This document shows, piece after piece, positions 1-64,000 of a stretch of DNA of 64,000 bases. Location of the stretch: contig QPGO01000102.1 in the NCBI GenBank assembly GCA_008632985.1, forward strand, positions 1 to 64,000, given 5' to 3'. This DNA comes from Psammoneis japonica. Its lineage: Eukaryota. Both the position numbers and the translations under genes were made by a program. The notes below the pieces were generated by a model. That model had not been told where the DNA came from and made no database searches. It saw only the letters and a list, made by a program, of their open reading frames with translations. Each line of letters starts with the position of its first letter. The first letter of the stretch is position 1.

Positions 1-696
1 TTTCTGCGCCAACTGTGCAATTCCCGCCGACGCCAAAATGCGTACGCGAGCATCTCGATTGTTGGACCACGGCAAATCACAGGCGGCATTCAAGAGCAAG
101 CACGATTCTTGTGCGTGTCCCTGTTGAATGTACATTAACGACGCATCTGCCCAGACACTCAAATCGGATTCCTCGTCACGCAACACTTGCATCAATGCGC
201 TCGCCGGGATTTCTTCCAATTCATGAGGGAAAATCTCAACAAAATTAGAAGAAGAGCCTGATGTAATGGGAATTACCAAGGAGGGGGGTAACGATTCATC
301 TTCTTGAAGAGGAGGGACCGCGTCGGCTGCCACCATGGTTGCTGCTTATTTTTTGCTTTTGACTGCGGTGTGTTGTTTTTGCGCGCGCGATACGACCGAC
401 CGCGCGATTTGATGAGAGTCAGTCCGTCGTCTGTCATCACGATCAGCGTCTGTCGTCATACCGTACCCCAGATGGAGGGAATGCGAAAAAAATAGCAATC
501 GCGCCTCTACATACGCGTTATTCACGTACATTTTCTACGCATATCTTTCTGCGAATTTTCAGCAGTCGCCCACAAACTGAAAACACAACACACCGGACTG
601 CTTCTGTGCTGTTGTAGTTGTTACTGAAGCACAAAGTTACCTTACCTTACCTTCTCTTCTGTTGTAACCATTGAGTTCCAATTGAACGCCGTCAAC

Positions 697-3531
697 ATGG
701 TCAAGGGCTTTCAGGAGCGCCTTGAAGATGTCCGTGTCTTTTTAGAAAAGAACACGGCAATCACAACAAAGCCGAAAAAGCGAAGAGGTGTGAAACCACC
801 CCGTGGTGTGCAAAAGCGTGGCACGGCGGACGACACGGATACCAAGAAGCAACAAGAAGCCGAAGTCCGTATTGAACGATTCCGCAATGTGTTTGCCAAG
901 CCGCTAGAAATGATGGTGGACTTTGTCGCACCCGTTCACCCCAAGACGGCAGATCAGCGCAAGAAACTTCACGCGGCGCTGCAAGATAATTTTGTCTTTA
1001 TGAATTTAGACAAAAAGTCGCGTGATGAACTCGTGGATGCCATGGAAGCGATTCAAGTTCCCAAGGGACACGTCGTTATCAAACAGGGTGATTTGGGTGA
1101 CTACTTTTACTTTATTGAAAAGGGACGAGTCACCTTCAACGTGGATGGTAAGGATGTCGGTACGGCCGAAGACGGAGGATGCTTTGGAGAATTGGCCCTC
1201 TTGTACGATTGCCCTCGTGCTGCGACAGTCACGTGCAATACGGACTGTGCCTTGTGGCGCGTCAATCAAACCGTCGTACGGCGCATCAAGGCGGCCCGGG
1301 CTCTGGAAAACAACAAGGAAGCGAGGGACTGTGTCAATATGGTTTCCTTTCTCAAAGACTTGGATCAGCCAAACAAGAACCGTATCGCCGATGCTTTGGA
1401 ACGAAAGTATTTCAAGAAGAACGAGTTGTTGGCCAAGAAGGGTGATCAGTGTGAGGCCTTCTTCATCATCAAGCACGGGACGGTCAAGGCTGCGGATATC
1501 TCGGTTGGTGATACTCGTTTTGATGATTTGGTTCTCACAGAGGGAGATTTCTTTGGGCAGAGCTTTATTCGGGAAGAGAAACCGTGGCCCGGGAATGCCA
1601 GGGCCACGTCGGATGGATTGGCCTATTGGTTGTCGAAGGATAACTTTAACACCTTGTTGGGTGGACTGGAGCTGGACGCACTCATTGCCAAGAGTCGTCG
1701 TAAGCGTTTCTTGGTGAGTCTCGCGTCCTTACGGAACAGTGCACCACAGTATGGCTTGGCATATGTCGCTCTTGCTCACTTGTTACTGTCGTTGTCATCT
1801 TTTGCAACCACACAGCAAGCGATTCCAATCTTTGCACAATCCGACTTGGACCCTCTTGAATACGACCTATTGGCGGACCTGATCAAGCACGAAGAGTTCA
1901 AAAAGGGTCACATCTTTACCCGCCAGGGCAAGGCCATTAGCCATCCCGGTATCTATTACTTGGTTGAGGGATCAGTCTCGATTTCCAAGCGTTATGGTGG
2001 ACCTGCCCGTATTCTCCAAGTACAGGACGAGATGTTTGGTGACGATGAATTGGTGCCTGAAGAAGGGGCCAGAAAGCAGACTGTGATTGCCAAGCACACC
2101 ATTACGGCATCAGAACACGTTGTGCTTGGCGTCCTGACGTTGGAAGAGATTGCCAGCGTCATTTTGGATCCATCAAGATTGGGCAAAAAGGCGGCGAGGA
2201 AGCGTGCCAAGGAGGACGATAACATCAAGTTGGAAAGCTTGGAAAAGTACAAGATACTCGGAGCTGGAACTTTTGGACAGGTCTGGCTTGTGTGCCAGGC
2301 AGACAAGAAAACGCCTGGATCCAAAATTATGGGAGCCATTGTTCCGCAAAAGAGCTTGGCAGGAACGCACACGGGCAAGACACCCTATGCTCTCAAGATT
2401 CAGTACAAGCGTGACTTGATTGGGTACAATCAGGTGGAGGGTGTCTTGAACGAGAAGAAGATATTGGAACAGATGGATCATCCTTTTGTCATGCGTCTCA
2501 TCAACTCATACAAGGATGATTTGCGTGTGTATATGCTTACGAACCTCTTGCAGGGTGGAGAGCTTTCCAGCATTATTCATACCGATGAGTACGATGGTGT
2601 TCCAGAAGACGAAGCCATGTTCTACGCAGCTGGTATTCTCGAAGGACTCAGTTACATGCATCGCCGCAATATTATTCACAGGGATTTGAAGGGTGAGAAC
2701 GTCTTAATGGATAGCGACGGTTACGCCGTGCTGATTGATCTTGGGTTTGGTGAGTCGACTGCGTCTGCTACTGTTTTGCTTGTTGCTCAGTTTTTCTGTT
2801 GTATTGAACCACCACTCAAAAACTGCATCTTGTCATTCGTTTCAGCCAAGGAAGTCAAGGACAAGACATTTACTTGCTGCGGAACACCCATCTTTATGGC
2901 GCCAGAGGTTCTCCTTGGCGAAGGTACGTGGATTGGCTTGTGATTTACTCCTGCCATACTATCACTTGATTCTCATCTTGTGGTGTTGGACTTGTCGTTC
3001 GTTGCTGATAAGGTCATAACCAAGGTGCAGACTACTGGTCGCTCGGTGTAAGTGCTTCGTCTGGAAGAACATGCAAACTGTATGGATCTCGTCGGTTGCG
3101 AACTCATGCTTGCTTTTGCGTTGTTGTAGGTTATGATTTACGACATGATTGTTGGATACACGCCCTTTTATATTCCGGGCATGAGTCAGGTGGAGTTGTA
3201 CGAGCGAATCGTCCGCGCCAAGTTCAAGTTCCCATCCGACTTGGAAGTGTCGGCTGAAGCCAAGAATCTGATTCGCAACCTCTTGTTCCCGGATCCGTCC
3301 TTTCGTCTTGGTTGCTTGACTCGTGGTGATTTGGACATTCGCGACCACTCGTTCTTTATGGATATTGATTTTGGAAAGTTATTCCGCAAAGAACTTGAAG
3401 CACCGTGGGTTCCCAACATTAAGGATCCCTTTGATGTGTCGCAGTTTGATGATTGGTCCGAGTTGGAAAACAAGAAGAAAGACCGTGCCCCACTCACCGT
3501 GAAAGAACAGAAGCTATTTGATAGCTTTTAG
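697..3531 (+). CDS. Cyclic-nucleotide-dependent Ser/Thr kinase (PKG-like; three cNMP-binding domains + AGC kinase domain), 5 exons
   Basis: Motifs FGELALLYDCPRAATV (cNMP), LGAGTFGQV, HRDLKGEN, DLGF, CGTPIFMAPE and an AGC tail. Inferred GT-AG introns 1714-1815, 2750-2845, 2924-3012 and 3048-3129 give a continuous frame. ATG at 697. Confidence 0.9.
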
Positions 3532-3889
3532 TGAGGAATGACGAGGGTTGGAGAGTGAAAACAAGGGTTTAAGTTCTTTTTTCTTATTGTGAGAATAGTA
3601 GCGATGTTATTAGTTGTGTTCGGTTGTGTCTCTCGCCAAGTTAGTCTCTAGCTAGCGAGAGGACAACACATTCTTCTTATTCTCTATCATTGACAGTTGA
3701 TAGTTGGACAATGCGACCGACGCAGACGAGCCGACGCCGCGCGCGTTAGCTGCGTGCTGACCAACATCATCGCAAGGAGCGAGGACGATGAGAATGATAC
3801 GGTAGAACAACGCAGAAGTAACGAATCACCACTAAAATCAAATTGCTCTCTAGTAGCTAGGTACTTCTGTTAATGCAAACAGGCCGACA

Positions 3890-4517
3890 ATGGCTGCATC
3901 CCTGGTGTCGACAAGACTAGCTGCTCGTCGCATTTGCTACCTTACACCCAATCGGGTTGGTCTGGGACAAATACAAGCAAGCTCATCATCACCGCCTTCT
4001 TTCCTCGTCCACCAGAAACAGTTGTTTTCTTCCAACAAAACAAAGCCGACGTTTCTACAAAGATTTTTGGGTCCAAAGGAAATGCCTCCAAGAGGAACAA
4101 CTCGGTGGTACGGAGAAATGGTTTTGCTATGCACTGTATTTGCCATTACTGGCTCTTCGACCATGTTTCTGGTAAGGTACCTTGATTCCTCGTGTTATGG
4201 ATGTGTCGTCGGAAGTACCAGTGTTACTTATTAAAAATTCCGATTGCTCTTGATTAAAAATACAGGTTCGTCCAGCTGTTTCTCAGGGACTCAAATTAGA
4301 GGGTAGTTTTAAAGAAGGTCCCTGGTCCTACAGGATTTGCAGCTTGGTAATCATGACGCCGCTCTATGCTGGACTTCTCGTTGTGGTTGGCACAGTATTT
4401 GGACGACATGCATACTTTCGACACTTTGCCGTCAAAATGTTTAGTCGATTTGGTATCCCGCCAGAGCTCATGGACAAGAACTTTCATCAGACAGCAAAGA
4501 CATTTAAGAAATGGTAG
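3890..4517 (+). CDS. Small membrane protein with transit-peptide-like N-terminus, 2 exons
   Basis: ORF from ATG 3890. Intron 4172-4265 joins ...STMFL to VRPAVSQGLKLEGSFKEGPWSYRICSLVIMTPLY...TFKKW-stop. Two hydrophobic segments. Confidence 0.7.
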
Positions 4518-4885
4518 ATTTATCTTTGATCCTTTACACATCTTCATCGTTGCGCAATGAATTTTAAGTCCTCGTTCACCTAGCAGCAATCTACTAGCGA
4601 GACGAGAGGATCAATACTCTATCGAGAGCAGCGTTAATGTTTCTTGGACTCGGAAAGAGTACCGGTACGAGGATGCTAGATCTTTTATCTGCTATTTCGA
4701 CCTCTCAGACACCTACTCGTGAAGCTATTTGAATCATTAGATGATAAGGATGAGGATAAACCTTACAATATTATACATCGTAAGACGTGATGCGTGATAG
4801 TCTGGATATCGCAAGGGTATGAGCGACAAAATCACAAGATCGTACTACTACACAGAGGGCATGCCGAAGGCGCGACCTCTACTAG

Positions 4886-6014
4886 CTATAGAGAGCCGCC
4901 GTCACCAGTGCTCTCCGATTCAGAACTCTGTTTGAGACGTTTCACGAGCATTTCTCGCGTTCCATCAACGTCAAGTCCAGCCTCGTCAAGCTTCCTGCGC
5001 AACGACCCAACGCTCAAACGATCAACATCACTGTCTTCTTGGTCGTAAACCTTGGGTTAGCAATGGCTCTCATCAATTCGGTGAGAATCGCTGGTGACTG
5101 ATTCAGTGAGGAGAAACTCTCCCCCTTCATTACTGTAGTGCTATTTGCAACAAAAAGTTGACAGCAACCTCCCACAGTAGCGCACAATTTCTGCTATCAG
5201 CATAAAGAAGCAGGTCCACCACACTGTCGAGAGTGACGCTGGACTCAGCAATCTTTGTTTCAACCAAGAGCTTGAGGGTCGAACACTCAAACTTGTCTGC
5301 GGCATCAAGAAGCGTCTTGGCATCTTCCAAGATATCCATCTTCTCTGGGAGTTCACCTGAGTAAATGAAACGCAGCAAAGCCCGAAAAGCCCATGGGTTG
5401 ACACCATCAATCTGGATCGCATCGTCCTTGTTCACGTCCCCAGCAAGAGCAGCGAGACTCGGGGCACGCATGGCGACAATCACTCGGTGAGCTTGGATTT
5501 GTTCCCCGCCGACTGAAAAGGTCACATCGGCAAATTTCTTGGATTGGAACAATTCCTTCGTTTCCTTTTCGATGGAAAATTGGGGACGCCACACCTCAGG
5601 CTTGCTCTGGACGAGCTGATAATCCACTTTGACGGCAAGCGTCCCATCGTTGAGAAATCTGCTGGTGGGATCAACCACATCAGCACGGAACAGGAACATT
5701 CGGCCCGGCCTGCGAACACCATCACCAGCTCGCAACGAGCATTTTACCTTTGGTGATTCACCCCGTTCGCTTTTGCATTTCAAAAAAATGCAGACATAAA
5801 CCGGGCCCTCACGAAGTCTGCTGATGCCACGCGGGTACAACTTTAATGACCACAAAAGCCCGTGGCAACGCACTGAGGGAGAAGTTACACTCTCTCCAGG
5901 CACTTGTGTAAGATCTTCAAAATTGTGAAAGTTGAAGCAAAGCGTGTGCTTTGCAGAAAGCACCTTCTTGCGACCCACGTCGACAACTAAAGCATTACCG
6001 TCTTCTGAGGACAT
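4886..6014 (-). CDS. MATH-BTB/POZ (SPOP-like) protein with C-terminal SAP-like tail; frameshifted here
   Basis: MATH-like WSLKLYPRG and BTB ADVTFSVGGEQIQAHRVIVAMRAP...FRALLRFIY. The C-terminus (DRLSVGSLRRKLDEAGLDVDGTREMLVKRL) continues in other frames after apparent 1-nt indels near 5155 and 5050. Confidence 0.75.
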
Positions 6015-6613
6015 GATGAAGTCGCTCCCGCCCTATTGAAAGCGGAATGCGGCACTGCTTTTGCTGCTCAAGCGAGCAAATATTTTATGATGCCACAATG
6101 GTCGGTTGTCGGTTGTCGGTCTGGAAAAATAGCTCATTTTTTACGAGCTCGAGGTATACCGGGTTCACTGAACAGCTAACCATTGATGGACTGTGCTGAC
6201 TGTACGGTAGATAAACGCCTCTCTACTCTCTCTCTAGAGCTAGTTTCATAGTAGCTAGAGTAGAGACTCTACTAGAGTAGTAGCTCTCTAGTAACTAGTA
6301 GCATCTAGTAGTATGGTAGTAGAGTCAGTCTATCTGATGCAACCGGCTACTCTACCTACAGTAATATCTCTCGAGAGAACAGAGAGCTCAAGGTATAGCT
6401 CTGTAGTAGTGCCGTACCTATAGCCTACAAGCCCTTTGTATGCTATTGGGTCGCTCTGGATTGCCGCGCCGATATAAAAAACTTTGAACTTGCACGATTG
6501 AGCGGAAGCACATTATTCTGCAGCGTGTTTCTAAGTTGTTTTTTCAGTCTTCTCACAAACCTTCTCAGTACTTAGATTTCTGACTCTAGAATGTAAACTC
6601 TTCTTTTCCCATA

Positions 6614-7720
6614 TCAATTTGCCGAAATCTTTTCGAGCTCGATACACAAACGGTTAAGAACCGAGTCGTCACAGGCAACATGCCGGCGAAAGAGTTCCAC
6701 CACTTGGTGCTCTTGCAACCTCTCATAGTCTTGTAGCGTCCTCGAGACTAGATATCCACTAATCTCTCCTAGAGCCGCATTAAAGCCAGCGGCTTGTGCG
6801 TCAAAGTGATGTTGCGGCTGTCTAGGGAATACAATAACTCGCAACAAACACGGCGAGCTACGACAAAAGAGCACATTGTGCGGAATCTTCTCCCTGTAAA
6901 GAACACTGACAAAGCGAAATACGACAGATTCCAGTATCATTCGATCCGCAATAGACGACTGAAACGAAAAACAATGAGCCTTCCAATCCAGCAAGTCAAT
7001 TTGGCAGCGAACACTATTGTTGTTGATCCTTTTCTTGACTCTGGCCCATTCGACAGGAAATCCCTGAGCGCCATTGACAAACAAATCATCACCCGCTCGA
7101 TCTAGTTCATCGGGATAGAGTATGTGCAAATGCAAACGGTTGACACTGGAAAAGGCTCCGAGAGAGTTGAATCCAATTCGGCACTCGCAGGCGCCACCGT
7201 CTTGGCACTCGGTCAAGATTGCCATGGCGAGTCGGATCGCGTCAGACGTCAGTCTCTGCGGTCGATTCTGTTTTATATATGGTACAAGCAAGCCATGCCC
7301 ATACATAAGAGGTGACACATTGACTAGAACTGGGTGATGTTCGCCCTCTAACTCAATCTCGAGCAGAACTTCACGCTTGTCTGTAACCTTGTTGAAATGA
7401 AATTCGTTTGGATCAAAGGGGGCATTGACCATCACGTGTCGTGGAATGGATGCTGGACGCTTTTTATCAAACAAATCGGGTTCATAAACAGCAATCAGAT
7501 GAAGAGGACCAGGCAATCGGCGGCGTTTTACATTGGCAGAAAGAGGATCGGTTCGCAAAACACCGTGAATCGAGCGACACTGCTCAAAGGCGGCAAATAT
7601 TTTCAAATCAAAATCGGACTTTGTGTTCCCATGACGACCGACTTTAATGGGAGACTTTTCTTTGTCTGCAGTGCCTGTAGCAGTGTTTAGAAGCGCACTC
7701 TGGGTCGGGTCAAACGTCAT
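6614..7720 (-). CDS. GDP-D-glucose / GDP-L-galactose phosphorylase family (GDPGP1/VTC2-like HIT enzyme)
   Basis: FDPNEFHFNKV, LVNVSPLMYGHGLLVP, RIGFNSLGAFSSVNRLHLH, IPHNVLF and NAALGEISG match family motifs. Confidence 0.85.
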   Translation of the reverse strand: MTFDPTQSALLNTATGTADKEKSPIKVGRHGNTKSDFDLKIFAAFEQCRSIHGVLRTDPLSANVKRRRLPGPLHLIAVYEPDLFDKKRPASIPRHVMVNAPFDPNEFHFNKVTDKREVLLEIELEGEHHPVLVNVSPLMYGHGLLVPYIKQNRPQRLTSDAIRLAMAILTECQDGGACECRIGFNSLGAFSSVNRLHLHILYPDELDRAGDDLFVNGAQGFPVEWARVKKRINNNSVRCQIDLLDWKAHCFSFQSSIADRMILESVVFRFVSVLYREKIPHNVLFCRSSPCLLRVIVFPRQPQHHFDAQAAGFNAALGEISGYLVSRTLQDYERLQEHQVVELFRRHVACDDSVLNRLCIELEKISAN

Positions 7721-8019
7721 GATGTTTTTGTGTTGAATGTGCGTGTACCGTACCGTTACACCCAAAATTCTACCCAAGTAGTATTTTTCTACTGGAAAGT
7801 GGAATTCTCGTATGTAAAAATGTCAATACGGTGTTGGTATCTTCTAAAAAGATCTACCGTACATCCACTGTTTATTCCACTCAGGTAGAAGGCACAGTAG
7901 AATTTTCGGAGCCAAAAATTCTACCCTGCGCGCCCCTTTCGCGCGATCTAAACAGTCTGTCCTTGGTGCGTGATGTCGAGTGCGACGGGAGGAACAAAAA
8001 AATACTCGAAAGTTCTACT

Positions 8020-11000
8020 CGTCTCAATGCGGCATCTCAACCATGAGCGTTGCCGCATGCAACCCCGGCAACTGCACCAATGCCAACTGCATCTATGGTG
8101 GCATGGCAAGCAGCACTCACAGGCATCCTGAGTGCAGCAGAAACCTTCACACTCCCTGTGGGAAAGCAGACGAACGACTTGCACTGCTTTCAACTTTGAC
8201 AAGCTCCAAAGCACCCATTTGAGATCACTGTTGTGAATTTTATATTTAAATATTGCCAAACAATTGCATTAGCCTAAGGAACAATCAGCACCTCATTGCA
8301 CTTCCACCAGCTTGAGAAGAAAACAAGCTGCTCCCTGGCGCAGAAGGCACGACCAAGGGTTGCTGCCGTTGATCTTCAAATGGATTGTTCCGCATCCTTG
8401 GCTTGAGATGCATTTTTTTATAACTATTTGGTCCGCATTCACCTTGGCACCTGTGCTGCAATGGGTGCCGAGTGGGCCTGTCAGCGACGGCGAGACAGGA
8501 GAAACTGTGAGGAAAAAACTGCGCCACACTTGACAATCATCAAACGCACAAAACATGAGATGTGTGCAACAAACAAACATTTCCATCACATGTTCGACAT
8601 TGTCATTAGCAAATTTTGTTGTTCTTACCTTTGCAGTCCAAAGCCGAGCTTGATTGTGAATGCCACTGTGTCAGATGCGGCAGTCCTGTCAGTGTCCTCT
8701 CTGGGAGCAAAAGTCGCGAAACACCCAAGAGGTGAGGAGCAGCAACAAATCCACTGCAAGCATCATTTTTTTCCACAGTCACATTGATCCGTAGCGGTGT
8801 TCATGCCGTCGCTGCAATGGGTGCCGGGCAGACCTGTGAGCGACCACAAAACAATGGAAAAAGTGAGAGAAAAGCTGTGCCTCAGAAAAAAGCATCAAAC
8901 GCCCAAAATGCGGGCTTTGCAATGAGTGCAAACACAACCATGCGATTTTTAAAGCTAAGTTTAGCAAGCATTGGCATTCTCACCTTTGTCCTCAAATCAC
9001 CGAGTGGAAATGTCAATGCTGCTGTTGCCGACGCGGTGGCGCCGTGTGTTTCCTCTCTTGCAGCAAAAGTCATCAAACACCCAAAAGGCAAGGGCAAGCA
9101 AAAAATCCAAAGCAAGCATCATTTTTTTCACAGTGTCATCAGTCAATGTTGGCATTCATGCCTTTGCTGCAATGGGTGCCGAGCAGAACTGCGGGCGTTC
9201 AAAGGCCATGGTCAAGGTGACGGCGCGGTGTTTTTTGAGCGTCGCTCGCTTCGTCTTGGAGTTTTTTTTTGGGTTCAACTCTCGCGTGGGGTTTGCGCAG
9301 GTTGATTGCCAGCACGTGGCTTCTCTGCTGATGGCTGCGGGTTGGTCTTCTTCCCCGTAGGATGAGCACTGCTCTCTGCAGGGCAGAACTGAGGGCAGAT
9401 TTTTTTGGATGTGTTGGCCCGGCACCGTGCATTGCATGTGGTCCAAAAGATCCATCTGATCGCCGTCGTCCGTTGCGCTCCTCGTGCGTTTGCACGCACC
9501 ATCTGACAGCGAAGCAAATGAGGTGGCGTGCAAGATCAACAAAACTGCTGAGCCCACAAAACATGAGCAAAGAGGACATTCAAAATAAACAGATGCGATG
9601 GCTTGTCACAAGATGTGGCTTGTCAGATGCGCTGGCAGAACCTCCTCCTTTGCCACAAAGGGGAAATTTTCAGAGCTTCTTTTTTCACTCGGCCAAGTTG
9701 CAATGCTCAGAAGTGCTTTCTCTTCACATCCGGAAGTGCCCACCACAGCTCACAATGTGCAGCATTTGCTTGCATCATGTCACAAGGTTGAAATGGACAA
9801 TGCAAACAAGGAAATGAGAGTCTGTGCTCTTGTGTGTTTGCTCTCTCTCTCTCTCTGGTCCGTGGGGCACTGGACACACACGTTTGGGGGGCTGTCCGAG
9901 CGCTGATGCAGACAACAGTTGGACAGAGAGATCCTTCCAATGAGGGTGAGATTCAGATGAGCACTTGGCCACAGAGTCAGGCTGGAGCCTTGACTTCTCA
10001 GCAGGCTGAAGCTCTGTGCACACCGCTGCTGGGGCTGCAAGAAGCTCTGGCGCAGGAGGGCACTGGAGTGGGCTGCCGTTGCTCGTGGAAGAGCTGCTTG
10101 CCGCTCACATCAAAAAGGTGCTCCAGCTCTCCAGACGATGGTGGGGCCTTGCAGCTGGGCCTTGGACATTTTGCATTTTTTGACCATGAGCTGCATGTCA
10201 TGCATGCACATCTTTGTGTGACTTTGAATTTGTTCTTTTGTGCTGGTGCTGTGCTTTGGGTGCATCTCTTTCCACTTGGGGGGGGGGGGGGGCATCCTCC
10301 ACTCAACACCTTTTTTGACTTTTCTTGCAGAGCATGAAGAGGCACAGCTGTGCTGCACAAAAGTTGTCATCATCTGTTTTGATGAGAAAGACAAACATGC
10401 TCACATGTGGTTGCCCACTGTGGGAGAGTCATGGAGCACACACACAGAATTTGGCAGGCTCCAGAATGTCACACAGAGCCCCGCCCAAGCTGGCATGCAC
10501 CCATGAGCAGATGGCTGTCAAGGTTGCAGTTGCCATGATGGCATCAACAAAATTGAGAAATTCTCAGGTTGTCCACACATGCAAAGCATGCTGATTTGTT
10601 GGCTGGCTTGGCAGCTTGCGGCAGAGTCCACACAACACTTTTCTGCAGATTGCGCGCTGATGTCTGTTGCTCTTCTTCAATGTCCCCTTGGAGCACTTGG
10701 AGTTGTCTGCAAGAAAGGTCAAAAAATTCTGGAAGTTCAAATTCTCAATGGGGTGTGTGGCACTCAAAGCAACAGAACAAGATTTGTTGGCGCGCATTTG
10801 AGCAACCACGACACTCTGGCAAAAGGTCTTGTTGGCACATGCAGGGCAAAGCATGATGACTGGACCAAAAATGTTCATGAGCTTCCTGCCACTGACAGCA
10901 AAAGTGGTCAACTCAGCAAACAGACAAGCTTGCTCAACCTTTTCAGTTTGAGCTTTTTGGAGCAAAAGAGCCAACTCAGACCCCAGCTGTGCTGTTGCAA

Positions 11001-12660
11001 AAGGCAAGCAAGTGACAAGCCCAGGCATCAGACACCCTGATCTTGTCTGGTTCTCAGGCACGTCAACTTTGATCACAATTTGGGTCCTCCATCTTGAGTG
11101 GCAGCTTGGCTTGGTGCAATGTTGGCAGCTGGCCCCATCTAGAAAGTGGTGCCCAAAAATCCTGCCAAGTTGTGCCCAAGAGTTTCTTGACAACAGGGCA
11201 GGTTGGGTGTGCAGAGCTGCTTGTCCAAAAAAGGTGAAAGGGCTTGAAAGTCATTGTGGTCAAAAGAGCTGTGGTGTTAAGACCAATGAAATTGTCAACA
11301 AGTTGCAGTCCATTGCCAGTGTTTGATCAAAAAGTGCTCCTCTCTTTGGTCAAGAAAGAACCCTCCATTGTGAAGTTGGGCTCACCCAGCTTTTTGAAGC
11401 TGGAAATTCAGAGAGCCACCATTGCATGGTGTGCTCACCTCCTGGGTTGACTTCCAAAGTGGTGGAAAACAAGCTTTCAAAGCCAAAGGCAAAGGCAAAG
11501 CTCTGGTGCAAGAGATGAACTTTTTCCATTTGAGTTGTTCTCACTCTCACTCTTCAAGATCTGGTTTAAGATCAAGAGGCTCTGCAATGCCAAAAGCCAA
11601 GTGTGCTGCCTGCCAAAAACATTGCTGCTCTGAGTTGGCATCAGGGTGCATCAGCATGCATTTCAAACAGCCCACCACAGTTTGTTTGTACAAGCACCAC
11701 CTCTTTGGACACCACAAGCTTGACAGCATTGAGTGCTTCACCCTTGATGCAGGCACAGCCCCATTTGGAAGCCCTGCCTGCAAGACTTGCAGGGGACATC
11801 ATTGTTCCTCTGAGTGAACAAAAAATTCCCACTCTTTGGCTCAGCCACCACCCACACACTTGAGCACCTCAACAACAGCCTTCTTTTGTCATTGATTGGA
11901 TGCCTTGGATGGTGACTTCACATTGTCCACAATGCTCCAAGAGAGTTCAGCAAAAGATGGGATTTGTGGCACTCACCATCTGAGAGTCCATTGCTTTGAA
12001 GTGAGCCTTTTTGAATGGCCAGAAGGTCAATGGCATTTTTGGAGTTGGTGGAAGGAGCAAACAAAAAATGAGTCACAAAACATGCTTGAAATTTGTTGTC
12101 ACCAAAGTTGCAGGTGTTGAGACCAACGAAGTCACCAAAAACAGGGAGTCCATCACCAGCACATGGTGAAAAAAAGAGCTCCTCCTTGGTCAAGAGAAAA
12201 CCCCCCGCGTTGTGGCACTGGACCTGCCCAGCCACTTTCTGCAATGCACTTGGAGTTGGAAATTCAGCCACCATTGCAGGGTGAAAAGAGCATCATTCCT
12301 CTGAATGAACAGAGCTTTTACTCATTTTGTGGCCCAGCCAAACACTTGGCTGCCTCAACCTTCTTTGCCAATGGCTGAAGGCCTTCTCTGGTGACTGCAC
12401 ATCCAAGGTGCTCCAAGAGCATTTGGCAAAAGATGGGCTTTGTGGCATTGGTGAAGTAAGCCTTTTGCAATGACCAGGAGGTCAACAGCATTTTTAGGGT
12501 TGATGAAAGGAGCAACTAAGAATGTCTCACAATGCTTTGAGGTGCAGGTGGAATTCTCACAACAACACAAACAATGTTCTTTCCAGACCAAATCCTTGGA
12601 AGCAAGGTTTTGAAAGCATTTTTTGGTGATTAGGTTGTCTCTCCTCCCAGTCTTTGTTTC
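8020..12660. other. Hypermutated (TpA- and CpG-depleted, TpG/CpA-rich) relic domain 1
   Basis: TA is nearly absent over kilobases and CG is rare from about 9600 onward. Many short Cys/His-rich ORFs occur in all six frames. The domain contains internal duplications. Borders are approximate. Confidence 0.85.
8456..9200 (-). repeat. Degenerate tandem repeat, about 355-bp period, with exon/intron-like structure
   Basis: CTGCAATGGGTGCCG recurs at 8456, 8812 and 9167. The units share AAAAGTC..AAACACCCAA and AAGCATCATTTTTT. Minus-strand GTAAG/GTGAG donor-like sites lie at equivalent positions. Confidence 0.65.
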
Positions 12661-12989
12661 AGCAAGTCAAGATGTGTAGTTGCGGCAGAGATGTACACCG
12701 TACAAAGGGATTTTTTGTGTGAAGAGCGAAGTCGATTTACCTGACGGATTTCAGGGTGCATGCAAGTCTTCGCTTCTCGTCCAGGTCTTGGGCCATGCAA
12801 CAGGCATTCGTTGGGACCAACATGGCAGGAAAGTGAAATCGATACGCAGCCGGGGACCTGGCAATGGGATTAGTCTACCTGGTATGTTCCCAACACGCGA
12901 GACACGTCTACTGCTAGAGAGGGCGGCTGCATACATTGTTAAGAAAGGGTCAATCATGATGCACAATAAGCCACAATGGCGTTATAGAA

Positions 12990-13443
12990 CCAAGTCGCGA
13001 ACTGACCTGACAGTTGTACTCTATCTTATCCTTGACGTGCACAGCAATTTAGTGGTTCAGAAAATCGGCCCAAGTGTAATTGACAAAGAAATGTTGGTTC
13101 CCCCGAAAGTAGAGGGACGAGTAGAACTTCTTGACGTTCCAAACCTTGATTGGATTGACCTTGTATTTGACCACATCCACGTTCACATTAACTTCGGGGC
13201 TATCCACAATATTCTTGAGACCCTTGCGAGGAATAGGGATCGATTCTCCTCCGAGGTCAATGGGAAAGTCAGCGAATCCTTCGAGTTTTCTCAAGCAAAA
13301 CCACCGTGAATCCCCGACGCCTCGAGAATATATTTCAACTTCGCCGGGTTTGGCATTCTTCTGAATAGAGTGTAAGCCGTAGTCCATCCAGCAGCGCCGG
13401 CTCCAGCTACCAACACCTTGGAAGGTGCCATGCTCTTGTTCAT
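12990..13443 (-). pseudogene. Flavin-containing amine oxidase, N-terminal fragment (copy A)
   Basis: KVLVAGAGAAG (FAD-binding), ILEASGIHGG and FADFPIDLGGE. Frameshifts and a stop are present. The C-terminal half is missing relative to copy B. Confidence 0.75.
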
Positions 13444-13838
13444 GTCATCATCATCCCATCGTCTGTAAGTCATCATGTTTGGAGCGGTGCGACCTTCACA
13501 GACATTTCCGGCTATTTTTTTCCTGTCTGTGCACCGCATGACACTACATCGCATCAATTCTTCCTAGTAGGCCCTACTCTCGACTAGTCAGTGATATATT
13601 GCAAGAGCTGGTCACGCTTTCCGTTTAATCAAATCCAGTGGAGGTAGCAACCGGTGCGAAGTGTGCTTCCAAATGCAAGTGATATTCTATGACTTGTGTC
13701 TCAAACCTGCCACACAAACGTGTGGCACTGTATGCGATTCATCTGAAACAAGAAAACAAGTCAGTAGTATCGACCTGGTGGGAAACCATCATTCATCTAC
13801 TAGCCCCCTGAAGATTTTGTTCCGCCCGATCGTCACGA

Positions 13839-16800
13839 TCAGTAAGAGACTTGGCAAAGACAGTCTGCGCAAAGCACGATGCCTCGTTCGCGCAACCAAC
13901 GAGCAGATTTCAGATGGTAGAGCGCGGCGTGTCGTTCCACGCGAGCAGATTCAATTGATTGCGAACGCCAAAGACACAGTTGGCAGTGGCGCACCGCAAT
14001 GGTGGAACCGCTAGTGGTGACAGTTGGTGGCAGGAGGCGCAAAACTCGATCTCCGTCACTGTAAAGATGCTTCTCCGGCAGAGGGAAACCAAGTCGACCA
14101 ACTAGGAAATGATTGTTGAGAGCGATCCGGTAGTGGTCTAGGATCTCGCCAAAAATGGGTGTCCGTGCCACCGACGGAGAAGTCGGTACCGGCAGTTGAT
14201 GGCTCAGATTTAGTCTGCGAGCGTGAACAGTGGCAGTGAGCTTCTGGTCTATGTCCCTAAAACCGCCAATCATGTAGAGAGAGCCTTCAGCTACAAACGT
14301 CCTACCCATGGCGGTCACATCCGGGACGGCACCCAGTCTCTGCCATCGTAGACTGGCCCAATATGCGGGGTCGTCGGAAACCTCAGACAAATCTATGCAA
14401 ATACCGAGGCATACATTGCGCGTCTCGATGGAACCAGTAGAGAGGATCCAGTCATCTTGTCGACCTGTCCAAGACGCCGGGGCGAAACAAATGTTCGGAG
14501 ATGCCATGGGTACGGGTAGGACCGGCCCGTTCATCCAATTTGAGGTCGGGCGTTGGCCAGGCGATCCTCCCGAGATGCACCACTCTACCCACGGTTTAGC
14601 GTCCAGTACCCAGGAAAGACGACTCTGCGAATACCCACTCATTCCACCAAAGACGGCGATAAAACGCTCTCGCAATAGAATCGCGTCTCCTCCACGAAAA
14701 GCTGTTGGAAGTTTCGGTCCTTCTTGCCATGAACCATTCGAGACAAGCAACAACAAAGAATCTCGATCGTACTTTGATGGCATATCGGTGCTACCTCCGA
14801 AAACCAATACGCAACCACCTAATCCAACCATATGGTGCGACTTTCGGGGATGTGGAAGTGAAGGCCCCTCGATCCACCCACGCTGGGGATTGTGGATTGA
14901 AATCATCTCCACAGACGAAAGCTTATTTGGAGGCTGAGCGCCACCACTCACAATCAGAATGGGGCTTCCATCTTCATCACGAACCACACAGGATGCGTGG
15001 GAGCACCTCGGTTCGATCATACTGGGTATCGATCTCCATTCCAACCTATTCTGGTCCAACAGCGAAGCGACCCGTGCTTCAGATAAGCACGTGGCAAATA
15101 CCTTCAGATTAGGATCCTCCTCACCCGTGACACCTCCAGTTATAAAGACATGATCGTTAAGGATGTCGCAGCCAAAAAGTGCTAAGGAGGTTGGCAATTT
15201 GAAGGTCGTCCATGAGTCGAGGGAGTCGTCACCTCTAGCGAAGGTTACAAGAGCCGTGTGTTTCTCAATCTCATGTTGGCAAGGGTACCAGATATTGTTG
15301 CAGCTCTTGTCTCTCTGACAATAACTTAGGCGCAGGGGAATTGCCAAGACATCCTTCGGATGGAAAGAGAAAGATATTGCCTCCGGCCTTTCCTCCAGAT
15401 ATCGATGCGCCTTAAGACCGAACGTGAGTGGGTCTTTGTGAAGCAAGGAAACGTTCACGCAGGTCATCGAGTTTGCCATGTCGAGCAGCACCCATCGAGG
15501 CACATGTAGTACCACTGTGACCATCAGGCGCAGTGGTGTGTTGCTTTTGCGATCCGTTAGCATTTCTGTCGAAAGACGTCGGACCGCTTCTTCCACCATG
15601 GGTCGAAGGAAACGTAGAGCGCCAGCGTTGAGGTGCAACTTCCCGACCTGCCCCGGGCGATCGAATAGAAAGTTTCGGAGCGCCAGGAGACCAACGAAAG
15701 CCTGATCATCACCATTGGTACATTCTTGCTCGTACTGTGTTAGTAGTGTTTTTGTCAATTCGTAGAGATCGATCGTGACTCGTCGCTCGCAGAGTTCTTC
15801 GGCTGGAGCCAGTTTCCCAGGCAGAGGAAATCGAACACCGCAGACACGCAAGGCGTTTTCCAAAGCCTCCTGGGAATCGGGGTTAACGTTGCTGCCCGTG
15901 GAACCGACAGTGCAATTGTAGCACATATCAAAGTTGCAGGGTACGCAGCTAGTATGAACATGACCCACTCCGACTACCTTTCCATGGCGACATTGGGTCG
16001 AGTTGCAACCAAGAGGCAATGTCGCCACTTTTGGTACTAAACGATGCCCATTTGAGCAAAGGACAACTTCACGGCCATGTCTGCCGGTGATGTCATCCTT
16101 CTTTTGAAACTCAAGCTTTTCATAACAAGAGTCGATTCCTTCAAGAAACCTATCCGTCTGTTTTGCTTCGCACTTATCTTCCACATCAGCAACACTTTCA
16201 CCTTCCAGAGTGTGAGCATGTAGACCGCATTCAATGCCAACGTTCGAGACACAGGCATTTCTCTCGGCAGGAATATCCCTGACGTTGGCCCAGGCGGCCG
16301 CATCACGACAGGACGTGACGAAAATGGCTGCAAAGAGCTCACGCGCCGCTTGCTCCAGCGCCCTCTGTAGGGGCGGATCCTCCGGGGCGACAAGACGAGA
16401 GCGTCGAATCTCGTTACGCAGTCGAACAAGGTCTGGTGGTGGCGATGATAGAGGTACCTGGTTCGTGGCAGTGTTTCCATGCGGGTTAAGTAGATGGTCC
16501 TCCCACTGTCTCCGCAAGTTAGTAAACGCGACTCCCCGCGATCGCCGCAGCGCCTCTGAGGCGCGCTGTGACTGAGTTTCAAAACTACTTCCTAGGTTTA
16601 GCGCAGCCTGTACACGCTGAAGCAAACTTTCGGCCAAAATCGGACCAGAAGAAGGATTTGGTGTTGTCAATAGACCCTGGAGGTGACGCAACTTTGACGT
16701 GTGGTTTTGTCCAGGATTAGGTCCGTCCTCCTCCGCAAACCAATCCAGGGTGGCTCCATCTTGCAAGGCGACGCAATCAAGCGCAATGCTCCCATCGAAG

Positions 16801-17528
16801 TCTTGTAGTGATTTTTCCAATTGCTCCAGTGAACACCAAGCACGACTTTCATAACTATCGTTTGGCTTTCGAAGACACAGCAGCTCGCAGCGGCGCACCA
16901 GCCAGTCGAGATTGGACAGGGCCCAATTCATTTCCAGTTTCTCGGCAGGGGTGCGGGGAAGGGGAAACTTCTGAGGCAGGCAAGAGCAATCGTACCAGAG
17001 CCAAACGTGATCTAGAGGATTCTGTAGCATTTCGTGAAATGTTGCTCCATCTTTATCGTTGTCCTTACCAGCAACTCCCTGAGTCACTTTTTGCCGTCGT
17101 TGAAAGATCCTTGACACCAGCGAGGCAGCCTGCGGCATGCCCTCGGAAAGATCTTCTAGGCGGCGCGGCCATGAAAGAGTCTTCGCCGAAGACTCATCTT
17201 CTTCCTGCCCACTATCTCGCGGTGAAATCCCTCTTACCGCTTTCCGTAAAACAAGCTCCTCCACAAGCCTCATCAGGTGCTTTAGGGCTCGTAGCTGCAA
17301 TCCTTCGGTGTCGGGATCTCCTTCCTCGTCCCATCGGTGCGAGACAAACACATAAAGCAACGCATCATCGCCTCCGTTTTCTGACTCATTTTCTTGTGGG
17401 TCCAGAGGAGGCGGCCGTCGAATTCGCGGCTGGACCGACAGTGCCTGTCGCGACGTGAGCCTTTCCAGGGCCAAAATTTGGCGGCCGGAAAGAAAGGAAA
17501 AGGCTTGGGGGGCGTTGCAACCGCTCAT
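13839..17528 (-). CDS. 1229-aa protein: HET-like N-terminal domain + Cys/His zinc-binding module + Kelch repeats
   Basis: HET-like FVSHRW...WLWYDCSCLPQ...YESRAWCSLE. Zinc-binding CSNGH..C..C..CVPCNFDMCYNC. Kelch GG/W repeats (VFITGG, LIVSGG, VLVFGG, IAVFGG, LYMIGG). Single open frame. Confidence 0.8.
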   Translation of the reverse strand: MSGCNAPQAFSFLSGRQILALERLTSRQALSVQPRIRRPPPLDPQENESENGGDDALLYVFVSHRWDEEGDPDTEGLQLRALKHLMRLVEELVLRKAVRGISPRDSGQEEDESSAKTLSWPRRLEDLSEGMPQAASLVSRIFQRRQKVTQGVAGKDNDKDGATFHEMLQNPLDHVWLWYDCSCLPQKFPLPRTPAEKLEMNWALSNLDWLVRRCELLCLRKPNDSYESRAWCSLEQLEKSLQDFDGSIALDCVALQDGATLDWFAEEDGPNPGQNHTSKLRHLQGLLTTPNPSSGPILAESLLQRVQAALNLGSSFETQSQRASEALRRSRGVAFTNLRRQWEDHLLNPHGNTATNQVPLSSPPPDLVRLRNEIRRSRLVAPEDPPLQRALEQAARELFAAIFVTSCRDAAAWANVRDIPAERNACVSNVGIECGLHAHTLEGESVADVEDKCEAKQTDRFLEGIDSCYEKLEFQKKDDITGRHGREVVLCSNGHRLVPKVATLPLGCNSTQCRHGKVVGVGHVHTSCVPCNFDMCYNCTVGSTGSNVNPDSQEALENALRVCGVRFPLPGKLAPAEELCERRVTIDLYELTKTLLTQYEQECTNGDDQAFVGLLALRNFLFDRPGQVGKLHLNAGALRFLRPMVEEAVRRLSTEMLTDRKSNTPLRLMVTVVLHVPRWVLLDMANSMTCVNVSLLHKDPLTFGLKAHRYLEERPEAISFSFHPKDVLAIPLRLSYCQRDKSCNNIWYPCQHEIEKHTALVTFARGDDSLDSWTTFKLPTSLALFGCDILNDHVFITGGVTGEEDPNLKVFATCLSEARVASLLDQNRLEWRSIPSMIEPRCSHASCVVRDEDGSPILIVSGGAQPPNKLSSVEMISIHNPQRGWIEGPSLPHPRKSHHMVGLGGCVLVFGGSTDMPSKYDRDSLLLLVSNGSWQEGPKLPTAFRGGDAILLRERFIAVFGGMSGYSQSRLSWVLDAKPWVEWCISGGSPGQRPTSNWMNGPVLPVPMASPNICFAPASWTGRQDDWILSTGSIETRNVCLGICIDLSEVSDDPAYWASLRWQRLGAVPDVTAMGRTFVAEGSLYMIGGFRDIDQKLTATVHARRLNLSHQLPVPTSPSVARTPIFGEILDHYRIALNNHFLVGRLGFPLPEKHLYSDGDRVLRLLPPTVTTSGSTIAVRHCQLCLWRSQSIESARVERHAALYHLKSARWLRERGIVLCADCLCQVSY

Positions 17529-17769
17529 TTGTTCCTTCGTCCGCTCTCTATGTGCGTCTCCATCTTTTTTGTAGTGTTTTTAAAAGTCGTCCAGAGAATC
17601 CATTCACTCGAATGCCTTTTGCTTCTATTCTTGATCTTTGTCGCTTTATTTTATCGCGAATGGATCATGGATCTGATCTTTTCTTTTTTATGATGATGAT
17701 GCGGATGCAGGATGTTGAAACTTAAAAATTCATATTCGTAAATGAGTAAATGCTTATGATCCGGAGAGC

Positions 17770-19958
17770 TCAGAGGCTCTAACACACAGCCAGCATCAGT
17801 CGCACAGACAAGGATTCTTCGAGGCAATCAGAGGCAGCTGCGCAGGGGTTGTGTGGATGATTCCCTGTGAAAGATGAGGAGCTGAGCTTCAAGTGCACTC
17901 TGTGACAGATGGTGTGCAACAAAATGAATGTGAAAACAGATCATGAAGTGTGGCAGGGGCCAACAAGGAAGCAGCACACACAGAAGAGATTGTCAAAGAA
18001 AAGAGGCAAGGGCAGCAGCGAAGCAGATGCGAAAGAAGGCCACAGGCCAGCAGTGGCGTGACAGTGGAAAAGCTGAGCTGTTTTCTTCCACCCCCTCTCA
18101 TAACTGTCACCAGCTTCACACATGCTCTTGCTCAGCACCAGCACTTGGAACCAGCAGAGACTCTCTCTGTCACTCCTCCTGAGAGTCCTGGGGATGCACA
18201 GGGCAAGTGAGAGAGCCTGGAGACATTGTGTGGAAAAAGTTTGTGAACACTCACTGCTCTGCTGCACTGCAGGGGGCGTGGCATGCAAGAATGTGTCTGG
18301 TGAGCATGGCAGAGCAGCTTGTGCCAAGCTCAGAGGTGTTTGCCCTGTGTTCTTTTGCTGTGCCAGAGAGCTGTCATCTCAGGGCAGAGAAAACATTGCT
18401 GTGTTGGCGCATCAAAGGAAAAGGAGAAGCGAGAAGAGCCAGGAGCAATTGCACAACAGAAGCACCCAGCTGACAACAAGGGTGTTGGTCAATGGGTGGT
18501 GTCAGCAACCAAGATGTGCATGTCTCACGCAGCATGTCATGAGCCTTCGGAAGACTGTTTGTGCACTCAAACAGACTCTGGTTTTCAGACATGTTCCCAC
18601 TGCTCAACGGACACACCAAATCAGCAACTGCATTGGAAATTGTCCCAGACCTTTCTCCTGCTGCACTCCCAGTGTTGGTGAATGCTGCCCATGCTGGACA
18701 TTGGCAGATCAAATCCGGGGTGCTCCGGTCTCTCTGCCACCCGCTCCTTCAGTTCCCAATGATTTTTTTGCTGTGTTGAAATTTCTCCCTCTGGATGGGA
18801 GTCATTGCTGTTTGATGGCTTGACTTTGCACCTGTCTGTGTTTGAGATTGCACCAGTGGGCAGCAACAGATCGGTTCTGAATTTTTGGGGCACATTTGGT
18901 TGGACACTCCTCACAGTTGACAGGAGTCCATTGGTTGATTGTGCTGGACCATTGTTTGGTTTTCTCCTGCTGTCTTGTCACGCTGAAGCATGTGGACCTT
19001 TGTCCTTTCTCCATTTCCTGTTTCAGCTGATGGAATGTTGTTGCAAAAAGTTTGTGCCAAAGGTGTGGACCTGCATTGTGACAACTCATCGCCAGTTCGC
19101 AATGTCTCCAATTTTCAGGTGTCACCTTGTCCGGCAGATGATGAGGCCACATTCAAAGTGCCAGTGATCATTGCCAATGACATCACATTGCAAACACTCT
19201 CTCTGCTGACTGAGATCTTTTACACAAAATTTTTCACTCCATGCAACAAATCTGCAAAGCATCCAGTGATGATCAGTTTGGCACCAAGGTTGCTGTCCAC
19301 TGGGTGAAGGGTCACCAAGACGAAACATCACCCATCAAATCCTTGTCCCTGGCAGCCAAGTTGAATGTCCAAGCCAACAAACTGGCAGGACAATGCCAAA
19401 GCCATTGAATGCCCCACTGCAGGGCCAACCTGGTTGTTCAGGGAGCTGCAGTCTCATCCAAGTGCAAGTGTGCTGTCCAATGTGAAGCATCAAGTCCAGC
19501 CCTCATTGGCTGTGCATGAAAGAAAAGCATGGTTGGTCCATCCAATGAAGTGTGCAAATCTGTTGACTGGGAAGTGCGCGCCAAACTGATGCATTGAAGT
19601 GCCCATCAGAAAGTCAGCACCATCAAGCAAGCCAGTGCAGGACCTTCTTTTGACAAACAACATCGTCCATCAACACAACCCCACCTGCCCCAATTGTTGC
19701 GTGCACTGTCAAGATCCAATGGAAGACAGAGACCACATTCTCTGCTGCCCACACAACAAAGCTTGGCACCAAGTGGACCTTGTTCATCCTCATGGATGTT
19801 GGCAAGAGCTGGCAACAGATGGGCCAAAATGCATGAAGCTGTGCATGGAGGGCCAATGTCAGCAATGACTTTGCCCCAGTTTGACCTCTGTCAAAGCAGA
19901 TTTTTCAACAGCCACAGGCTGCACTGCATGGTCAACTGGGTGCTGATGTGACTGCTCT
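17770..19958. other. Hypermutated relic domain 2 (left flank of Copia-1)
   Basis: TA and most CG are lost abruptly after about 17780. Confidence 0.85.
19290..19800 (+). mobile_element. Degraded non-LTR retrotransposon fragment (RNase H end + C-terminal CCHC)
   Basis: HWVKGHQD...LAAKLNVQANKLAG (RNase H N..AD.LA motif) at 19298, followed by CVHCQDPMEDRDHILCCPH at about 19700. Confidence 0.65.
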
Positions 19959-20234
19959 TGACAGGATTTGAACAGGATTTGGATGCGCGCGAAGCATCGC
20001 GCGCTGTTTAGTTTACCGCGCACACCTTTGTGTGCTTTAGTTCCGCGCGTTCACGCGCGATGTAGTTTGCTTTCGAGCCACAAGGCTCACAAGAATAATA
20101 ACAGTAGCCCGATTGTACCGACTTACACGTCTTTCGGCTCCTGCAACGGTCTCTGAGCGGAGACTCATCTGCTATTTAGACAGCAGTAAGGAGTTATTGT
20201 TTGAATTCTTGCCATTTGCCTTCAATTTCTATCA
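19959..20234 (+). repeat. Copia-1 5' LTR (276 bp)
   Basis: Direct repeat of 26793-27069; ends TGACAG...CTATCA. Confidence 0.95.
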
Positions 20235-21173
20235 GATTAACAGTCTTGCTCATTGTCAACCCATTGAGCAACCGCCATCGTCGTCGTTGATTTACCAACG
20301 ACGCTATTTCAATTCTACGTGGACCTCCGTATATATTCTACATACATCGGCAAGTCTACGCGCATTCAATACCAGGGCATCGGCAGGAAGTTAACGTCAC
20401 CGTCAAGTCTCCTTACCGCTGGATATCTGGATTGATTATACTACCTTTGATCGCTGAAGACATACATTCAACGGTCACATCCAAGTCTATCCTTGATCCT
20501 CATCCCTTGATATACCTATTCATCGGTTAACGGTCAAGAACCCTACATATTCAAGGATCTTCGTCGCTGAAGACATGTGTATATATACATATCTTCACGG
20601 CCAAGAACCTGTACCCACTCTTCGGACTGCGGTTTTGCTGCCACTCTACAAGCACACCGAGTCCATTGTACCTGATCTACCCCGGACTACTGGTGCTCTA
20701 CAGTTCTACTAGGTCCACGAGGACGACTGTGAGAGCAAGCAGCCGTGATTGCAGCCTGCGTTGGGGCGAGGGTGCTTTCCCGCGTTTGTTCGTTCGTCCA
20801 CAGCGCCCAACGCCTGCGTCAACTGGCCAGCCTGATCGGGAAATCCAACCGACATAAAACAAGAAGGGTTCGGGGGTCTTGTCCACCTCCAGTCAGCTCA
20901 CCTGCAGGGGTTTGCAACCCGCCACTCCACTCGCAAGCAACCCAAAGCGCCGCCAGCTGCGGGTTCGGACGTGCCGGCACAACTCTACGGACCGGATGGG
21001 AGGTTCAGCACTTGACAACGAACGGGATGACAAAGCCCGGCAACTTCTGATTTTAAGACAGTTCAAGATTTCAAGTCAAGTCTGTTTCAAGTCAAGTCCA
21101 TTCTCACCCAAGTTTCGAGTCTGCCTTCACTTCCCAACCAGAATTGATTGTCCTGACACCACTTTTGTCTGCC

Positions 21174-24100
21174 ATGGTTCTCACTCGTCAGCAACAAACC
21201 GATGGTTTCGAGCACGTTGTTGGAACCGTGCTTGCCCAAGGTGCTGGGAGTCCTCTTCGTTTGGCTTTGGCCCAAGACGGCACGGACTCGCATCAGGAAC
21301 TGTTCACGTTCATGCCGTCCCAAATCGACTCGCTTGAGTGCGACAACGGCACCAATGCAATCCCTTTGCCCCGTGGTCATGAGAACATGTTGGCAGCACT
21401 GGTCAGCCTGCACATTGTCAAAGCACACAAAGGTCTTGACGTTGCCAACGACTCCTCTTTGTTCATGCATGACGAGTTCCTTGCCTGCCGCCTCAGCCCG
21501 GACTGCATGTCCTCTCTGTCCATCGGCAGCTCACCCCTTGCACCTCCACATGTCACCAACCCGACCAAGGCACGCGACCCGGTGCGAGACTTCAAGCGAG
21601 GCATCAAGCGTGATCCCACCGCTTTCACGGCTCTCAAATCCGACAAGCAGTGGCACACTTGGCACACCTCACTTGTGGCACAAGCCCGTGCCCAAGACGT
21701 CGAGTGCATTCTAGACTCGTCGTACAAACCGACCAGCCCCGAAGACAAACTGCTCTTTGCTGAACAGCAAAAGCACATGTTCGACGTCTTCGAACGCATC
21801 CTTCTCACCGACAAGGGCAAGGCTCTCATTCGCGAAAATGTGGGGTCTTCTGACGCACAGACCGTCTGCCGCTCCTTGTCTGAGCACGCGCTTGCCTCCA
21901 CCCGTGCATCTGTCGAGTCCTCCACCCTGCTCACGCACCTCACCACCGCACGTCTTGGTGATGGCACTTGGAAAGGTCCGACCCGCGGGTTCATCCTTCA
22001 TTGGCAAGATCAGTTGCACAAGTGTGAGGCACTCATCCCCGCCAGCGACCACTTCTCTGAAGGACAGAAGCGCGTCATGCTCGAGAATGCCGTGCACCCT
22101 GTCGAGGAACTCCGTGCTGTCAAGAACCAAGCTGATCAGCATTGTGCGCAGAGTGGCAAGAGCCTCACATGCGATCAATGCTGTGGCTTGCTCCTCTCCG
22201 CGGCAGCTCAGTGCGACAGCACGTTTCAACCCAAGACGACACCTCAAGCTCCCCGACGCGCCACATGCGCACACGACGTCTGCTCCGAGGAACCGTCCGA
22301 CGATGTGTTCTACGACATTGACAGCGACGTTGACGTCCTTCAAGCCAATGCTGCCTGCACCCGTGGTCCCAGCCTCGCCGGTGTCCAATGGAGACGTCTC
22401 CCTCCCGACCACCAACGGCTCTGGGATTCGCTGCCCGATTCCTCCAAGGCGATCATCCTTGAGCACTCTCGTCCGCCTCCCCGCAACCCGCGAGCCAGCA
22501 ACTGCCATGAGTCTGTTGCGGCCAACCTTCACGACCAACACCTTGGGAGTGACGGTGATGTCAACTTGTCCAACACGACTCCTGCTGACTGTGGTGACTC
22601 CGCCACACATGTGGACGCCACTTCGGACAATCCCATCCTGGCGCACCTCACCAAGCGCAAGCCACTGCCACCCGGTGATCTGCAACGTCTGTTGTCTCCC
22701 AACCAAGCCCCCAATGCCAGTCGACCGGGGCCATCCGCCGCTTCCTCTGTCCCGCCAGCTTCTGCAGATGACACAGAACTCAACGGCCGCACTTGCCACC
22801 GCGTTGACAACCACAATGTCATTTGCTCTGCCTCTGCTCATCGCTCCACACGCACTGGCGCTCTAGTCGATCGTGGAGCCAACGGCGGCATTGCTGGCGA
22901 CGACGTTCGCGTCATCGCACGCACCTCTCGCCAAGTCGACGTTCAGGGCATTGACGATCATCAATTGGCGGACATCCCCATTGTCACCGCTGGTGCCGTC
23001 ATTGAGACACAGCGTGGTCCCGTCATCGCCATCCTCCATCAGCGCGCATGCACGGGAAAGGGCAAGACCATCCATTCCTGCGGCCAGCTCGAATGGCACA
23101 AACAGGATGTCAACGATCGCTCTGTCAAGGTGCCCAACGGCTTGCAACGCATTGCCACTCCTGATGGCTGTGTCATCCCCATTGACATCAAGGCTGGCCT
23201 GCCTTGTGTTGCCATGCGACCTTACACTGACGCCGAATGGGACACCCTGCCCCATGTCATCCTCACCGGTGATGACACATGGGACCCTTCCGTCCTCGAT
23301 CACTCTGTCACTGACGATGACCAGTGGCACGACGCGATCTCTGACCCACAGGACGACCCCACTGCCAACCTGTTTGACGAACACGGCAACTGCCGTCACC
23401 GTGTCGTTGTCAACGAGACCATCTTGTCCGCTTCCTTGTCTGCCGATCACGCGTCCGCCCTCGATGATCACCTCATTCCGAACGACGACATGTTCTGCGA
23501 GTGTCATCTGCATGCGATTGACCCCAAGGGCGATGACGTTCCACCTCCGGAGCGCACTGTGCAGCCCAAGGACCCCCCCTTCGAGTCTCTTCGGCCTCAC
23601 TTTGGCTTCCCACCTGCCGATGCGGTCCGTCGCACTTTTGACTGCACCACGCAGTGCGCCCGCATGCCCGCCGGTACACACCTTCGCAAGGCCTGCAAAT
23701 CACCCAACCCCACCCTTAATGTGCACCGCCGCAACGAGCCTGTCGCCACTGACACCGTTTGTGCCGACACCCCAGCCGTCGACTCTGGTTGCACCAGCGC
23801 CCAACTGTTTGTTGGCACCGAGTCTACCGTCACTGACGTCTGCGGCACTGAGACGGACAAAGAGTTTGTCAACACACTCGAGGATCAGATCCGTGAACGT
23901 GGTGCCCCATCCAAACTCATTAGCGACCGTGCTCAAGTTGAGATCAGCAACAAAGTGCTCGGGATCCTACGCGCCCTCTTCATCTCCAGCTGGCAAAGTG
24001 AGCCTCACCAGCAACACCAAAACTTTGCCGAGCGTCGATGCCAGACCGTGGGAGCGCATGGCGAACACTGTCATGGACCGTTTTGGTTCGCCCGCCCACA

Positions 24101-26845
24101 CCCTGGCTGCTGGCGCTCATGTGCGTGTGCTTCATGCTCAACCACACAGCGTCCCCACGTCTCCACTGGTGCACGCCCCTCGAGACTCTCACTGGATCCA
24201 CCCCGGACATCAGCCCATTGCTTCGCTTTCACTGGTGGGAACCAGCACACTTCCACCTCGATGACTCCGATTGGCCGTCCGAATCCCGTGAGTTGCGTGG
24301 ACGCTTTGTTGGCATTGCTGAGCACGTCGGCCACCAGATGACCTTCAAGATCCTATCTGACGAGACTCAGAAGATCCTCTGCTGGTCCAACGTTCGCTCT
24401 GCCACCCCCGATCCTGCTGTTCGAAACCTGCGTCTTGATCCTCCTGATGGGGAGCCACCTGAACCCATCATCAAATCTCGCCATGACGACAACCCCGTCG
24501 ATTCTCCTGATGGGGAGATCAGGACACCCAAGATGCCAGTTTTCGATCCGCAAGACATCATTGGACGTGCCTTCCTCATGCAGCCACAAGAGGATGGACA
24601 ACGCCACAGAGCTCGCATCGTCAAGGCCGTCGAAGACCACGAATGGAAAGTGAACGGCAATCCCGAGCTCACTAAGTTCGTCTGCTCTGTCAACAATGAC
24701 GAATACGAGGAAGTCCTTGCCTGCAATGACATCATGAATCACATTGAGCAAGAAGACGAAGACACCACCATTTGGAAATTTCGACGCATCGTGTCACACG
24801 AAGGACCTCTGAAGCCTCACGACCCAACCTGGAAAGGCTCAAGCTACAACATCATGCTTGAATGGGAAAGTGGGGAGATCACGTCCGAGCCTCTTGCCAT
24901 CATCGCCAAGGACGACCCCGTCACCTGTGCCATCTATGCACGAGAGAACGGACTCCTCGACACGGATGGCTGGAAGCGGTTCCGCACTGTCGCGAGGCGC
25001 CAAAAGAAGCCATTTCGCATGGCCAACCAAGCCAAGCTTCGCTCCTTCCGCACTGCACCTCGCTACAAGTACGGGTGCGAAGTTCCCCGGAACTGCAAAC
25101 ACGCCATGTCACCAGACGAACGCAACGGCAACCGCAAGTGGGGAGACGCAACTAATCTCGAGATGGACCAACTCGACGAATACGAAGTCTTCCATGACTG
25201 CGGGCCCTTCAAGTCTTCCACTCCTCCTGCGGGACACAAGAAGATCCGAGTGCACCTGGTGTGCGACGTGAAACACGACGGTCGCCACAAGGCACGACTC
25301 GTAGCCGACGGGCACCTCACGGACGCCACCTGTCGACAGTGTCTACTCCGGAGTAGTCTCCCTCCGTGGCCTTCGGCTGATGATTTTCCTGGCCGAACTC
25401 AACGAGCTGGAGACATGGGCCACCGACATTGGCAATGCCTGCCTTGAAGCCACCACCAAGGAGAAGCTTTACATTGTAGCTGGACCCGAATTTGGCAAAC
25501 TCGAAGGACACATTCTTGTCATCCACAAGGCACTGCATGGACTGCGCAGCTCCGGTCTCCGCTGGCACGAGCGCTTCGCCGACTGCCTGCGAGCTGAAGG
25601 CTTCTTCCCCTGCCGCGCCGAACCCGACATTTGGATGCGCAGGAACGGCGACCACTGTGAATGCATTGCCGTTTATGTGGATGACCTCGCCATTGCCATG
25701 AAGGACCCTCAATCTTTCGTCGACACTCTCACGGAAAAGCACAAGTTCAAGCTCAAGGGTGCGGGACCCATTGAGTTCCATCTGGGTTGCGACTTTTCCC
25801 GGGACCCCGACGGAACCTTGTGCCTGTCTCCGCGCAAGTACATCGAGCGCATGGTCGACAGCTGCGCCCGACTGTTTGGGGAGAAACCTGCCACCAACGC
25901 CCTGTCACCTCTAGAGAAGGGTGACCACCCCGAACTGGACACTTCCAACTGCTGGGACCCGATGGCATTCACAAGTTCCAGTCTCTTGTTGGTTCACTCC
26001 AGTGGGCAGTGTCCCTTGGTCGAATTGACATTACCACGGCTGTCATGTCACTCTCTAGCTTCCGAGCTGCGCCCCGTCAAGGCCACTTGGATCGTGCCAA
26101 ACGCGTCTGTGGGCACCTCTCCAAGATGCGACACGGTGCTCTCCGCGTTCGCACGGAAGAGCCCGACCATTCGGATCTCCCTGCTCCGGCCTGTGAATGG
26201 ATGCATTCCGTGCATGGTGAAGCAGAAGAGATGATCCCGAAGGACGCTCCACCGCCCCTTGGCAAGTTCGTCACTGCCACCCACTACGTCGATGCAAACT
26301 TGTGCCATTGCATGCTCACCGGACGCTCTGTCATGGGAATGCTCCACTTCCTCAACAAATTCCCGGCTGATTGGTTCTCCAAGAAACAAGCCACCGTGGA
26401 GACTGCAACCTGCGGATCTGAATTTGTTGCCGCAAGGAATTGTGTTGAGCAGATTGTCGACCTGCGCATCACCCTGCGCTGCCTTGGCGTCCCGATCCGT
26501 AATGCCAGTTGCATGTTCGGTGACAACAAGTCGGTTGTAGACAGTGCCACCATCCCGCACTCCAAGTTACACAAGCGACACACCGCACTGTCATTCCACC
26601 GTGTGCGTGAGGCAATTGCCTCTGGTTACCTTGAGTTCCACTTCATCGAAGGCTCCCGCAACCCTGCTGACATTCTCAGCAAGCATTGGGGTCACTCCCA
26701 AATCTGGGACCTTCTCCGCCCCCTCATGTTCTGGAACTTCATTCCATCCGAAGTCGAATCTGTTTCTGTGGCTCCTCAAGCAAACTGGGGAGTGACAGGA
26801 TTTGAACAGGATTTGGATGCGCGCGAAGCATCGCGCGCTGTTTAG
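21174..26845 (+). pseudogene. Copia-1 gag-pol, frameshifted and hypermutated
   Basis: PR LVDRGANGG; IN LISDRAQ...QNFAER; chromo-like insert; RT DGRHKARLVA and YVDD; RH DAN...GSEF...DNKS...NPADILSK. Frameshifts near 24050, 25327 and 25947. Confidence 0.9.
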
Positions 26846-27069
26846 TTCACCGCGCACAGTTTTGTGTGCTTTAGTTCTGCGCGTTCACGCGCGATGTAGT
26901 TTGCTTTCGAGCCACAAGGCTCACAAGAACAATGACAGCAGCCCGATCACACCGACTTGCACGTCTTTCGGCTCCTGCAACGGTCTCTGAGCGGAGACTC
27001 ATCTGCTGTTTTAGACAGCAGTGAGGAGCCATTGTTTGAATTCTTGCCATTTGCCTTCAATTTCTATCA
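26793..27069 (+). repeat. Copia-1 3' LTR (277 bp)
   Basis: Direct repeat of the 5' LTR with about 15 substitutions and 1 indel (manual alignment). Confidence 0.95.
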
Positions 27070-27074
27070 GCTCT

Positions 27075-30000
27075 GCACTCTGGTGGTGTGCATGGCTGGC
27101 ACCCACATCTGATGTGTCCACCACCCCAAACTGGGTGCTGTCATTTCATGTTTGATTTGGGCATGCTTCAATGTCACACCTCAAAAAAGTGCATCTTTGA
27201 ACAACAGCCATGCACTTTGAGTGCTTGAAAGATCAAAATTTTGCAAGGTGCAGCCACACTTGCAGCCACTTGGGAGGAAATGATGGCTGCTGTGAGCACA
27301 TGTGGAAAATGCACTTTGGTGAAAAAACGGCTTGAGTGGCTGGTGAAAAACAAGGTGAGCAGCAGCTTGAGCATTCCCAAATTCAAAGCTGAGAGCCAAT
27401 CAAGTGACAATGATGAGAGCAACACACACCGGTGACAGAGCCAGCACTTGTTTGGGTGTTTGAGCCCAACTCAGGTGAAGTTGGCTGGGGGGTGAAGCAA
27501 GGTCCGGATTTTGCAGCCTGACTTGCCTGGTTGAACCCCACAGTTTTGGTTGAAATTGTTTGGAGAGCATGCTGTGAGCACCACATTTCTGAGTGAGAAT
27601 GATGGCATGCATGGCAGGAATCCCACGTCACCCATGCAGAAGAACTCTCTGGCACCCCTGGTGTGGGAAATTTCTGGCTGAGGGTGTGGCTGGGATTTCT
27701 TGTGCACAAGGGGATGTGCCAACACACTCAATTTGTTTCCATCCATTGTCATGCACAAGCAGGGGCATGGATGAAAAGTGACCCACAGAGCACCTGCCTC
27801 TCACAATTGTGGAACCCTGCTGATTGTTGCATCAGCTCTTCTTGTTGTCATTCCCAGCTCTTTTTCATGTGGTCATTTGTTTGGTTTGTGTCATTGCCAT
27901 TGATGCACGGCAATGTTCAGTTGCAACCCACAGCAGGAATCTCAAATGACTTTTGTGGCAAATGCTGCACTGGTCCTGTGAGCCCTTGGTGGCTTGGCGG
28001 GGAGGCAACTGCCAAGTTTGCTGTGCTTGCACACACAGAGGCAAACACAAGCTGCAAGCTCAGCTGTTGCTGAGCTGCAGTTTGTTGTTTGCAAACATGC
28101 AACACACAGGCACATGGACATGTGCCAGTTGCCCAATTGCCATCAGCCTTGTGTGCAAAAAGGCTGTCTGCTGGACTGCAATGCTGCCACTTTGGCTCTG
28201 GGTTGATGTTTGGATTCAACAGCATGCACCTCAAACAGTTTGTGAAAAATCTGGATGCATGCAAGCAATGCCTCTTTGAATGTCATGTGATGCTCAATGT
28301 TTCACTCCCCCTTGTGATGATGGTGTGTGGCCAAAAATCTTGTGAGAGATGCCAAAGTGTCCAAACAACACAATCACACATCTCAGCAGCAGCCCATCAC
28401 ACCTGTGAATGAACTGAATTCTTTCTTGCTCTGTGGCTCAGCTGTGCACTTGATTGCCTCAACCTTCTTTGTCAGCCACCTCATGCCCTGCCTTCCCAGG
28501 TGGTGACTTCACATCGAAGGTGCTCCAAGAGAGTTTGGCAAAAGATGGGCTTCATGACATTCGCCTGAAGCAAGTGTCTTGAAGCAAGCCTTTTGCAATT
28601 GCCAGAGTCAACAGGAATTTTAGAATTGATGAAAGGAGCAACTAAAGAATTTCACACAATGCACGAGACACAGGTGGAATTGTCAAAACTGCGTGAATGT
28701 TCTTTCCAGACCAAATCACTGGGTGCATTGTTTTGAAAGCATTCGCGCAACATGGTGATCAAGTTGTCTCTCCACCTGGTTTTTGCTTCAGCAAGTCACG
28801 ATGTGAGCCGCAGCTGCAGAGATGTCTGCACCACACAAAAGGATTTGTGTGAACAGCAAAGTCAATTTGCTGTGGCAGACGGATTTCCAGCTGCATGCAA
28901 GACCTCTCCTCTCCTCCAGGAGGTCTTGGGCCATGCAACAGCCATTTTTTGGGACAAAAATTCCGGGAAAGTGAAGCCGGGCGGTGTGCAGCCGGGGACA
29001 TGGCAATGGGACTTGTCTGCAAGAGAGACCTGCTCCAACTGGCAAGAGCGCTGCTGCACACATTGTCAAGAAAGAGTCAACCATGGTGCACAATGAGCCA
29101 CAACGGCACAGCAGAGTCAAGTCGCGAACCACTCACAAACCCCTCATGGCATGGCCTTTGCAATCCACCTCATTTCTGATGTCCTTCAGGATCCATTTGG
29201 CATGACGGGTGCCACTCAGTGAAGTGCCGTGGGCACACCCAGTGTTTGACTCATCCTCAGGAGTGTGCTCTCCAGCAAAATGCACCGTGTCATCGACAGG
29301 GTCCAACATGGTTGCANNNNNNNNNNNNNNNNNNNNNNNNNNNNNNNNNNNNNNNNNNNNNNNNNNNNNNNNNNNNNNNNNNNNNNNNNNNNNNNNNNNN
29401 NNNNNNNNNNNNNNNNNNNNNNNNNNNNNNNNNNNNNNNNNNNNNNNNNNNNNNNNNNNNNNNNNNNNNNNNNNNNNNNNNGCACTGGTTTGCAGGTTCC
29501 CGATGAGCAAACATGGCTGGCACATGCTTGGATGTCTGTTGTCCACACATTTCATCATGGCAGCACTTCTCGCCTTTTTTGGTCAAAGGTTCATCCAGAG
29601 AAACTGTCGTGGCAGAACTTCTCCAAAACTCAATGAATGCTTTCAGTCTGGGAAACACAACCCCATCCTGTTGAGAGCTCTCTGCTTTGTTGGTGGAAGC
29701 CGCGGAGAACACTGAATGACACTGTTTTGGAGAGTCTGGAGAGGAGCTGTCACAATCATGTGATCCACTTTGCAGACCTTGCCGCCCTTGGCAAATGCTT
29801 TTGCGGTGTCACCAGAGCAGCCCACATTGACGACCTGACAACTGCACTCGATCTTGTCCTTGACGTGTGCACAGCGATGCAGTCATTCAGAAAATTGGCC
29901 CAAGTGCAATTGACAAAGAAAAATTGATCCCCCCAGAAGCAGGGGAATGAGCAGAACTTCTTGCTGTTCCAAACCTTGATTGGATTGACCTTGCATTCAG

Positions 30001-30270
30001 CGGCATCAGCACCCACACATTGACTTTGGAGTCATCCACAACATTTTCTTGAGAAGAGCCTTGTGATGAACATGGAGATCCATTCTCCTCCAAGGTCAAT
30101 GGGAAAGTCAGCAAATCCTTCAAGTTTCCTCAAGCAACCACCGTGAATCCCCGATGCCTCGAGAATCTGGGTGTCAACTTCGCCGGGTTTGGCGCTCTTC
30201 TGAATGGTGTGAGCCGCAGCCAGCACTTTGGAAGGTGCTGCCATGTGTTTGTTTTTATGAGGCCTGTTGC
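27075..30270. other. Hypermutated relic domain 3 (contains assembly gap 29317-29481)
   Basis: TA is almost absent until about 30280, where TA-rich sequence (GTAC, ATATAATAT) resumes abruptly. Confidence 0.85.
29170..30244 (-). pseudogene. Flavin-containing amine oxidase (copy B), TpA-hypermutated
   Basis: MAAPSKVL...ILEASGIHGGCLRKLEGFADFPIDLGGEWI and C-terminal VHFAGEHT...GCAHG. Alignable to 12990-13443. Confidence 0.75.
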
Positions 30271-30599
30271 TCGTTGCTCTGTGTACTTTTGCAAATATAA
30301 TATGAGAAAAAGTGAACTTCGAAATCATCGAGCTTCATCACTCACACTTCTTTTCCAGAAGCCAAGTCATCATCCCATCGTCTTTTTGTCCGACAAGTTT
30401 CGTTTCAATTCATTTTTGGTGTTCATGTGTCATTTTTTCCGCCATTTTCTTGTCTGTGCACAGACGGTGCTGGCAGGAGGGCACGACGTCATCACACAGC
30501 CAGGCAGGGGCACAGACAATGATGCGAGCATCCAGCATAACAGCGTGAATTTTGGGTGTCGAAGCGAAGACGACGAGAAAGCAAAAGCGGGAGGAAGGC

Positions 30600-31007
30600 A
30601 TGCATCGCAGCAACTTAAACACGTCATTTGTCCTGGCCGTCCTCTTGATATGCTTGTCTTCAAGTGAAATAGGGGCTTTTCTTCTGCCCTCTCAGACAAG
30701 AACAAGAAGCTACTTTTTCTTCGCCGGTTCTTCATCGGTCTTCTCCGAGAAAGAAAACGACAGTGACGATGGCGACGACGACATGAAACCTTCGTTCTAT
30801 GATGACCTTCGGCGCGCCAAGAATGAGAAACTCGGGGCTTCGATACCAGCTGAGCAAGCTCGGAAACTAGCAGAAAATGCCGAAACCGAGTTTCTCGAAG
30901 CCATGAAGCAAACGAAAAAAGATTTTGAAGCCGCGAAGGACGAGTTGGGGGCAGAGGAAGCGGTGCGACTCTTTCTAGAAAATATGGATGAGGGCGAGTG
31001 GGAGTAA
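30600..31007 (+). CDS. Probable plastid-targeted protein of unknown function (first exon; 3' end uncertain)
   Basis: Signal peptide SFVLAVLLICLSSSEIG-AF followed by a Ser/Arg/Phe-rich transit-like segment and an acidic coiled-coil. Confidence 0.55.
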   Translation: MHRSNLNTSFVLAVLLICLSSSEIGAFLLPSQTRTRSYFFFAGSSSVFSEKENDSDDGDDDMKPSFYDDLRRAKNEKLGASIPAEQARKLAENAETEFLEAMKQTKKDFEAAKDELGAEEAVRLFLENMDEGEWE

Positions 31008-31697
31008 GGGATGACATAGAATTACTGATCATCTCCTGTTTCTCTCGTAGCTGTTTTTGTCAATGTATCGATAGCAGAGGAGTAGGAGGAGGAGGAGCCA
31101 ATGAGAGGAGAAGCGATTCGCATGAAAACGACGGGACAACTCAAAAAGATCTCTACCGAGCTCGACATTACCTTTCACCCCAGCATAATTAAACAAGAAT
31201 TGCATCCAGACAAACGGCCCAAGAAGAAGCAGCAACTAGATGACGATGTTTTCAGCGGCAAACGAAAGTAGACTATTCGGCTGTTGAGGATCCTGAAAAG
31301 ATACGCATTCTGCAGGTAACCTTACTCCAAGCCAAGGGAATTATCTTGGAATGGCGGGAGGTGCGGATGACAAGCCTTTGGAAAAACTTCAAGAGCTCGA
31401 AAGTTGCTAGGAAATATGCCAATGAACGAGCAAGACTTGTAGAAAAGGGAGGGAAGGCTTCTTAAGAGTAAGTCGGAATTAGAATTAACTTGCGCGTACG
31501 AATTCTTCGTGCCTACTTGTCTGAGGATTCTACTGCTGGAGGAAGAGACGAGGCAAAGGCCAAGTATGTTTACAGCTCAGAGATAGGGATTCATCCATTC
31601 TATTCTAGCAAGCTAGCATAAATAATGAAGATTGGCATTCTTGCGGCCAAAGTGCAGCAGAAGTTCAACCTTGTGTGTCGGCCAGGACCCTTAGTAA

Positions 31698-32920
31698 CTA
31701 GAATGCAGGTTCCAAATACACTTCAAATGCAGAAGCCTCGCTGTCCTCTAGGATCAAGTTCCTTGCAGTTTCGATAACACCTTGAAAGGGGTCTGGGCAT
31801 GTACGCTCTTCCTCAAAGTCATCCATATGCAAAGTGACAACGACGGATGCAACCTCCATCACCTCGTTCCCTTGTCGTCGTCGATTTTGAAACGCGTGGC
31901 ACTCGTTTCGGACGCTCTGCCAAGTTTGCCAATCATACGAAAGAGATGCATCTGGCAGCATGATAGCCACTGGAGTACTTGGACGCGCTTTTCCATTTGC
32001 CACAAGGATCATCGACACACATTGTTCCAAGTTCCATTCCACGCGCAAGTCGACGGGGCCCAAATTCGTCACCACGGCATTCCACAAGATCCAGCACAGC
32101 ACATATTGATACCGCTCATGTTGGTCATCTGTAAAACAGAATATTGAGCTGTTTCAACACCTCATGACAAGACAAGAGTGGACTCAGGAGCAACAAAAGG
32201 GCTGGAACAATTTTGTCCCACTTGTTGCCACCAACCAACAGCTCTGCCACGCACCATGCTCGATCATAGTAGTCTTCCGTAGAAGTACAACATAGCGTAT
32301 TCATACTACTCTGTAAAAGTGGAAGTTGCTCCAGTGTTTGGTGAAATGGCCTTGTTTCTTCTGGTGATTTGCGCGGCTTTTGGGGTGGGCACGACCAATC
32401 GCACCACAACAGAACGCGTCTCGCCATGGGCCCTACCGTACACACAAAGCTTTGTGCCGATAGGGATCGTTGAAAACTGTCACATTATCCCTCAAGACTT
32501 GCTGGGCGGACAAGGTGATGATATGTACTGTAAGCTCATGTCCCATGACGGAGAACGGCGACAAGCCAAAGTACTCGGAATCTTGCTCTCGGAAGTTGCG
32601 CAAGTGGTCAGAAAGCAGATTTGCAGCTTTCCGCAAAGGGAATCCATCCTTTTGTAGCCAAAAGCAATCTTTGAGGGCCGATTCCACTGGTGACGTTGTA
32701 TGTTCATTTCGAAGCTGCTACTTTTCAACTGCTGCAATACAATGTCCGGATCTTTTCCAAAACTGACGCTAGTAGGGACCTTGTCGGCGTCGTCTACTCT
32801 AGAGAGAGCGAAACGATGCAAACCGTCGATTAGCGTACCGAAATGTCTTTGATGCCACTGCAGTAGCCAAGTTGAGCATTTCAAGAAACTCTGGCTAGTT
32901 AGGAATTGAAGCAAAGTCAC
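31698..32920 (-). pseudogene. HET-like domain gene, fragmented across frames
   Basis: LLWCDWSCPPQKPR...DYYDRAWCVAE in ORF 32125-32445 parallels the motifs of the 13839-17528 protein. Adjacent ORFs lie in other frames. Confidence 0.5.
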
Positions 32921-33022
32921 TACGTAGACACGTCACGAGACTTGAATCGTGTAGAGATTTCGGTACCTCTCGTGTGGAGGCTCGGTCAATGTTCCGCATG
33001 CTCCTTGTCGTTGCTTTTTCCT

Positions 33023-33895
33023 TCATTGCTGGGTAGTATGCTCCAAAATAAACTGAACTGTGAGTTCCAAGGCTTTTTCTTGATCTCGGGCCACATCCTG
33101 GTCCTTGGACGAATCACCACGCGTGACCCATCCATGACGCATGTCGGGAAATTCCACCGCCACTTGCGATGGCTCAACCTGACGTTGTTGGGCCAATTGC
33201 AAAACTGCTGGAGAGTTTGGTTTCGTCTCGTAATCATTTCGTGCCGAAAGCAAGAGTATCGGTCTTGTACCAACACGAGTCGCCAAAGCCTTTGGTGAGG
33301 ACCAATTCACCGTTTCAACCTTCCAACCCGGATGAATCCCCACACCTGCTTGACAAAAGTCATTCAGGGCCAAATGACGACCCACAAGCCACCCTCCAAA
33401 ACAAAATCCAACACACGCCATTTGAGTGTCTTTGGACATGAGTTTGGATTTCACATAATGCTCGACAATTGTCTGAATGTCTAGTTCGATTTTATCTGGA
33501 GCCATGCGTGTCTTGAGATCCCAAATAATAGAAGGAAAGGTAAAGAGCGTCGTGACGAGCCATCCCAAGTTCCATCCACCGACAATAGCACAACCACGAA
33601 ACAAGTCGGGCATGACCACCAACGTTCTTGTTGCTTCATCAGTAGTAGAATCAAGTTTTTCCAACAGAGCATCACAAAAGACCTTATGATTGCCCGAGTC
33701 AATACCGTAAACATCGCTGTAGACCAATACTACGAGAGAAGGTTCGTCTTCTTGGCCGACAATGTAGGCGGGAAGTGGTGGGCGTGACGAGGATGAGGAG
33801 GGATCAGAAGACAGCTCAATCATGCGACCCTTGGGCTCTTTTTCGGACAATGGAGCAGCTCCAAGTGATCCAGGAGGACAACATACACTTGACAT
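33023..33895 (-). CDS. Dienelactone hydrolase family protein
   Basis: CCPPGS N-terminus, SDVYG, MPDLFRG, nucleophile motif GFCFGG and MRHGWVTRG. Confidence 0.9.
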   Translation of the reverse strand: MSSVCCPPGSLGAAPLSEKEPKGRMIELSSDPSSSSSRPPLPAYIVGQEDEPSLVVLVYSDVYGIDSGNHKVFCDALLEKLDSTTDEATRTLVVMPDLFRGCAIVGGWNLGWLVTTLFTFPSIIWDLKTRMAPDKIELDIQTIVEHYVKSKLMSKDTQMACVGFCFGGWLVGRHLALNDFCQAGVGIHPGWKVETVNWSSPKALATRVGTRPILLLSARNDYETKPNSPAVLQLAQQRQVEPSQVAVEFPDMRHGWVTRGDSSKDQDVARDQEKALELTVQFILEHTTQQ

Positions 33896-35448
33896 GATGA
33901 TGATGAATGAATTGAGTGGTGAAACAGTGTCTCTCTGTCGTCCTTCACAGCAGCTAAGAGATGGAAGGCCACGCGACGCACGCAACACTGCTGTAATCAC
34001 CAGCAGGTGAAATCTTGAATCTTGAGTATGTAGTTATTATGGGAGCTCGTGGGGTTCGCACAACCTACATAAAGTGTGATAGTGAAATGCCGTTGGTTTC
34101 CCCCCACATTTTTCTCTGTTTTCAAACAATTCGATGACAAACAATCGACGCAATTGGTGTGGGAACGTAACGATGATGGTCATGGGTGAAGAGAAGTGTG
34201 CAGTGCCCCAACTGTGGAGCGTCGAAGCGCGTCTGTTTGAGGCGGGCACTCCATTCCGTGGAGAAGAATCAATCGAGCACTTCTCTTTCAATTATCATCA
34301 TTCGAGATGCGTGACGGGTGACTGACCATGTTGGCGGAGCGACAAAAAGAGGAACTGCTTCAGTTTTGATTTGTTTAACCGCCCGGCCTGATGGGGTTTT
34401 TCCCCAATGCACCTTGATCGGACCATTGATGGAACGTTGAATCGGGGTTTCGCCGTACCTGTGAGACACGGTAAGCCTTCACTCGTTTGTGAGTGAACTG
34501 GCTTAGCAAGCAGTAGACTCGCAAGTACTCGTCTCTGTATTACGCCCCCCCCTTTTACATTTTCTGAGTGATATTTAACTCTGAAGATACGGAAAAGCTT
34601 GAGCGCAGTCTTTGATGGTTTTCTTGAGGCTTCGTCACCTGCTCGCACGATTTCTATAGCAACCTTTGACATTGATGTGTTTCAATCTTTTTGAAAGACG
34701 CTTTGAACCATTACAATAGAAGTTGAAACGCTAAAAGTACGACACAGAAATGTTTATTGGCGTGTAAGCTATTCCATACGTACGTCAATGGACTATGATG
34801 ACGGTTGTAGCATGTTCTCGGCTCTCGCGCTCCCCATCGTCACGTCAAACGAAAGGATTCCGGCGTACTCTGCGCACACACCTGTGGTGAATGGAACCGG
34901 TTTTGACCGTTCGAGTGTATTCTATATGGCGAATGGCTTTCTCATACGGTAACGGTAATGGGTATGGAGTTTGATGGCGTGGAAAAATCCCTTGCTGACA
35001 TCTATGGGCTACTATCGATAAGGACACAAGAATCAGGCCAGTCAAATAATGAGAGTAGTTGGCATCAGTAACTGCAGTCACTTCCCAACGAAAAGCGCTT
35101 GAATCGAAGTTTGAGAAGATCCTCTAGTCTTCGGAAGCTATGGCGACAACTTACCTGACGGAGGCGCAGGTTTGGTTCCAACTTTGTTGACCTGTAGTAA
35201 GAGCTGCTGCTGATTCTCGTGTATCATGCTGAATTGTATGCTGCCGGCTGGCATATATCGTTCATGTAAGAGTGGTCGTAGTTGTGATTCATAGCATCCT
35301 TATAAATGTGAAGAAGAGACTATTGAATAGATTGATGCTGTAGATTCTCGATTGAATACTAGCAAGCTGGAGGAGCTAGCCTTTTCACGGCGAAGCGAAC
35401 TGAATCGAAAGACGTCCTCGATACTATGCCTTGACACCTTTTTTAAGT

Positions 35449-36843
35449 TCAGAAGTCGCTCTCAAGCAAGGCACCCAATACATCTTGGAAGCAACCGCAG
35501 TCTACATCATCCCCGGCAATGTCGCCATAGTCCGTGTCTCCAAAGCTGGCTGCGTCTCCAAAGCCACCATCGTCGCCGCTATTGAATCCTGCACCTGCAT
35601 AGCCGTCGTCGGGGTACATATCTTGTCCAACCACCTCACCATCCACCACTTGTCCTTCACCCATGTCACCAGCACCAGCATCGCCATAATCCACGCCTCC
35701 TCCACCGTCATCTATGGTATCTTGAACTGCAGTATCTTGATACCCATCATCCTGCGCATAGTCGAATCCATCTTGTTCGGCAGCATCATCCATTCCGGCT
35801 CCTTGATAGTCACTCACGTCTCCACCCGTCGTTTCTTCAATATTGTTGACAATACTTTCAAACCCGTGGTGGGGCAACAGGCCTCCGGCAAGAATGTACA
35901 AAAAGGCTAGATTGGTTAGAGACGACATGTTTTGCATGGATCGAATCGTTCCGGCACTGGTGGGTTGAAAGGAATAGGGCAAATTCAATACGGCACCACT
36001 GTGACAACAGTCCATGACACATGTAACCGTCACACCAGACGCCATGGGTTTAACAAAGTGGTTGAAAAGCGAAAAGTCACGAATATGACCGGATCTCTCG
36101 TGATCGAGCGGAATCAACGTTTCGTCCACGTCCTTGGTGCTATTCTTGAATGCGTTTCCCTGGGGCATGAGTAATCCGCCGTGACCGGAATAATGAAAGT
36201 AGACCGAGTCTCCTGGAGAACTGTGTTCGACTAGTTTTCGAAGCCCTGCAATCATAGTTTGTCTTGTGGGAAAGTGGTGAATTCCGTCGTCCATAATTAC
36301 CAAAATGTTGTGTTCTGTGTACCCCTGTTTCTCAATCAGATACTTCTTCATGTTGAGAACATCGTTCTGACAGCCGCTCAACTGTCCACTCTGTCCACGA
36401 TAATTGATACCCACCAGCAATGCCCTCTTAGTGCCTGCATCGTCCCCAACAAGCGAAAAGGGTGTCTCCTTGACATCCAACGGCCTCGAGCTGGTCAGTT
36501 GCGGGATTTGAGAATAGCCATCTTTTGCCAGCTCCTGTCGGAGTTCGAGTAGCAGCTGTTGAAAAGTCAAGTTTTTGTTGTTGCGTTTGTATAAAATATT
36601 GAGAAGAGCACTTGTACAAGCTCCACCCGCACGCCCTGCTGCATCAGGAAGTTTGCCCGTCACGTTTGATACGTCCGCGCTTGTTTGTTCGGTATGACAG
36701 CCAGAAATCATTCGCACTTCTGCTGGAATCAATTCTGCTGCTTGACGATCAAAGCCAGACAGTGGTGATGATGATGATTGTAAAGAAGGAGCAACATTGT
36801 TGCTGCTGCTTTCTCGGTTGCGGCGGCGGTTCAAGAGACGCAT
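35449..36843 (-). CDS. Type III metacaspase (p10 before p20) with acidic Gly/Asp-rich tail
   Basis: p10 (ISGCHTEQTSAD...GGACTSALL...QIPQLTSS) precedes p20 (KRALLVGINY...HYSGHGG...DCCHSG). The His/Cys dyad is intact. Confidence 0.9.
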   Translation of the reverse strand: MRLLNRRRNRESSSNNVAPSLQSSSSPLSGFDRQAAELIPAEVRMISGCHTEQTSADVSNVTGKLPDAAGRAGGACTSALLNILYKRNNKNLTFQQLLLELRQELAKDGYSQIPQLTSSRPLDVKETPFSLVGDDAGTKRALLVGINYRGQSGQLSGCQNDVLNMKKYLIEKQGYTEHNILVIMDDGIHHFPTRQTMIAGLRKLVEHSSPGDSVYFHYSGHGGLLMPQGNAFKNSTKDVDETLIPLDHERSGHIRDFSLFNHFVKPMASGVTVTCVMDCCHSGAVLNLPYSFQPTSAGTIRSMQNMSSLTNLAFLYILAGGLLPHHGFESIVNNIEETTGGDVSDYQGAGMDDAAEQDGFDYAQDDGYQDTAVQDTIDDGGGGVDYGDAGAGDMGEGQVVDGEVVGQDMYPDDGYAGAGFNSGDDGGFGDAASFGDTDYGDIAGDDVDCGCFQDVLGALLESDF

Positions 36844-37162
36844 CGCGTTTGTTTCATTGTTGCCATGGCGAATTTTTCTGCGAAAGATTTTTCAGCGAGA
36901 TCTTGGTATAACGGCTGCCGTTATTTCTCCCTCCACTGTATGATCAATTTTCGAATTCGTATAAAATTGATTACACTGATTCGTGGGTCAAAATCCGCTG
37001 TCTCGATATTCTCAATAATTCTTCAACCATGGCGTCGTTTCAGCGAGCACTGTTTCATTCTACAGCACGTCGCTCTGCGGCTGGAGCTATCTCTGTAGCA
37101 GCTCTTGTGAGTGCCTCCGCTTGTTTCTTAGAGAACGGCAAGCACTCGGACAAAAGCACGGA

Positions 37163-37510
37163 TGTGACAATATTCATATTTGCATGTTTTTACAACAACA
37201 TCGGACCTCCACGATCCAATCAGAGATCCAAGATTCGAACCCCGTGTGCGATGCTCAGTCTCGAATCCCGCGGAAGCCGAGTCACGAATGCGATGTTTGT
37301 TCCTAGCTTCGCGCTTGTTTAACTTCGCGTTTCCTTTAGATGGCAGCTGCATCTGCTCATAAAAAAACTGCTCATAATCTTTCTAACGTGCTGATTATCA
37401 CCTCTCAACTTTTGGTACAATAAAGTTACTGATTGATTGTTGCATCGCAATTGCAGCTTTTAATCACTGAAAGTGCAGACGAATCCCAGAATTCCGGCTA
37501 CTTTCCCACA
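37163..37510 (+). repeat. Copia-2 5' LTR
   Basis: TGTG...CACA; direct repeat of 43394-43741. Confidence 0.97.
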
Positions 37511-37584
37511 CGCTTCCTCTGCAAAATCTACAAGTTAAGTCAATCGATCTTAAGCTCTCGATTCTACTTTACTCTGCTGTTACT

Positions 37585-39090
37585 ATGGTCATGCAGACAC
37601 GAACCGCGGCTGCTCTAGCTGCCTCTGTTGCAGCTCCCGCTGCTGCACCCGCTGCAGCTCCTGCCACTGCTGCTGCTCCGGCAACAGCACCTGCTCCTGC
37701 AGCCGCTCCAGTTGCTCCTGTACCTCCCCCAGTCGTTCCTCCCGGTGCACCTCCAGGAGGAGGTGGCGGAGGAGGTGGAGGAGGAGGCGGAGGTGGAGTC
37801 CCACCAGGTGGAGTCCCGCCAGGTGGACCACCATTGGCACCTGTGCCACCACTGCCGATCTTCGCGTTGACTCCAGGTCAACACCGTCCCAACAACTTCA
37901 TCGACTGCGGCACATCGCAAGGCCTCAAGCTTTGGAACGCCGCCACTGCACCGCTGCCGCACGAGTTCAACGGCGATTCAGAAGGTCTCAAACGGTTTTG
38001 TGAGACACTCAGTCAACGAGCTGCCGAGGCAGGATGGAAAACAGGGGCAGGAGACATGCTTGCCATTCCCGACGCGAATGGAACTCCACGAGATCTCATC
38101 TCCGAGTACGGACTACTCACTCTACAGGATGTTAGAACCCACGCGAACACCTTCGCGAATCTGCCTGCGCGACAAGCACAGAACAATGTGCAGATGGCCG
38201 AGGCGATCTCTCAATCCCTTACGGAGGAAGCAAGAGACAAGATGTTGGCTGAGATAGATTCCCACACGATCAATGGAAATCAAATCGGCACACTGTTCTT
38301 CAAGCTGCTTGCGCAAAAGGCCATCGTTGACACACGCTCTGCCACCAACTACTTCCGCGAGAACTTGTCAAGCCTGGACACGCACATGGCGGCTGTCAAC
38401 TCGGACATCGAAGAGTTCAACAAGTGCGCCAAGCTCAACGTTGACGGACTCCAAGCTAGAGGAGAGCAGTGCGACGACCTTGTCATGAATCTGTTCAAAG
38501 GATGCGCCGCAGCTGCTGACGAAGCATTCGTCAAGCACATCATGTTGCACAAGGACAGGTGCGACGACGGTGAGGAATTCACGCCGACGCAAATCATGAC
38601 GTTGGCACTGAACAAATGTGCTGACCTCAAGCGCGAGAAGAAGTGGGGAGCACTGTCACCGGCTGAAGAGCAAATCGTCGCGCTTGCAGCCAAGGTAGAC
38701 TCCATCAAGGATCAGAACCTTCAGCCATCTAAAGCTTTGAAGGCCAAGGCTGGTTCAATCAAGGAAAGAAGCACACGGTCAAGGAAGACCAAGACCACTC
38801 CACGTCAGAGACAGAAAGCGGACGAAGCCTGGAAGAAAGTCCCACCCAAGGAGGACGCTCCTAAGAAGACAGTGAACGGTCATCAGCACTGTCACAAGCG
38901 CGTCAACAATCGCGACTGTCACTGGTGCCCATGTCACACTGCTTGGGTCATGCACTTGCCTGATGATCCGGGCAACCAAGGCTGTAGACTCCGCAAGCAA
39001 CAGTCTGCTCCATCCACAGACATGTCGGACAAGAAAGTCTCCTTCGCAAGTGCTGTCTCTGCCATCCTAAACGAAGTGGATCAAGAGTGA
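37585..39090 (+). CDS. Copia-2 gag-like ORF (Ala/Pro/Gly-rich N-terminus, C-terminal WCPCH..W..H..C knuckle)
   Basis: 501-aa ORF directly after the LTR/PBS; ends in a TGA that is in frame with pol. Confidence 0.8.
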   Translation: MVMQTRTAAALAASVAAPAAAPAAAPATAAAPATAPAPAAAPVAPVPPPVVPPGAPPGGGGGGGGGGGGGGVPPGGVPPGGPPLAPVPPLPIFALTPGQHRPNNFIDCGTSQGLKLWNAATAPLPHEFNGDSEGLKRFCETLSQRAAEAGWKTGAGDMLAIPDANGTPRDLISEYGLLTLQDVRTHANTFANLPARQAQNNVQMAEAISQSLTEEARDKMLAEIDSHTINGNQIGTLFFKLLAQKAIVDTRSATNYFRENLSSLDTHMAAVNSDIEEFNKCAKLNVDGLQARGEQCDDLVMNLFKGCAAAADEAFVKHIMLHKDRCDDGEEFTPTQIMTLALNKCADLKREKKWGALSPAEEQIVALAAKVDSIKDQNLQPSKALKAKAGSIKERSTRSRKTKTTPRQRQKADEAWKKVPPKEDAPKKTVNGHQHCHKRVNNRDCHWCPCHTAWVMHLPDDPGNQGCRLRKQQSAPSTDMSDKKVSFASAVSAILNEVDQE

Positions 39091-42000
39091 CTGCTCTGCA
39101 GGTTCACTCTGACACTGCTGCTGTCCTTGCAGACAGCCGTCACTGTGTCAGTGCTCCTGATGGCGGTCGCTGGCGTCATGAAATGTGCAGCACCGATCTG
39201 GATCACACCGCCATTCATGATGCTGTCCCTTCCTTCAGAAAAGTGCAAGCGCCTGTCACATGCCGTAATGACGCTGGGTGAGTGGGTCATCTCACATGTC
39301 CTGGCTGAACTGGGCACAAGACGAGTTAAGACTCACCAGCGACGGCCAACGACGAGGTGCTGCGCACGGTGTCATGCGTCGACAAGGCCAGGTCACCGCT
39401 CCAAAGTGGCCACCAAGAAGGCTCACTGTGTCATTGCGCGATGCAAGACGGTTAGAGCGTGCAACTCAACCACACCATGCCGTCCCAAGCGAACGGAGCC
39501 CACTTGCGATTCGGACTCATTCGCAATCGGCGTCGACTCGCATTCTTCCTGCACCATGTCCAACGACGAGGCACACTTCATTGGTCCTCTTCGCAAATCC
39601 AACAAAGTGGCACTCGGTGTCAAGGGCTGCTTGCGTGCTGAGGGAGAAGGAACAGTGCAGTGGGCAATTGAGGACGACATGGGACGAGTGCACAGCATCA
39701 AAATTCGAGACGCGCTGCTCGCACCGGACTTGCCTCATTGTCTTCTCTGCCCGCAGCAATGGAGCCAGCAAGCTGATGACCACACGCCAGAGCCTCACGG
39801 AACCGCATCTTGGACTGGGGACGACGGACTGTTGCTGATGTGGGACCAGCGCAAGCATCATCGCCTGATTCCATGGTCCACCAACTCTAACGTCGCCAAG
39901 ATGCGCTCCACACCCGGTTCCAACAAACACCAGACCTTTGCAGCCGCTGTCGAAGAACAAACCGACATCGAAACTATCGAACACGTGGCCCATCAAGCTC
40001 ACATCATACCACCAGACGACGAGAGCATTGCGAATGATGACGAGGCTGCAATTGATGCAGACGTCTTCAGAAGTCCATCCGAGACACGTCCTTCCGAGAC
40101 GCAAGACGCACGCAACACCACTGATGAGGATGCTTCTGTCTCATTTGAGCCAACAGACGGAGCAAGTCGTTCAGACTCAGACGAGGAAAACCCAAGGGAT
40201 TTCACAACACCGGAGGCACAGCAGGACTTGCCGGAACCCATCAACATCATGCCAAATGATGACGCCCTTGCTGCCACAGATGACCAGGGTGAACCATTGC
40301 GTTGGCATTGCCGCCTGGGCCACATGTCATTCAAAATGACAAAGCCATTGGCCGCCCCAGGCATTCTACCGAAACGCCTTACAAAGGTGCACAACCCAAA
40401 ATGTGCCGGCTGCCTGTACGGTGCCATGACGAAACGACCATGGCGCTCCAAGTCCAAGCGGAGCCGACGAATCCACTTGGCAACTTCGCCTGGAGAAGCC
40501 GCATCCATCAACCAGCTCGAGAGTCCTGCTCCTGGATTGATCCCACAGCTCAAAGGGAGACCTGCGAAACAAAGGCATCGAGCAGCGACAATTTTTGTTG
40601 ATCATTTCAGCGGATTGGGACACACACATTTGCAGAAAGGACTCACCTCAGCCGAGACGCTCGAAGCCAAGCACGCTTTCGAGGCATTCGCACGCCGGAT
40701 GCACGTCCGCATTCAACACTGCCACGCCGACAATGGAAGATTTGCTGACAATGCTTTCATACAAGACGTCAAGAAGCAACAGCAAACAACATCCTGTTGT
40801 GGGGTCAACGCCCACTTCCAAAATGGCATCGCGGAGAAAAGAACAAGGGACCTCCAAGAGCAATCTCGGAAGCAACTCCTGCATGCAAAAGTGAGATGGC
40901 CAACGGCTGTTGAGTTGAACTTGTGGCCAAGCGCTCTCAGGAACTCAAACAAGATCAAAAATCACTTGCCGAATCACGAGGACGGCTCTTCTCCGCTGGA
41001 ACGTTTCTCATCCGTCAAGGTCCAGCCCAATCTCAAACAACACCATGCCTTCGGCTGTCCCGTCTACGCCTTGCACAACCGGTTGCAGGGAGGAGGCAGG
41101 CTGCCTGAGTGGGACCCAAGGGCAAGGTTAGGAATCAATTTGGGACCATCAACAAGACACGCAGGTTCAGTTACCTTGGTTTTGAATTTGCAGACCGGAC
41201 TCGCATCGCCGCAATTTCACGTGCAATTTGACGACTTCTTTGAGACTGTTCGTCCATCTGCTGGGAATCCTCCTACATTCTCACAATGGCAAGGCATTGC
41301 AGGTTTCAGACAACTCAAGACAAGGAGCACTTTCAACATCTTTGGGAAATCAAGTGACGCACCGGTTGAGGGATCAGTCCCTGCCACAACGGAACCACCT
41401 AAGCCGAATTCGGATGTCCCGTCTCAGCTGCTGCATCCTGCTGATACGTCTGCCACTGATGACTCATTTGACAATGCCCAACCGGATGATGAAATGCTGT
41501 GCACGCCTCCAGATGATTCTGACGCACCATCTGAGCCACAGTGCACTGTGGGTCAACCCAGCACCAGCAGGTCCGGCTGACAACGACGCCCGACCGAAAG
41601 GATGCGCGAGAGCCAACTGCAACGGGCTCAAGGCATTGTCTCCCACCATGCAGAGGCAGAGGCATGTCATGATGCGATGCACGAGGATGATTACAAACTG
41701 CAGGATGACATGGACTCACCCATCTCTTTTCTGGCGAGCTCGGACCCCGACACCATGCACTTTGATCAGGCCATGCATGAACCTGACAGAGACGAATTTA
41801 TCAAGGCCTGTGTTAAGGAGGTCAATGATCACATTGAAAGGAAACATTGGATGCTCATTCCAAGAGAGGATGCACCTGACGATGTTGATGTTCTCCCTTC
41901 GGCATGGTCTGTGAAGCACAAAAGAGATGTTAAGACCCAAGCCGTCTACAAATGGAAGTCCCGACTTAATGTGCACGGCGGAAAGCAAGAGCATGCTGTC

Positions 42001-43350
42001 AACTGCTTCCAGACCTGCTCTGCCATGGTCTTCTGGTTCACTGTCCGGCTCCCACTGATCATTGACATTCTTAAGAAGTGGCGTGCACACCAAGTCGACT
42101 TCGTTCTGGCGCGTCCGCATGCCGACATCGAATGTGACATGTGCATGGAGTTGCCTGCAGGAATTGAAGCAAAATGTGGCAATGGCAAGACTCATGTTCT
42201 GAAGTTGCTCAAGAACTTATATGGACAAAAGCAAGCAGGGAGAGTGTGGCAAGAACACTTACGTGATGGATTGTTAAGGATTGGTTTCGTACAATCGGCG
42301 GTTGATGAGTGCCTGCATTTTCGTGGCAATGTCATTTTCATTCATTGTGTCGATGACGGCATCTTTGCATCCCCTGATGAGTCTGCTGTTGACAAGGCGA
42401 TGCAGGATGTCAGAGATGAGAATTTTGACATTGATGATCAAGGCACTCTGGACGACTATCTCGGTGTCAACGTCGAGACACTGCCAGACGGCAGAATGAA
42501 ACTTGCCCAACCTCACCTTGTCAATCAGATGCTGGAGATGGCCAACATTCCAAAGAGACTACCAGATAAGTCTACTCCTGCTCCTTCCTCCAAGATCCTC
42601 CACAGACATATGAGTGAGCCTGCTTTCCAAGGGAGCTTTCATTACCGATCCATCATCGGCAAGCTCAATTTTCTGGAGAAGAGCACTCGACCGGACATCG
42701 CTTACGCGGTGCACCAAGTCGCACGCTTTTCTTCCGATCCCAAGGTTTCTCACGGTGAAGCCGTACTATGGCTCTGTAAGTACCTAAGGTCAACCAGAAC
42801 TGAAGGTATTATACTACAGCCCTCAACGGACAAGTCCCTTGAAGTTCACGCCGACGCGGACTTTGTGGGCAATTGGAATAAGCTGACTGCACCCAATGAC
42901 GTCGGCACTTCCAAATCTCGAACTGGGTTTGTCATCACCTATGCAGGATGTCCGATTGTCTGGACGTCCAAGCTACAGACTCAGATCGCGCTCAGCACTA
43001 CTGAAGCTGAATTTATCGCTCTTTCGGAAAGTCTTCGAAGCGCCATCCCAATTATGAACCTAATTCAAGAATTTATGGATCACGGTCATAATGTCCCTTC
43101 CAAGACACCAGTCGTACATTGTAAGGCTTTTGAAGACAATTCTGGAGCATTGGAGATCGCGAGATTGCCTAAGATGCGTCCTCGGACAAAACACTTCAAC
43201 CTCACTCTCCACCACTTTAAAGACCATGTTCGCAAAGGTCTCATATCAATCCTACCAATTGATACGGCGGATCAGATTGCAGACATTTTCACCAAACCTC
43301 TACCACAGAATCTCTTCGTTAAGCACAGGAAATCGCTCCTTAAGTGGTAA
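39091..43350 (+). pseudogene. Copia-2 pol (PR-IN-RT-RH), one internal TGA at 41578-41580
   Basis: PR GVDSHSS; IN WHCRLGH..C..C, ADNG and QNGIAEK; RT KNLYGQKQ and CVDD; RH ADADF, STTEAE, EDNSGA and QIADIFTK. Confidence 0.9.
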
Positions 43351-43393
43351 GACGTTTTCGAGTCATCATTCCACCCGACATTGTTGAAGGGAG

Positions 43394-43741
43394 TGTGACA
43401 ATATTCATATTTGCATGTTTTTACAACAACATCGGACCTCCACGATCCAATCAGAGATCCAAGATTCGAACCCCGTGTGCGATGCTCAGTCTCGAATCCC
43501 GCGGAAGCCGAGTCACGAATGCGATGTTTGTTCCTAGCTTCGCGCTTGTTTAACTTCGCGTTTCCTTTAGATGGCAGCTGCATCTGCTCATAAAAAAACT
43601 GCTCATAATCTTTCTAACGTACTGATTATCACCTCTCAACTTTTGGTACAATAAAGTTACTGATTGATTGTTGCATCGCAATTGCAGCTTTTAATCACTG
43701 AAAGTGCAGACGAATCCCAGAATTCCGGCTACTTTCCCACA
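43394..43741 (+). repeat. Copia-2 3' LTR
   Basis: Direct repeat of the 5' LTR. Confidence 0.97.
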
Positions 43742-45453
43742 ACGGAAAGATCTTCTTTTGCGAGTGACTTGAGATGTCCCGTCACCACAACTTGTGACTC
43801 TAATGCTCCCACAAAGATATTTACTGCAGATCAAGTGTCGCAACATAACGGAGCAAATAACAAGGAAACATGGGTTTCGTACCAGGGCAAAGTGTATGAT
43901 ATCACTGACTTTATCAAGGGACATCCCGGAGGAGAAGTGATTCGAGATGCGTCGGGCGGTCCGATTGAGAATTACTGGGCGTATTGGGCATACCATACGG
44001 CGTGCAAAAAGCCAGCAGCGTTTTTGAAGCAGTACGAGATTGGTCAATTAAAGCAAGACGAGGACATGGATAATGACAGTATCGAATCACTTACAGACGA
44101 AATGTATGCGGCTGATCCCGATCGCGCAAAATGCGAGGCAGACGGACAAGTAGCTCTGTCTGTTCGACCTTGGAGCAGCGAAACTCTTCCCCAGCACCAA
44201 AATACACCCTTTACCTCCAATGAATCGTTTTATGTACGAAACCATGCTCCAGTTCCACTAGTCGATTCAGATGATTATGATGTATCGATTGAGTGCGATG
44301 CAAGCATTCTGCACGAGAAACATACTAAAAACAAACTGGAATTATCTTTTCACTCTATTCAAAGGGATTTTCCTACCGTGACCATCAATTCGACTCTGCA
44401 ATGTGCAGGAAACCGAGGTGCAGATATGGTCAAAGTTGCACCTACTGCATTTTCGGGAACCCCTTACGAGAACATTCGGACAGGCATGATGGGACATGCA
44501 TCGTGGGCGGGTGTACGCCTTGTCGATGTATTAAATCATGCATTTCCAGGTCTCGACGGCATTACAGAAGATGAAATTGATTCCTGCCACGTTGAATTTG
44601 AGGGTGTGGACGGATACAAAACGTCTACACCGCTGAGGCGCATCCTGGATAAATCGTTTGATGCCATGTTGGCGTGGGAAATGAATGGCGAGCCGCTGCC
44701 ACCCGACCATGGTGGCCCGATTCGTGTCTTGTTGCCAGGCATTGCGGGGGCGCGCAATGTCAAATGGGTTTGTGCGATTCGTATTCAACGACACGAATGT
44801 GATTCTTGTTTTCAGAGATCCTACTACTTGGTATGTTTATATTGGTGACGATGTTGTGTTAGCTCGCGGTCAAACGTTTCGTGGCTTGCATGCGAAATAG
44901 TACTTGCATGTTTCTCACCATTGAGCCTTTTGATCTGCAGGATATGCATGGTCGACCTATTCAAGAAATGCCAATGCAATGTTTCATGACGTCAAAGACA
45001 GTCACCGATAAGGACACACTCTCTGTTGCAGGTGTAGCGTGGGGTGGTGGAAGTGGTGTAGGGATCAGTCGAGTGGAGGTGTCTAGCGACAATGGCAAGT
45101 CATGGAAGGAGGCAACAATCAAGAGAATACCACGAAGTTACTCCGAAGCGAGCCGCGAGTGGTCTTGGGTGCGATTTTCCGCTCAGTTTGACCTAGACCC
45201 GAAACGAGATAAGAACTTACCATTACCGACTGTTACCAGCCGTGCATTTGACGGAACAGGATTGCAGCAACCCGAACAAATTTGGTACCCCAAGGGATAC
45301 CTTTCGAATGGGTGGCATCGCGTGTAATTTATGGGCTAAACAGTGCATACAAGTGATAGGGACAAGTGCAGGTGACTGTATACTGATTCATGGGTACGAT
45401 TGGTGTTTCTTGTGTCGAGGAATAGGGATAGACATCTTTATAGTTGCAACCTA

Positions 45454-46806
45454 CTAAAGATTCTTGAAGAACTTTCTCCATTTTGGTAAATGTAGTGTGT
45501 TTTCGACGTGGACAGAGCAATACTTTCCATTCTCTTTGGCCACCGCAAATTGCTTTCGAATCTCCTGTTCGCCGTTAGAAGATAGATAGTATTCTCTGGT
45601 TACCATTTGCTTTTCGTATTCCAAAGTGAGATTCAGTAACATGTGTAATTGTTCCTCAGAAATGCATTCCATTGGAAAATCCTTTGCTCTTTTGAAACCC
45701 AGCTTTTCCGCCTGAGCTTCAGTTGCAGCAGAGACGTCGCTTCTGTTCAAATTCTTTCTCTTGTCTATCAAACCATGTTGATATGCCCCCACAGCAAGCA
45801 TGTCATAATGGGGATTTTTGCTTGAAGAAGGATTCAGAAGCTGTGCGTCTTTTACGCCCTGATTTGTCAGGTACTGGCAAAGGCGTCTCGCTTCTGGAAT
45901 CATTTGGCAGAAGAACTCTTGCACAAGAACCTCGTTTTTACTTTTGCAATTTCTCGTGTTTGTTGTCATTTGCATGTTGAAAACTCGAAATTCTGCGTCA
46001 GGAAATTTCTCTTTCCAGCGCTTCAGCACTGCGGGCGGCAGTTGGAATGCACGCTTCACCATGAGCGAATCGAAAAAGGAAGGGAAAGTCTCGATAACTC
46101 TGCCACGATCGTCAGGCCAATTGTCTCGGAAGAACTTTCGATGTTCCGGTACGTCAAAGCTGTATGCTTGATGATACTTTGATGGAAGCCAATCAGAGAG
46201 GCGACGATATGTGTAAACGATTCTCACGTTCCAACCGTCGAGGATCGGAATCAGGTATTTCCACAAGCTATAATCTTCCGTGTCGGGCCTGGCACAGATA
46301 TTCAGCATTTCCTCCGACACGAAAACGTTTTGTCTGTTATCCAAATGCTCCTTCACGATACCCGCAAATTCTTGCCACTTTTCCTGACATGCCGGCTTAA
46401 TCCAGTCGCGACAATTTCTAACCATTTCATGTAGTAATTTCTCTGGAATGTTTTGTTGGTTACCCAGAAAGTAAAAGTTATCCTTTTCAAGCAATCCGGG
46501 ATAGTTTCTTCCAGCCCACTGAATTGTGGTGGTCCCAGTTTTCGGAGGACCGATGTGCAGTACAAAGAGTGGTGCATCGCGTGGAGGCGGGGCGCGTTTC
46601 GTTACTCTAGTGCTATTGGTAATCAGAGACTGCCCCTCAGATCTACGTAGTTCGCGGAATGTACGTGCATTCGCAACAGGTGATATTTGGCTCTTTTGTA
46701 TAGCACTCTGAATGGCACGTATTCTTCGGAACTCTCCAATGAAGAAAACATTGAAGAGAATCAGAACGAGAGCTAGAAACGAAAAAACTTTTTCGCTCTT
46801 TATCAT
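45454..46806 (-). CDS. Type II membrane sulfotransferase-like (P-loop) protein
   Basis: N-terminal TM segment, LHIGPPKTGTTTIQ, VSEE and YRRLSDWLPSKY. Confidence 0.7.
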   Translation of the reverse strand: MIKSEKVFSFLALVLILFNVFFIGEFRRIRAIQSAIQKSQISPVANARTFRELRRSEGQSLITNSTRVTKRAPPPRDAPLFVLHIGPPKTGTTTIQWAGRNYPGLLEKDNFYFLGNQQNIPEKLLHEMVRNCRDWIKPACQEKWQEFAGIVKEHLDNRQNVFVSEEMLNICARPDTEDYSLWKYLIPILDGWNVRIVYTYRRLSDWLPSKYHQAYSFDVPEHRKFFRDNWPDDRGRVIETFPSFFDSLMVKRAFQLPPAVLKRWKEKFPDAEFRVFNMQMTTNTRNCKSKNEVLVQEFFCQMIPEARRLCQYLTNQGVKDAQLLNPSSSKNPHYDMLAVGAYQHGLIDKRKNLNRSDVSAATEAQAEKLGFKRAKDFPMECISEEQLHMLLNLTLEYEKQMVTREYYLSSNGEQEIRKQFAVAKENGKYCSVHVENTLHLPKWRKFFKNL

Positions 46807-47529
46807 AATGGAACACCGCAACGCGCAACGATAAAGCTCTTCAGAGAACTTCAGATACTTTGACAAATCTCTCTAGAGCCTCTATACAACCTCAAGTGAG
46901 ATGAAAGACAAGGCAGAGAAATGCGGCTGCACCTACACAAACGCTTGTTCTTCAAGGGCGGACGCCACTTTCTTGTTCGCAATCAATTCCCTGCGTCGTC
47001 AAAATTTCAATTTTGTGACTTCGAATTGGCCAAGGTCATTTCACGTGGATTAGACATCAATCTGCGGTCATTTAGAATGACCCTCTGTAGTAGTCGGTGG
47101 GCGGATGTGCTTTACTGGTTTGCGATAGGCGCTAATAAATAATAATGCTAACTCAGCACTTATACTTTCCGACCTCTCTCTAGTAGCTAAAGTAGAGGGT
47201 AGTTTGTGGGGGTACACTCTAGTCCCTAGCAACTAGAGAGCTATAGAGTAAACAATCAATGCTGCCACACGCGAGTGGCATTATATTAGATTTGACGGTA
47301 GGGCGAAGGGACCCCTTCATAGGCAAAACCATTCTGCTCAACGGTAGCATCCGAAAGCTCTTCCCCCAGATTTGCTTCTGAAAACACCCTCGTCTTCTCC
47401 TTTCCAGTGCACCAGAGAGAGCTTTGACAAACGCTAGAATCAGACCAGCAGCACGTGCATCTATATGTTGTCTATAACTTATTCCCGTAGCCATGTTTGG
47501 CCCTAGAGTACCTACGAGCAGATTCGAAA

Positions 47530-49556
47530 TCATGCTTCATCCTCTTTCTTAATCTCATCAGTCTCTGGTATCCTAAGCACACGTTCAAGTTTAAGGCACA
47601 CCTCATTCAAAGAGAGCTCTTTGTTAGCTTCGGCCTGCGTCTCGTCTTCTGTCTTGATCTTTTCCTGCTTGATATCGACACGTTGGCGTGCTTCTCTTGT
47701 CTGAAGCACAGCACTGCAACGGTCTCGATTATTCGTGAACCATCGGAGGTACTTAATGGACTGCTCCGGTGTCAAGGTGTGCAAAAGAGAAGACATCCGA
47801 CGATGCTCCGTAGTATGCGCTTGGTACAGCACTCCATGCCTCATGTTGGAAGACATTCTCGTAGCCACAGCCATTTGAGAACGATCGTTTGGCAAATTTG
47901 GTAGCTGACGCGACCTGTCGAGAAAGAGGAAAGAGATACGTGAGACAGCTTGCCCTTTTCACCAAAGAGCAACTCTCGACTAAACCACAAACGCTACTCA
48001 CTTTTTCTGCGCTTGCAGAAGCTTTTCCTCTTGATCAACGCTTATGCTCATTTCGTAACAAAAGAGAGGCCACATACGAGCGGCATCCATAGCCTTGCTA
48101 GTGGGAGAAGCCTTCTCATCAGCGACGGCCGCTCCTTGTTTCTTAGATCCCTTCTTCTTTCCCTTGGCCTTAACCTGACCTGAAAGCTCTTCCCCAATTT
48201 GCTTCGAACTCATCCGATTCGAAGACAGTCGTGAAGTCTGAAATAAAAAGAAGTCGAGAATGATGAGATGAGCAACGTTATACGAAGCAAACTCATTTAC
48301 ACAGTTATTCTCACCTTGTCCGCTGCCTTGATTCTAGCATTCTCTTCTTTACCCGCAAGGAAGTATGCATCAGGATGCAATGTCAACCACAACAAAAACT
48401 CTTGATATTTCGGCAGAAGCAGCTGCTTCAACGCAGCATACTGAAACGAAATCACTCCCCGTCGAACAGACGAGTTGGGACTGCTATGCTCCATTAGCAG
48501 GGCCAATCCATCTGGATCGATAGAGTCCACTTGACGCTCCCACTTGACGGTAAGCTGCGGTTCCATGGCTACAATTTGTTTACGTCGGTTCGTTTCAATT
48601 TCCACATGCAGGCGATTCACCTGCTCTTCGAGCTTGGCCAGATGCTCCTTTTTTCTTCGTCTAGATTGTCTTGCAGACTCCCGATTCCGTTTCAATCGGC
48701 GAGCACGCCGTTCTTCCGACTCTCCAGCATTGGGTGATGGCGCCGGTAAAATGACGGGCGTACCATTTGCATTCATGGCAATGGGTACTCCCTGCTGAAT
48801 GGGAGCCGCAGCTTGATAGGTCGGTATTGCAGTCGTTAAGGCTGGAGGTGGTTTCAGAGCCTGCGATTGCTGTGGTGTCTGTCCCTGCTGTGCCGTTTTC
48901 ATGGCTAACGAGTTGATGTGCTGTAACCAAGCCAAGTGACGCTGCTTTTGTTCGGGATCGTGAGCGGGATGAAGCGGTGGTTCTGCTCCAGCTTGCTGTT
49001 GAGGCAGAGAAGATACGGTCGCATCATTGCCATTGCCACTCGGTGCTCTGCGAGGCGGCGGAAGCATGAGGTTTTCTTGTCCTGAACCAATAATGGCAGC
49101 GGGAGAAATGGGTGAGATCCGCATCATGGATGGAGAAATCGGTGATTCCTTTCGACTGCCTGAAGCAACTGCTCCTGCTACTGCTGAGCCATTAAACATG
49201 GAATGTACCACCGGACCACCTGAGACCAACGCTGCCGCCATGGAAGACAAGCTTGAAGATGATGAAGATGCCGTAAGAGGTGGAGCACGACCCGTGGACG
49301 ATAAACCGGGCGAGGTGTTGGCTCCTCCTCCTCCGGGTGGCAGGCGATGACTGTAAAACTGAACAGCCGGAGTCGGAGGAGGCTCAGCATGAAGAGACGC
49401 TGCGCTACTGCTGTTGCTACCAGTATTAGGCTGTATGCTTGTATTCATCGTTTCCGGTCCACTCGGTACTGATGCGCCATCTGCAGTGACGAGTCCATCG
49501 CCATGACTGGGAATTAACCCTGCAGAGGGATCTCCGCCCATAAAGTACGAAAGCAT
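47530..49556 (-). CDS. bZIP transcription factor, 3 exons
   Basis: RRARRLKRNRESARQSRRRKKEHLAKLEEQVNRL. Introns 48314-48238 and 48001-47915 restore a continuous frame. Confidence 0.85.
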
Positions 49557-50424
49557 ATGAACTGCAGTATATTAGAAATCAATAAAACGCAATCAAGAAC
49601 AATAAGAATTATTAGAACATTCCACAACGGCATTCAATCACACTCGACACCTCGAAACAAACTAGTTCCAGACTTACAGTGCTCTGCATCTGGGTCCCAA
49701 TTCGGAGCTGTGCCATTCTCGTTCCCGCGCGTTTCTCCTCCTCCTTTAGCCAAGCTCTCCCTTTTTATCTCGCGTTTTGGTTGACTTCTTTCCATTCTAT
49801 ATAGACAAACGCTTCTTCTAGATGATGGCTTGGTGTCAGGCTTGGTGTCAGGCTTGCTGTCTTGGGCCTTTGGGATGTCAAAAGCTGTTGTACTTATCAC
49901 GCTACTGTACCGTGACGATGTCGCTCGGTCTTGAACGCGTGTGACGAGAAATTCCCAGCTGTTCGACGAGAGAGCGAGAAAAAATCGGCAATAGTCAATT
50001 CAGAACAACTCAATGACGTATATTTTTATGTACGATTTCTCAGTTTTGTCATCGCCATCTGCGAATGGAATGATAGCCTAAGATGATGGAGGATGTTCAT
50101 TTCAAAAATGAGAACTCTACAATAAAAAAAAATTTCGCAGAGATTCGACGCAGACACTGATTCACATACAAATTCAGGTGTGACTTTCATGAGTCAGAAA
50201 AGCGCAGGTTCAATGCGAACACCAACATTCAAATAATCATTTTGTGGATAGCATTTAAATGCACTGCCACCTCATCACTTTCTCACCCTTTTCTCACTTC
50301 TTCTCACCAGTTCGAAAGAAGTAATGGGAGAGGAGTCGACTCATCAAAGAACAACGGATTGTGACAGCACCGTGATGGGTCCAACATCAGCATCAACACT
50401 TTCATTGATCTTGTGGATGGGACA

Positions 50425-51449
50425 ATGAATCAAGTTTTCGGCGACATTGCGAGTCAACCTTCATGGACGGCGCCAAGACGCCATGACCCAAAGTGGGACG
50501 CACGCAAGTCGCATAAAGTTCTCCACGACAATTACTATTATGCAAAGTGCGTCTCGGGTGGTGTACTATCCTCCAGTATTCGATGGGTCATGACTCCTTT
50601 GGACTGTGTCAAGTGCAACATGCAAGTAAACCCTTCCAAGTATACCAGTCTAACGGTGGTTTGAGGATGCTTTGGACAGAAGGAGTTGTGGCTGGATTGT
50701 ATCGTGGACTTGCTCCAACCGTCATGGCTTATGGAATTCAGTCGGGAACGAAATTTGGATTATACGAAGTGTTCAAAGATCAATTTTCAACTGCTGCAGG
50801 AAAAGACCGAGCGCACGAATATCGAGGACTCATTTATGTTGCCGCTTCTGGTTGTGCCGAAATTTGCGCTGATGTGCTCATGTGTCCTTGGGAAACAATG
50901 AAGGTGCGTCTACAGACGGCATCACCTGGAGCCTTTCCAACATCTCTCGGCCCGGCGTTTGCAGCCATGGTTCGCCAGAGAGCAGAATACAGCTTTCCGT
51001 TTGGGAGCCTTGGCCCGTTGATTGCACGTCAATTGCCGGGAACAGTCGTTACATTCTACACGTTTGAAAACACAGTCGAAGCCATTTACTCGCACATTTT
51101 GACGAATCCAAAGGAGTCATACAGTGAAGCTACCCAGCTAGCTTGTACATTTTTCGCGGGGTATGTTGGTGGTGTTTGCAGTGCCATAGTCTCGCACCCA
51201 GCAGACTCGCTTGTGAGTCTCAAGGGCATGGCAAAACACAAGGGCAAGTCTCTGAGTGAAATTGCATCCGAGGTTGGATTTACCAGTTTGGCAACCAAAG
51301 GATTGGGGCCGCGCATGTTTATGCTCGGTACGATTATGGGCTTTCAATGGTGGACTTATGACACATTCAAAACGTACTTGGGCCTCGGGACGAGCGGCGG
51401 GACGCCGCAGGAACAACGACTCTCGAGATTTTTGACACAATCCATTTAG
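50425..51449 (+). CDS. Mitochondrial phosphate carrier (SLC25A3/Mir1-like); apparent frameshift near 50653
   Basis: TPLDCVKCNMQ, KFGLYEVFKD, AEICADVLMCPWETMKVRLQT, SHPADSLVS and FQWWTYDTFK. The start codon is uncertain. Confidence 0.85.
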
Positions 51450-51650
51450 AAACTCACACACATGTAAATAGTAGAGCACTAGTAGAATAAAACATTAAGA
51501 ACCAACTGATCATTGCCTTGTTTTGGCCTTCAAGAGTCTAGAACGATCATAGAAGAAAACGCGGCCCCTTATCTAATTGAAAATGAGTTAACAGCTCCGC
51601 ACAATCAAAGATAGAGCTTGCTACCAATAACGCGATGAAACACCTACCTC

Positions 51651-54376
51651 CTACCTCCAGACTAGACGTTCAATTGTGCCGCCAAAGATATCAGCGCAAT
51701 ACATGTAGCCATCAGGTCCCTGCCAGAAATCAACCAAAAACTTATTGGTGGAATCCGAAAGCTCTCGTACTCCGATGAGAGCGCCACTGCTATCGAAGTT
51801 TGCCTCTCGGATGACCTGATCACCAATATCTGTGAATAACAGCCTTCCAATCATTTCCGCGGGGTAGACTGGAGAGTCTTCAATGAATGCTCCCATGATA
51901 ATGGCAGTCCCGCCGGCAGAATGGGATCGTGCCCACACAGGTGCCGTCACATCAGGGTTAGAGTTGTAGAAATTCTTAATTCTTTGTATATCTCTGTACC
52001 CGCCTGTTGGAATATTGCTACCACCGCCGCCCTCGTATGCAGGCCACCCAAAATTTGCCCCTTTGGGTCCATGATTCATTTCCTCCCATGTCACCCAGCC
52101 AACGTCGCCGATAAAGATTCCGCCGTCCGCTGGATTGATGGCAAATCGGTACGGATTACGAAGGCCAAGCATCCAGACTTTCGACCTGTCACTTGTAGGG
52201 TCCCCGTCGTAGTATGGGTTATCTGGGAGACCGTTTCCAGTGGAAGGATCGATTCGAAGGATCTTGCCAGCGAGGCTGTCTAACTGCAAGGACCGATAGT
52301 TGATGATATCACGCGCCCGTACGAGCCTCCGTCCCCCGTTGAGCAATAAAGCATACCGTCGAGTCCAAATTCTAGGTCGCCGATGGTGTGGCTATCCTCG
52401 TCGGCGGGAATGCAGTCTTGTATCGGGCTATCAAGAGTTCCACATGAATGGGGATCATTGAGAGCTGGCTTTCTGTCGGGAGTTCCAATGTTGGCAAAAA
52501 CGCTGTTCTTGCCGATCAGGATGACTTCGGTGTTGCGATTTACAGAGGTCCCCTCTTGATTAGCTTGGAAACGGGAAATTCGAGACACGCGTGCTCCAAT
52601 TCCGTCCGGACCACCCGCTCCGGTCCTCCCTGGTCGTGATATTTCTGGAGGATCATAAGTGTAGGCAACGTAGATGAATCGGTTGTTTTCGTAGTTAGGG
52701 TCGACCACGAAGCCCAACATCCCCCGATCTTTCGTGATTCCGTTGACAATGTCCTCAATATCGAGGAACACGCTCCGCTCTCCGTTTGGTAGAATCAGCT
52801 GTATCCTTCCGATCTTTTCGGATACAAGCATTTTCCCGTCTGACAACTCGACGAAACCATTGGGAGTAACAAATCCTCCCGAAAGGAAGGTTTCGGGAAC
52901 TAGCTGCCCTTTCCCACTCACGTCGGGAGCTTGAGGCAAGGTAGCGCCGTCGATAAGTTCTGGGATTTCGTTGGCCGTAAGAGCCCGATTATAGATTCGT
53001 ACCTCGTCGATGTGACCTTCAAAAAAGTTGTCGACATATCCGATGTTGACCTGGTTATGTGGAAATGGCTTAAGATTGCGAAAGGAGTCAGTTGAGATGA
53101 CCTCTCGACCATTGACGTAAATGGTGAACGTAACTCCGTCGAATGTCACGGCAATGTGATTCCACTCGTTCAACCTCAAAACTGGAACTGTGGTTACAGC
53201 GTTCCAGTTGGTTCCGTCTCCGAAACCTGCATGGATCTTATTCTCATCGAAGACATATATGGAAGGGTATCGAGCAAGGGCGGTTCTACCACCTTCAAAC
53301 CCGATGATCCCGTGATAATTCCTATCGTGGACTTTGATTTTATCCACAGAGACTGACTGTACGGTCCAGCACTTAGGTCAAGACCAGGACCACTGACAGT
53401 AACGTAGTCATCGATACCGTCAAAAAACATGCTTTGTTCATTTTTCATAGTCTGGAACTTGGGTCGAGCCGAGGACTTGCGGGGAAAGCTGACACGAGTC
53501 CCCTCGTTCTTATTCTCGCTCGAATCTTCCACTACCTCGTTGGAAGGTTGCTCGAATTTCCAGAACCCAACCAAATCAGGCCCCGACTCATCATCGGTGA
53601 TCGTGATTTCGGCGGTACGTGGCACGCCAAGCTCCGCCCCAAGAACTCCGAAAAGTGAGACGGAAAATTTTTCAACGTCCTCCTTTTCATTATCGTTGAT
53701 GAGAGGAACAACAATCTGGCCCGTAGTTTGGCCGTTGGAGAAAACAACCTGGCCATCATCCTGAGGAACATAGTCAACCCCTGCGGTCGCCGTAGCAACC
53801 CCGCGGCAGTTTGGTAACGAACTATGGCCTCACCAAAACTGCCTTCGGTGCGGACGAGATCAATCAGCACTTGGCCATCTGATTCCTTGACGGTTACAGA
53901 GTTTGTGCGCAGAGCAATTCTCCCCGGGTTAGTACCCTTTTGACACTTTCTGCATTTTCCTTTTCGTCGATTGCACTTGCACACGCCGCAATCGGAATGC
54001 TGGCTGCACTCGTTAAAGCTTGGAGCACACCGACGAATCATTTTCTTTAGGAACTTTTTGCAGAAAAATCCATCAGGGCAATCGGCATGCTTCTGGCACT
54101 CCACGTTTTGAAGCTTCCTGTCGTCGATCTTGGGAATCGACTCCTAAAAAAGTGAGATAATGTTTGGTGAAGTCGTGAGTCATCCAACGGGTGACAATGT
54201 CGAAATAATTTTCCCCAGCAATACGAGCAGCTGCAAGAGAGAGTGTTGCTTACCTTTCGAAGGTACCGCTCTTCCCCAGTTGTGGTTGCGTTTTCTGTCG
54301 CAGCGGCACTGACGGCGAGAAGAGCCATCAGAAGCATGCTGATGTCCACAGCCAGCACGGAAAACAATGTTCTCAT
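51651..54376 (-). CDS. Secreted Cys-rich + Calx-beta + LamG + glucose/sorbosone dehydrogenase protein, copy 1 (three 1-nt deletions vs copy 2)
   Basis: Signal-peptide exon 54376-54254 and intron 54253-54144. Colinear with 60916-63641. Deletions near 53802, 53326 and 52310. Confidence 0.8.
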
Positions 54377-54829
54377 CTTCTTGTGGTTCGCGGGTTCGCT
54401 GGAGAAGATAACGTTGGGTATCGGTGATATAGATGGGTCGATCGGATTTTTTGTGATGTAAAAGGAAAAGGACACTTCACTTTGGGTGCACAAATGAGAA
54501 GCGTTGCACTATCTTTCTAGCTAGTTGTTGTGATCTGATCAGGATCTTTTTGATTCTTGATCTTGTGAAAGCCAATGAAAATCTATTGCCCCACATAAAT
54601 GTTGGAGCTCATTTAACAATCGACTGTCGTTTAATCTCGTACATATTTCAATTGCCCTTCCTTCTGTCATTTCTACTTCCAGGCTCATAGTTGCCAACAT
54701 TTAACTGTTGCTTTTATTTAAGGGGGGTCATCCCCAGCGTTACTAACTGTAGCTCGTGTTTATTTTTCGCACAACGAGCTCGTGATTTGAGATAGGAGGA
54801 CCCGTCTGAAAGCCCCTTGTGCCCATTGT

Positions 54830-57800
54830 TGAGTGGCAACATTGGCGTGTCCGCTTCTCTTCATTGCATGCACTGACATTTGCATGGTGGATCCTTCATG
54901 GCACTGTGAATGGCTGTGTGACCCAAATGGTTGAAGGGACAAAATTGCGCAACAACGGCAACCCAAATTTCCCCCACACGTGATTTCTTGTGACAGGTGC
55001 GAGACATCTTTTGCTGCAAGCCTTGCAGAGAAGGGCCATCAGCGACCTGTGTGCCAAAAGAAGAGGTGGCATTTGAGCACACTTGCAACAATTACCATGG
55101 CAAAAAACAAACCACTGTGACCACAGCAGCTGTGGCAGCCACATGGTGCGAGCGCTGTTGCTGCCGTGGCATTTGCAACAAGAAATCATGCAGGTCAGCC
55201 CAATCACGCAGTTCTTCCAGAGCAATGAGAGCTGGTTTGAAAGGTAAAATAGAGGGTGAGAGTCCAGCAGCAGACAATCTGATGGCCACTTGTTCAGCTG
55301 CATGCAGGAAAAAACAAAGGTGCGAAGGCAAAATGCAGAGACACTGCAATCATGTGGGGTGTCTTGCACCCAGCGGCAACCAACCCAATTGGTGCCAAGG
55401 TTGCTGTCAGAGGATGACAACCCAGGCTCCAGGAGCTCTGCACTGCTGATCCACAAACCCTGACCCCACAAAGATTTTTGCAAAAAGCCAAGTCTGCCAG
55501 CTTCAACACCAAAACAGGAAAGTTTGTGCACCTTGAAACTCCAGTGCCCATTTCACATCAAAGAAGCTTGCAACTTGGCTTGCAACACAGCTCTTGAAAA
55601 GGACTGTCCCAAAGAAGAGCTTGTAAGATCACCCCTCTGCATTCCTCCAAAAAGGCAATTCCAGCACACAGTTGAGTGCGCACAGAAGTTGGGGGGCTGG
55701 CCAGAATGCATGGGTGTCACCTGAGCAAGTGCCACAAAGTGTGGAGTGCTTTGCCCTCACAATGCTTTTCCCCATGCGTGGTTTGGCCGCAGCAACCCAA
55801 TTTAGGATCCTGGAAGCAGCAAAAGTCAGACAGTCTTCAATGGAATCCCAGCAACATTTCTCTTTCATTGGCCAAGCAGTTTTGTCATTTGTTGCAAATG
55901 GCCATGAGCTCTGCTTCTGCATGCCTGCACTGAGATGACTTTCTGGCATCAGCACCATGCCCATGTGCTGTTGCATTGCATTCTTCCCACACAGTTCCCA
56001 CCATGATTTCCAGATGCAGGTGCCTGTCTGTGCTGTTTGCACTGGAGAGGAGGACATTTTTCTTGTGTGCTGCTCTGGCAATCTGGTTTCAACAAGGCAC
56101 AAAGTGGCAACTCATGGGCTCCAACACAGTGTGGTCACCATGAGATCAAACCTGGCTCAAAGGACAATGTCAAAGAAACATTTTGGCAAATGCAGTTGGG
56201 TGGGCATAACACCCACACAAGCAAAATTTTAAAAGACACCACTTCACTTGCACCCAAAGTTTTTGATCATGCCACAAACATGACAGAAAGCAAAACTCAG
56301 CAAGGTTGTCAATGAGTGCCCAACAGTTGACAAAAAGCAAAAAAAACATCAAAAGTGTTTGAAAAGCATGAGACACTTTTTGATGGCACACAAAGCAAGC
56401 TCAGCTGTGGACCAGCCATCAACCTGCACATGCAGTCTTGCAAGGATGTGACACTCCACATAAAATCAGCATTGTCTGGTGGTGTTCCTGAAATCCACAA
56501 AGACATGCTGCCAAAAGAAACTGAGCAATTGGCAGCTGAGAGAGCTTGAGAAGGAGTGACAGCAGCCAGCATGCATGCCCTGCTTTCTTCACTCTCCAAT
56601 CCAACCAACTGCTCAATTCATCTCCCACCTCAGGAAACCATGTGCAAAAGACTGCCAAGTGGGGTGGAGTCAGCATTGCGTGAATGCCAGCCAACATTTT
56701 TTTTGCTCAGAGTCAAGCCAATCTGTTCCTTGCACTGACTTTCCACCCCCCAAATGTGCTTGCATTGTCAGAGCACTGCCAGGAGGCATCATTTTGACAG
56801 AGGTGCCACCATTGTTGCTGGTGACAGGAGGCAACCATGGTCAAAGTTGAGTTCAGCTGCATGCAATTTGCCAAACAATGCGAGGGCACCAAACAGGCTT
56901 CAGTGGCAACTGTCTGACAACTCAGCACAGTCAGTTGTGGGTGGCAGAGTGGTGAAATTTCATTCCAAACACCACTTGCTCAACCTGCTCATTCTTCTCT
57001 TTCTCTTCTTCTTGCTTTCTGTTCAACTGGAACTTGGCAGCTCTTTAGATTCATCATGCACTTTTTTTGTCTCTTGATGGTTGAGCAGAGCCATTGTTTT
57101 GAGCAATGTGTGGTGGCAACAGACAACAAGAGACTGGCACATGTTGTTTGGCAATGGAGCAGAGTTTTCTTAAAGTTCTTCTCCTTTTTCAACAGCCTCA
57201 TTCAGGGGTTCAACACAAACAACTTGGCCATTCCATTGTTTCCACACACAGTGATTCAAGCCAAGTGGCACCCTGCATGAAAGGATGCAACCACCCAGAA
57301 TGATCTTGCTCTTTGTCCCCAAAATGCAGCCACCTGGATGCCTGAGTGCAAGCCCCACATGTGTGCTGCCCCATCCTCTCCAACAAAAATGGCAGCACCT
57401 TCAGTCATGCAGCAGCCCCACATTTGGCTGGCATGGCTCCATTCCACGAGCATCAACTTGCAGCTGTCATTCTCTGCTCATTTCCTTGATCAGACAATCC
57501 AATCATCTGAGGTCAAAAATGTGCGTGCATCACACTGAGCTGCTGTGATGGAGAGAACGATGCCTCCAAGACCTTTCAAAATGTGGCTGACCTCTTTGCG
57601 TTGAGCAAGAGGATTGCTCTCATCACTCCTGGCAACTGTTGTTGCTTCCATGCTGATGCCAGGGCAGTGTGTGCCAGCAGCGCATTGTTTTCAGCTGCCC
57701 CAGCTGTTGGAAAAAAATTTCAGCAGATCAACCAAGCAATGCAGAGTGAGCAACACATCTCTTGGAACAGACTGCCCTCTCAATTGTTGCAATTTTGCGG

Positions 57801-60700
57801 TGGCCCTGTTGACTCCACCTGCACCAAAAAGCTGCTTTTTTTCAAGAAATGACTGCTTGGCAACAATGGCTGAGGCTCACCAGTGGCTTTCTCTGGGGCT
57901 GGCAACAGCACCTGTTGCAACAACAGGATTGTTCTTTGTCATGTGTCTGTCTCACACTCTCTTTTGTTTCTGGTTTTTGGCTGTGCTCAGCGTGATGCAG
58001 CATGTGGCAGTTGGAATGATCCCATGAAAATTTTGTTGTCAATTTAGAGAGAACAAATTGAAAGTTTCATTTTCTGGCAATGCCACACCTTGCTCATTTT
58101 TGTGCATGCTTGAGGCACAATGCTTGCTTGACTTGCAAGGTTCTGTTTGATTTGCTGGAGGCAGGTGCACAAGTCAAGATTCCCCCCCCCCCCCCCCCTG
58201 TCCATTGCAGCACAAGAAGTGGCCAGTTTGATGCATCAGCAAGCTGTCCAAGCAGTTGTTGCCAGCACCCCAGAAAGAACAAAATGAAAAACATGAGCAC
58301 TCTGCATTTGCCAAAACTGCAGCTGGAAGCAAAAGAAGAGAAATGACTTTGGACCATGCATGGCACCTCTCTGAAGTGCACACAGAGTTTTGCAAAAAAT
58401 CTTCAGATGGGTTGTTGAGAAATGACCCGTGCAATGAATGTTGCATTTTGTGGACCTTGAGAACACTGACACTTGACAAAAGTCTTTTCCAATCTTGTGT
58501 GTTGAGTTTTTTGTGGCATTTCTTTGCCTTTCCTGAGCATGTGCTCCACAAGAAGATGAAAAGCAACTGACATTTGACAAGTTTTTTTCTCTCGCATCTT
58601 GATTTGTTTGCAGCATTTCTTTGCCTTTCCTGAGTGTGCTCCACAAGAAAAATGAAAAGCAACAGAGCACAAGCACAAAGTGGGCATGTTGCAAAAGGCT
58701 GTCAGCAAACCATCAGTCCTGTGTCTTCTTCTCGGATGTTCTTGCCCTGCCACAAATCCATGGAGCCTCTTTTGTCTTGTGGACCTTTTTTTTTGGGCAT
58801 TTCTGTGCCTTGCTTGAGTGTGCTCTTCACAAGAAAACAAAAAGCAATGGAGTGCAAGCATGGCATGGATGCATCACAAAGGCACAAGCTGCCATGCACA
58901 GTTGCAAGCCACAAACTGTTGACATGTTTGTGACCTTTGGCCCACAAGGGAAAAAAAGCAAACAAGAGCTGGCGGATGCCCCCTGCTTCCTTGCACTCAT
59001 GTGGATTGTCCTCCAAAGTCAACATTGCAAAATGCGATCTAAAAAAGGATCAATGGCTGGCCATCCTCAATGGAGTTGCTTGTCACCAAGCTGTTTTGTC
59101 ATGTGTGCTCCACTGCTGACAGGAACAAGCCAACCTCATCATGCAGCAGGAGGAGCAGCGCAGCTGGGGCAGAACACCAGCACTTGGTGGGTGCTGCATT
59201 GATGCGCTGCTGTGACAGGTGTCCAAACCTTTGGTTTTGCAAGAAAGTGCTTGACAAATTGTCAGCTGCACAGGGTCTGTTTGACGTGTCTCCACAAGCA
59301 CATTCTTGCTTGATGACTTTGATTGTGTGACGCACAAGCAGTCATTGACAAATGTGCCAATTTGGTTGTTTGTGATGCCGAATGATTTCCAGCACCAGGT
59401 GGGAGCTTGCAGTGATGACATGCATCAAAACAATTGTTTGATCTCATGCACCACATGCCACCCATCATGAACATTTCCACATGCACCCTTCTGCTGAGCT
59501 GTTTTGCGCTTCCTGTTGTGCCACCCATTTGTGAAAGAACAAAATTTGAAGAGCACACTTGGGCACAAACTGGAAAGGATGTGCTTCAAGCATGGACAAG
59601 TTTCTGCATGATTTGCAGAACAGCCTCTTTCTCTGTTGGCAGTCTGTGGCACAAGAGTTGTTGCCTTGCAATTTTGCTGTGGAGCTCATGCACAGAATTC
59701 TGCAGGCCCCACGCACATGACAGAGCTCCGCCTCCGGGGCCACAATGTGCTGCCATTTCATGTGCCAACCCTGCATCTGCCACCATCCATGTGCCAGATT
59801 TTTGTCACCTGCTGAGTTGAAGCCTGGGGCAAGATGGCAGAGACGTGTTCCAGCCACGCATGAACTGAGTGTGGGTGAACAATGACATTTTTGCAATTTT
59901 TGTGAGGTCTCTAACTTGCAACCATGTGCTTGCCAAAGAGACCATTCAGCTGCTGTTGACAATTGTGCTGGCAGTCAACAATGGCCTCAACTGCAAGTGT
60001 CAGCCAATTGACTGCAAATGCCAGCTGTGGCCAACTCAGCAATGTGTGTGCAACTTGATTGTGGCCACCAATGACTGCAACTGTGTGGCAAAGAGCTGCA
60101 TGTTTGCAGTGCTCTTGGGCTGTTTCTTATTCTGAATTTAGCCAATTTGTCCACCAGAAACTGTTGCTGGTTGCTGGTTGCTGTTGCATGTCTCTGACCA
60201 ACATTCGTTGTGACAGCTGTTGGAGCTCCAGTTGGCTTGGTTTGCAGCACAATTGCAGTTGATTGCAGCCACAGCAATTGATTCTTGCTCCCAAATCCCT
60301 GCCCAATGCAAGAGCTCAACAAGAGGCTGGTTGGCTTGATTGGACACAAGGGGAATTGACAGCAGAAGCCACTTTCATGGAAAAGATCTTTCAAAATTTC
60401 TTGGTCTTTCTTTGAATCTCCTGACACAGCATGGAGTGGGAAGCTCACAGCACCAAGACAGCACAATGGGATCTCTGAGAAAGGGCTGGCCACCTGTGAC
60501 AGAGCCAGGTGCTGCAGCTGGGCTTGAGAATGACAAGTCTGAGTCCAGCACAATGAAGCAGAAACAAGCAACGAAGGGTTCTTTTGATGTGGCTGTGTCA
60601 GAAATTGACGCCACCAGCACCGCTGATGCTGCGAATTTTGCAACGATGGACAGCGCTGCAGTTTGGCTGACAAATCCTGTGCTCTGTTTGCTTGCCAGTG
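54830..60700. other. Hypermutated relic domain 4 between the two GSDH paralogs (probably old transposon DNA)
   Basis: About 5.9 kb nearly devoid of TA and CG, with no recognisable intact ORF. Normal composition resumes at about 60710. Confidence 0.85.
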
Positions 60701-60915
60701 CGAATCACATAAGTTTTTGAAAGAAGTATCCCATCACATTTCTCTTCCTTCCCAAGTTTCTAACGATAATAGAAGAAAACGTTGTCGCCATCTGAATTGA
60801 AAATGAGTTAACAGTGGCGCACATCCATGATAGAGGTTGCCACCAACGTGATGTAACGATTTCGTAAAATATTGAAAAAAGAACTAGCTTGCCTCGCACG
60901 ATGCTAATTGTAAGC

Positions 60916-63641
60916 CTACCTCCATACTAGGCGTTCAATCGTGCCGCCAAAGATATCAGCGCAATACATGTAACCATCAGGCCCCTGCCAGAAGTCAACC
61001 AAAAACTTATTGGTGGTATCCGAAAGCTCTCGTACTCCTATGAGAGCGCCGCTTCTATCAAAGTTTGCCTCTCGGATGATCTGATCACCAATATCTGTAA
61101 ATAGCAACCTTCCATTCATTTCTGCGGGGTAGACTGGAGAGTTTTTAATGAATTCTCCCATGATAATGGCAGTCCCGCCGTCAGAATGGGATCGTGCCCA
61201 CACAGGTGCCGTCACATCAGGGTTAGCGTTGTAGAAATTCTTAATTCTTTGTATATCTTTGTACCCGCCTGTTGGAATATTGCTACCACCGCCGCCCTCG
61301 TATGCAGGCCACCCAAAGTTTGCCCCTTTGGGTCCATGATTCATTTCCTCCCATGTCACCCAGCCAACGTCGCCGATAAAGATTCCGCCGTCAGCTGGAT
61401 TTATGGCAAATCGGTACGGATTACGAAGGCCAAGCATCCAGACTTTCGACCTGTCACTTGTAGGGTCCCCGTCGTAGTATGGGTTATCTGGGAGACCGTG
61501 TCCAGTGGAAGGATCGATTCGAAGGATCTTGCCAGCGAGGCTGTCTAACTGCAAGGACCGATAGTTGATGATATCAACGCGTCCGTAGGAGCCTCCATCC
61601 CCCGTTGAGCAATAAAGCATGCCGTCGAGACCAAATTCTAGGTCGCCGATGGTGTGGCTATCCTCGTCGGCGGGAAGGCAGTCTTGGATAGGGTTATCAA
61701 GAGTACCACATGAATGGGGATCATTGAGAGCTGGCTTTCTGTCGGGAGTTCCAATGTTGGCGAAAACGCTGTTCTTGCCGACCAGGATGACTTCGGTGTT
61801 GCGATTTACAAAGGTCCCCTGCCGATTAGCTTGGAAGCGGGAAATTCGAGACACGCGTGCTCCAATTCCGTCCGGACCACCCGCTCCGGTCCTCCCTGGT
61901 CGTGATATTTCGGGAGGATCATAAGTGTAGGCAACGTAGATGAAACGGTTGTTTTCATAGTTAGGGTCGACCACGAAGCCCAACATCCCCCGATCTTTTG
62001 TGTTTCCGTTGACAATGTCCTCAATATCGAGGAACACGCTCCGCTCCCCGTTTGGTAGAATCAGCTGTATCCTTCCGATCTTTTCAGATACAAGCATTTT
62101 CCCGTCTATCAGCTCTACGAAACCATTGGGAGTAACAAATCCCCCCGAAAGGAAGGTTTCGGGAACTAGCTGCCCTTTCCCACTCACGTCGGGAGCTCGA
62201 GGCAAGATACCGCCGTCGATAAGTTCTGGGATTTCGTTGGCCGTAAGAGCCCGATTATAGATTCGTACCTCGTCGATGTGACCTTCGAAAAAGTTGTCGA
62301 CATATCCGATGTTGACCTGATTATGTGGAAAGGGCTTAAGATTGCGAAAGGAGTCAGTTGAGATGACCTCTCGACCATTGACGTAAATGGTGAACGTAAC
62401 ACCGTCGAACGTCACGGCAATGTGATTCCACTCGTTCAACCTCAAAACTGGAACTGTGGTTACAGCGTTCCAGTTGGTTCCGTCTCCGAAACCTGCTTGG
62501 ATCTTATCCTTTTCGAAGACATATATAGACGGGTATCGAGCAATGGCGCTTCTAAAATCCTCAAACCCGATGATCCCGTGATAATTCCTATCCGTGGACT
62601 TTGGTTTTATCCACAGAGACTGACTGTACGGTCCAGCACTTAGGTCAAGACCAGGACCACTGACAGTAACGTAGTCATCGATACCGTCAAAAAACATGCT
62701 TTGTTTATTTTTCACAGTCTGGAACTTCGGTCGAGCGGGGGACTTGCGCGGAAAGCTGATACGAGTGCCAGCGTTCCTATTCTCGCTCGAATCCTCCACT
62801 ACGTCGTTGGAAGGTTGCTCGAATTTCCAGAACCCAACCAAATCAGGCCCTGACTCATCATCGGTGATCGTTATTTCGGCGGTACGTGGCACGCCAAGCT
62901 CCGCACCAAGAACTCCGAAAAGTGAGACGGAAAACTTTTCAACGTCCTCCTTTTCATTGTCGTTGATGAGAGGAACAACAATCTGACCGGTAGTTTGGCC
63001 GTTGGAGAAGACAACCTGGCCATCATCCTGAGGAACATAGTCAACCCCTGCGGTCGCCGTACCAACCCCAGCGGCAGTTTGGTAACGAACTACAGCCTCC
63101 CCAAAACTGCCTCCGGTGCGGACCAGATCAATCAGTACTTGGCCATCCGATTCCTTGACAGTCACCGAGTTTATGCGTAGGGCAATTCTCCCCGGGTTTG
63201 AACCCTCTTGACACTTTCTGCATTTTCCTTTAGGTCGATCGCACCTGCACACGCCGCAATCGGAATGCTTCCTGCACTCGTTAAACTTTGGAGCACACAT
63301 ACGAATCTTTTTCTTTACTAATCTTTTGCAGAAGAATCCATCAGAACAGTCGGCATGCTTCTGGCACTCCTCATGGTTAAGGTTCCTGTTTTTGTCGATC
63401 ATCGGAATCGACTCCTGTAAAAACAATGTTTGGCGAACGCATGAGCAAACCAACGGAATCACAAGTCGAAATACGTTTTCTCCGCATAAAAGCAGCTGCG
63501 AAAGAAAGGGAGGGAGTAGGTTACCTTTCGAAGGTACCGCGTTTCGTCAACCACGGTCGCATTTTCTGTCGCATCGACAATGACGGTGAGAACAGCCATT
63601 AGAAGCATGCTGATGTCCAGGAGAAAAAAATATGAGCGCAT
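60916..63641 (-). CDS. Secreted Cys-rich + Calx-beta + LamG + glucose/sorbosone dehydrogenase protein, copy 2 (intact)
   Basis: Exon 63641-63525 (signal peptide) and intron 63524-63415. Calx-beta TATAGVDY...AEITITDDE; LamG WNHIAVTFDG..FEGHIDEVRIYNRAL; GSDH SHTIGDLEFGLDGMLY..GKILRIDP..GLRNPYRF. Confidence 0.9.
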
Positions 63642-64000
63642 CTTGTTGGCGTTCGCGGGTTCGCTGGAGAAGATAACGTTGGGTATCGGTGATACAGATG
63701 GGTCGATCGGATTTTTGTGATATAAAAGGAAAAGACTTTTGGTGCACAAATGAGAAGCGTTCCACTTTTTCAGCTGCGTTGTGTGATCATCTTCTGATCT
63801 TAGGATTGGATCTTTAGCTTGTTTAAGCCAATGAAAATCTATTGCCCCACAATAATTTTGCTGCGCATTTAACAATTGAATGTCGTTTAAGGCGCCCCAG
63901 TCAGATCATCTGCCCTGCCTTTTGTCATTCTACTTATGGATCATAGTACCAACATTTAAGCCTTGCTTTGTTTAACGGAATGACTCATCCAGCTTTTCTG

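Follow-up and report, generated by a model that had tools for sequence, protein, structure and literature searches.

Chromosomal hypermutation of TpA to TpG and CpA in inserted, probably mobile DNA within a 64-kb window

Mobile-element DNA in which nearly all TA steps were turned into TG or CA after insertion makes up about 40% of the window, the whole stretch of 64 kb analyzed here. Two of the six TpA-poor blocks belong to Copia retrotransposons, and the other four (D1, D2, D3, and D5) are counted as putative mobile or foreign DNA on the basis of repetition (elements A and B), the role of an insertion target, and position. In our reading of these patterns, inserted mobile or foreign DNA has very probably been hypermutated on the chromosome from TpA to TpG or CpA on both strands, by what is probably the same process as in the alga Bigelowiella natans; it may be targeted by a mark on foreign DNA and may act by adenine deamination. 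The signature has so far been reported only for this alga, in one 2026 preprint (Mettrop et al., bioRxiv 10.64898/2026.01.13.699255, 2026).

Results

The six blocks (25,941 bp) contained 117 TpA, against 1,499 in the remaining 38,059 bp (Table 1; expected numbers were computed for each block from base content). The observed/expected ratio (o/e) of TpA in 1-kb sliding windows was 0.00-0.07 at 9.0-12.5k, 18-20k, 21-23.5k, 27-30.5k, and 55-60.5k, 0.10-0.27 at 23-27k and 38-42k, and about 0.3-0.97 (mostly 0.4-0.9) outside these stretches, with a pooled value of 0.586 for the window outside the six blocks. TpG and CpA reached an o/e of 1.3-1.9 inside the blocks, compared with 1.12-1.17 elsewhere in the window. 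The longest runs free of TpA extended over 1,613, 1,556, and 1,554 bp, and with 0.039 TpA per bp in host DNA, simple arithmetic gives one such run a chance of about e^-60. TpA-poor, TpG/CpA-rich domains beside genes of normal TpA had been described in a sequence-only reading of this DNA, which these ratios and counts confirm. Its block coordinates were right to within about 100 bp except for two: 21070-30270, taken as a single block, consists of the interior and 3' LTR of a Copia element (21054-27070) plus part of an older element split by that Copia (17780-19958 and 27071-30256), and 37850-42200 in fact begins near 37721 and shows only partial depletion (o/e 0.16). Domain borders are sharp, with the depletion in some cases ending no more than tens of bases from the border of an element, and three elements have an edge left intact: the 5' LTR and leader of Copia-1, both LTRs and the last 1.5 kb of Copia-2, and the tail of element A.

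Table 1. Features of the window and their TpA content
Feature	Position	Strand	TpA observed	TpA expected	TpA o/e	Remarks
D1, unclassified inserted or repeat DNA (putative)	8020..12660	.				TpA fades from 8020, almost none over 8962-12319
Counted block within D1	8500..12660		17	273	0.06	
Element A, right-hand tail	12661..13382	.				Spared; unmutated reference copy for the end of element B
D2, left half of older element B	17780..19958	.	3	135	0.02	CpG o/e 0.18; sharp left border at 17780
Copia-1 5' LTR	19959..20235	+	14			Spared; TpA dense on to about 20710
Copia-1 internal region	21054..26792	+				Hypermutated; RVT_2 match at 25305-26234
Copia-1 3' LTR	26793..27070	+	5			Partly mutated
Counted Copia-1 block	21054..27070		40	276		
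D3, right half of element B	27071..30256	.	2	183		3,186 bp; sharp right border at 30256
Copia-2 5' LTR	37163..37510	+	15			Spared
Copia-2 hypermutated segment, gag to mid-RT	37721..42200	+	37	228	0.16	CpG normal
Copia-2 3' part (RT C-terminus/RNase H and 3' LTR)	42201..43741	+			about 0.6	Spared; TpA normal
Host gene copy 1 (Calx-beta / Laminin_G_3 / GSDH)	51650..54724	-				Broken into several frames; TpA normal
D5, unclassified 5.9-kb insert	54793..60710	.	16	400		CpG o/e 0.15; both borders sharp
Host gene copy 2	60915..63978	-				Intact 876-aa ORF at 60916-63546; TpA normal

Regarding Copia-1 (19959-27070), which is flanked by a 5-bp target-site duplication (GCTCT) and matched Copia proteins weakly in tblastn at 25341-26737, the TpA o/e of the internal region was 0.05 over 21-23.5k and 0.1-0.27 onward to 27k, with GC raised to 0.55-0.60, normal CpG, and long ORFs in several frames. 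Its two LTRs differed by 15 substitutions over 277 aligned bases, 11 of which were T>C or A>G. At nine of these 15 sites, TA in the 5' LTR corresponded to CA (five) or TG (four) in the 3' LTR, and the reverse was not found at any, which corroborates the direction previously read from paired LTRs. Since both LTRs were made from one template at insertion and the element retains its target-site duplications, these changes arose on the chromosome.

Copia-2 lies between copies of the target-site duplication ACGGA (flanking 37163-43741), and its LTRs are 99.7% identical, the sole difference among 348 bases being TG in the 5' LTR versus TA in the 3' LTR. The reading frame is open through 37721-42200 except for two TGA codons, while conserved tyrosines were lost and the YVDD motif became CVDD. 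In the depleted part, 14 alignment columns were conserved as Tyr (Tyr in at least 70% of 60 homologues), and Copia-2 has one Tyr, five His, five Cys, and three other residues there; outside this part, Tyr was kept in 5 of 10 such columns. The Tyr content was 0.39% versus 3.37% in the homologues. An earlier argument for direction from protein motifs is upheld by the ten codons that now specify His or Cys. Approximately 73% of TpA was lost (o/e 0.162 versus 0.612 in the element's own spared tail), and this large loss combined with near-identical LTRs implies that targeted TpA mutated faster than the background by a factor of at least some hundreds. Copying of Copia-2 from an already mutated master is possible in principle, but unlikely because the catalytic motifs are destroyed.

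Hypermutation in a dinucleotide context is also known for the deaminase APOBEC3, which converts C to U on minus-strand cDNA before integration and leaves strand-biased G>A changes; the present changes resemble it as a deaminase-style attack on retroelements, but are A:T to G:C, strand-symmetric, and post-integration. Editing before integration, namely, A-to-I editing of retrotransposon RNA by an ADAR- or TAD-like enzyme or APOBEC-like deamination of cDNA, fixed by reverse transcription, would be in keeping with two blocks being retrotransposons, with a copy of Copia-2 that was mutated before arrival and hence has near-identical LTRs, and with the preference of RNA editors for U before the edited A (as described in the preprint, 10.64898/2026.01.13.699255). 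We regard it as scarcely credible: the TpA changes between the Copia-1 LTRs are impossible before integration, the strands are equal (with as many Tyr to His as Tyr to Cys replacements in Copia-2), an element carrying CVDD for YVDD and lacking 13 of 14 conserved tyrosines is unlikely to transpose, and the most depleted blocks are those without retroelement features.

The tail of element A provides an unmutated reference copy. Element B was split by the insertion of Copia-1 into D2 and D3, and its TpA-free end (28737-30219) is homologous to the tail of element A, with the homology ending at 13378-13382 and 30215-30219, respectively. The tail (12614-13378) has 31 TpA and the corresponding part of element B none; in the alignment, 22 TA in A were TG or CA in B, without a reverse case. 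This pair had been taken for a duplicated host gene; both the pair and the asymmetry between its members are confirmed, but it represents the end of a repeated element with no demonstrable host gene, and for its ORF neither a Pfam match nor, among 1.84 billion representatives, a relative was found. D3 includes a gap of 165 N at 29317-29481. D1 carries a tandem repeat with a unit of roughly 355 bp at 8409-9239, and D5 sits exactly between the two copies of a tandem host duplication. No recognizable gene (Pfam on block ORFs) or terminal repeat was detected in D1, D2, D3, or D5.

In a test of sequence context, A>G/T>C was far more frequent at TpA than in other contexts: 33 of 85 TpA bases had changed in this manner, compared with 33 of the 438 remaining A/T bases (odds ratio 7.8, p = 3e-12). 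When sorted by the preceding base, A was changed in 13/42 cases after T, 2/66 after A, 5/71 after C, and 7/73 after G. The four saturated blocks contained TG and CA in near-equal numbers (427/445, 246/255, 354/336, and 682/694), and a runs test revealed no same-strand clustering; both strands were mutated equally. The A:T to G:C change at TpA on either strand, as previously claimed, is borne out by the LTRs, Tyr codons, the A/B pair, and this context test, and is now also shown to be post-integration. The errors of Pol eta include A>G at WA motifs, and Pol-eta-like error-prone synthesis in repeatedly repaired heterochromatin (WA to WG) had been among the candidate mechanisms. It fits poorly and is highly improbable, because A preceded by A was unaffected, its rate of change not exceeding that after C or G.

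CpG was nearly absent (o/e 0.15-0.30) from four blocks, sharing its borders with the TpA depletion (in D1 the loss began at about 9600), and was normal (o/e 0.79-0.91) in the two Copia blocks; this depletion is unmentioned in the sequence-only reading. The deamination of 5-methylcytosine, by which CpG becomes TpG or CpA, is alike in its products and, in four of the six blocks, in its borders, but CpG decay cannot remove TpA. Because the two Copia blocks have lost TpA and still keep CpG, the two decays are separable and that of TpA is much faster. In the older blocks, CpG may have been lost through a separate and slower decay of these domains, for which the deamination of 5-methylcytosine is the simplest explanation.

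The ratios of CpG also bear on whether any mutation occurred. TpA-poor sequence would arise without it if a modified base at TpA caused an artefact of assembly or basecalling, or if TpA were natively avoided or selected against in these elements. If the two strands of a palindromic site were called differently, however, CpG should arise as well, and it is depleted or normal in the blocks; selection is ruled out because conserved catalytic tyrosines were lost. In 79 related metagenomic Copia loci, the TpA o/e of 1-kb windows went down to 0.23 and no lower, and the replacement of Tyr by His or Cys was absent from these loci (at most 2 of 19 columns). Among 120 independent database homologues, this replacement recurred in two (P0122, 12 of 20 columns; P0164, 9 of 20), the remaining 118 showing it at no more than 2 of 20 columns. 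TpA poverty does not, on this comparison, appear to be the native composition of the Copia family. In B. natans, the change is described as new mutations in Illumina data (10.64898/2026.01.13.699255). Taken together, an origin without mutation is very improbable.

The tandem host duplication, the one clear case in the window, served as a control. Its copies are 91.6% identical over 3,047 aligned bases, contain 117 and 132 TpA, and differ by symmetric TA to TG/CA changes (12 in each direction). Since this duplication of about 3 kb keeps normal TpA and symmetric changes, duplication alone is insufficient to trigger the process, and the earlier label of a repeat-targeted "reverse RIP" is not supported. 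Fungal RIP converts C to T at CpA, creates TpA and stop codons, and requires duplication; it is similarly a localized, sharp-edged, context-specific transition hypermutation that disables mobile DNA in the chromosome, but in the window the process destroys TpA, raises GC, and is unable to create stop codons, and it spares the host duplication. A homology-triggered counterpart, in which duplicates are recognized and both copies mutated at TpA, has in its favor that each affected block is a repeated element or could be one (two Copia elements and the A/B family) and that the sharp borders are reminiscent of RIP. We consider this a rather unlikely account: the host copies were once necessarily identical and stayed normal, the tail of element A is unmutated despite its homology to the TpA-free end of B, the near-identical 348-bp LTRs of Copia-2 were spared at a distance of 6 kb, and the main hypermutated region of B. 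natans, an NCLDV-derived insert, is described as single-copy (10.64898/2026.01.13.699255).

Discussion

The claim that no system of this kind had been described is outdated, as the same hypermutation, restricted to TpA and yielding TpG or CpA, is reported from mutation-accumulation lines of B. natans (Mettrop et al., bioRxiv 10.64898/2026.01.13.699255, 2026). The preprint describes two viral inserts in which 230 of 231 single-nucleotide mutations were A>G/T>C, all of those at TpA, a rate of about 6e-7 per site per generation in inserts versus 3.5e-10 elsewhere, and 124 TpA-poor clusters in the genome, with TpA-poor predicted CDS enriched in RT and DDE domains. The process directly measured there is probably the one recorded in the window, the analogy resting on near-exclusive A>G/T>C changes at TpA, discrete regions of foreign DNA, rates far above the background, and clusters poor in TpA and rich in CpA and TpG. 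The organism appears to be a different, diatom-like one. The targets in the window are Copia LTR retrotransposons and unclassified inserts, whereas those described for B. natans are giant-virus or virophage inserts, and the depletion is near saturation (o/e 0.01-0.06) in comparison with 0.45 for the NCLDV region. With the cut-offs of the preprint, as approximated in this analysis, 16 of 64 1-kb windows and three clusters were counted in 64 kb, against 124 clusters in the whole B. natans genome (G*, 90% of it = 85 Mb). In addition, the window resolves the borders at base level, shows edges of elements that were spared, supplies a negative control for duplication, and reveals CpG decay at the same locations.

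Insertion into the chromosome comes first, followed by localized hypermutation from TpA to TpG or CpA, with A:T to G:C transitions continuing until hardly any TpA remains. Targeting may depend on a guide or a silencing mark carried by foreign DNA rather than on duplication itself. Regarding chemistry, we tentatively place enzymatic adenine deamination first among the candidates, in which adenine in a 5'-TA-3' context would be converted to hypoxanthine by a nucleic-acid deaminase, ADAT2/TadA-like or other. Enzymes of the ADAT2/TadA family act on tRNA with U before the target A, and engineered TadA base editors exist. Amphioxus BjADAT2 is described as deaminating adenine in DNA, which is read as G in the same manner (PMC10354150). 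The family is not known to be linked to the targeting of foreign DNA or to TpA hypermutation, and the window contains no gene of this type.

The same hypermutation in situ may alternatively proceed through an enzymatically modified thymine at TpA, such as 5-hydroxymethyluracil or a base-J-like derivative made by a TET/JBP-type enzyme, with mispairing with G or incorrect repair leading to T>C on either strand. As TpA is a palindrome and both routes alter the same base pair, the outcome is identical, and adenine deamination and a mispairing thymine are indistinguishable in sequence. In dinoflagellate DNA, 5-hydroxymethyluracil occurs preferentially at TpA and TpC, which favors this route; on the other hand, we know of no precedent for near-complete T>C conversion through a modified thymine. 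Pfam matches to ORFs of the window (at least 200 aa everywhere, at least 100 aa inside blocks, and at least 110 aa outside, of which 35 of 58 were covered in one set and others in another) included no deaminase, TET/JBP, or Y-family polymerase domain, in agreement with the earlier statement that the window holds no candidate enzyme gene. The preprint prefers adenine deamination, as a proposal (10.64898/2026.01.13.699255), and a modified thymine appears unlikely to us.

The loss of TpA has a particular consequence in the genetic code, as it removes all Tyr codons and the stops TAA and TAG, and new stops cannot arise. Any signal containing TA is likewise destroyed. Because Tyr codons are lost and no stops are created, elements are killed by missense while their reading frames stay open.

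Results

Extent, borders and gene content of the TpA-depleted blocks

The G+C content of the window was 49%, and the observed/expected ratio (o/e) of TpA, calculated in sliding 1-kb windows, was approximately 0.3–0.97 in host genes (mostly 0.4–0.9), 0.00–0.07 in five stretches and 0.10–0.27 in two further ones. Only 117 TpA were present in the 25,941 bp of the depleted blocks (see table) versus 1,499 in the remaining 38,059 bp; TpG and CpA reached 1.3- to 1.9-fold expectation in the blocks, the G+C content of which was raised, up to 0.60, alongside TpA loss. TpA-free runs extended up to 1,613 bp, and the chance of one run of this length at the host density of 0.039 TpA/bp is approximately e^-60 by our own arithmetic. 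When the cut-offs used in a preprint on the alga B. natans (discussed below) were approximated, 16 of the 64 1-kb windows were TpA-poor and formed three clusters. The block coordinates proposed in the sequence-only reading were accurate to within approximately 100 bp.

Features of the window, with positions on the forward strand
Feature	Position	Description
D1	8020–12660	TpA-depleted block; left part of element A
Element A	right end 12339–13382; left part, D1	unclassified element, homologous to the right end of element B (28443–30219)
D2	17780–19958	TpA-depleted block; part of element B
Copia-1	19959–27070	LTR retrotransposon; 277-bp LTRs, approximately 94.2–94.6% identical; target-site duplication GCTCT; RVT_2 match
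Copia-1 block	21054–27070	TpA-depleted block
D3	27071–30256	TpA-depleted block; part of element B
Element B	D2 and D3	older unclassified element, split by the Copia-1 insertion
Copia-2	37163–43741	LTR retrotransposon; 348-bp LTRs, 1 base different; 5-bp target-site duplication ACGGA
Copia-2 segment	37721–42200	TpA-depleted block
Host duplication, left copy	51650–54724	Calx-beta/Laminin_G_3/GSDH gene
D5	54793–60710	unclassified TpA-depleted block; occupies the exact gap between both copies of the tandem host duplication
Host duplication, right copy	60915–63978	Calx-beta/Laminin_G_3/GSDH gene

At 17780, 30256, 54793 and 60710, the shift in TpA density took place over only tens of bases. Parts of the elements themselves were spared, namely, the 5' LTR and leader of Copia-1 (19959 to approximately 20710), although the adjoining D2 on the left is TpA-free, both LTRs and the last 1.5 kb of Copia-2, and the terminal 0.7 kb of element A. 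CpG was also depleted (o/e 0.15–0.30) in D1 from approximately 9600 and in D2, D3 and D5, with the same borders as the loss of TpA, whereas the Copia blocks had a normal CpG o/e of 0.79–0.91 with a TpA o/e of 0.15–0.16. The decay of methylated CpG, which would also yield TG and CA, was rejected as the source of their excess because it cannot remove TpA and because the Copia blocks retain CpG. The loss of CpG probably represents a second, slower decay through cytosine methylation in the same domains.

The host genes are eukaryotic and intron-poor, and encode a cNMP-binding kinase, BTB/MATH and Kelch proteins, a metacaspase, a sulfite oxidase, a bZIP protein, a mitochondrial carrier and the Calx-beta/Laminin_G_3/GSDH protein. 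An intron of approximately 110 bp was observed in the gene for sulfite oxidase, and host ORFs were uninterrupted over 771–1,246 codons, unlike the intron-rich genes of B. natans. For the kinase and sulfite oxidase ORFs, no near-identical protein was present in the collection searched, which draws on transcriptome sources, B. natans among them. The best named matches of the kinase were exclusively diatom proteins (33–41% identity), which lies at the lower end of the 37–88% shared by these diatom proteins with one another; for the sulfite oxidase, the chlorarachniophyte Amorphochlora gave the best named match (45%), and the best unnamed one reached 54%. Taken with the high density of TpA-poor clusters, these comparisons indicate that the source is probably a stramenopile (diatom-like) organism distinct from B. 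natans. A 258-bp TpA-free run at 5362–5620 within the BTB/MATH gene (1-kb TpA o/e 0.30) is slightly atypical of host DNA and probably reflects base composition.

Mobile elements in the blocks

Two of these discrete regions are Copia elements with target-site duplications. The coding region of Copia-2 spans 1,960 codons in one frame, interrupted by two TGA, matches gag-pre-integrase and RVT_2, and shows 42–58% identity to 120 database Copia polyproteins. Its gag N-terminus (37700–37810), at the onset of the TpA-poor segment, is rich in Ala and Pro over a long stretch and includes 14 consecutive glycines. In D1, D2, D3, D5 and Copia-1, no Pfam match was obtained below E = 0.006, and none above the curated cut-off, among 64 ORFs of at least 100 aa and 5 Copia-1 ORFs. 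A purine/pyrimidine-coded self-comparison lengthened the alignments of the LTR pairs and of elements A and B, and revealed no terminal repeats of D5 or of D2 and D3 over a noise floor of approximately 72–76%; none were detected for D1 either with transitions masked. An ORF of 209 codons (12680–13306, plus strand), located in the tail of element A that escaped mutation, had no Pfam match and no relatives among 1.84 billion protein representatives, and the window yielded no hits when scanned for Rfam families and tRNAs.

D3 contains an assembly gap of 165 N (29317–29481), and approximately 660 bp of element B in this region have no counterpart in element A. At the left of D1, an approximately 355-bp tandem repeat is present in 2.3 copies (8409–9239), which are 69% identical, or 84% with transitions masked; this repeat has lost TpA and kept CpG.

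Direction and timing of the changes

The direction TA to TG or CA was demonstrated by three independent and concordant polarisations, and its timing after integration by the first of these. The LTR pair of Copia-1 differed by 15 substitutions, 11 of which were T>C or A>G; at nine of the 15, TA in the 5' LTR corresponded to CA (five) or TG (four) in the 3' LTR, and the reverse was never observed. TpA left in these LTRs numbered 14 (5') and 5 (3'), and their identity rose from 94.2 to 98.3% once transitions were masked. Since the two LTRs were identical at insertion and now differ at TpA, the changes arose on the chromosome. Editing of the APOBEC or ADAR type before integration, which should leave a single-strand bias and the same changes in both LTRs, was rejected on the basis of these LTR differences and of the strand symmetry of the pattern.

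The second polarisation was provided by Copia-2 columns in which 70% or more of 60 homologues carry Tyr. Among the 14 such columns in the TpA-poor part, Tyr was retained in one and replaced by His in five (TAY to CAY), by Cys in five (TAY to TGY) and by other residues in three, and outside this part Tyr was retained in five of 10. The reverse transcriptase motif YVDD is now CVDD, and Val-to-Ala, Leu-to-Pro and Ile-to-Thr changes are consistent with NTA to NCA. Thirdly, 31 TpA in the tail of element A compare with none in element B, with 22 aligned TA-to-TG/CA differences and none in reverse.

Sequence context, strand and rate

The sequence-only reading had staked its proposal on an excess of A>G at TpA over other contexts. 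This excess was found in the pooled Copia-1 LTRs and A/B alignment, in which A>G/T>C had affected 33 of 85 TpA bases versus 33 of the 438 A/T bases lying outside TpA (odds ratio 7.8, p = 3e-12); A following A was not raised (2/66). Confinement to TpA was incomplete, since background substitutions of greater age also contribute to these differences. Both strands were affected, as judged from the similar counts of TG and CA in saturated blocks and the equal numbers of Tyr-to-His and Tyr-to-Cys changes in Copia-2. Along the saturated blocks, no same-strand clustering of TG versus CA was seen, which would have been expected from processive single-strand deamination.

The TpA o/e of Copia-2 was 0.162 versus 0.612 in its own spared tail, corresponding to a loss of approximately 73% (37 TpA are left in 37721–42200), and its LTRs differed at one of 348 bases, the sole difference being TG/TA. 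On the basis of this loss between such similar LTRs, we infer that the rate at targeted TpA was some hundreds of times the background or more. Surviving TpA were less frequent in ATA/TAT contexts than TpA in host DNA (19/115 versus 692/1,499, p = 1.5e-10); of the 115, none were in ATAT and five were in ATAC/GTAT, and CTAA/TTAG was enriched. These contexts may point to a mutator that prefers a wider sequence context, or to TpA that arose anew, and either reading is tentative.

Effects on coding potential

According to the genetic code, a change from TA to TG or CA never creates a stop from a sense codon and abolishes the stops TAA and TAG. On both strands, the blocks contained 77 TAA, 70 TAG and 1,150 TGA, versus 663, 676 and 1,423 outside. 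This accounts for the long ORFs in several frames: with TGA as the only stop left, 21057–24341 and all TpA-free blocks contain ORFs of 200–1,094 codons that overlap one another across frames and strands. TpA-free domains are thus a source of long false ORFs in all frames and of false genes from gene predictors.

The duplicated host gene

The two copies of the host duplication were 91.6% identical over 3,047 aligned bases, and TpA was normal in both (117 and 132), with 12 TA-to-TG/CA differences each way. An intact ORF of 876 aa occupies the right copy, and the left one, now distributed among four or more frames, is likely a pseudogene. The targeting had been proposed to be repeat-induced, and this does not hold for a 3-kb duplication that was not hit; duplication is therefore not sufficient. 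The 348-bp LTR pair of Copia-2, itself a duplication, was also spared. Targeting appears to depend on a mark carried by foreign or silenced DNA and not on duplication.

Composition and artefact controls

The possibility that these elements are natively poor in TpA was ruled out using the best 80 matches of a metagenome scan, which gave 79 related Copia loci: their whole-locus TpA o/e was 0.36–0.93, no 1-kb window was below 0.23, and none showed the Tyr-to-His/Cys signature (at most 2 of 19 columns). Since the search pattern contained Tyr and only the best 80 matches were kept, this is a control for composition and not an estimate of prevalence. Among the 120 database Copia homologues, 118 had lost two conserved Tyr columns or fewer to Cys/His, and the other two had lost 12 of 20 (P0122; 11 to Cys, 1 to His) and 9 of 20 (P0164). 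Judged from their sequences, these two are further cases in independent public assemblies, and the excess of Cys in P0122 suggests a same-strand bias in that copy. Basecalling errors at a modified base would also remove TpA; however, a palindromic modified site should also create CpG, which was not seen, making this explanation less likely. The TpA loss is probably not an artefact.

Discussion

The signature described herein is real and striking. The sequence-only reading knew of no system of this kind, which is outdated: in mutation-accumulation lines of B. natans, two integrated viral regions received 231 of the 302 nuclear mutations, and 230 of these 231 were A>G/T>C, all at TpA (Mettrop et al., bioRxiv 10.64898/2026.01.13.699255). 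The rate there was approximately 6e-7 per site per generation versus 3.5e-10 elsewhere (approximately 1000-fold), and only some lines were affected. The larger region is NCLDV-derived and single-copy, and the B. natans genome contains 124 TpA-poor clusters, with RT and DDE domains enriched in TpA-poor predicted CDS (10.64898/2026.01.13.699255). In the openly accessible full-text literature, TpA to TpG/CpA hypermutation was found only in this preprint, and none was found for diatoms.

The process in the window is of the same kind as that in B. natans: changes are mostly A>G/T>C, convert TpA to TpG/CpA on both strands, and fall in discrete regions of mobile or putatively foreign DNA. Unlike in B. 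natans, the targets here are retrotransposons and depletion has reached saturation, and the density of TpA-poor clusters in the window is far above the preprint's figure. Fungal RIP is C>T at CpA and raises TpA and AT, whereas TpA was lost here and G+C rose to 0.60; RIP is also triggered by duplication, whereas the 3-kb host duplication and the Copia-2 LTR pair were spared.

Regarding the chemistry, adenine deamination is the leading candidate, at slightly less than even odds. ADAT2 was put forward as an untested candidate in B. natans (10.64898/2026.01.13.699255), and amphioxus ADAT2 is reported to deaminate DNA (PMC10354150). A modified thymine is an improbable basis for the changes.

The sole earlier report, a 2026 preprint confined to a single alga, provides neither an enzyme nor a targeting rule. 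The window adds a second, independent case on ordinary LTR retrotransposons, apparently from a different lineage, together with post-integration timing from one LTR pair and an end state consisting of DNA without TpA or tyrosine codons and with TGA stops only. It also offers borders sharp enough for mapping against chromatin or small RNAs, and a natural control indicating that the process is not triggered by duplication alone. Any assembly can be screened for TpA-free domains by simply counting TpA, or through Tyr-to-His/Cys loss in element proteins; therefore, a eukaryote-wide survey is directly feasible, as is a search for the enzyme by phylogenetic profiling. A natural context-specific A:T to G:C DNA editor would also matter to base-editing work.

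It is conceivable, though we lean somewhat against it, that a TpA-directed DNA-editing defence is common to two distantly related protists, a chlorarachniophyte and the diatom-like source of the window, and that it is therefore old and widespread among eukaryotes, where it would parallel RIP and APOBEC, marking inserted DNA with near base-level precision, without duplication and to saturation, by a guided adenine- (or thymine-) modifying enzyme. If so, the spared LTRs and edges, together with the tentative ATA/TAT preference, would be footprints of the targeting machinery.

Follow-up and report, generated by a model that had tools for sequence, protein, structure and literature searches.

The window, the whole 64-kb stretch of DNA analysed here, contains a Ty1/copia-type LTR retrotransposon (Copia-1, 19959-27069) whose LTRs, of 276 and 277 bp, are 94.6% identical, have TG...CA termini and are bordered on either side by an intact 5-bp target duplication, GCTCT (Table 1). 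The open reading frame at 25380-26234 matches RVT_2 (PF07727; Ty1/copia reverse transcriptase family) with E=4.9e-18, and this reverse transcriptase keeps the YVDD motif, while the conserved LYGL motif reads LHGL. The closest library relatives of the Copia-1 protein share 65-69% identity with it, RVT_2 being present in one scanned (P0363), and ten polyproteins match Copia-1 collinearly over 21174-26827 (tblastn). In an intact 1881-aa relative, whose match to Copia-1 is collinear, the reverse transcriptase occupies residues 1367-1577 and only approximately 300 aa follow, in keeping with the copia order; no integrase profile matched Copia-1 or this relative. Family contigs carry the same letters as the purine-rich tract next to the 3' LTR and end before the LTR start (contig loose-end table). 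A second Copia element, Copia-2, is unrelated to the first, and blastn and repeat searches found no other copy of either within the window. The 64-kb window also gave no tRNA or Rfam matches, and scans for the LTR pattern returned 0 matches in metagenomes (two scans) and in viral contigs (one scan).

Table 1. Coordinates of Copia-1, its flanking blocks and the comparator element within the window.
Feature	Position	Strand	Remarks
Older TA-free, CpG-poor block, left half	17750..19958	.	TA o/e 0.03, CG 0.19, TG 1.84, CA 1.82
Target-site duplication, left copy	19954..19958	.	GCTCT; identical 5 bases adjoin both LTRs
5' LTR	19959..20234	+	276 bp; TG...CA termini; unmutated state; 14 TA
Leader / 5' UTR	20235..20750	+	TA-rich; largely spared
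Copia-1 body	20751..26792	+	hypermutated tract; remnants of gag-PR-INT-RT-RNase H spread over four shifted frames
Reverse transcriptase core, Pfam RVT_2	25413..25862	+	residues 12-161 of ORF 25380-26234
Purine-rich tract	26782..26792	+	...GGGGAG adjoining the 3' LTR; likely polypurine tract
3' LTR	26793..27069	+	277 bp; 5 TA left; CpG intact
Target-site duplication, right copy	27070..27074	.	GCTCT
Same older block, right half	27070..30250	.	TA o/e 0.01, CG 0.20, TG 1.91, CA 1.90 (measured 27070-29316)
Copia-2	37163..43741	+	second Copia element, unrelated to Copia-1

The frequency of TA differs sharply between the parts of Copia-1. From a TA o/e of 0.77 in the 5' LTR and 1.04 in the leader, the ratio falls to 0.14 in the body and stands at 0.30 in the 3' LTR, delimiting a hypermutated tract of 6.3 kb (20751-27069; TA o/e 0.14-0.30) that has normal CpG and the 3' LTR at its end. 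CpG o/e stays between 0.90 and 1.34 across the whole element; in the body it is 0.90, with TG at 1.51, CA at 1.31 and a GC content of 0.576, versus 0.467-0.478 in the leader and LTR. The edge of the tract is sharp and lies within 20710-20855: TA is dense up to 20710, after which only 20855, 20986 and 21054 are found before 21600. Relative to family copies, the leader has three TA losses of its own (20478, 20577 and 20579).

Copia-1 lies within an older block that has lost nearly all TA and most CpG (Table 1), and whose right half contains an assembly gap (29317-29481). No Pfam match was found among nine ORFs of these older sequences, which are strand-symmetric in composition (TG 1.84-1.91, CA 1.82-1.90). 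To the left of 19958 there are two TA in 2.2 kb and none in the last ~0.9 kb, followed by 14 in the 276-bp LTR; because the flank is nearly TA-free while the adjoining 5' LTR has so many, the block predates the insertion. The loss of TA in the older blocks is near-total, and the loss of CpG is separate and slower, probably reflecting the ordinary decay of methylated cytosine. Spreading of the mutations into Copia-1 from the flanking block was considered and rejected, since the 5' LTR abuts TA-free DNA yet has kept all its TA, and the flanks of Copia-2 are normal. The extent of the tract was more probably set by targeting of the element body, through small RNA, chromatin or transcription, than by simple spreading from the flank.

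The LTRs of a retrotransposon are identical at integration, and the argument that an earlier note on this DNA built on this identity is sound. Alignment of 19959-20234 with 26793-27069 (MAFFT, in agreement with a separate pairwise count) gave 15 substitutions and one 1-bp indel, the substitutions comprising 14 transitions and one transversion with the MAFFT placement of the indel, and confirmed the concentration at TpA that the note had described. At nine of the 15, a TA of the 5' LTR corresponds to TG or CA in the 3' LTR (20014, 20096, 20100, 20105, 20116, 20125, 20174, 20188 and 20195, with ambiguous indel placement at 20174). The remainder are a double difference of TG versus CA at 20114/20115 (two substitutions), a T/C difference at 20194 beside a TA site, the sole CpG-to-TpG change, at 20044, as the note had also observed, and two unrelated differences at 20025/20026. 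The note's figure of about 11 of 15 changes at TpA holds if the TG/CA swap at 20114/20115 is counted as two TA-derived changes, and is strictly nine of 15; the swap may descend from a TA ancestor, a CG ancestor being equally possible in principle.

This concentration is far greater than expected from the composition of the LTR or from other duplicated DNA nearby. Positions inside a TA make up 28 of the 276 in the 5' LTR, so that nine of 15 substitutions there corresponds to a binomial P=3.2e-6. As a control, tandem duplicates of a host gene in the same window showed 19 TA-associated transitions among 211 differences (Fisher P=5.8e-6 versus the LTRs), split 8 versus 11 between the copies and with a ts:tv of 106:105. 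In the LTR pair the changes are one-sided: every one of the nine TA states belongs to the 5' LTR, and the 3' LTR has no TA of its own (P=0.004 under equal hits), and the five TA left in the 3' LTR, versus 14 in the 5' LTR, are all shared. CG counts are 21 and 20, respectively, and at 11 of the 15 substituted positions an A or T of the 5' LTR is matched by a G or C in its 3' counterpart. The differences between the LTRs are thus confirmed to be mostly TA steps turned TG or CA in one of the two. TA dinucleotides with a 5' A or a 3' T neighbour were lost most completely.

The LTR pair alone cannot orient these changes. Repeat-induced point mutation (RIP), found in Neurospora and other fungi, converts C:G to T:A with a preference for CpA to TpA, leaving DNA that is AT- and TA-rich and in which stop codons arise. 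A RIP-like C-to-T process at CpA or TpG could in principle have created the TA of the 5' LTR, with the 3' LTR retaining the ancestral state, and comparison with relatives of Copia-1 makes this reading scarcely credible. Among the family variants listed from contigs of the same genome (40 of 375 places, of which 39 are in-element and none is inside an LTR, so that absence there is no evidence), at least 11 body sites read only TA in the family and CA or TG in Copia-1. The TA share at these 11 listed sites is 0.28-1.0, with six at ≥0.86, for example 21006 (0.97), 22700 (0.98), 22749 (0.99) and 23382 (1.0). TG/CA swaps account for at least seven of the listed sites, three of them with a minority TA state, and CG is found in only one contig listed.

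Homologues from other species point the same way, also when the reverse transcriptase core is considered by itself. At 32 columns where ten intact homologues conserve Tyr, Copia-1 encodes Cys (TGY) at 13, His (CAY) at six, Arg (CGC) at one, Trp (TGG) at one, Phe at three and Tyr at eight, while the control columns are largely kept (Phe 20/22, Trp 13/13, His 18/18). Tyr makes up 0.3% of the 1095-codon Copia-1 frame versus 1.5-3.8% in host ORFs, and coding DNA cannot ancestrally have had a TA o/e of 0.01-0.14. Native codon bias was rejected as an explanation for the low TA of the body, Tyr being at 0.2-0.3% where homologues conserve it; Copia-2 was rejected as an outgroup (20-26% protein identity, LTRs unrelated). 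The affected parts are GC-richer (0.576 versus 0.47) and no TA excess occurs anywhere in the window (maximum TA o/e 0.77 in 2-kb windows), the reverse of the RIP hallmark of C:G-to-T:A change with more AT and TpA. In the LTRs, polarity is testable at two of the nine sites only, via one family LTR variant (loose-end table): at 20187-8 the 5' LTR has TA, the 3' LTR TG and the family variant CA, and at 20195-6 these are TA, CA and TG, so that each state is one step from TA. Where the family could be compared, in the body and at these two LTR sites, the ancestral state is TA, rather than the TG or CA that would have signified ordinary RIP-like change in the earlier note. These comparisons indicate that the direction of change was from TA to TG or CA. 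The process resembles RIP in its dinucleotide-specific transitions at the DNA level, its destruction of repeats, its fairly sharp-edged tracts and its flooding of frames with missense changes, but differs in that TpA is destroyed, GC rises and TAA and TAG stops cannot form, so that frames stay open in tracts of the Copia-1 type.

Both strands were involved. The 3' LTR changes comprise five TA-to-CA and four TA-to-TG, and the Tyr replacements in the body divide into Y>C and Y>H at 13:6. The earlier note had argued from the presence of both outcomes against RNA-level editing, and together they do rule out editing of the sense RNA alone. ADAR hyperediting of repeat-derived double-stranded RNA converts A to I, read as A-to-G, with a preference for a 5' U/T neighbour, and in both respects it resembles the changes in Copia-1. 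However, a sense-RNA edit fixed by reverse transcription would yield A-to-G on the sense strand only and would not make the LTRs different, whereas here T-to-C constitutes roughly half of the changes (5/9 of the LTR TA changes; Y>H 6 versus Y>C 13) and the LTRs differ. In APOBEC3-type editing, cytosine is deaminated on minus-strand cDNA before integration, so that only the plus strand shows G-to-A and the changes are as a rule common to both LTRs. Like APOBEC3, which acts in host defence, the process in Copia-1 produced clustered, context-specific hypermutation of an LTR element, but it changed A:T pairs on both strands and left the LTRs different, and strand-specific G-to-A was not found.

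Pre-integration editing could take a broader form, in which an adenosine deaminase acts on RNA, single-stranded cDNA or finished cDNA and the LTRs are different or mismatched at integration. APOBEC-type cDNA editing is a known route to clustered hypermutation, the spared 5' LTR is the one made last in reverse transcription, and there is a slight, non-significant sense A>G excess (Y>C:Y>H 18:8 over Copia-1 and Copia-2; P=0.08). Such editing is nevertheless improbable, as both strands were hit in the 3' LTR, the edge of the tract is a step and not a gradient, the 640 bp upstream of the 3' LTR of Copia-2 were spared where exposure of single-stranded minus strand should peak, and the old TA-free blocks are strand-symmetric. 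A comparable signature in the alga Bigelowiella natans also arose de novo in resident chromosomal DNA, according to the main text of a recent preprint (10.64898/2026.01.13.699255).

The sequence comparisons are best accommodated by a post-integration, TpA-specific process that acted on both strands and probably hit the Copia-1 body and 3' LTR, converting TpA to TpG or CpA, while the 5' LTR and leader escaped. Copia-1 would have inserted into an already degraded repeat block, and after integration TpA-specific mutation of both DNA strands would have passed over a contiguous tract, comprising the body and, less completely, the 3' LTR. Each TpA affected would have become TpG or CpA (A:T to G:C), with the 5' LTR and the ~0.5-kb leader escaping. 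Because the body and 3' LTR were hit and the 5' LTR was spared, the LTR pair would serve as an in situ record: TpA losses account for nine to 11 of the 15 differences, and each of them lies in the 3' LTR. This supports the earlier note's reading that the TpA changes occurred after insertion, in chromosomal DNA, and the logic of the LTR pair argues for a de novo origin in resident chromosomal DNA. The underlying chemistry may be deamination of adenine in 5'-TA-3' DNA, and modification or mispairing of T would give the same pattern.

Alternatively, the TpA process may be real and an unmutated copy may have supplied the 5' LTR together with the leader (19959 to about 20750), through ectopic gene conversion, recombination, or chimerism in assembly or polishing. 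The family is very abundant (13,893 contigs, run X1), the boundary between spared and mutated DNA is abrupt (last dense TA 20710, next 20855), and the assembly, which has a gap, is the sole link between the spared 0.8 kb and the body. Among the contigs listed, none runs from the unique flank through the 5' LTR into the body, and the only listed one that covers the flank (19737-19958) ends precisely where the LTR begins. Copia-2 likewise has normal ends, a mutated body and near-identical LTRs, as recombinant or trans-mobilised copies might. This account is unlikely, though by no means far-fetched. The same 5-bp duplication flanks both LTRs within one continuous old block, so that a chimera could arise only through two switches or a conversion tract, and the leader carries private TA losses (20478, 20577, 20579) and is therefore not simply the family consensus. 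Furthermore, even with gene conversion the 3' LTR changes must have arisen in a chromosomal copy, because retrotransposition homogenises LTRs.

Post-integration mutation of Copia-1 can be set beside the state of Copia-2, in which a tract at ~37620-42760 within the body is TA-depleted (o/e 0.18) and the LTRs, like the final ~640 bp of the body, are normal. The LTRs of Copia-2 differ at one of 348 positions, that one being TA versus TG. Its polarity agrees with that of Copia-1: at 14 Tyr columns Copia-2 encodes Cys at five, His at two, Arg at one, Phe at one and Tyr at five, and it additionally shows two I>M (ATG) and two V>A (GCA) replacements. The combination of near-identical LTRs with a heavily mutated body might mean that the mutated body was inherited via retrotransposition, or that the tract formed in situ.

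Hypermutation of foreign DNA through TpA-directed A:T-to-G:C change first appeared in print less than a year ago and has been shown for one alga. In mutation-accumulation lines of this alga, B. natans, two integrated viral regions of chromosomal DNA acquired 231 de novo mutations, of which 230 were A>G or T>C, all at TpA, and coding sequences depleted of TpA showed an excess of reverse-transcriptase and DDE domains (Mettrop et al., bioRxiv 10.64898/2026.01.13.699255). The words CpG, LTR, retrotransposon and copia are absent from that main text (10.64898/2026.01.13.699255). The Copia-1 signature matches TpA hypermutation as seen in B. natans, in what is apparently a different organism and on retrotransposons. 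In both cases the changes are almost exclusively A:T-to-G:C transitions (in Copia-1, 14 of 15 LTR substitutions are transitions, and Tyr is replaced through TGY, CAY or CGC), confined to TpA and yielding TpG or CpA by strand, and in both they are confined to regions of foreign or mobile DNA with TpA depletion and CpA+TpG enrichment in kb-scale clusters. Measured against the footprint cut-offs given in the main text for B. natans (Rho TpA ≤0.43, Rho CpA+TpG ≥1.52; 10.64898/2026.01.13.699255), the older blocks lie beyond both (TA 0.01-0.03, TG/CA 1.82-1.91), while the Copia-1 body lies beyond the TpA cut-off (0.14) and just below that for TG and CA (1.51, 1.31).

The two cases also differ in several respects. 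The host here seems to be another organism, the best matches of its proteins being at 54% identity or less and the named ones belonging to diatoms and one chlorarachniophyte. The substrate is integrated viral DNA in B. natans and LTR retrotransposons here, and the evidence comes from mutation-accumulation lines in the former and from an LTR pair in the latter. Depletion is far deeper in the window, with a TA o/e of 0.01-0.14 versus 0.45 in the NCLDV region of B. natans, as given in the main text (10.64898/2026.01.13.699255). Here, moreover, tracts begin and end inside elements with LTRs spared, and the old blocks have lost CpG as well.

The window adds to the published case a signature on LTR retrotransposons, apparently from a different organism, which extends up to near-complete loss of TA, and the LTR pair acts as an internal comparison of the states before and after, which dates the events to the time following integration. 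A fast TpA process can be separated here from slower CpG decay, and the starting and stopping of tracts inside elements, with LTRs sometimes spared, constrains any targeting model. A wider reading, to which we give slightly less than an even chance, is that this represents a second eukaryote, its host proteins closest to those of diatoms and seemingly not Bigelowiella, whose genome defence mirrors RIP chemically: kb-scale tracts have nearly every body TpA rewritten to TpG or CpA on both strands before the LTRs gain 1-2% ordinary divergence, the LTR or promoter ends frequently escape, and methyl-CpG decays at a later stage. In that case the process would be widespread among SAR protists and driven by an adenine deaminase that acts on DNA, or by a thymine modification specific to TpA, directed at the bodies of mobile elements; comparing LTR pairs across the genome could then give a measure of its rate and of the rules of its targeting. 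Hypermutated elements elude domain searches, since their Tyr codons turn into Cys or His codons and their frames remain open. Dating by LTR divergence would be inflated about four-fold in Copia-1, where there are 15 differences versus four that are non-TpA.

The segment at 19959-27069 is an LTR retrotransposon of the Ty1/copia type (Copia-1), flanked at each end by an identical 5-bp sequence, GCTCT. Its coding region is split among four shifted frames, and ten public-library polyproteins are collinear with it over 21174-26827, with identity in the reverse transcriptase (RT) core reaching 69%. No further copies were found within the 64-kb window by repeat search or blastn. Alignment of the two LTRs yielded 15 substitutions and one 1-bp indel (MAFFT and a separate pairwise count agree), reproducing both the number and the concentration at TA described in an earlier note made from the sequence alone. 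Strictly, nine of the 15 lie at TA (including 20174, the reading of which varies with indel placement), rather than the 11 given in that note, a figure reached only if the TG/CA swap formed by two neighbouring substitutions at 20114/5 is taken as two TA-derived changes. TA is the state of the 5' LTR at all nine sites (P=0.004 under equal hitting) and is replaced in the 3' LTR by CA (five) or TG (four), bearing out the claim that both outcomes occur; the remaining substitutions comprise one T/C adjoining a TA site, the single CpG to TpG difference already noted, and two unrelated changes. Such a concentration is improbable (binomial P=3.2e-6), because just 28 of the 276 LTR positions fall in TA. 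In a control pair, two tandem copies of one host gene from the same window, TA-associated transitions made up 19 of 211 differences (8 versus 11 by copy; transitions:transversions 106:105; Fisher P=5.8e-6 against the LTRs). The 3' LTR has lost 9 of 14 TA, compared with four non-TpA substitutions in its 248 other positions, showing that TpA changes are much faster than ordinary substitution. All five TA left in the 3' LTR are common to both LTRs, and CpG counts are 21 (5') and 20 (3').

Features of the two Copia elements and their surroundings (o/e, observed/expected dinucleotide frequency)
Feature	Positions	TA o/e	CpG o/e	Remarks
Older block around Copia-1	17750-19958 + 27070-30250	0.01-0.03	~0.2	TG and CA each ~1.8-1.9
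5' LTR, Copia-1	19959-20234	0.77	1.34	starts TG, ends CA
Leader, Copia-1	20235-20750	1.04	1.07	
Body, Copia-1	20751-26792	0.14	0.90	
ORF with RVT_2 (copia-type RT domain)	25380-26234			E=4.9e-18
3' LTR, Copia-1	26793-27069	0.30	1.13	starts TG, ends CA
Copia-2	37163-43741			
Body, Copia-2	~37620-42760	0.18		
Host-gene regions		0.4-0.8	~0.9-1.1	

A 250-bp map of the window and per-segment statistics placed the LTR difference at one edge of a larger structure. TA is dense as far as 20710, after which it occurs only at 20855, 20986 and 21054 before 21600. Left of 19958 there are 2 TA in 2.2 kb (none in the last ~0.9 kb), followed by 14 in the 276-bp LTR; the flank was therefore already degraded when Copia-1 inserted, and the process did not simply spread from neighbouring DNA. 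Within the tract, 24800-25350 forms a less mutated patch where TA rises to 4-5 per 250 bp and five consecutive conserved Tyr codons are kept (24845, 24935, 25064, 25181 and 25344).

The direction of change in the body was assessed within the genome and across species. For the same-genome family, Logan contigs from four sequencing runs of one sample were aligned to 19700-26792 at 80% likeness; the family is very abundant, with 13,893 contigs aligned from one run, X1. Variant contexts were classified at 39 in-element places (from 40 listed of 375). At 11 of these 39 the family contigs have solely TA and the Copia-1 copy has CA or TG (shares 0.28-1.0), the share being at least 0.86 at six of the 11 (for example, 21006, 22700, 22749 and 23382). 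Linked TG/CA swaps occur at seven sites, with TA as a minority state at three (21083/4, 23328/9 and 23347/8) and CG in one contig (22775). A further six places restore CpG in other copies, two have a CpG in Copia-1 that other copies have lost, and five show unrelated changes. Position 20710 is TA in the Copia-1 copy and CA in 40% of the family depth. Counted across every variant place in X1, there were 104 A>G, 93 T>C, 83 C>T and 60 G>A changes and 30 transversions. Across species, 32 conserved Tyr columns (five or more of the 10 intact homologues aligned, 70% or more of them with Tyr) are occupied in Copia-1 by Cys (TGY, 13), His (CAY, 6), Arg (CGC, 1), Trp (TGG, 1), Phe (3) and Tyr (8), with control residues conserved (Phe 20/22, Trp 13/13, His 18/18, Leu 50/56). 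Tyr accounts for 0.3% of residues in the 1095-codon frame, versus 1.5-3.8% in five host ORFs. The body therefore had TA ancestrally, and TG and CA are both common as outcomes. A reversed, RIP-like direction is contradicted, as all polarity data and the composition oppose it.

Polarising the LTR sites themselves by family copies, as the earlier note had proposed, succeeded in part. The 40 listed variant places include none in the LTR, and as they are a selection from 375, nothing is concluded from that. One family LTR variant among the listed contig ends has CA at 20187-8 and TG at 20195-6, where the 5' LTR has TA at both and the 3' LTR TG and CA, respectively. These three states are each one step from TA, so a TA ancestor is favoured by the sequences at two of the nine sites; at the other LTR sites it would follow from contiguity with the polarised body. 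No LTR copies were found in the metagenome and viral collections scanned. The LTR observation is confirmed, and its interpretation as TA changing to TG or CA after insertion is supported, with polarity at the LTR sites incomplete.

A second Copia element, Copia-2, is unrelated to Copia-1 (protein identity 20-26%) and its LTRs differ at one of 348 positions, itself TA versus TG. TA is at normal levels in both LTRs and over the final ~640 bp of its body. At 14 conserved Tyr columns in its tract (31 homologues) there are five Cys, two His, one Arg, one Phe and five Tyr; relative to the same homologues, the YVDD motif is CVDD and there are two Ile to Met (ATG) and two Val to Ala (GCA) replacements. 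With the body depleted and the LTRs almost identical, the process can therefore nearly saturate a body with the LTRs hardly changed. The mutated body may have been made in place or inherited from a mutated parent. Copia-2 has one reading frame with two in-frame stops, and Tyr is 0.2% of its PR-INT frame. In the interval 43394-43900, the 3' LTR overlaps a cytochrome-b5/molybdopterin sulfite-oxidase-like gene: the LTR end, 43741, falls within the gene's open frame, which starts at 43664, and lies ~80 bp ahead of the first encoded domain. The LTR may supply or disturb the promoter of that gene.

The changes affect A:T pairs within TpA on both strands, in tracts with a step-like edge. They would have arisen in integrated DNA, because reverse transcription yields two identical LTRs, with the element body as the likely target and adenine deamination in 5'-TA-3' as the probable chemistry, although a TpA-specific thymine modification mispairing with G would look alike. 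Editing prior to integration fits poorly with the involvement of both strands, the step at the tract edge and the sparing of the Copia-2 region directly upstream of its 3' LTR. A serious alternative to mutation of Copia-1 in place is that its spared 5' 0.8 kb is historically or physically foreign to the mutated body, as gene conversion or assembly/polishing chimerism could arise in a very high-copy family and none of the contigs listed bridges flank, LTR and body; however, the target duplication matches on both sides and the leader carries private TA losses. Among the 111 TA surviving in the pooled mutated regions (24.9 kb), 5' A (13/111, 12%, versus 28% expected) and 3' T (10/111, 9%, versus 26% expected) are scarce and ATAT is absent, which hints that ATA/TAT contexts are hit with the highest efficiency and suggests a sequence preference wider than TA.

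A comparable process has been reported in a preprint on Bigelowiella natans, the one relevant paper that full-text searching found. Of 231 mutations in an integrated giant-virus region and a virophage region of mutation-accumulation lines, 230 belonged to the A>G and T>C classes, every one of them at TpA, with rates ~1000-fold over background and in some lines only (10.64898/2026.01.13.699255). The same source describes 124 TpA-depleted, CpA+TpG-enriched clusters, reverse transcriptase and DDE domains enriched in TpA-poor coding sequences, and an ADAT2 homologue as the proposed DNA-acting adenosine deaminase; its main text uses none of the terms CpG, LTR, retrotransposon and copia (10.64898/2026.01.13.699255). 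As described there, the signature is that of this window. The process itself was already reported by 2026, and Copia-1 extends it to a new substrate and probably to a new lineage, with added anatomical detail. The host of Copia-1 appears from protein comparisons to differ from B. natans: the sulfite-oxidase ORF has no match above 54% identity (best with an organism name, Amorphochlora, 45%), and a cGMP-kinase ORF has matches of at most 42%, those with organism names being diatoms. For the Copia-2 RT, identity peaks at 72% in a match covering 68% of the query and at 67% among full-length ones, and the matches with organism names are diatoms at ~50%. Near-identical matches would be expected from a sequenced species such as B. 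natans.

CpG loss, near nil in both Copia tracts and ~80% complete in the old blocks, is a separate, slower process. Blocks resembling the older flank occur at 9750-12500 and 54750-60750, and a Pfam search of nine ORFs from such TA-free, CpG-poor blocks gave no match; they are probably old mobile elements in which the TpA process has run to saturation alongside CpG decay. Across 9750-12500, 17750-19958, 27070-30250 and 54750-60750, TA is 0-2 per 250 bp, CpG is near absent, and TG and CA are ~1.8-2.0 times expected. The right-hand flank block contains an assembly gap of 165 N (29317-29481). Two copies of an uncharacterised repeat (80-82% identical) lie at 12250-13320, retaining TA and CpG, and at 28350-30160, with neither; 29 transitions fall at TA of the former and none at TA of the latter. 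A ~356-bp unit is repeated in tandem about three times (8455-9197, 74-75% identity) at the edge of a TA-poor block, and tandem gene duplicates at 51650-54634 and 60915-63890 (93% identity; Calx-beta, LamG and glucose/sorbosone-dehydrogenase domains) are both normal in TA and CpG, with a 6-kb TA-free block between them.
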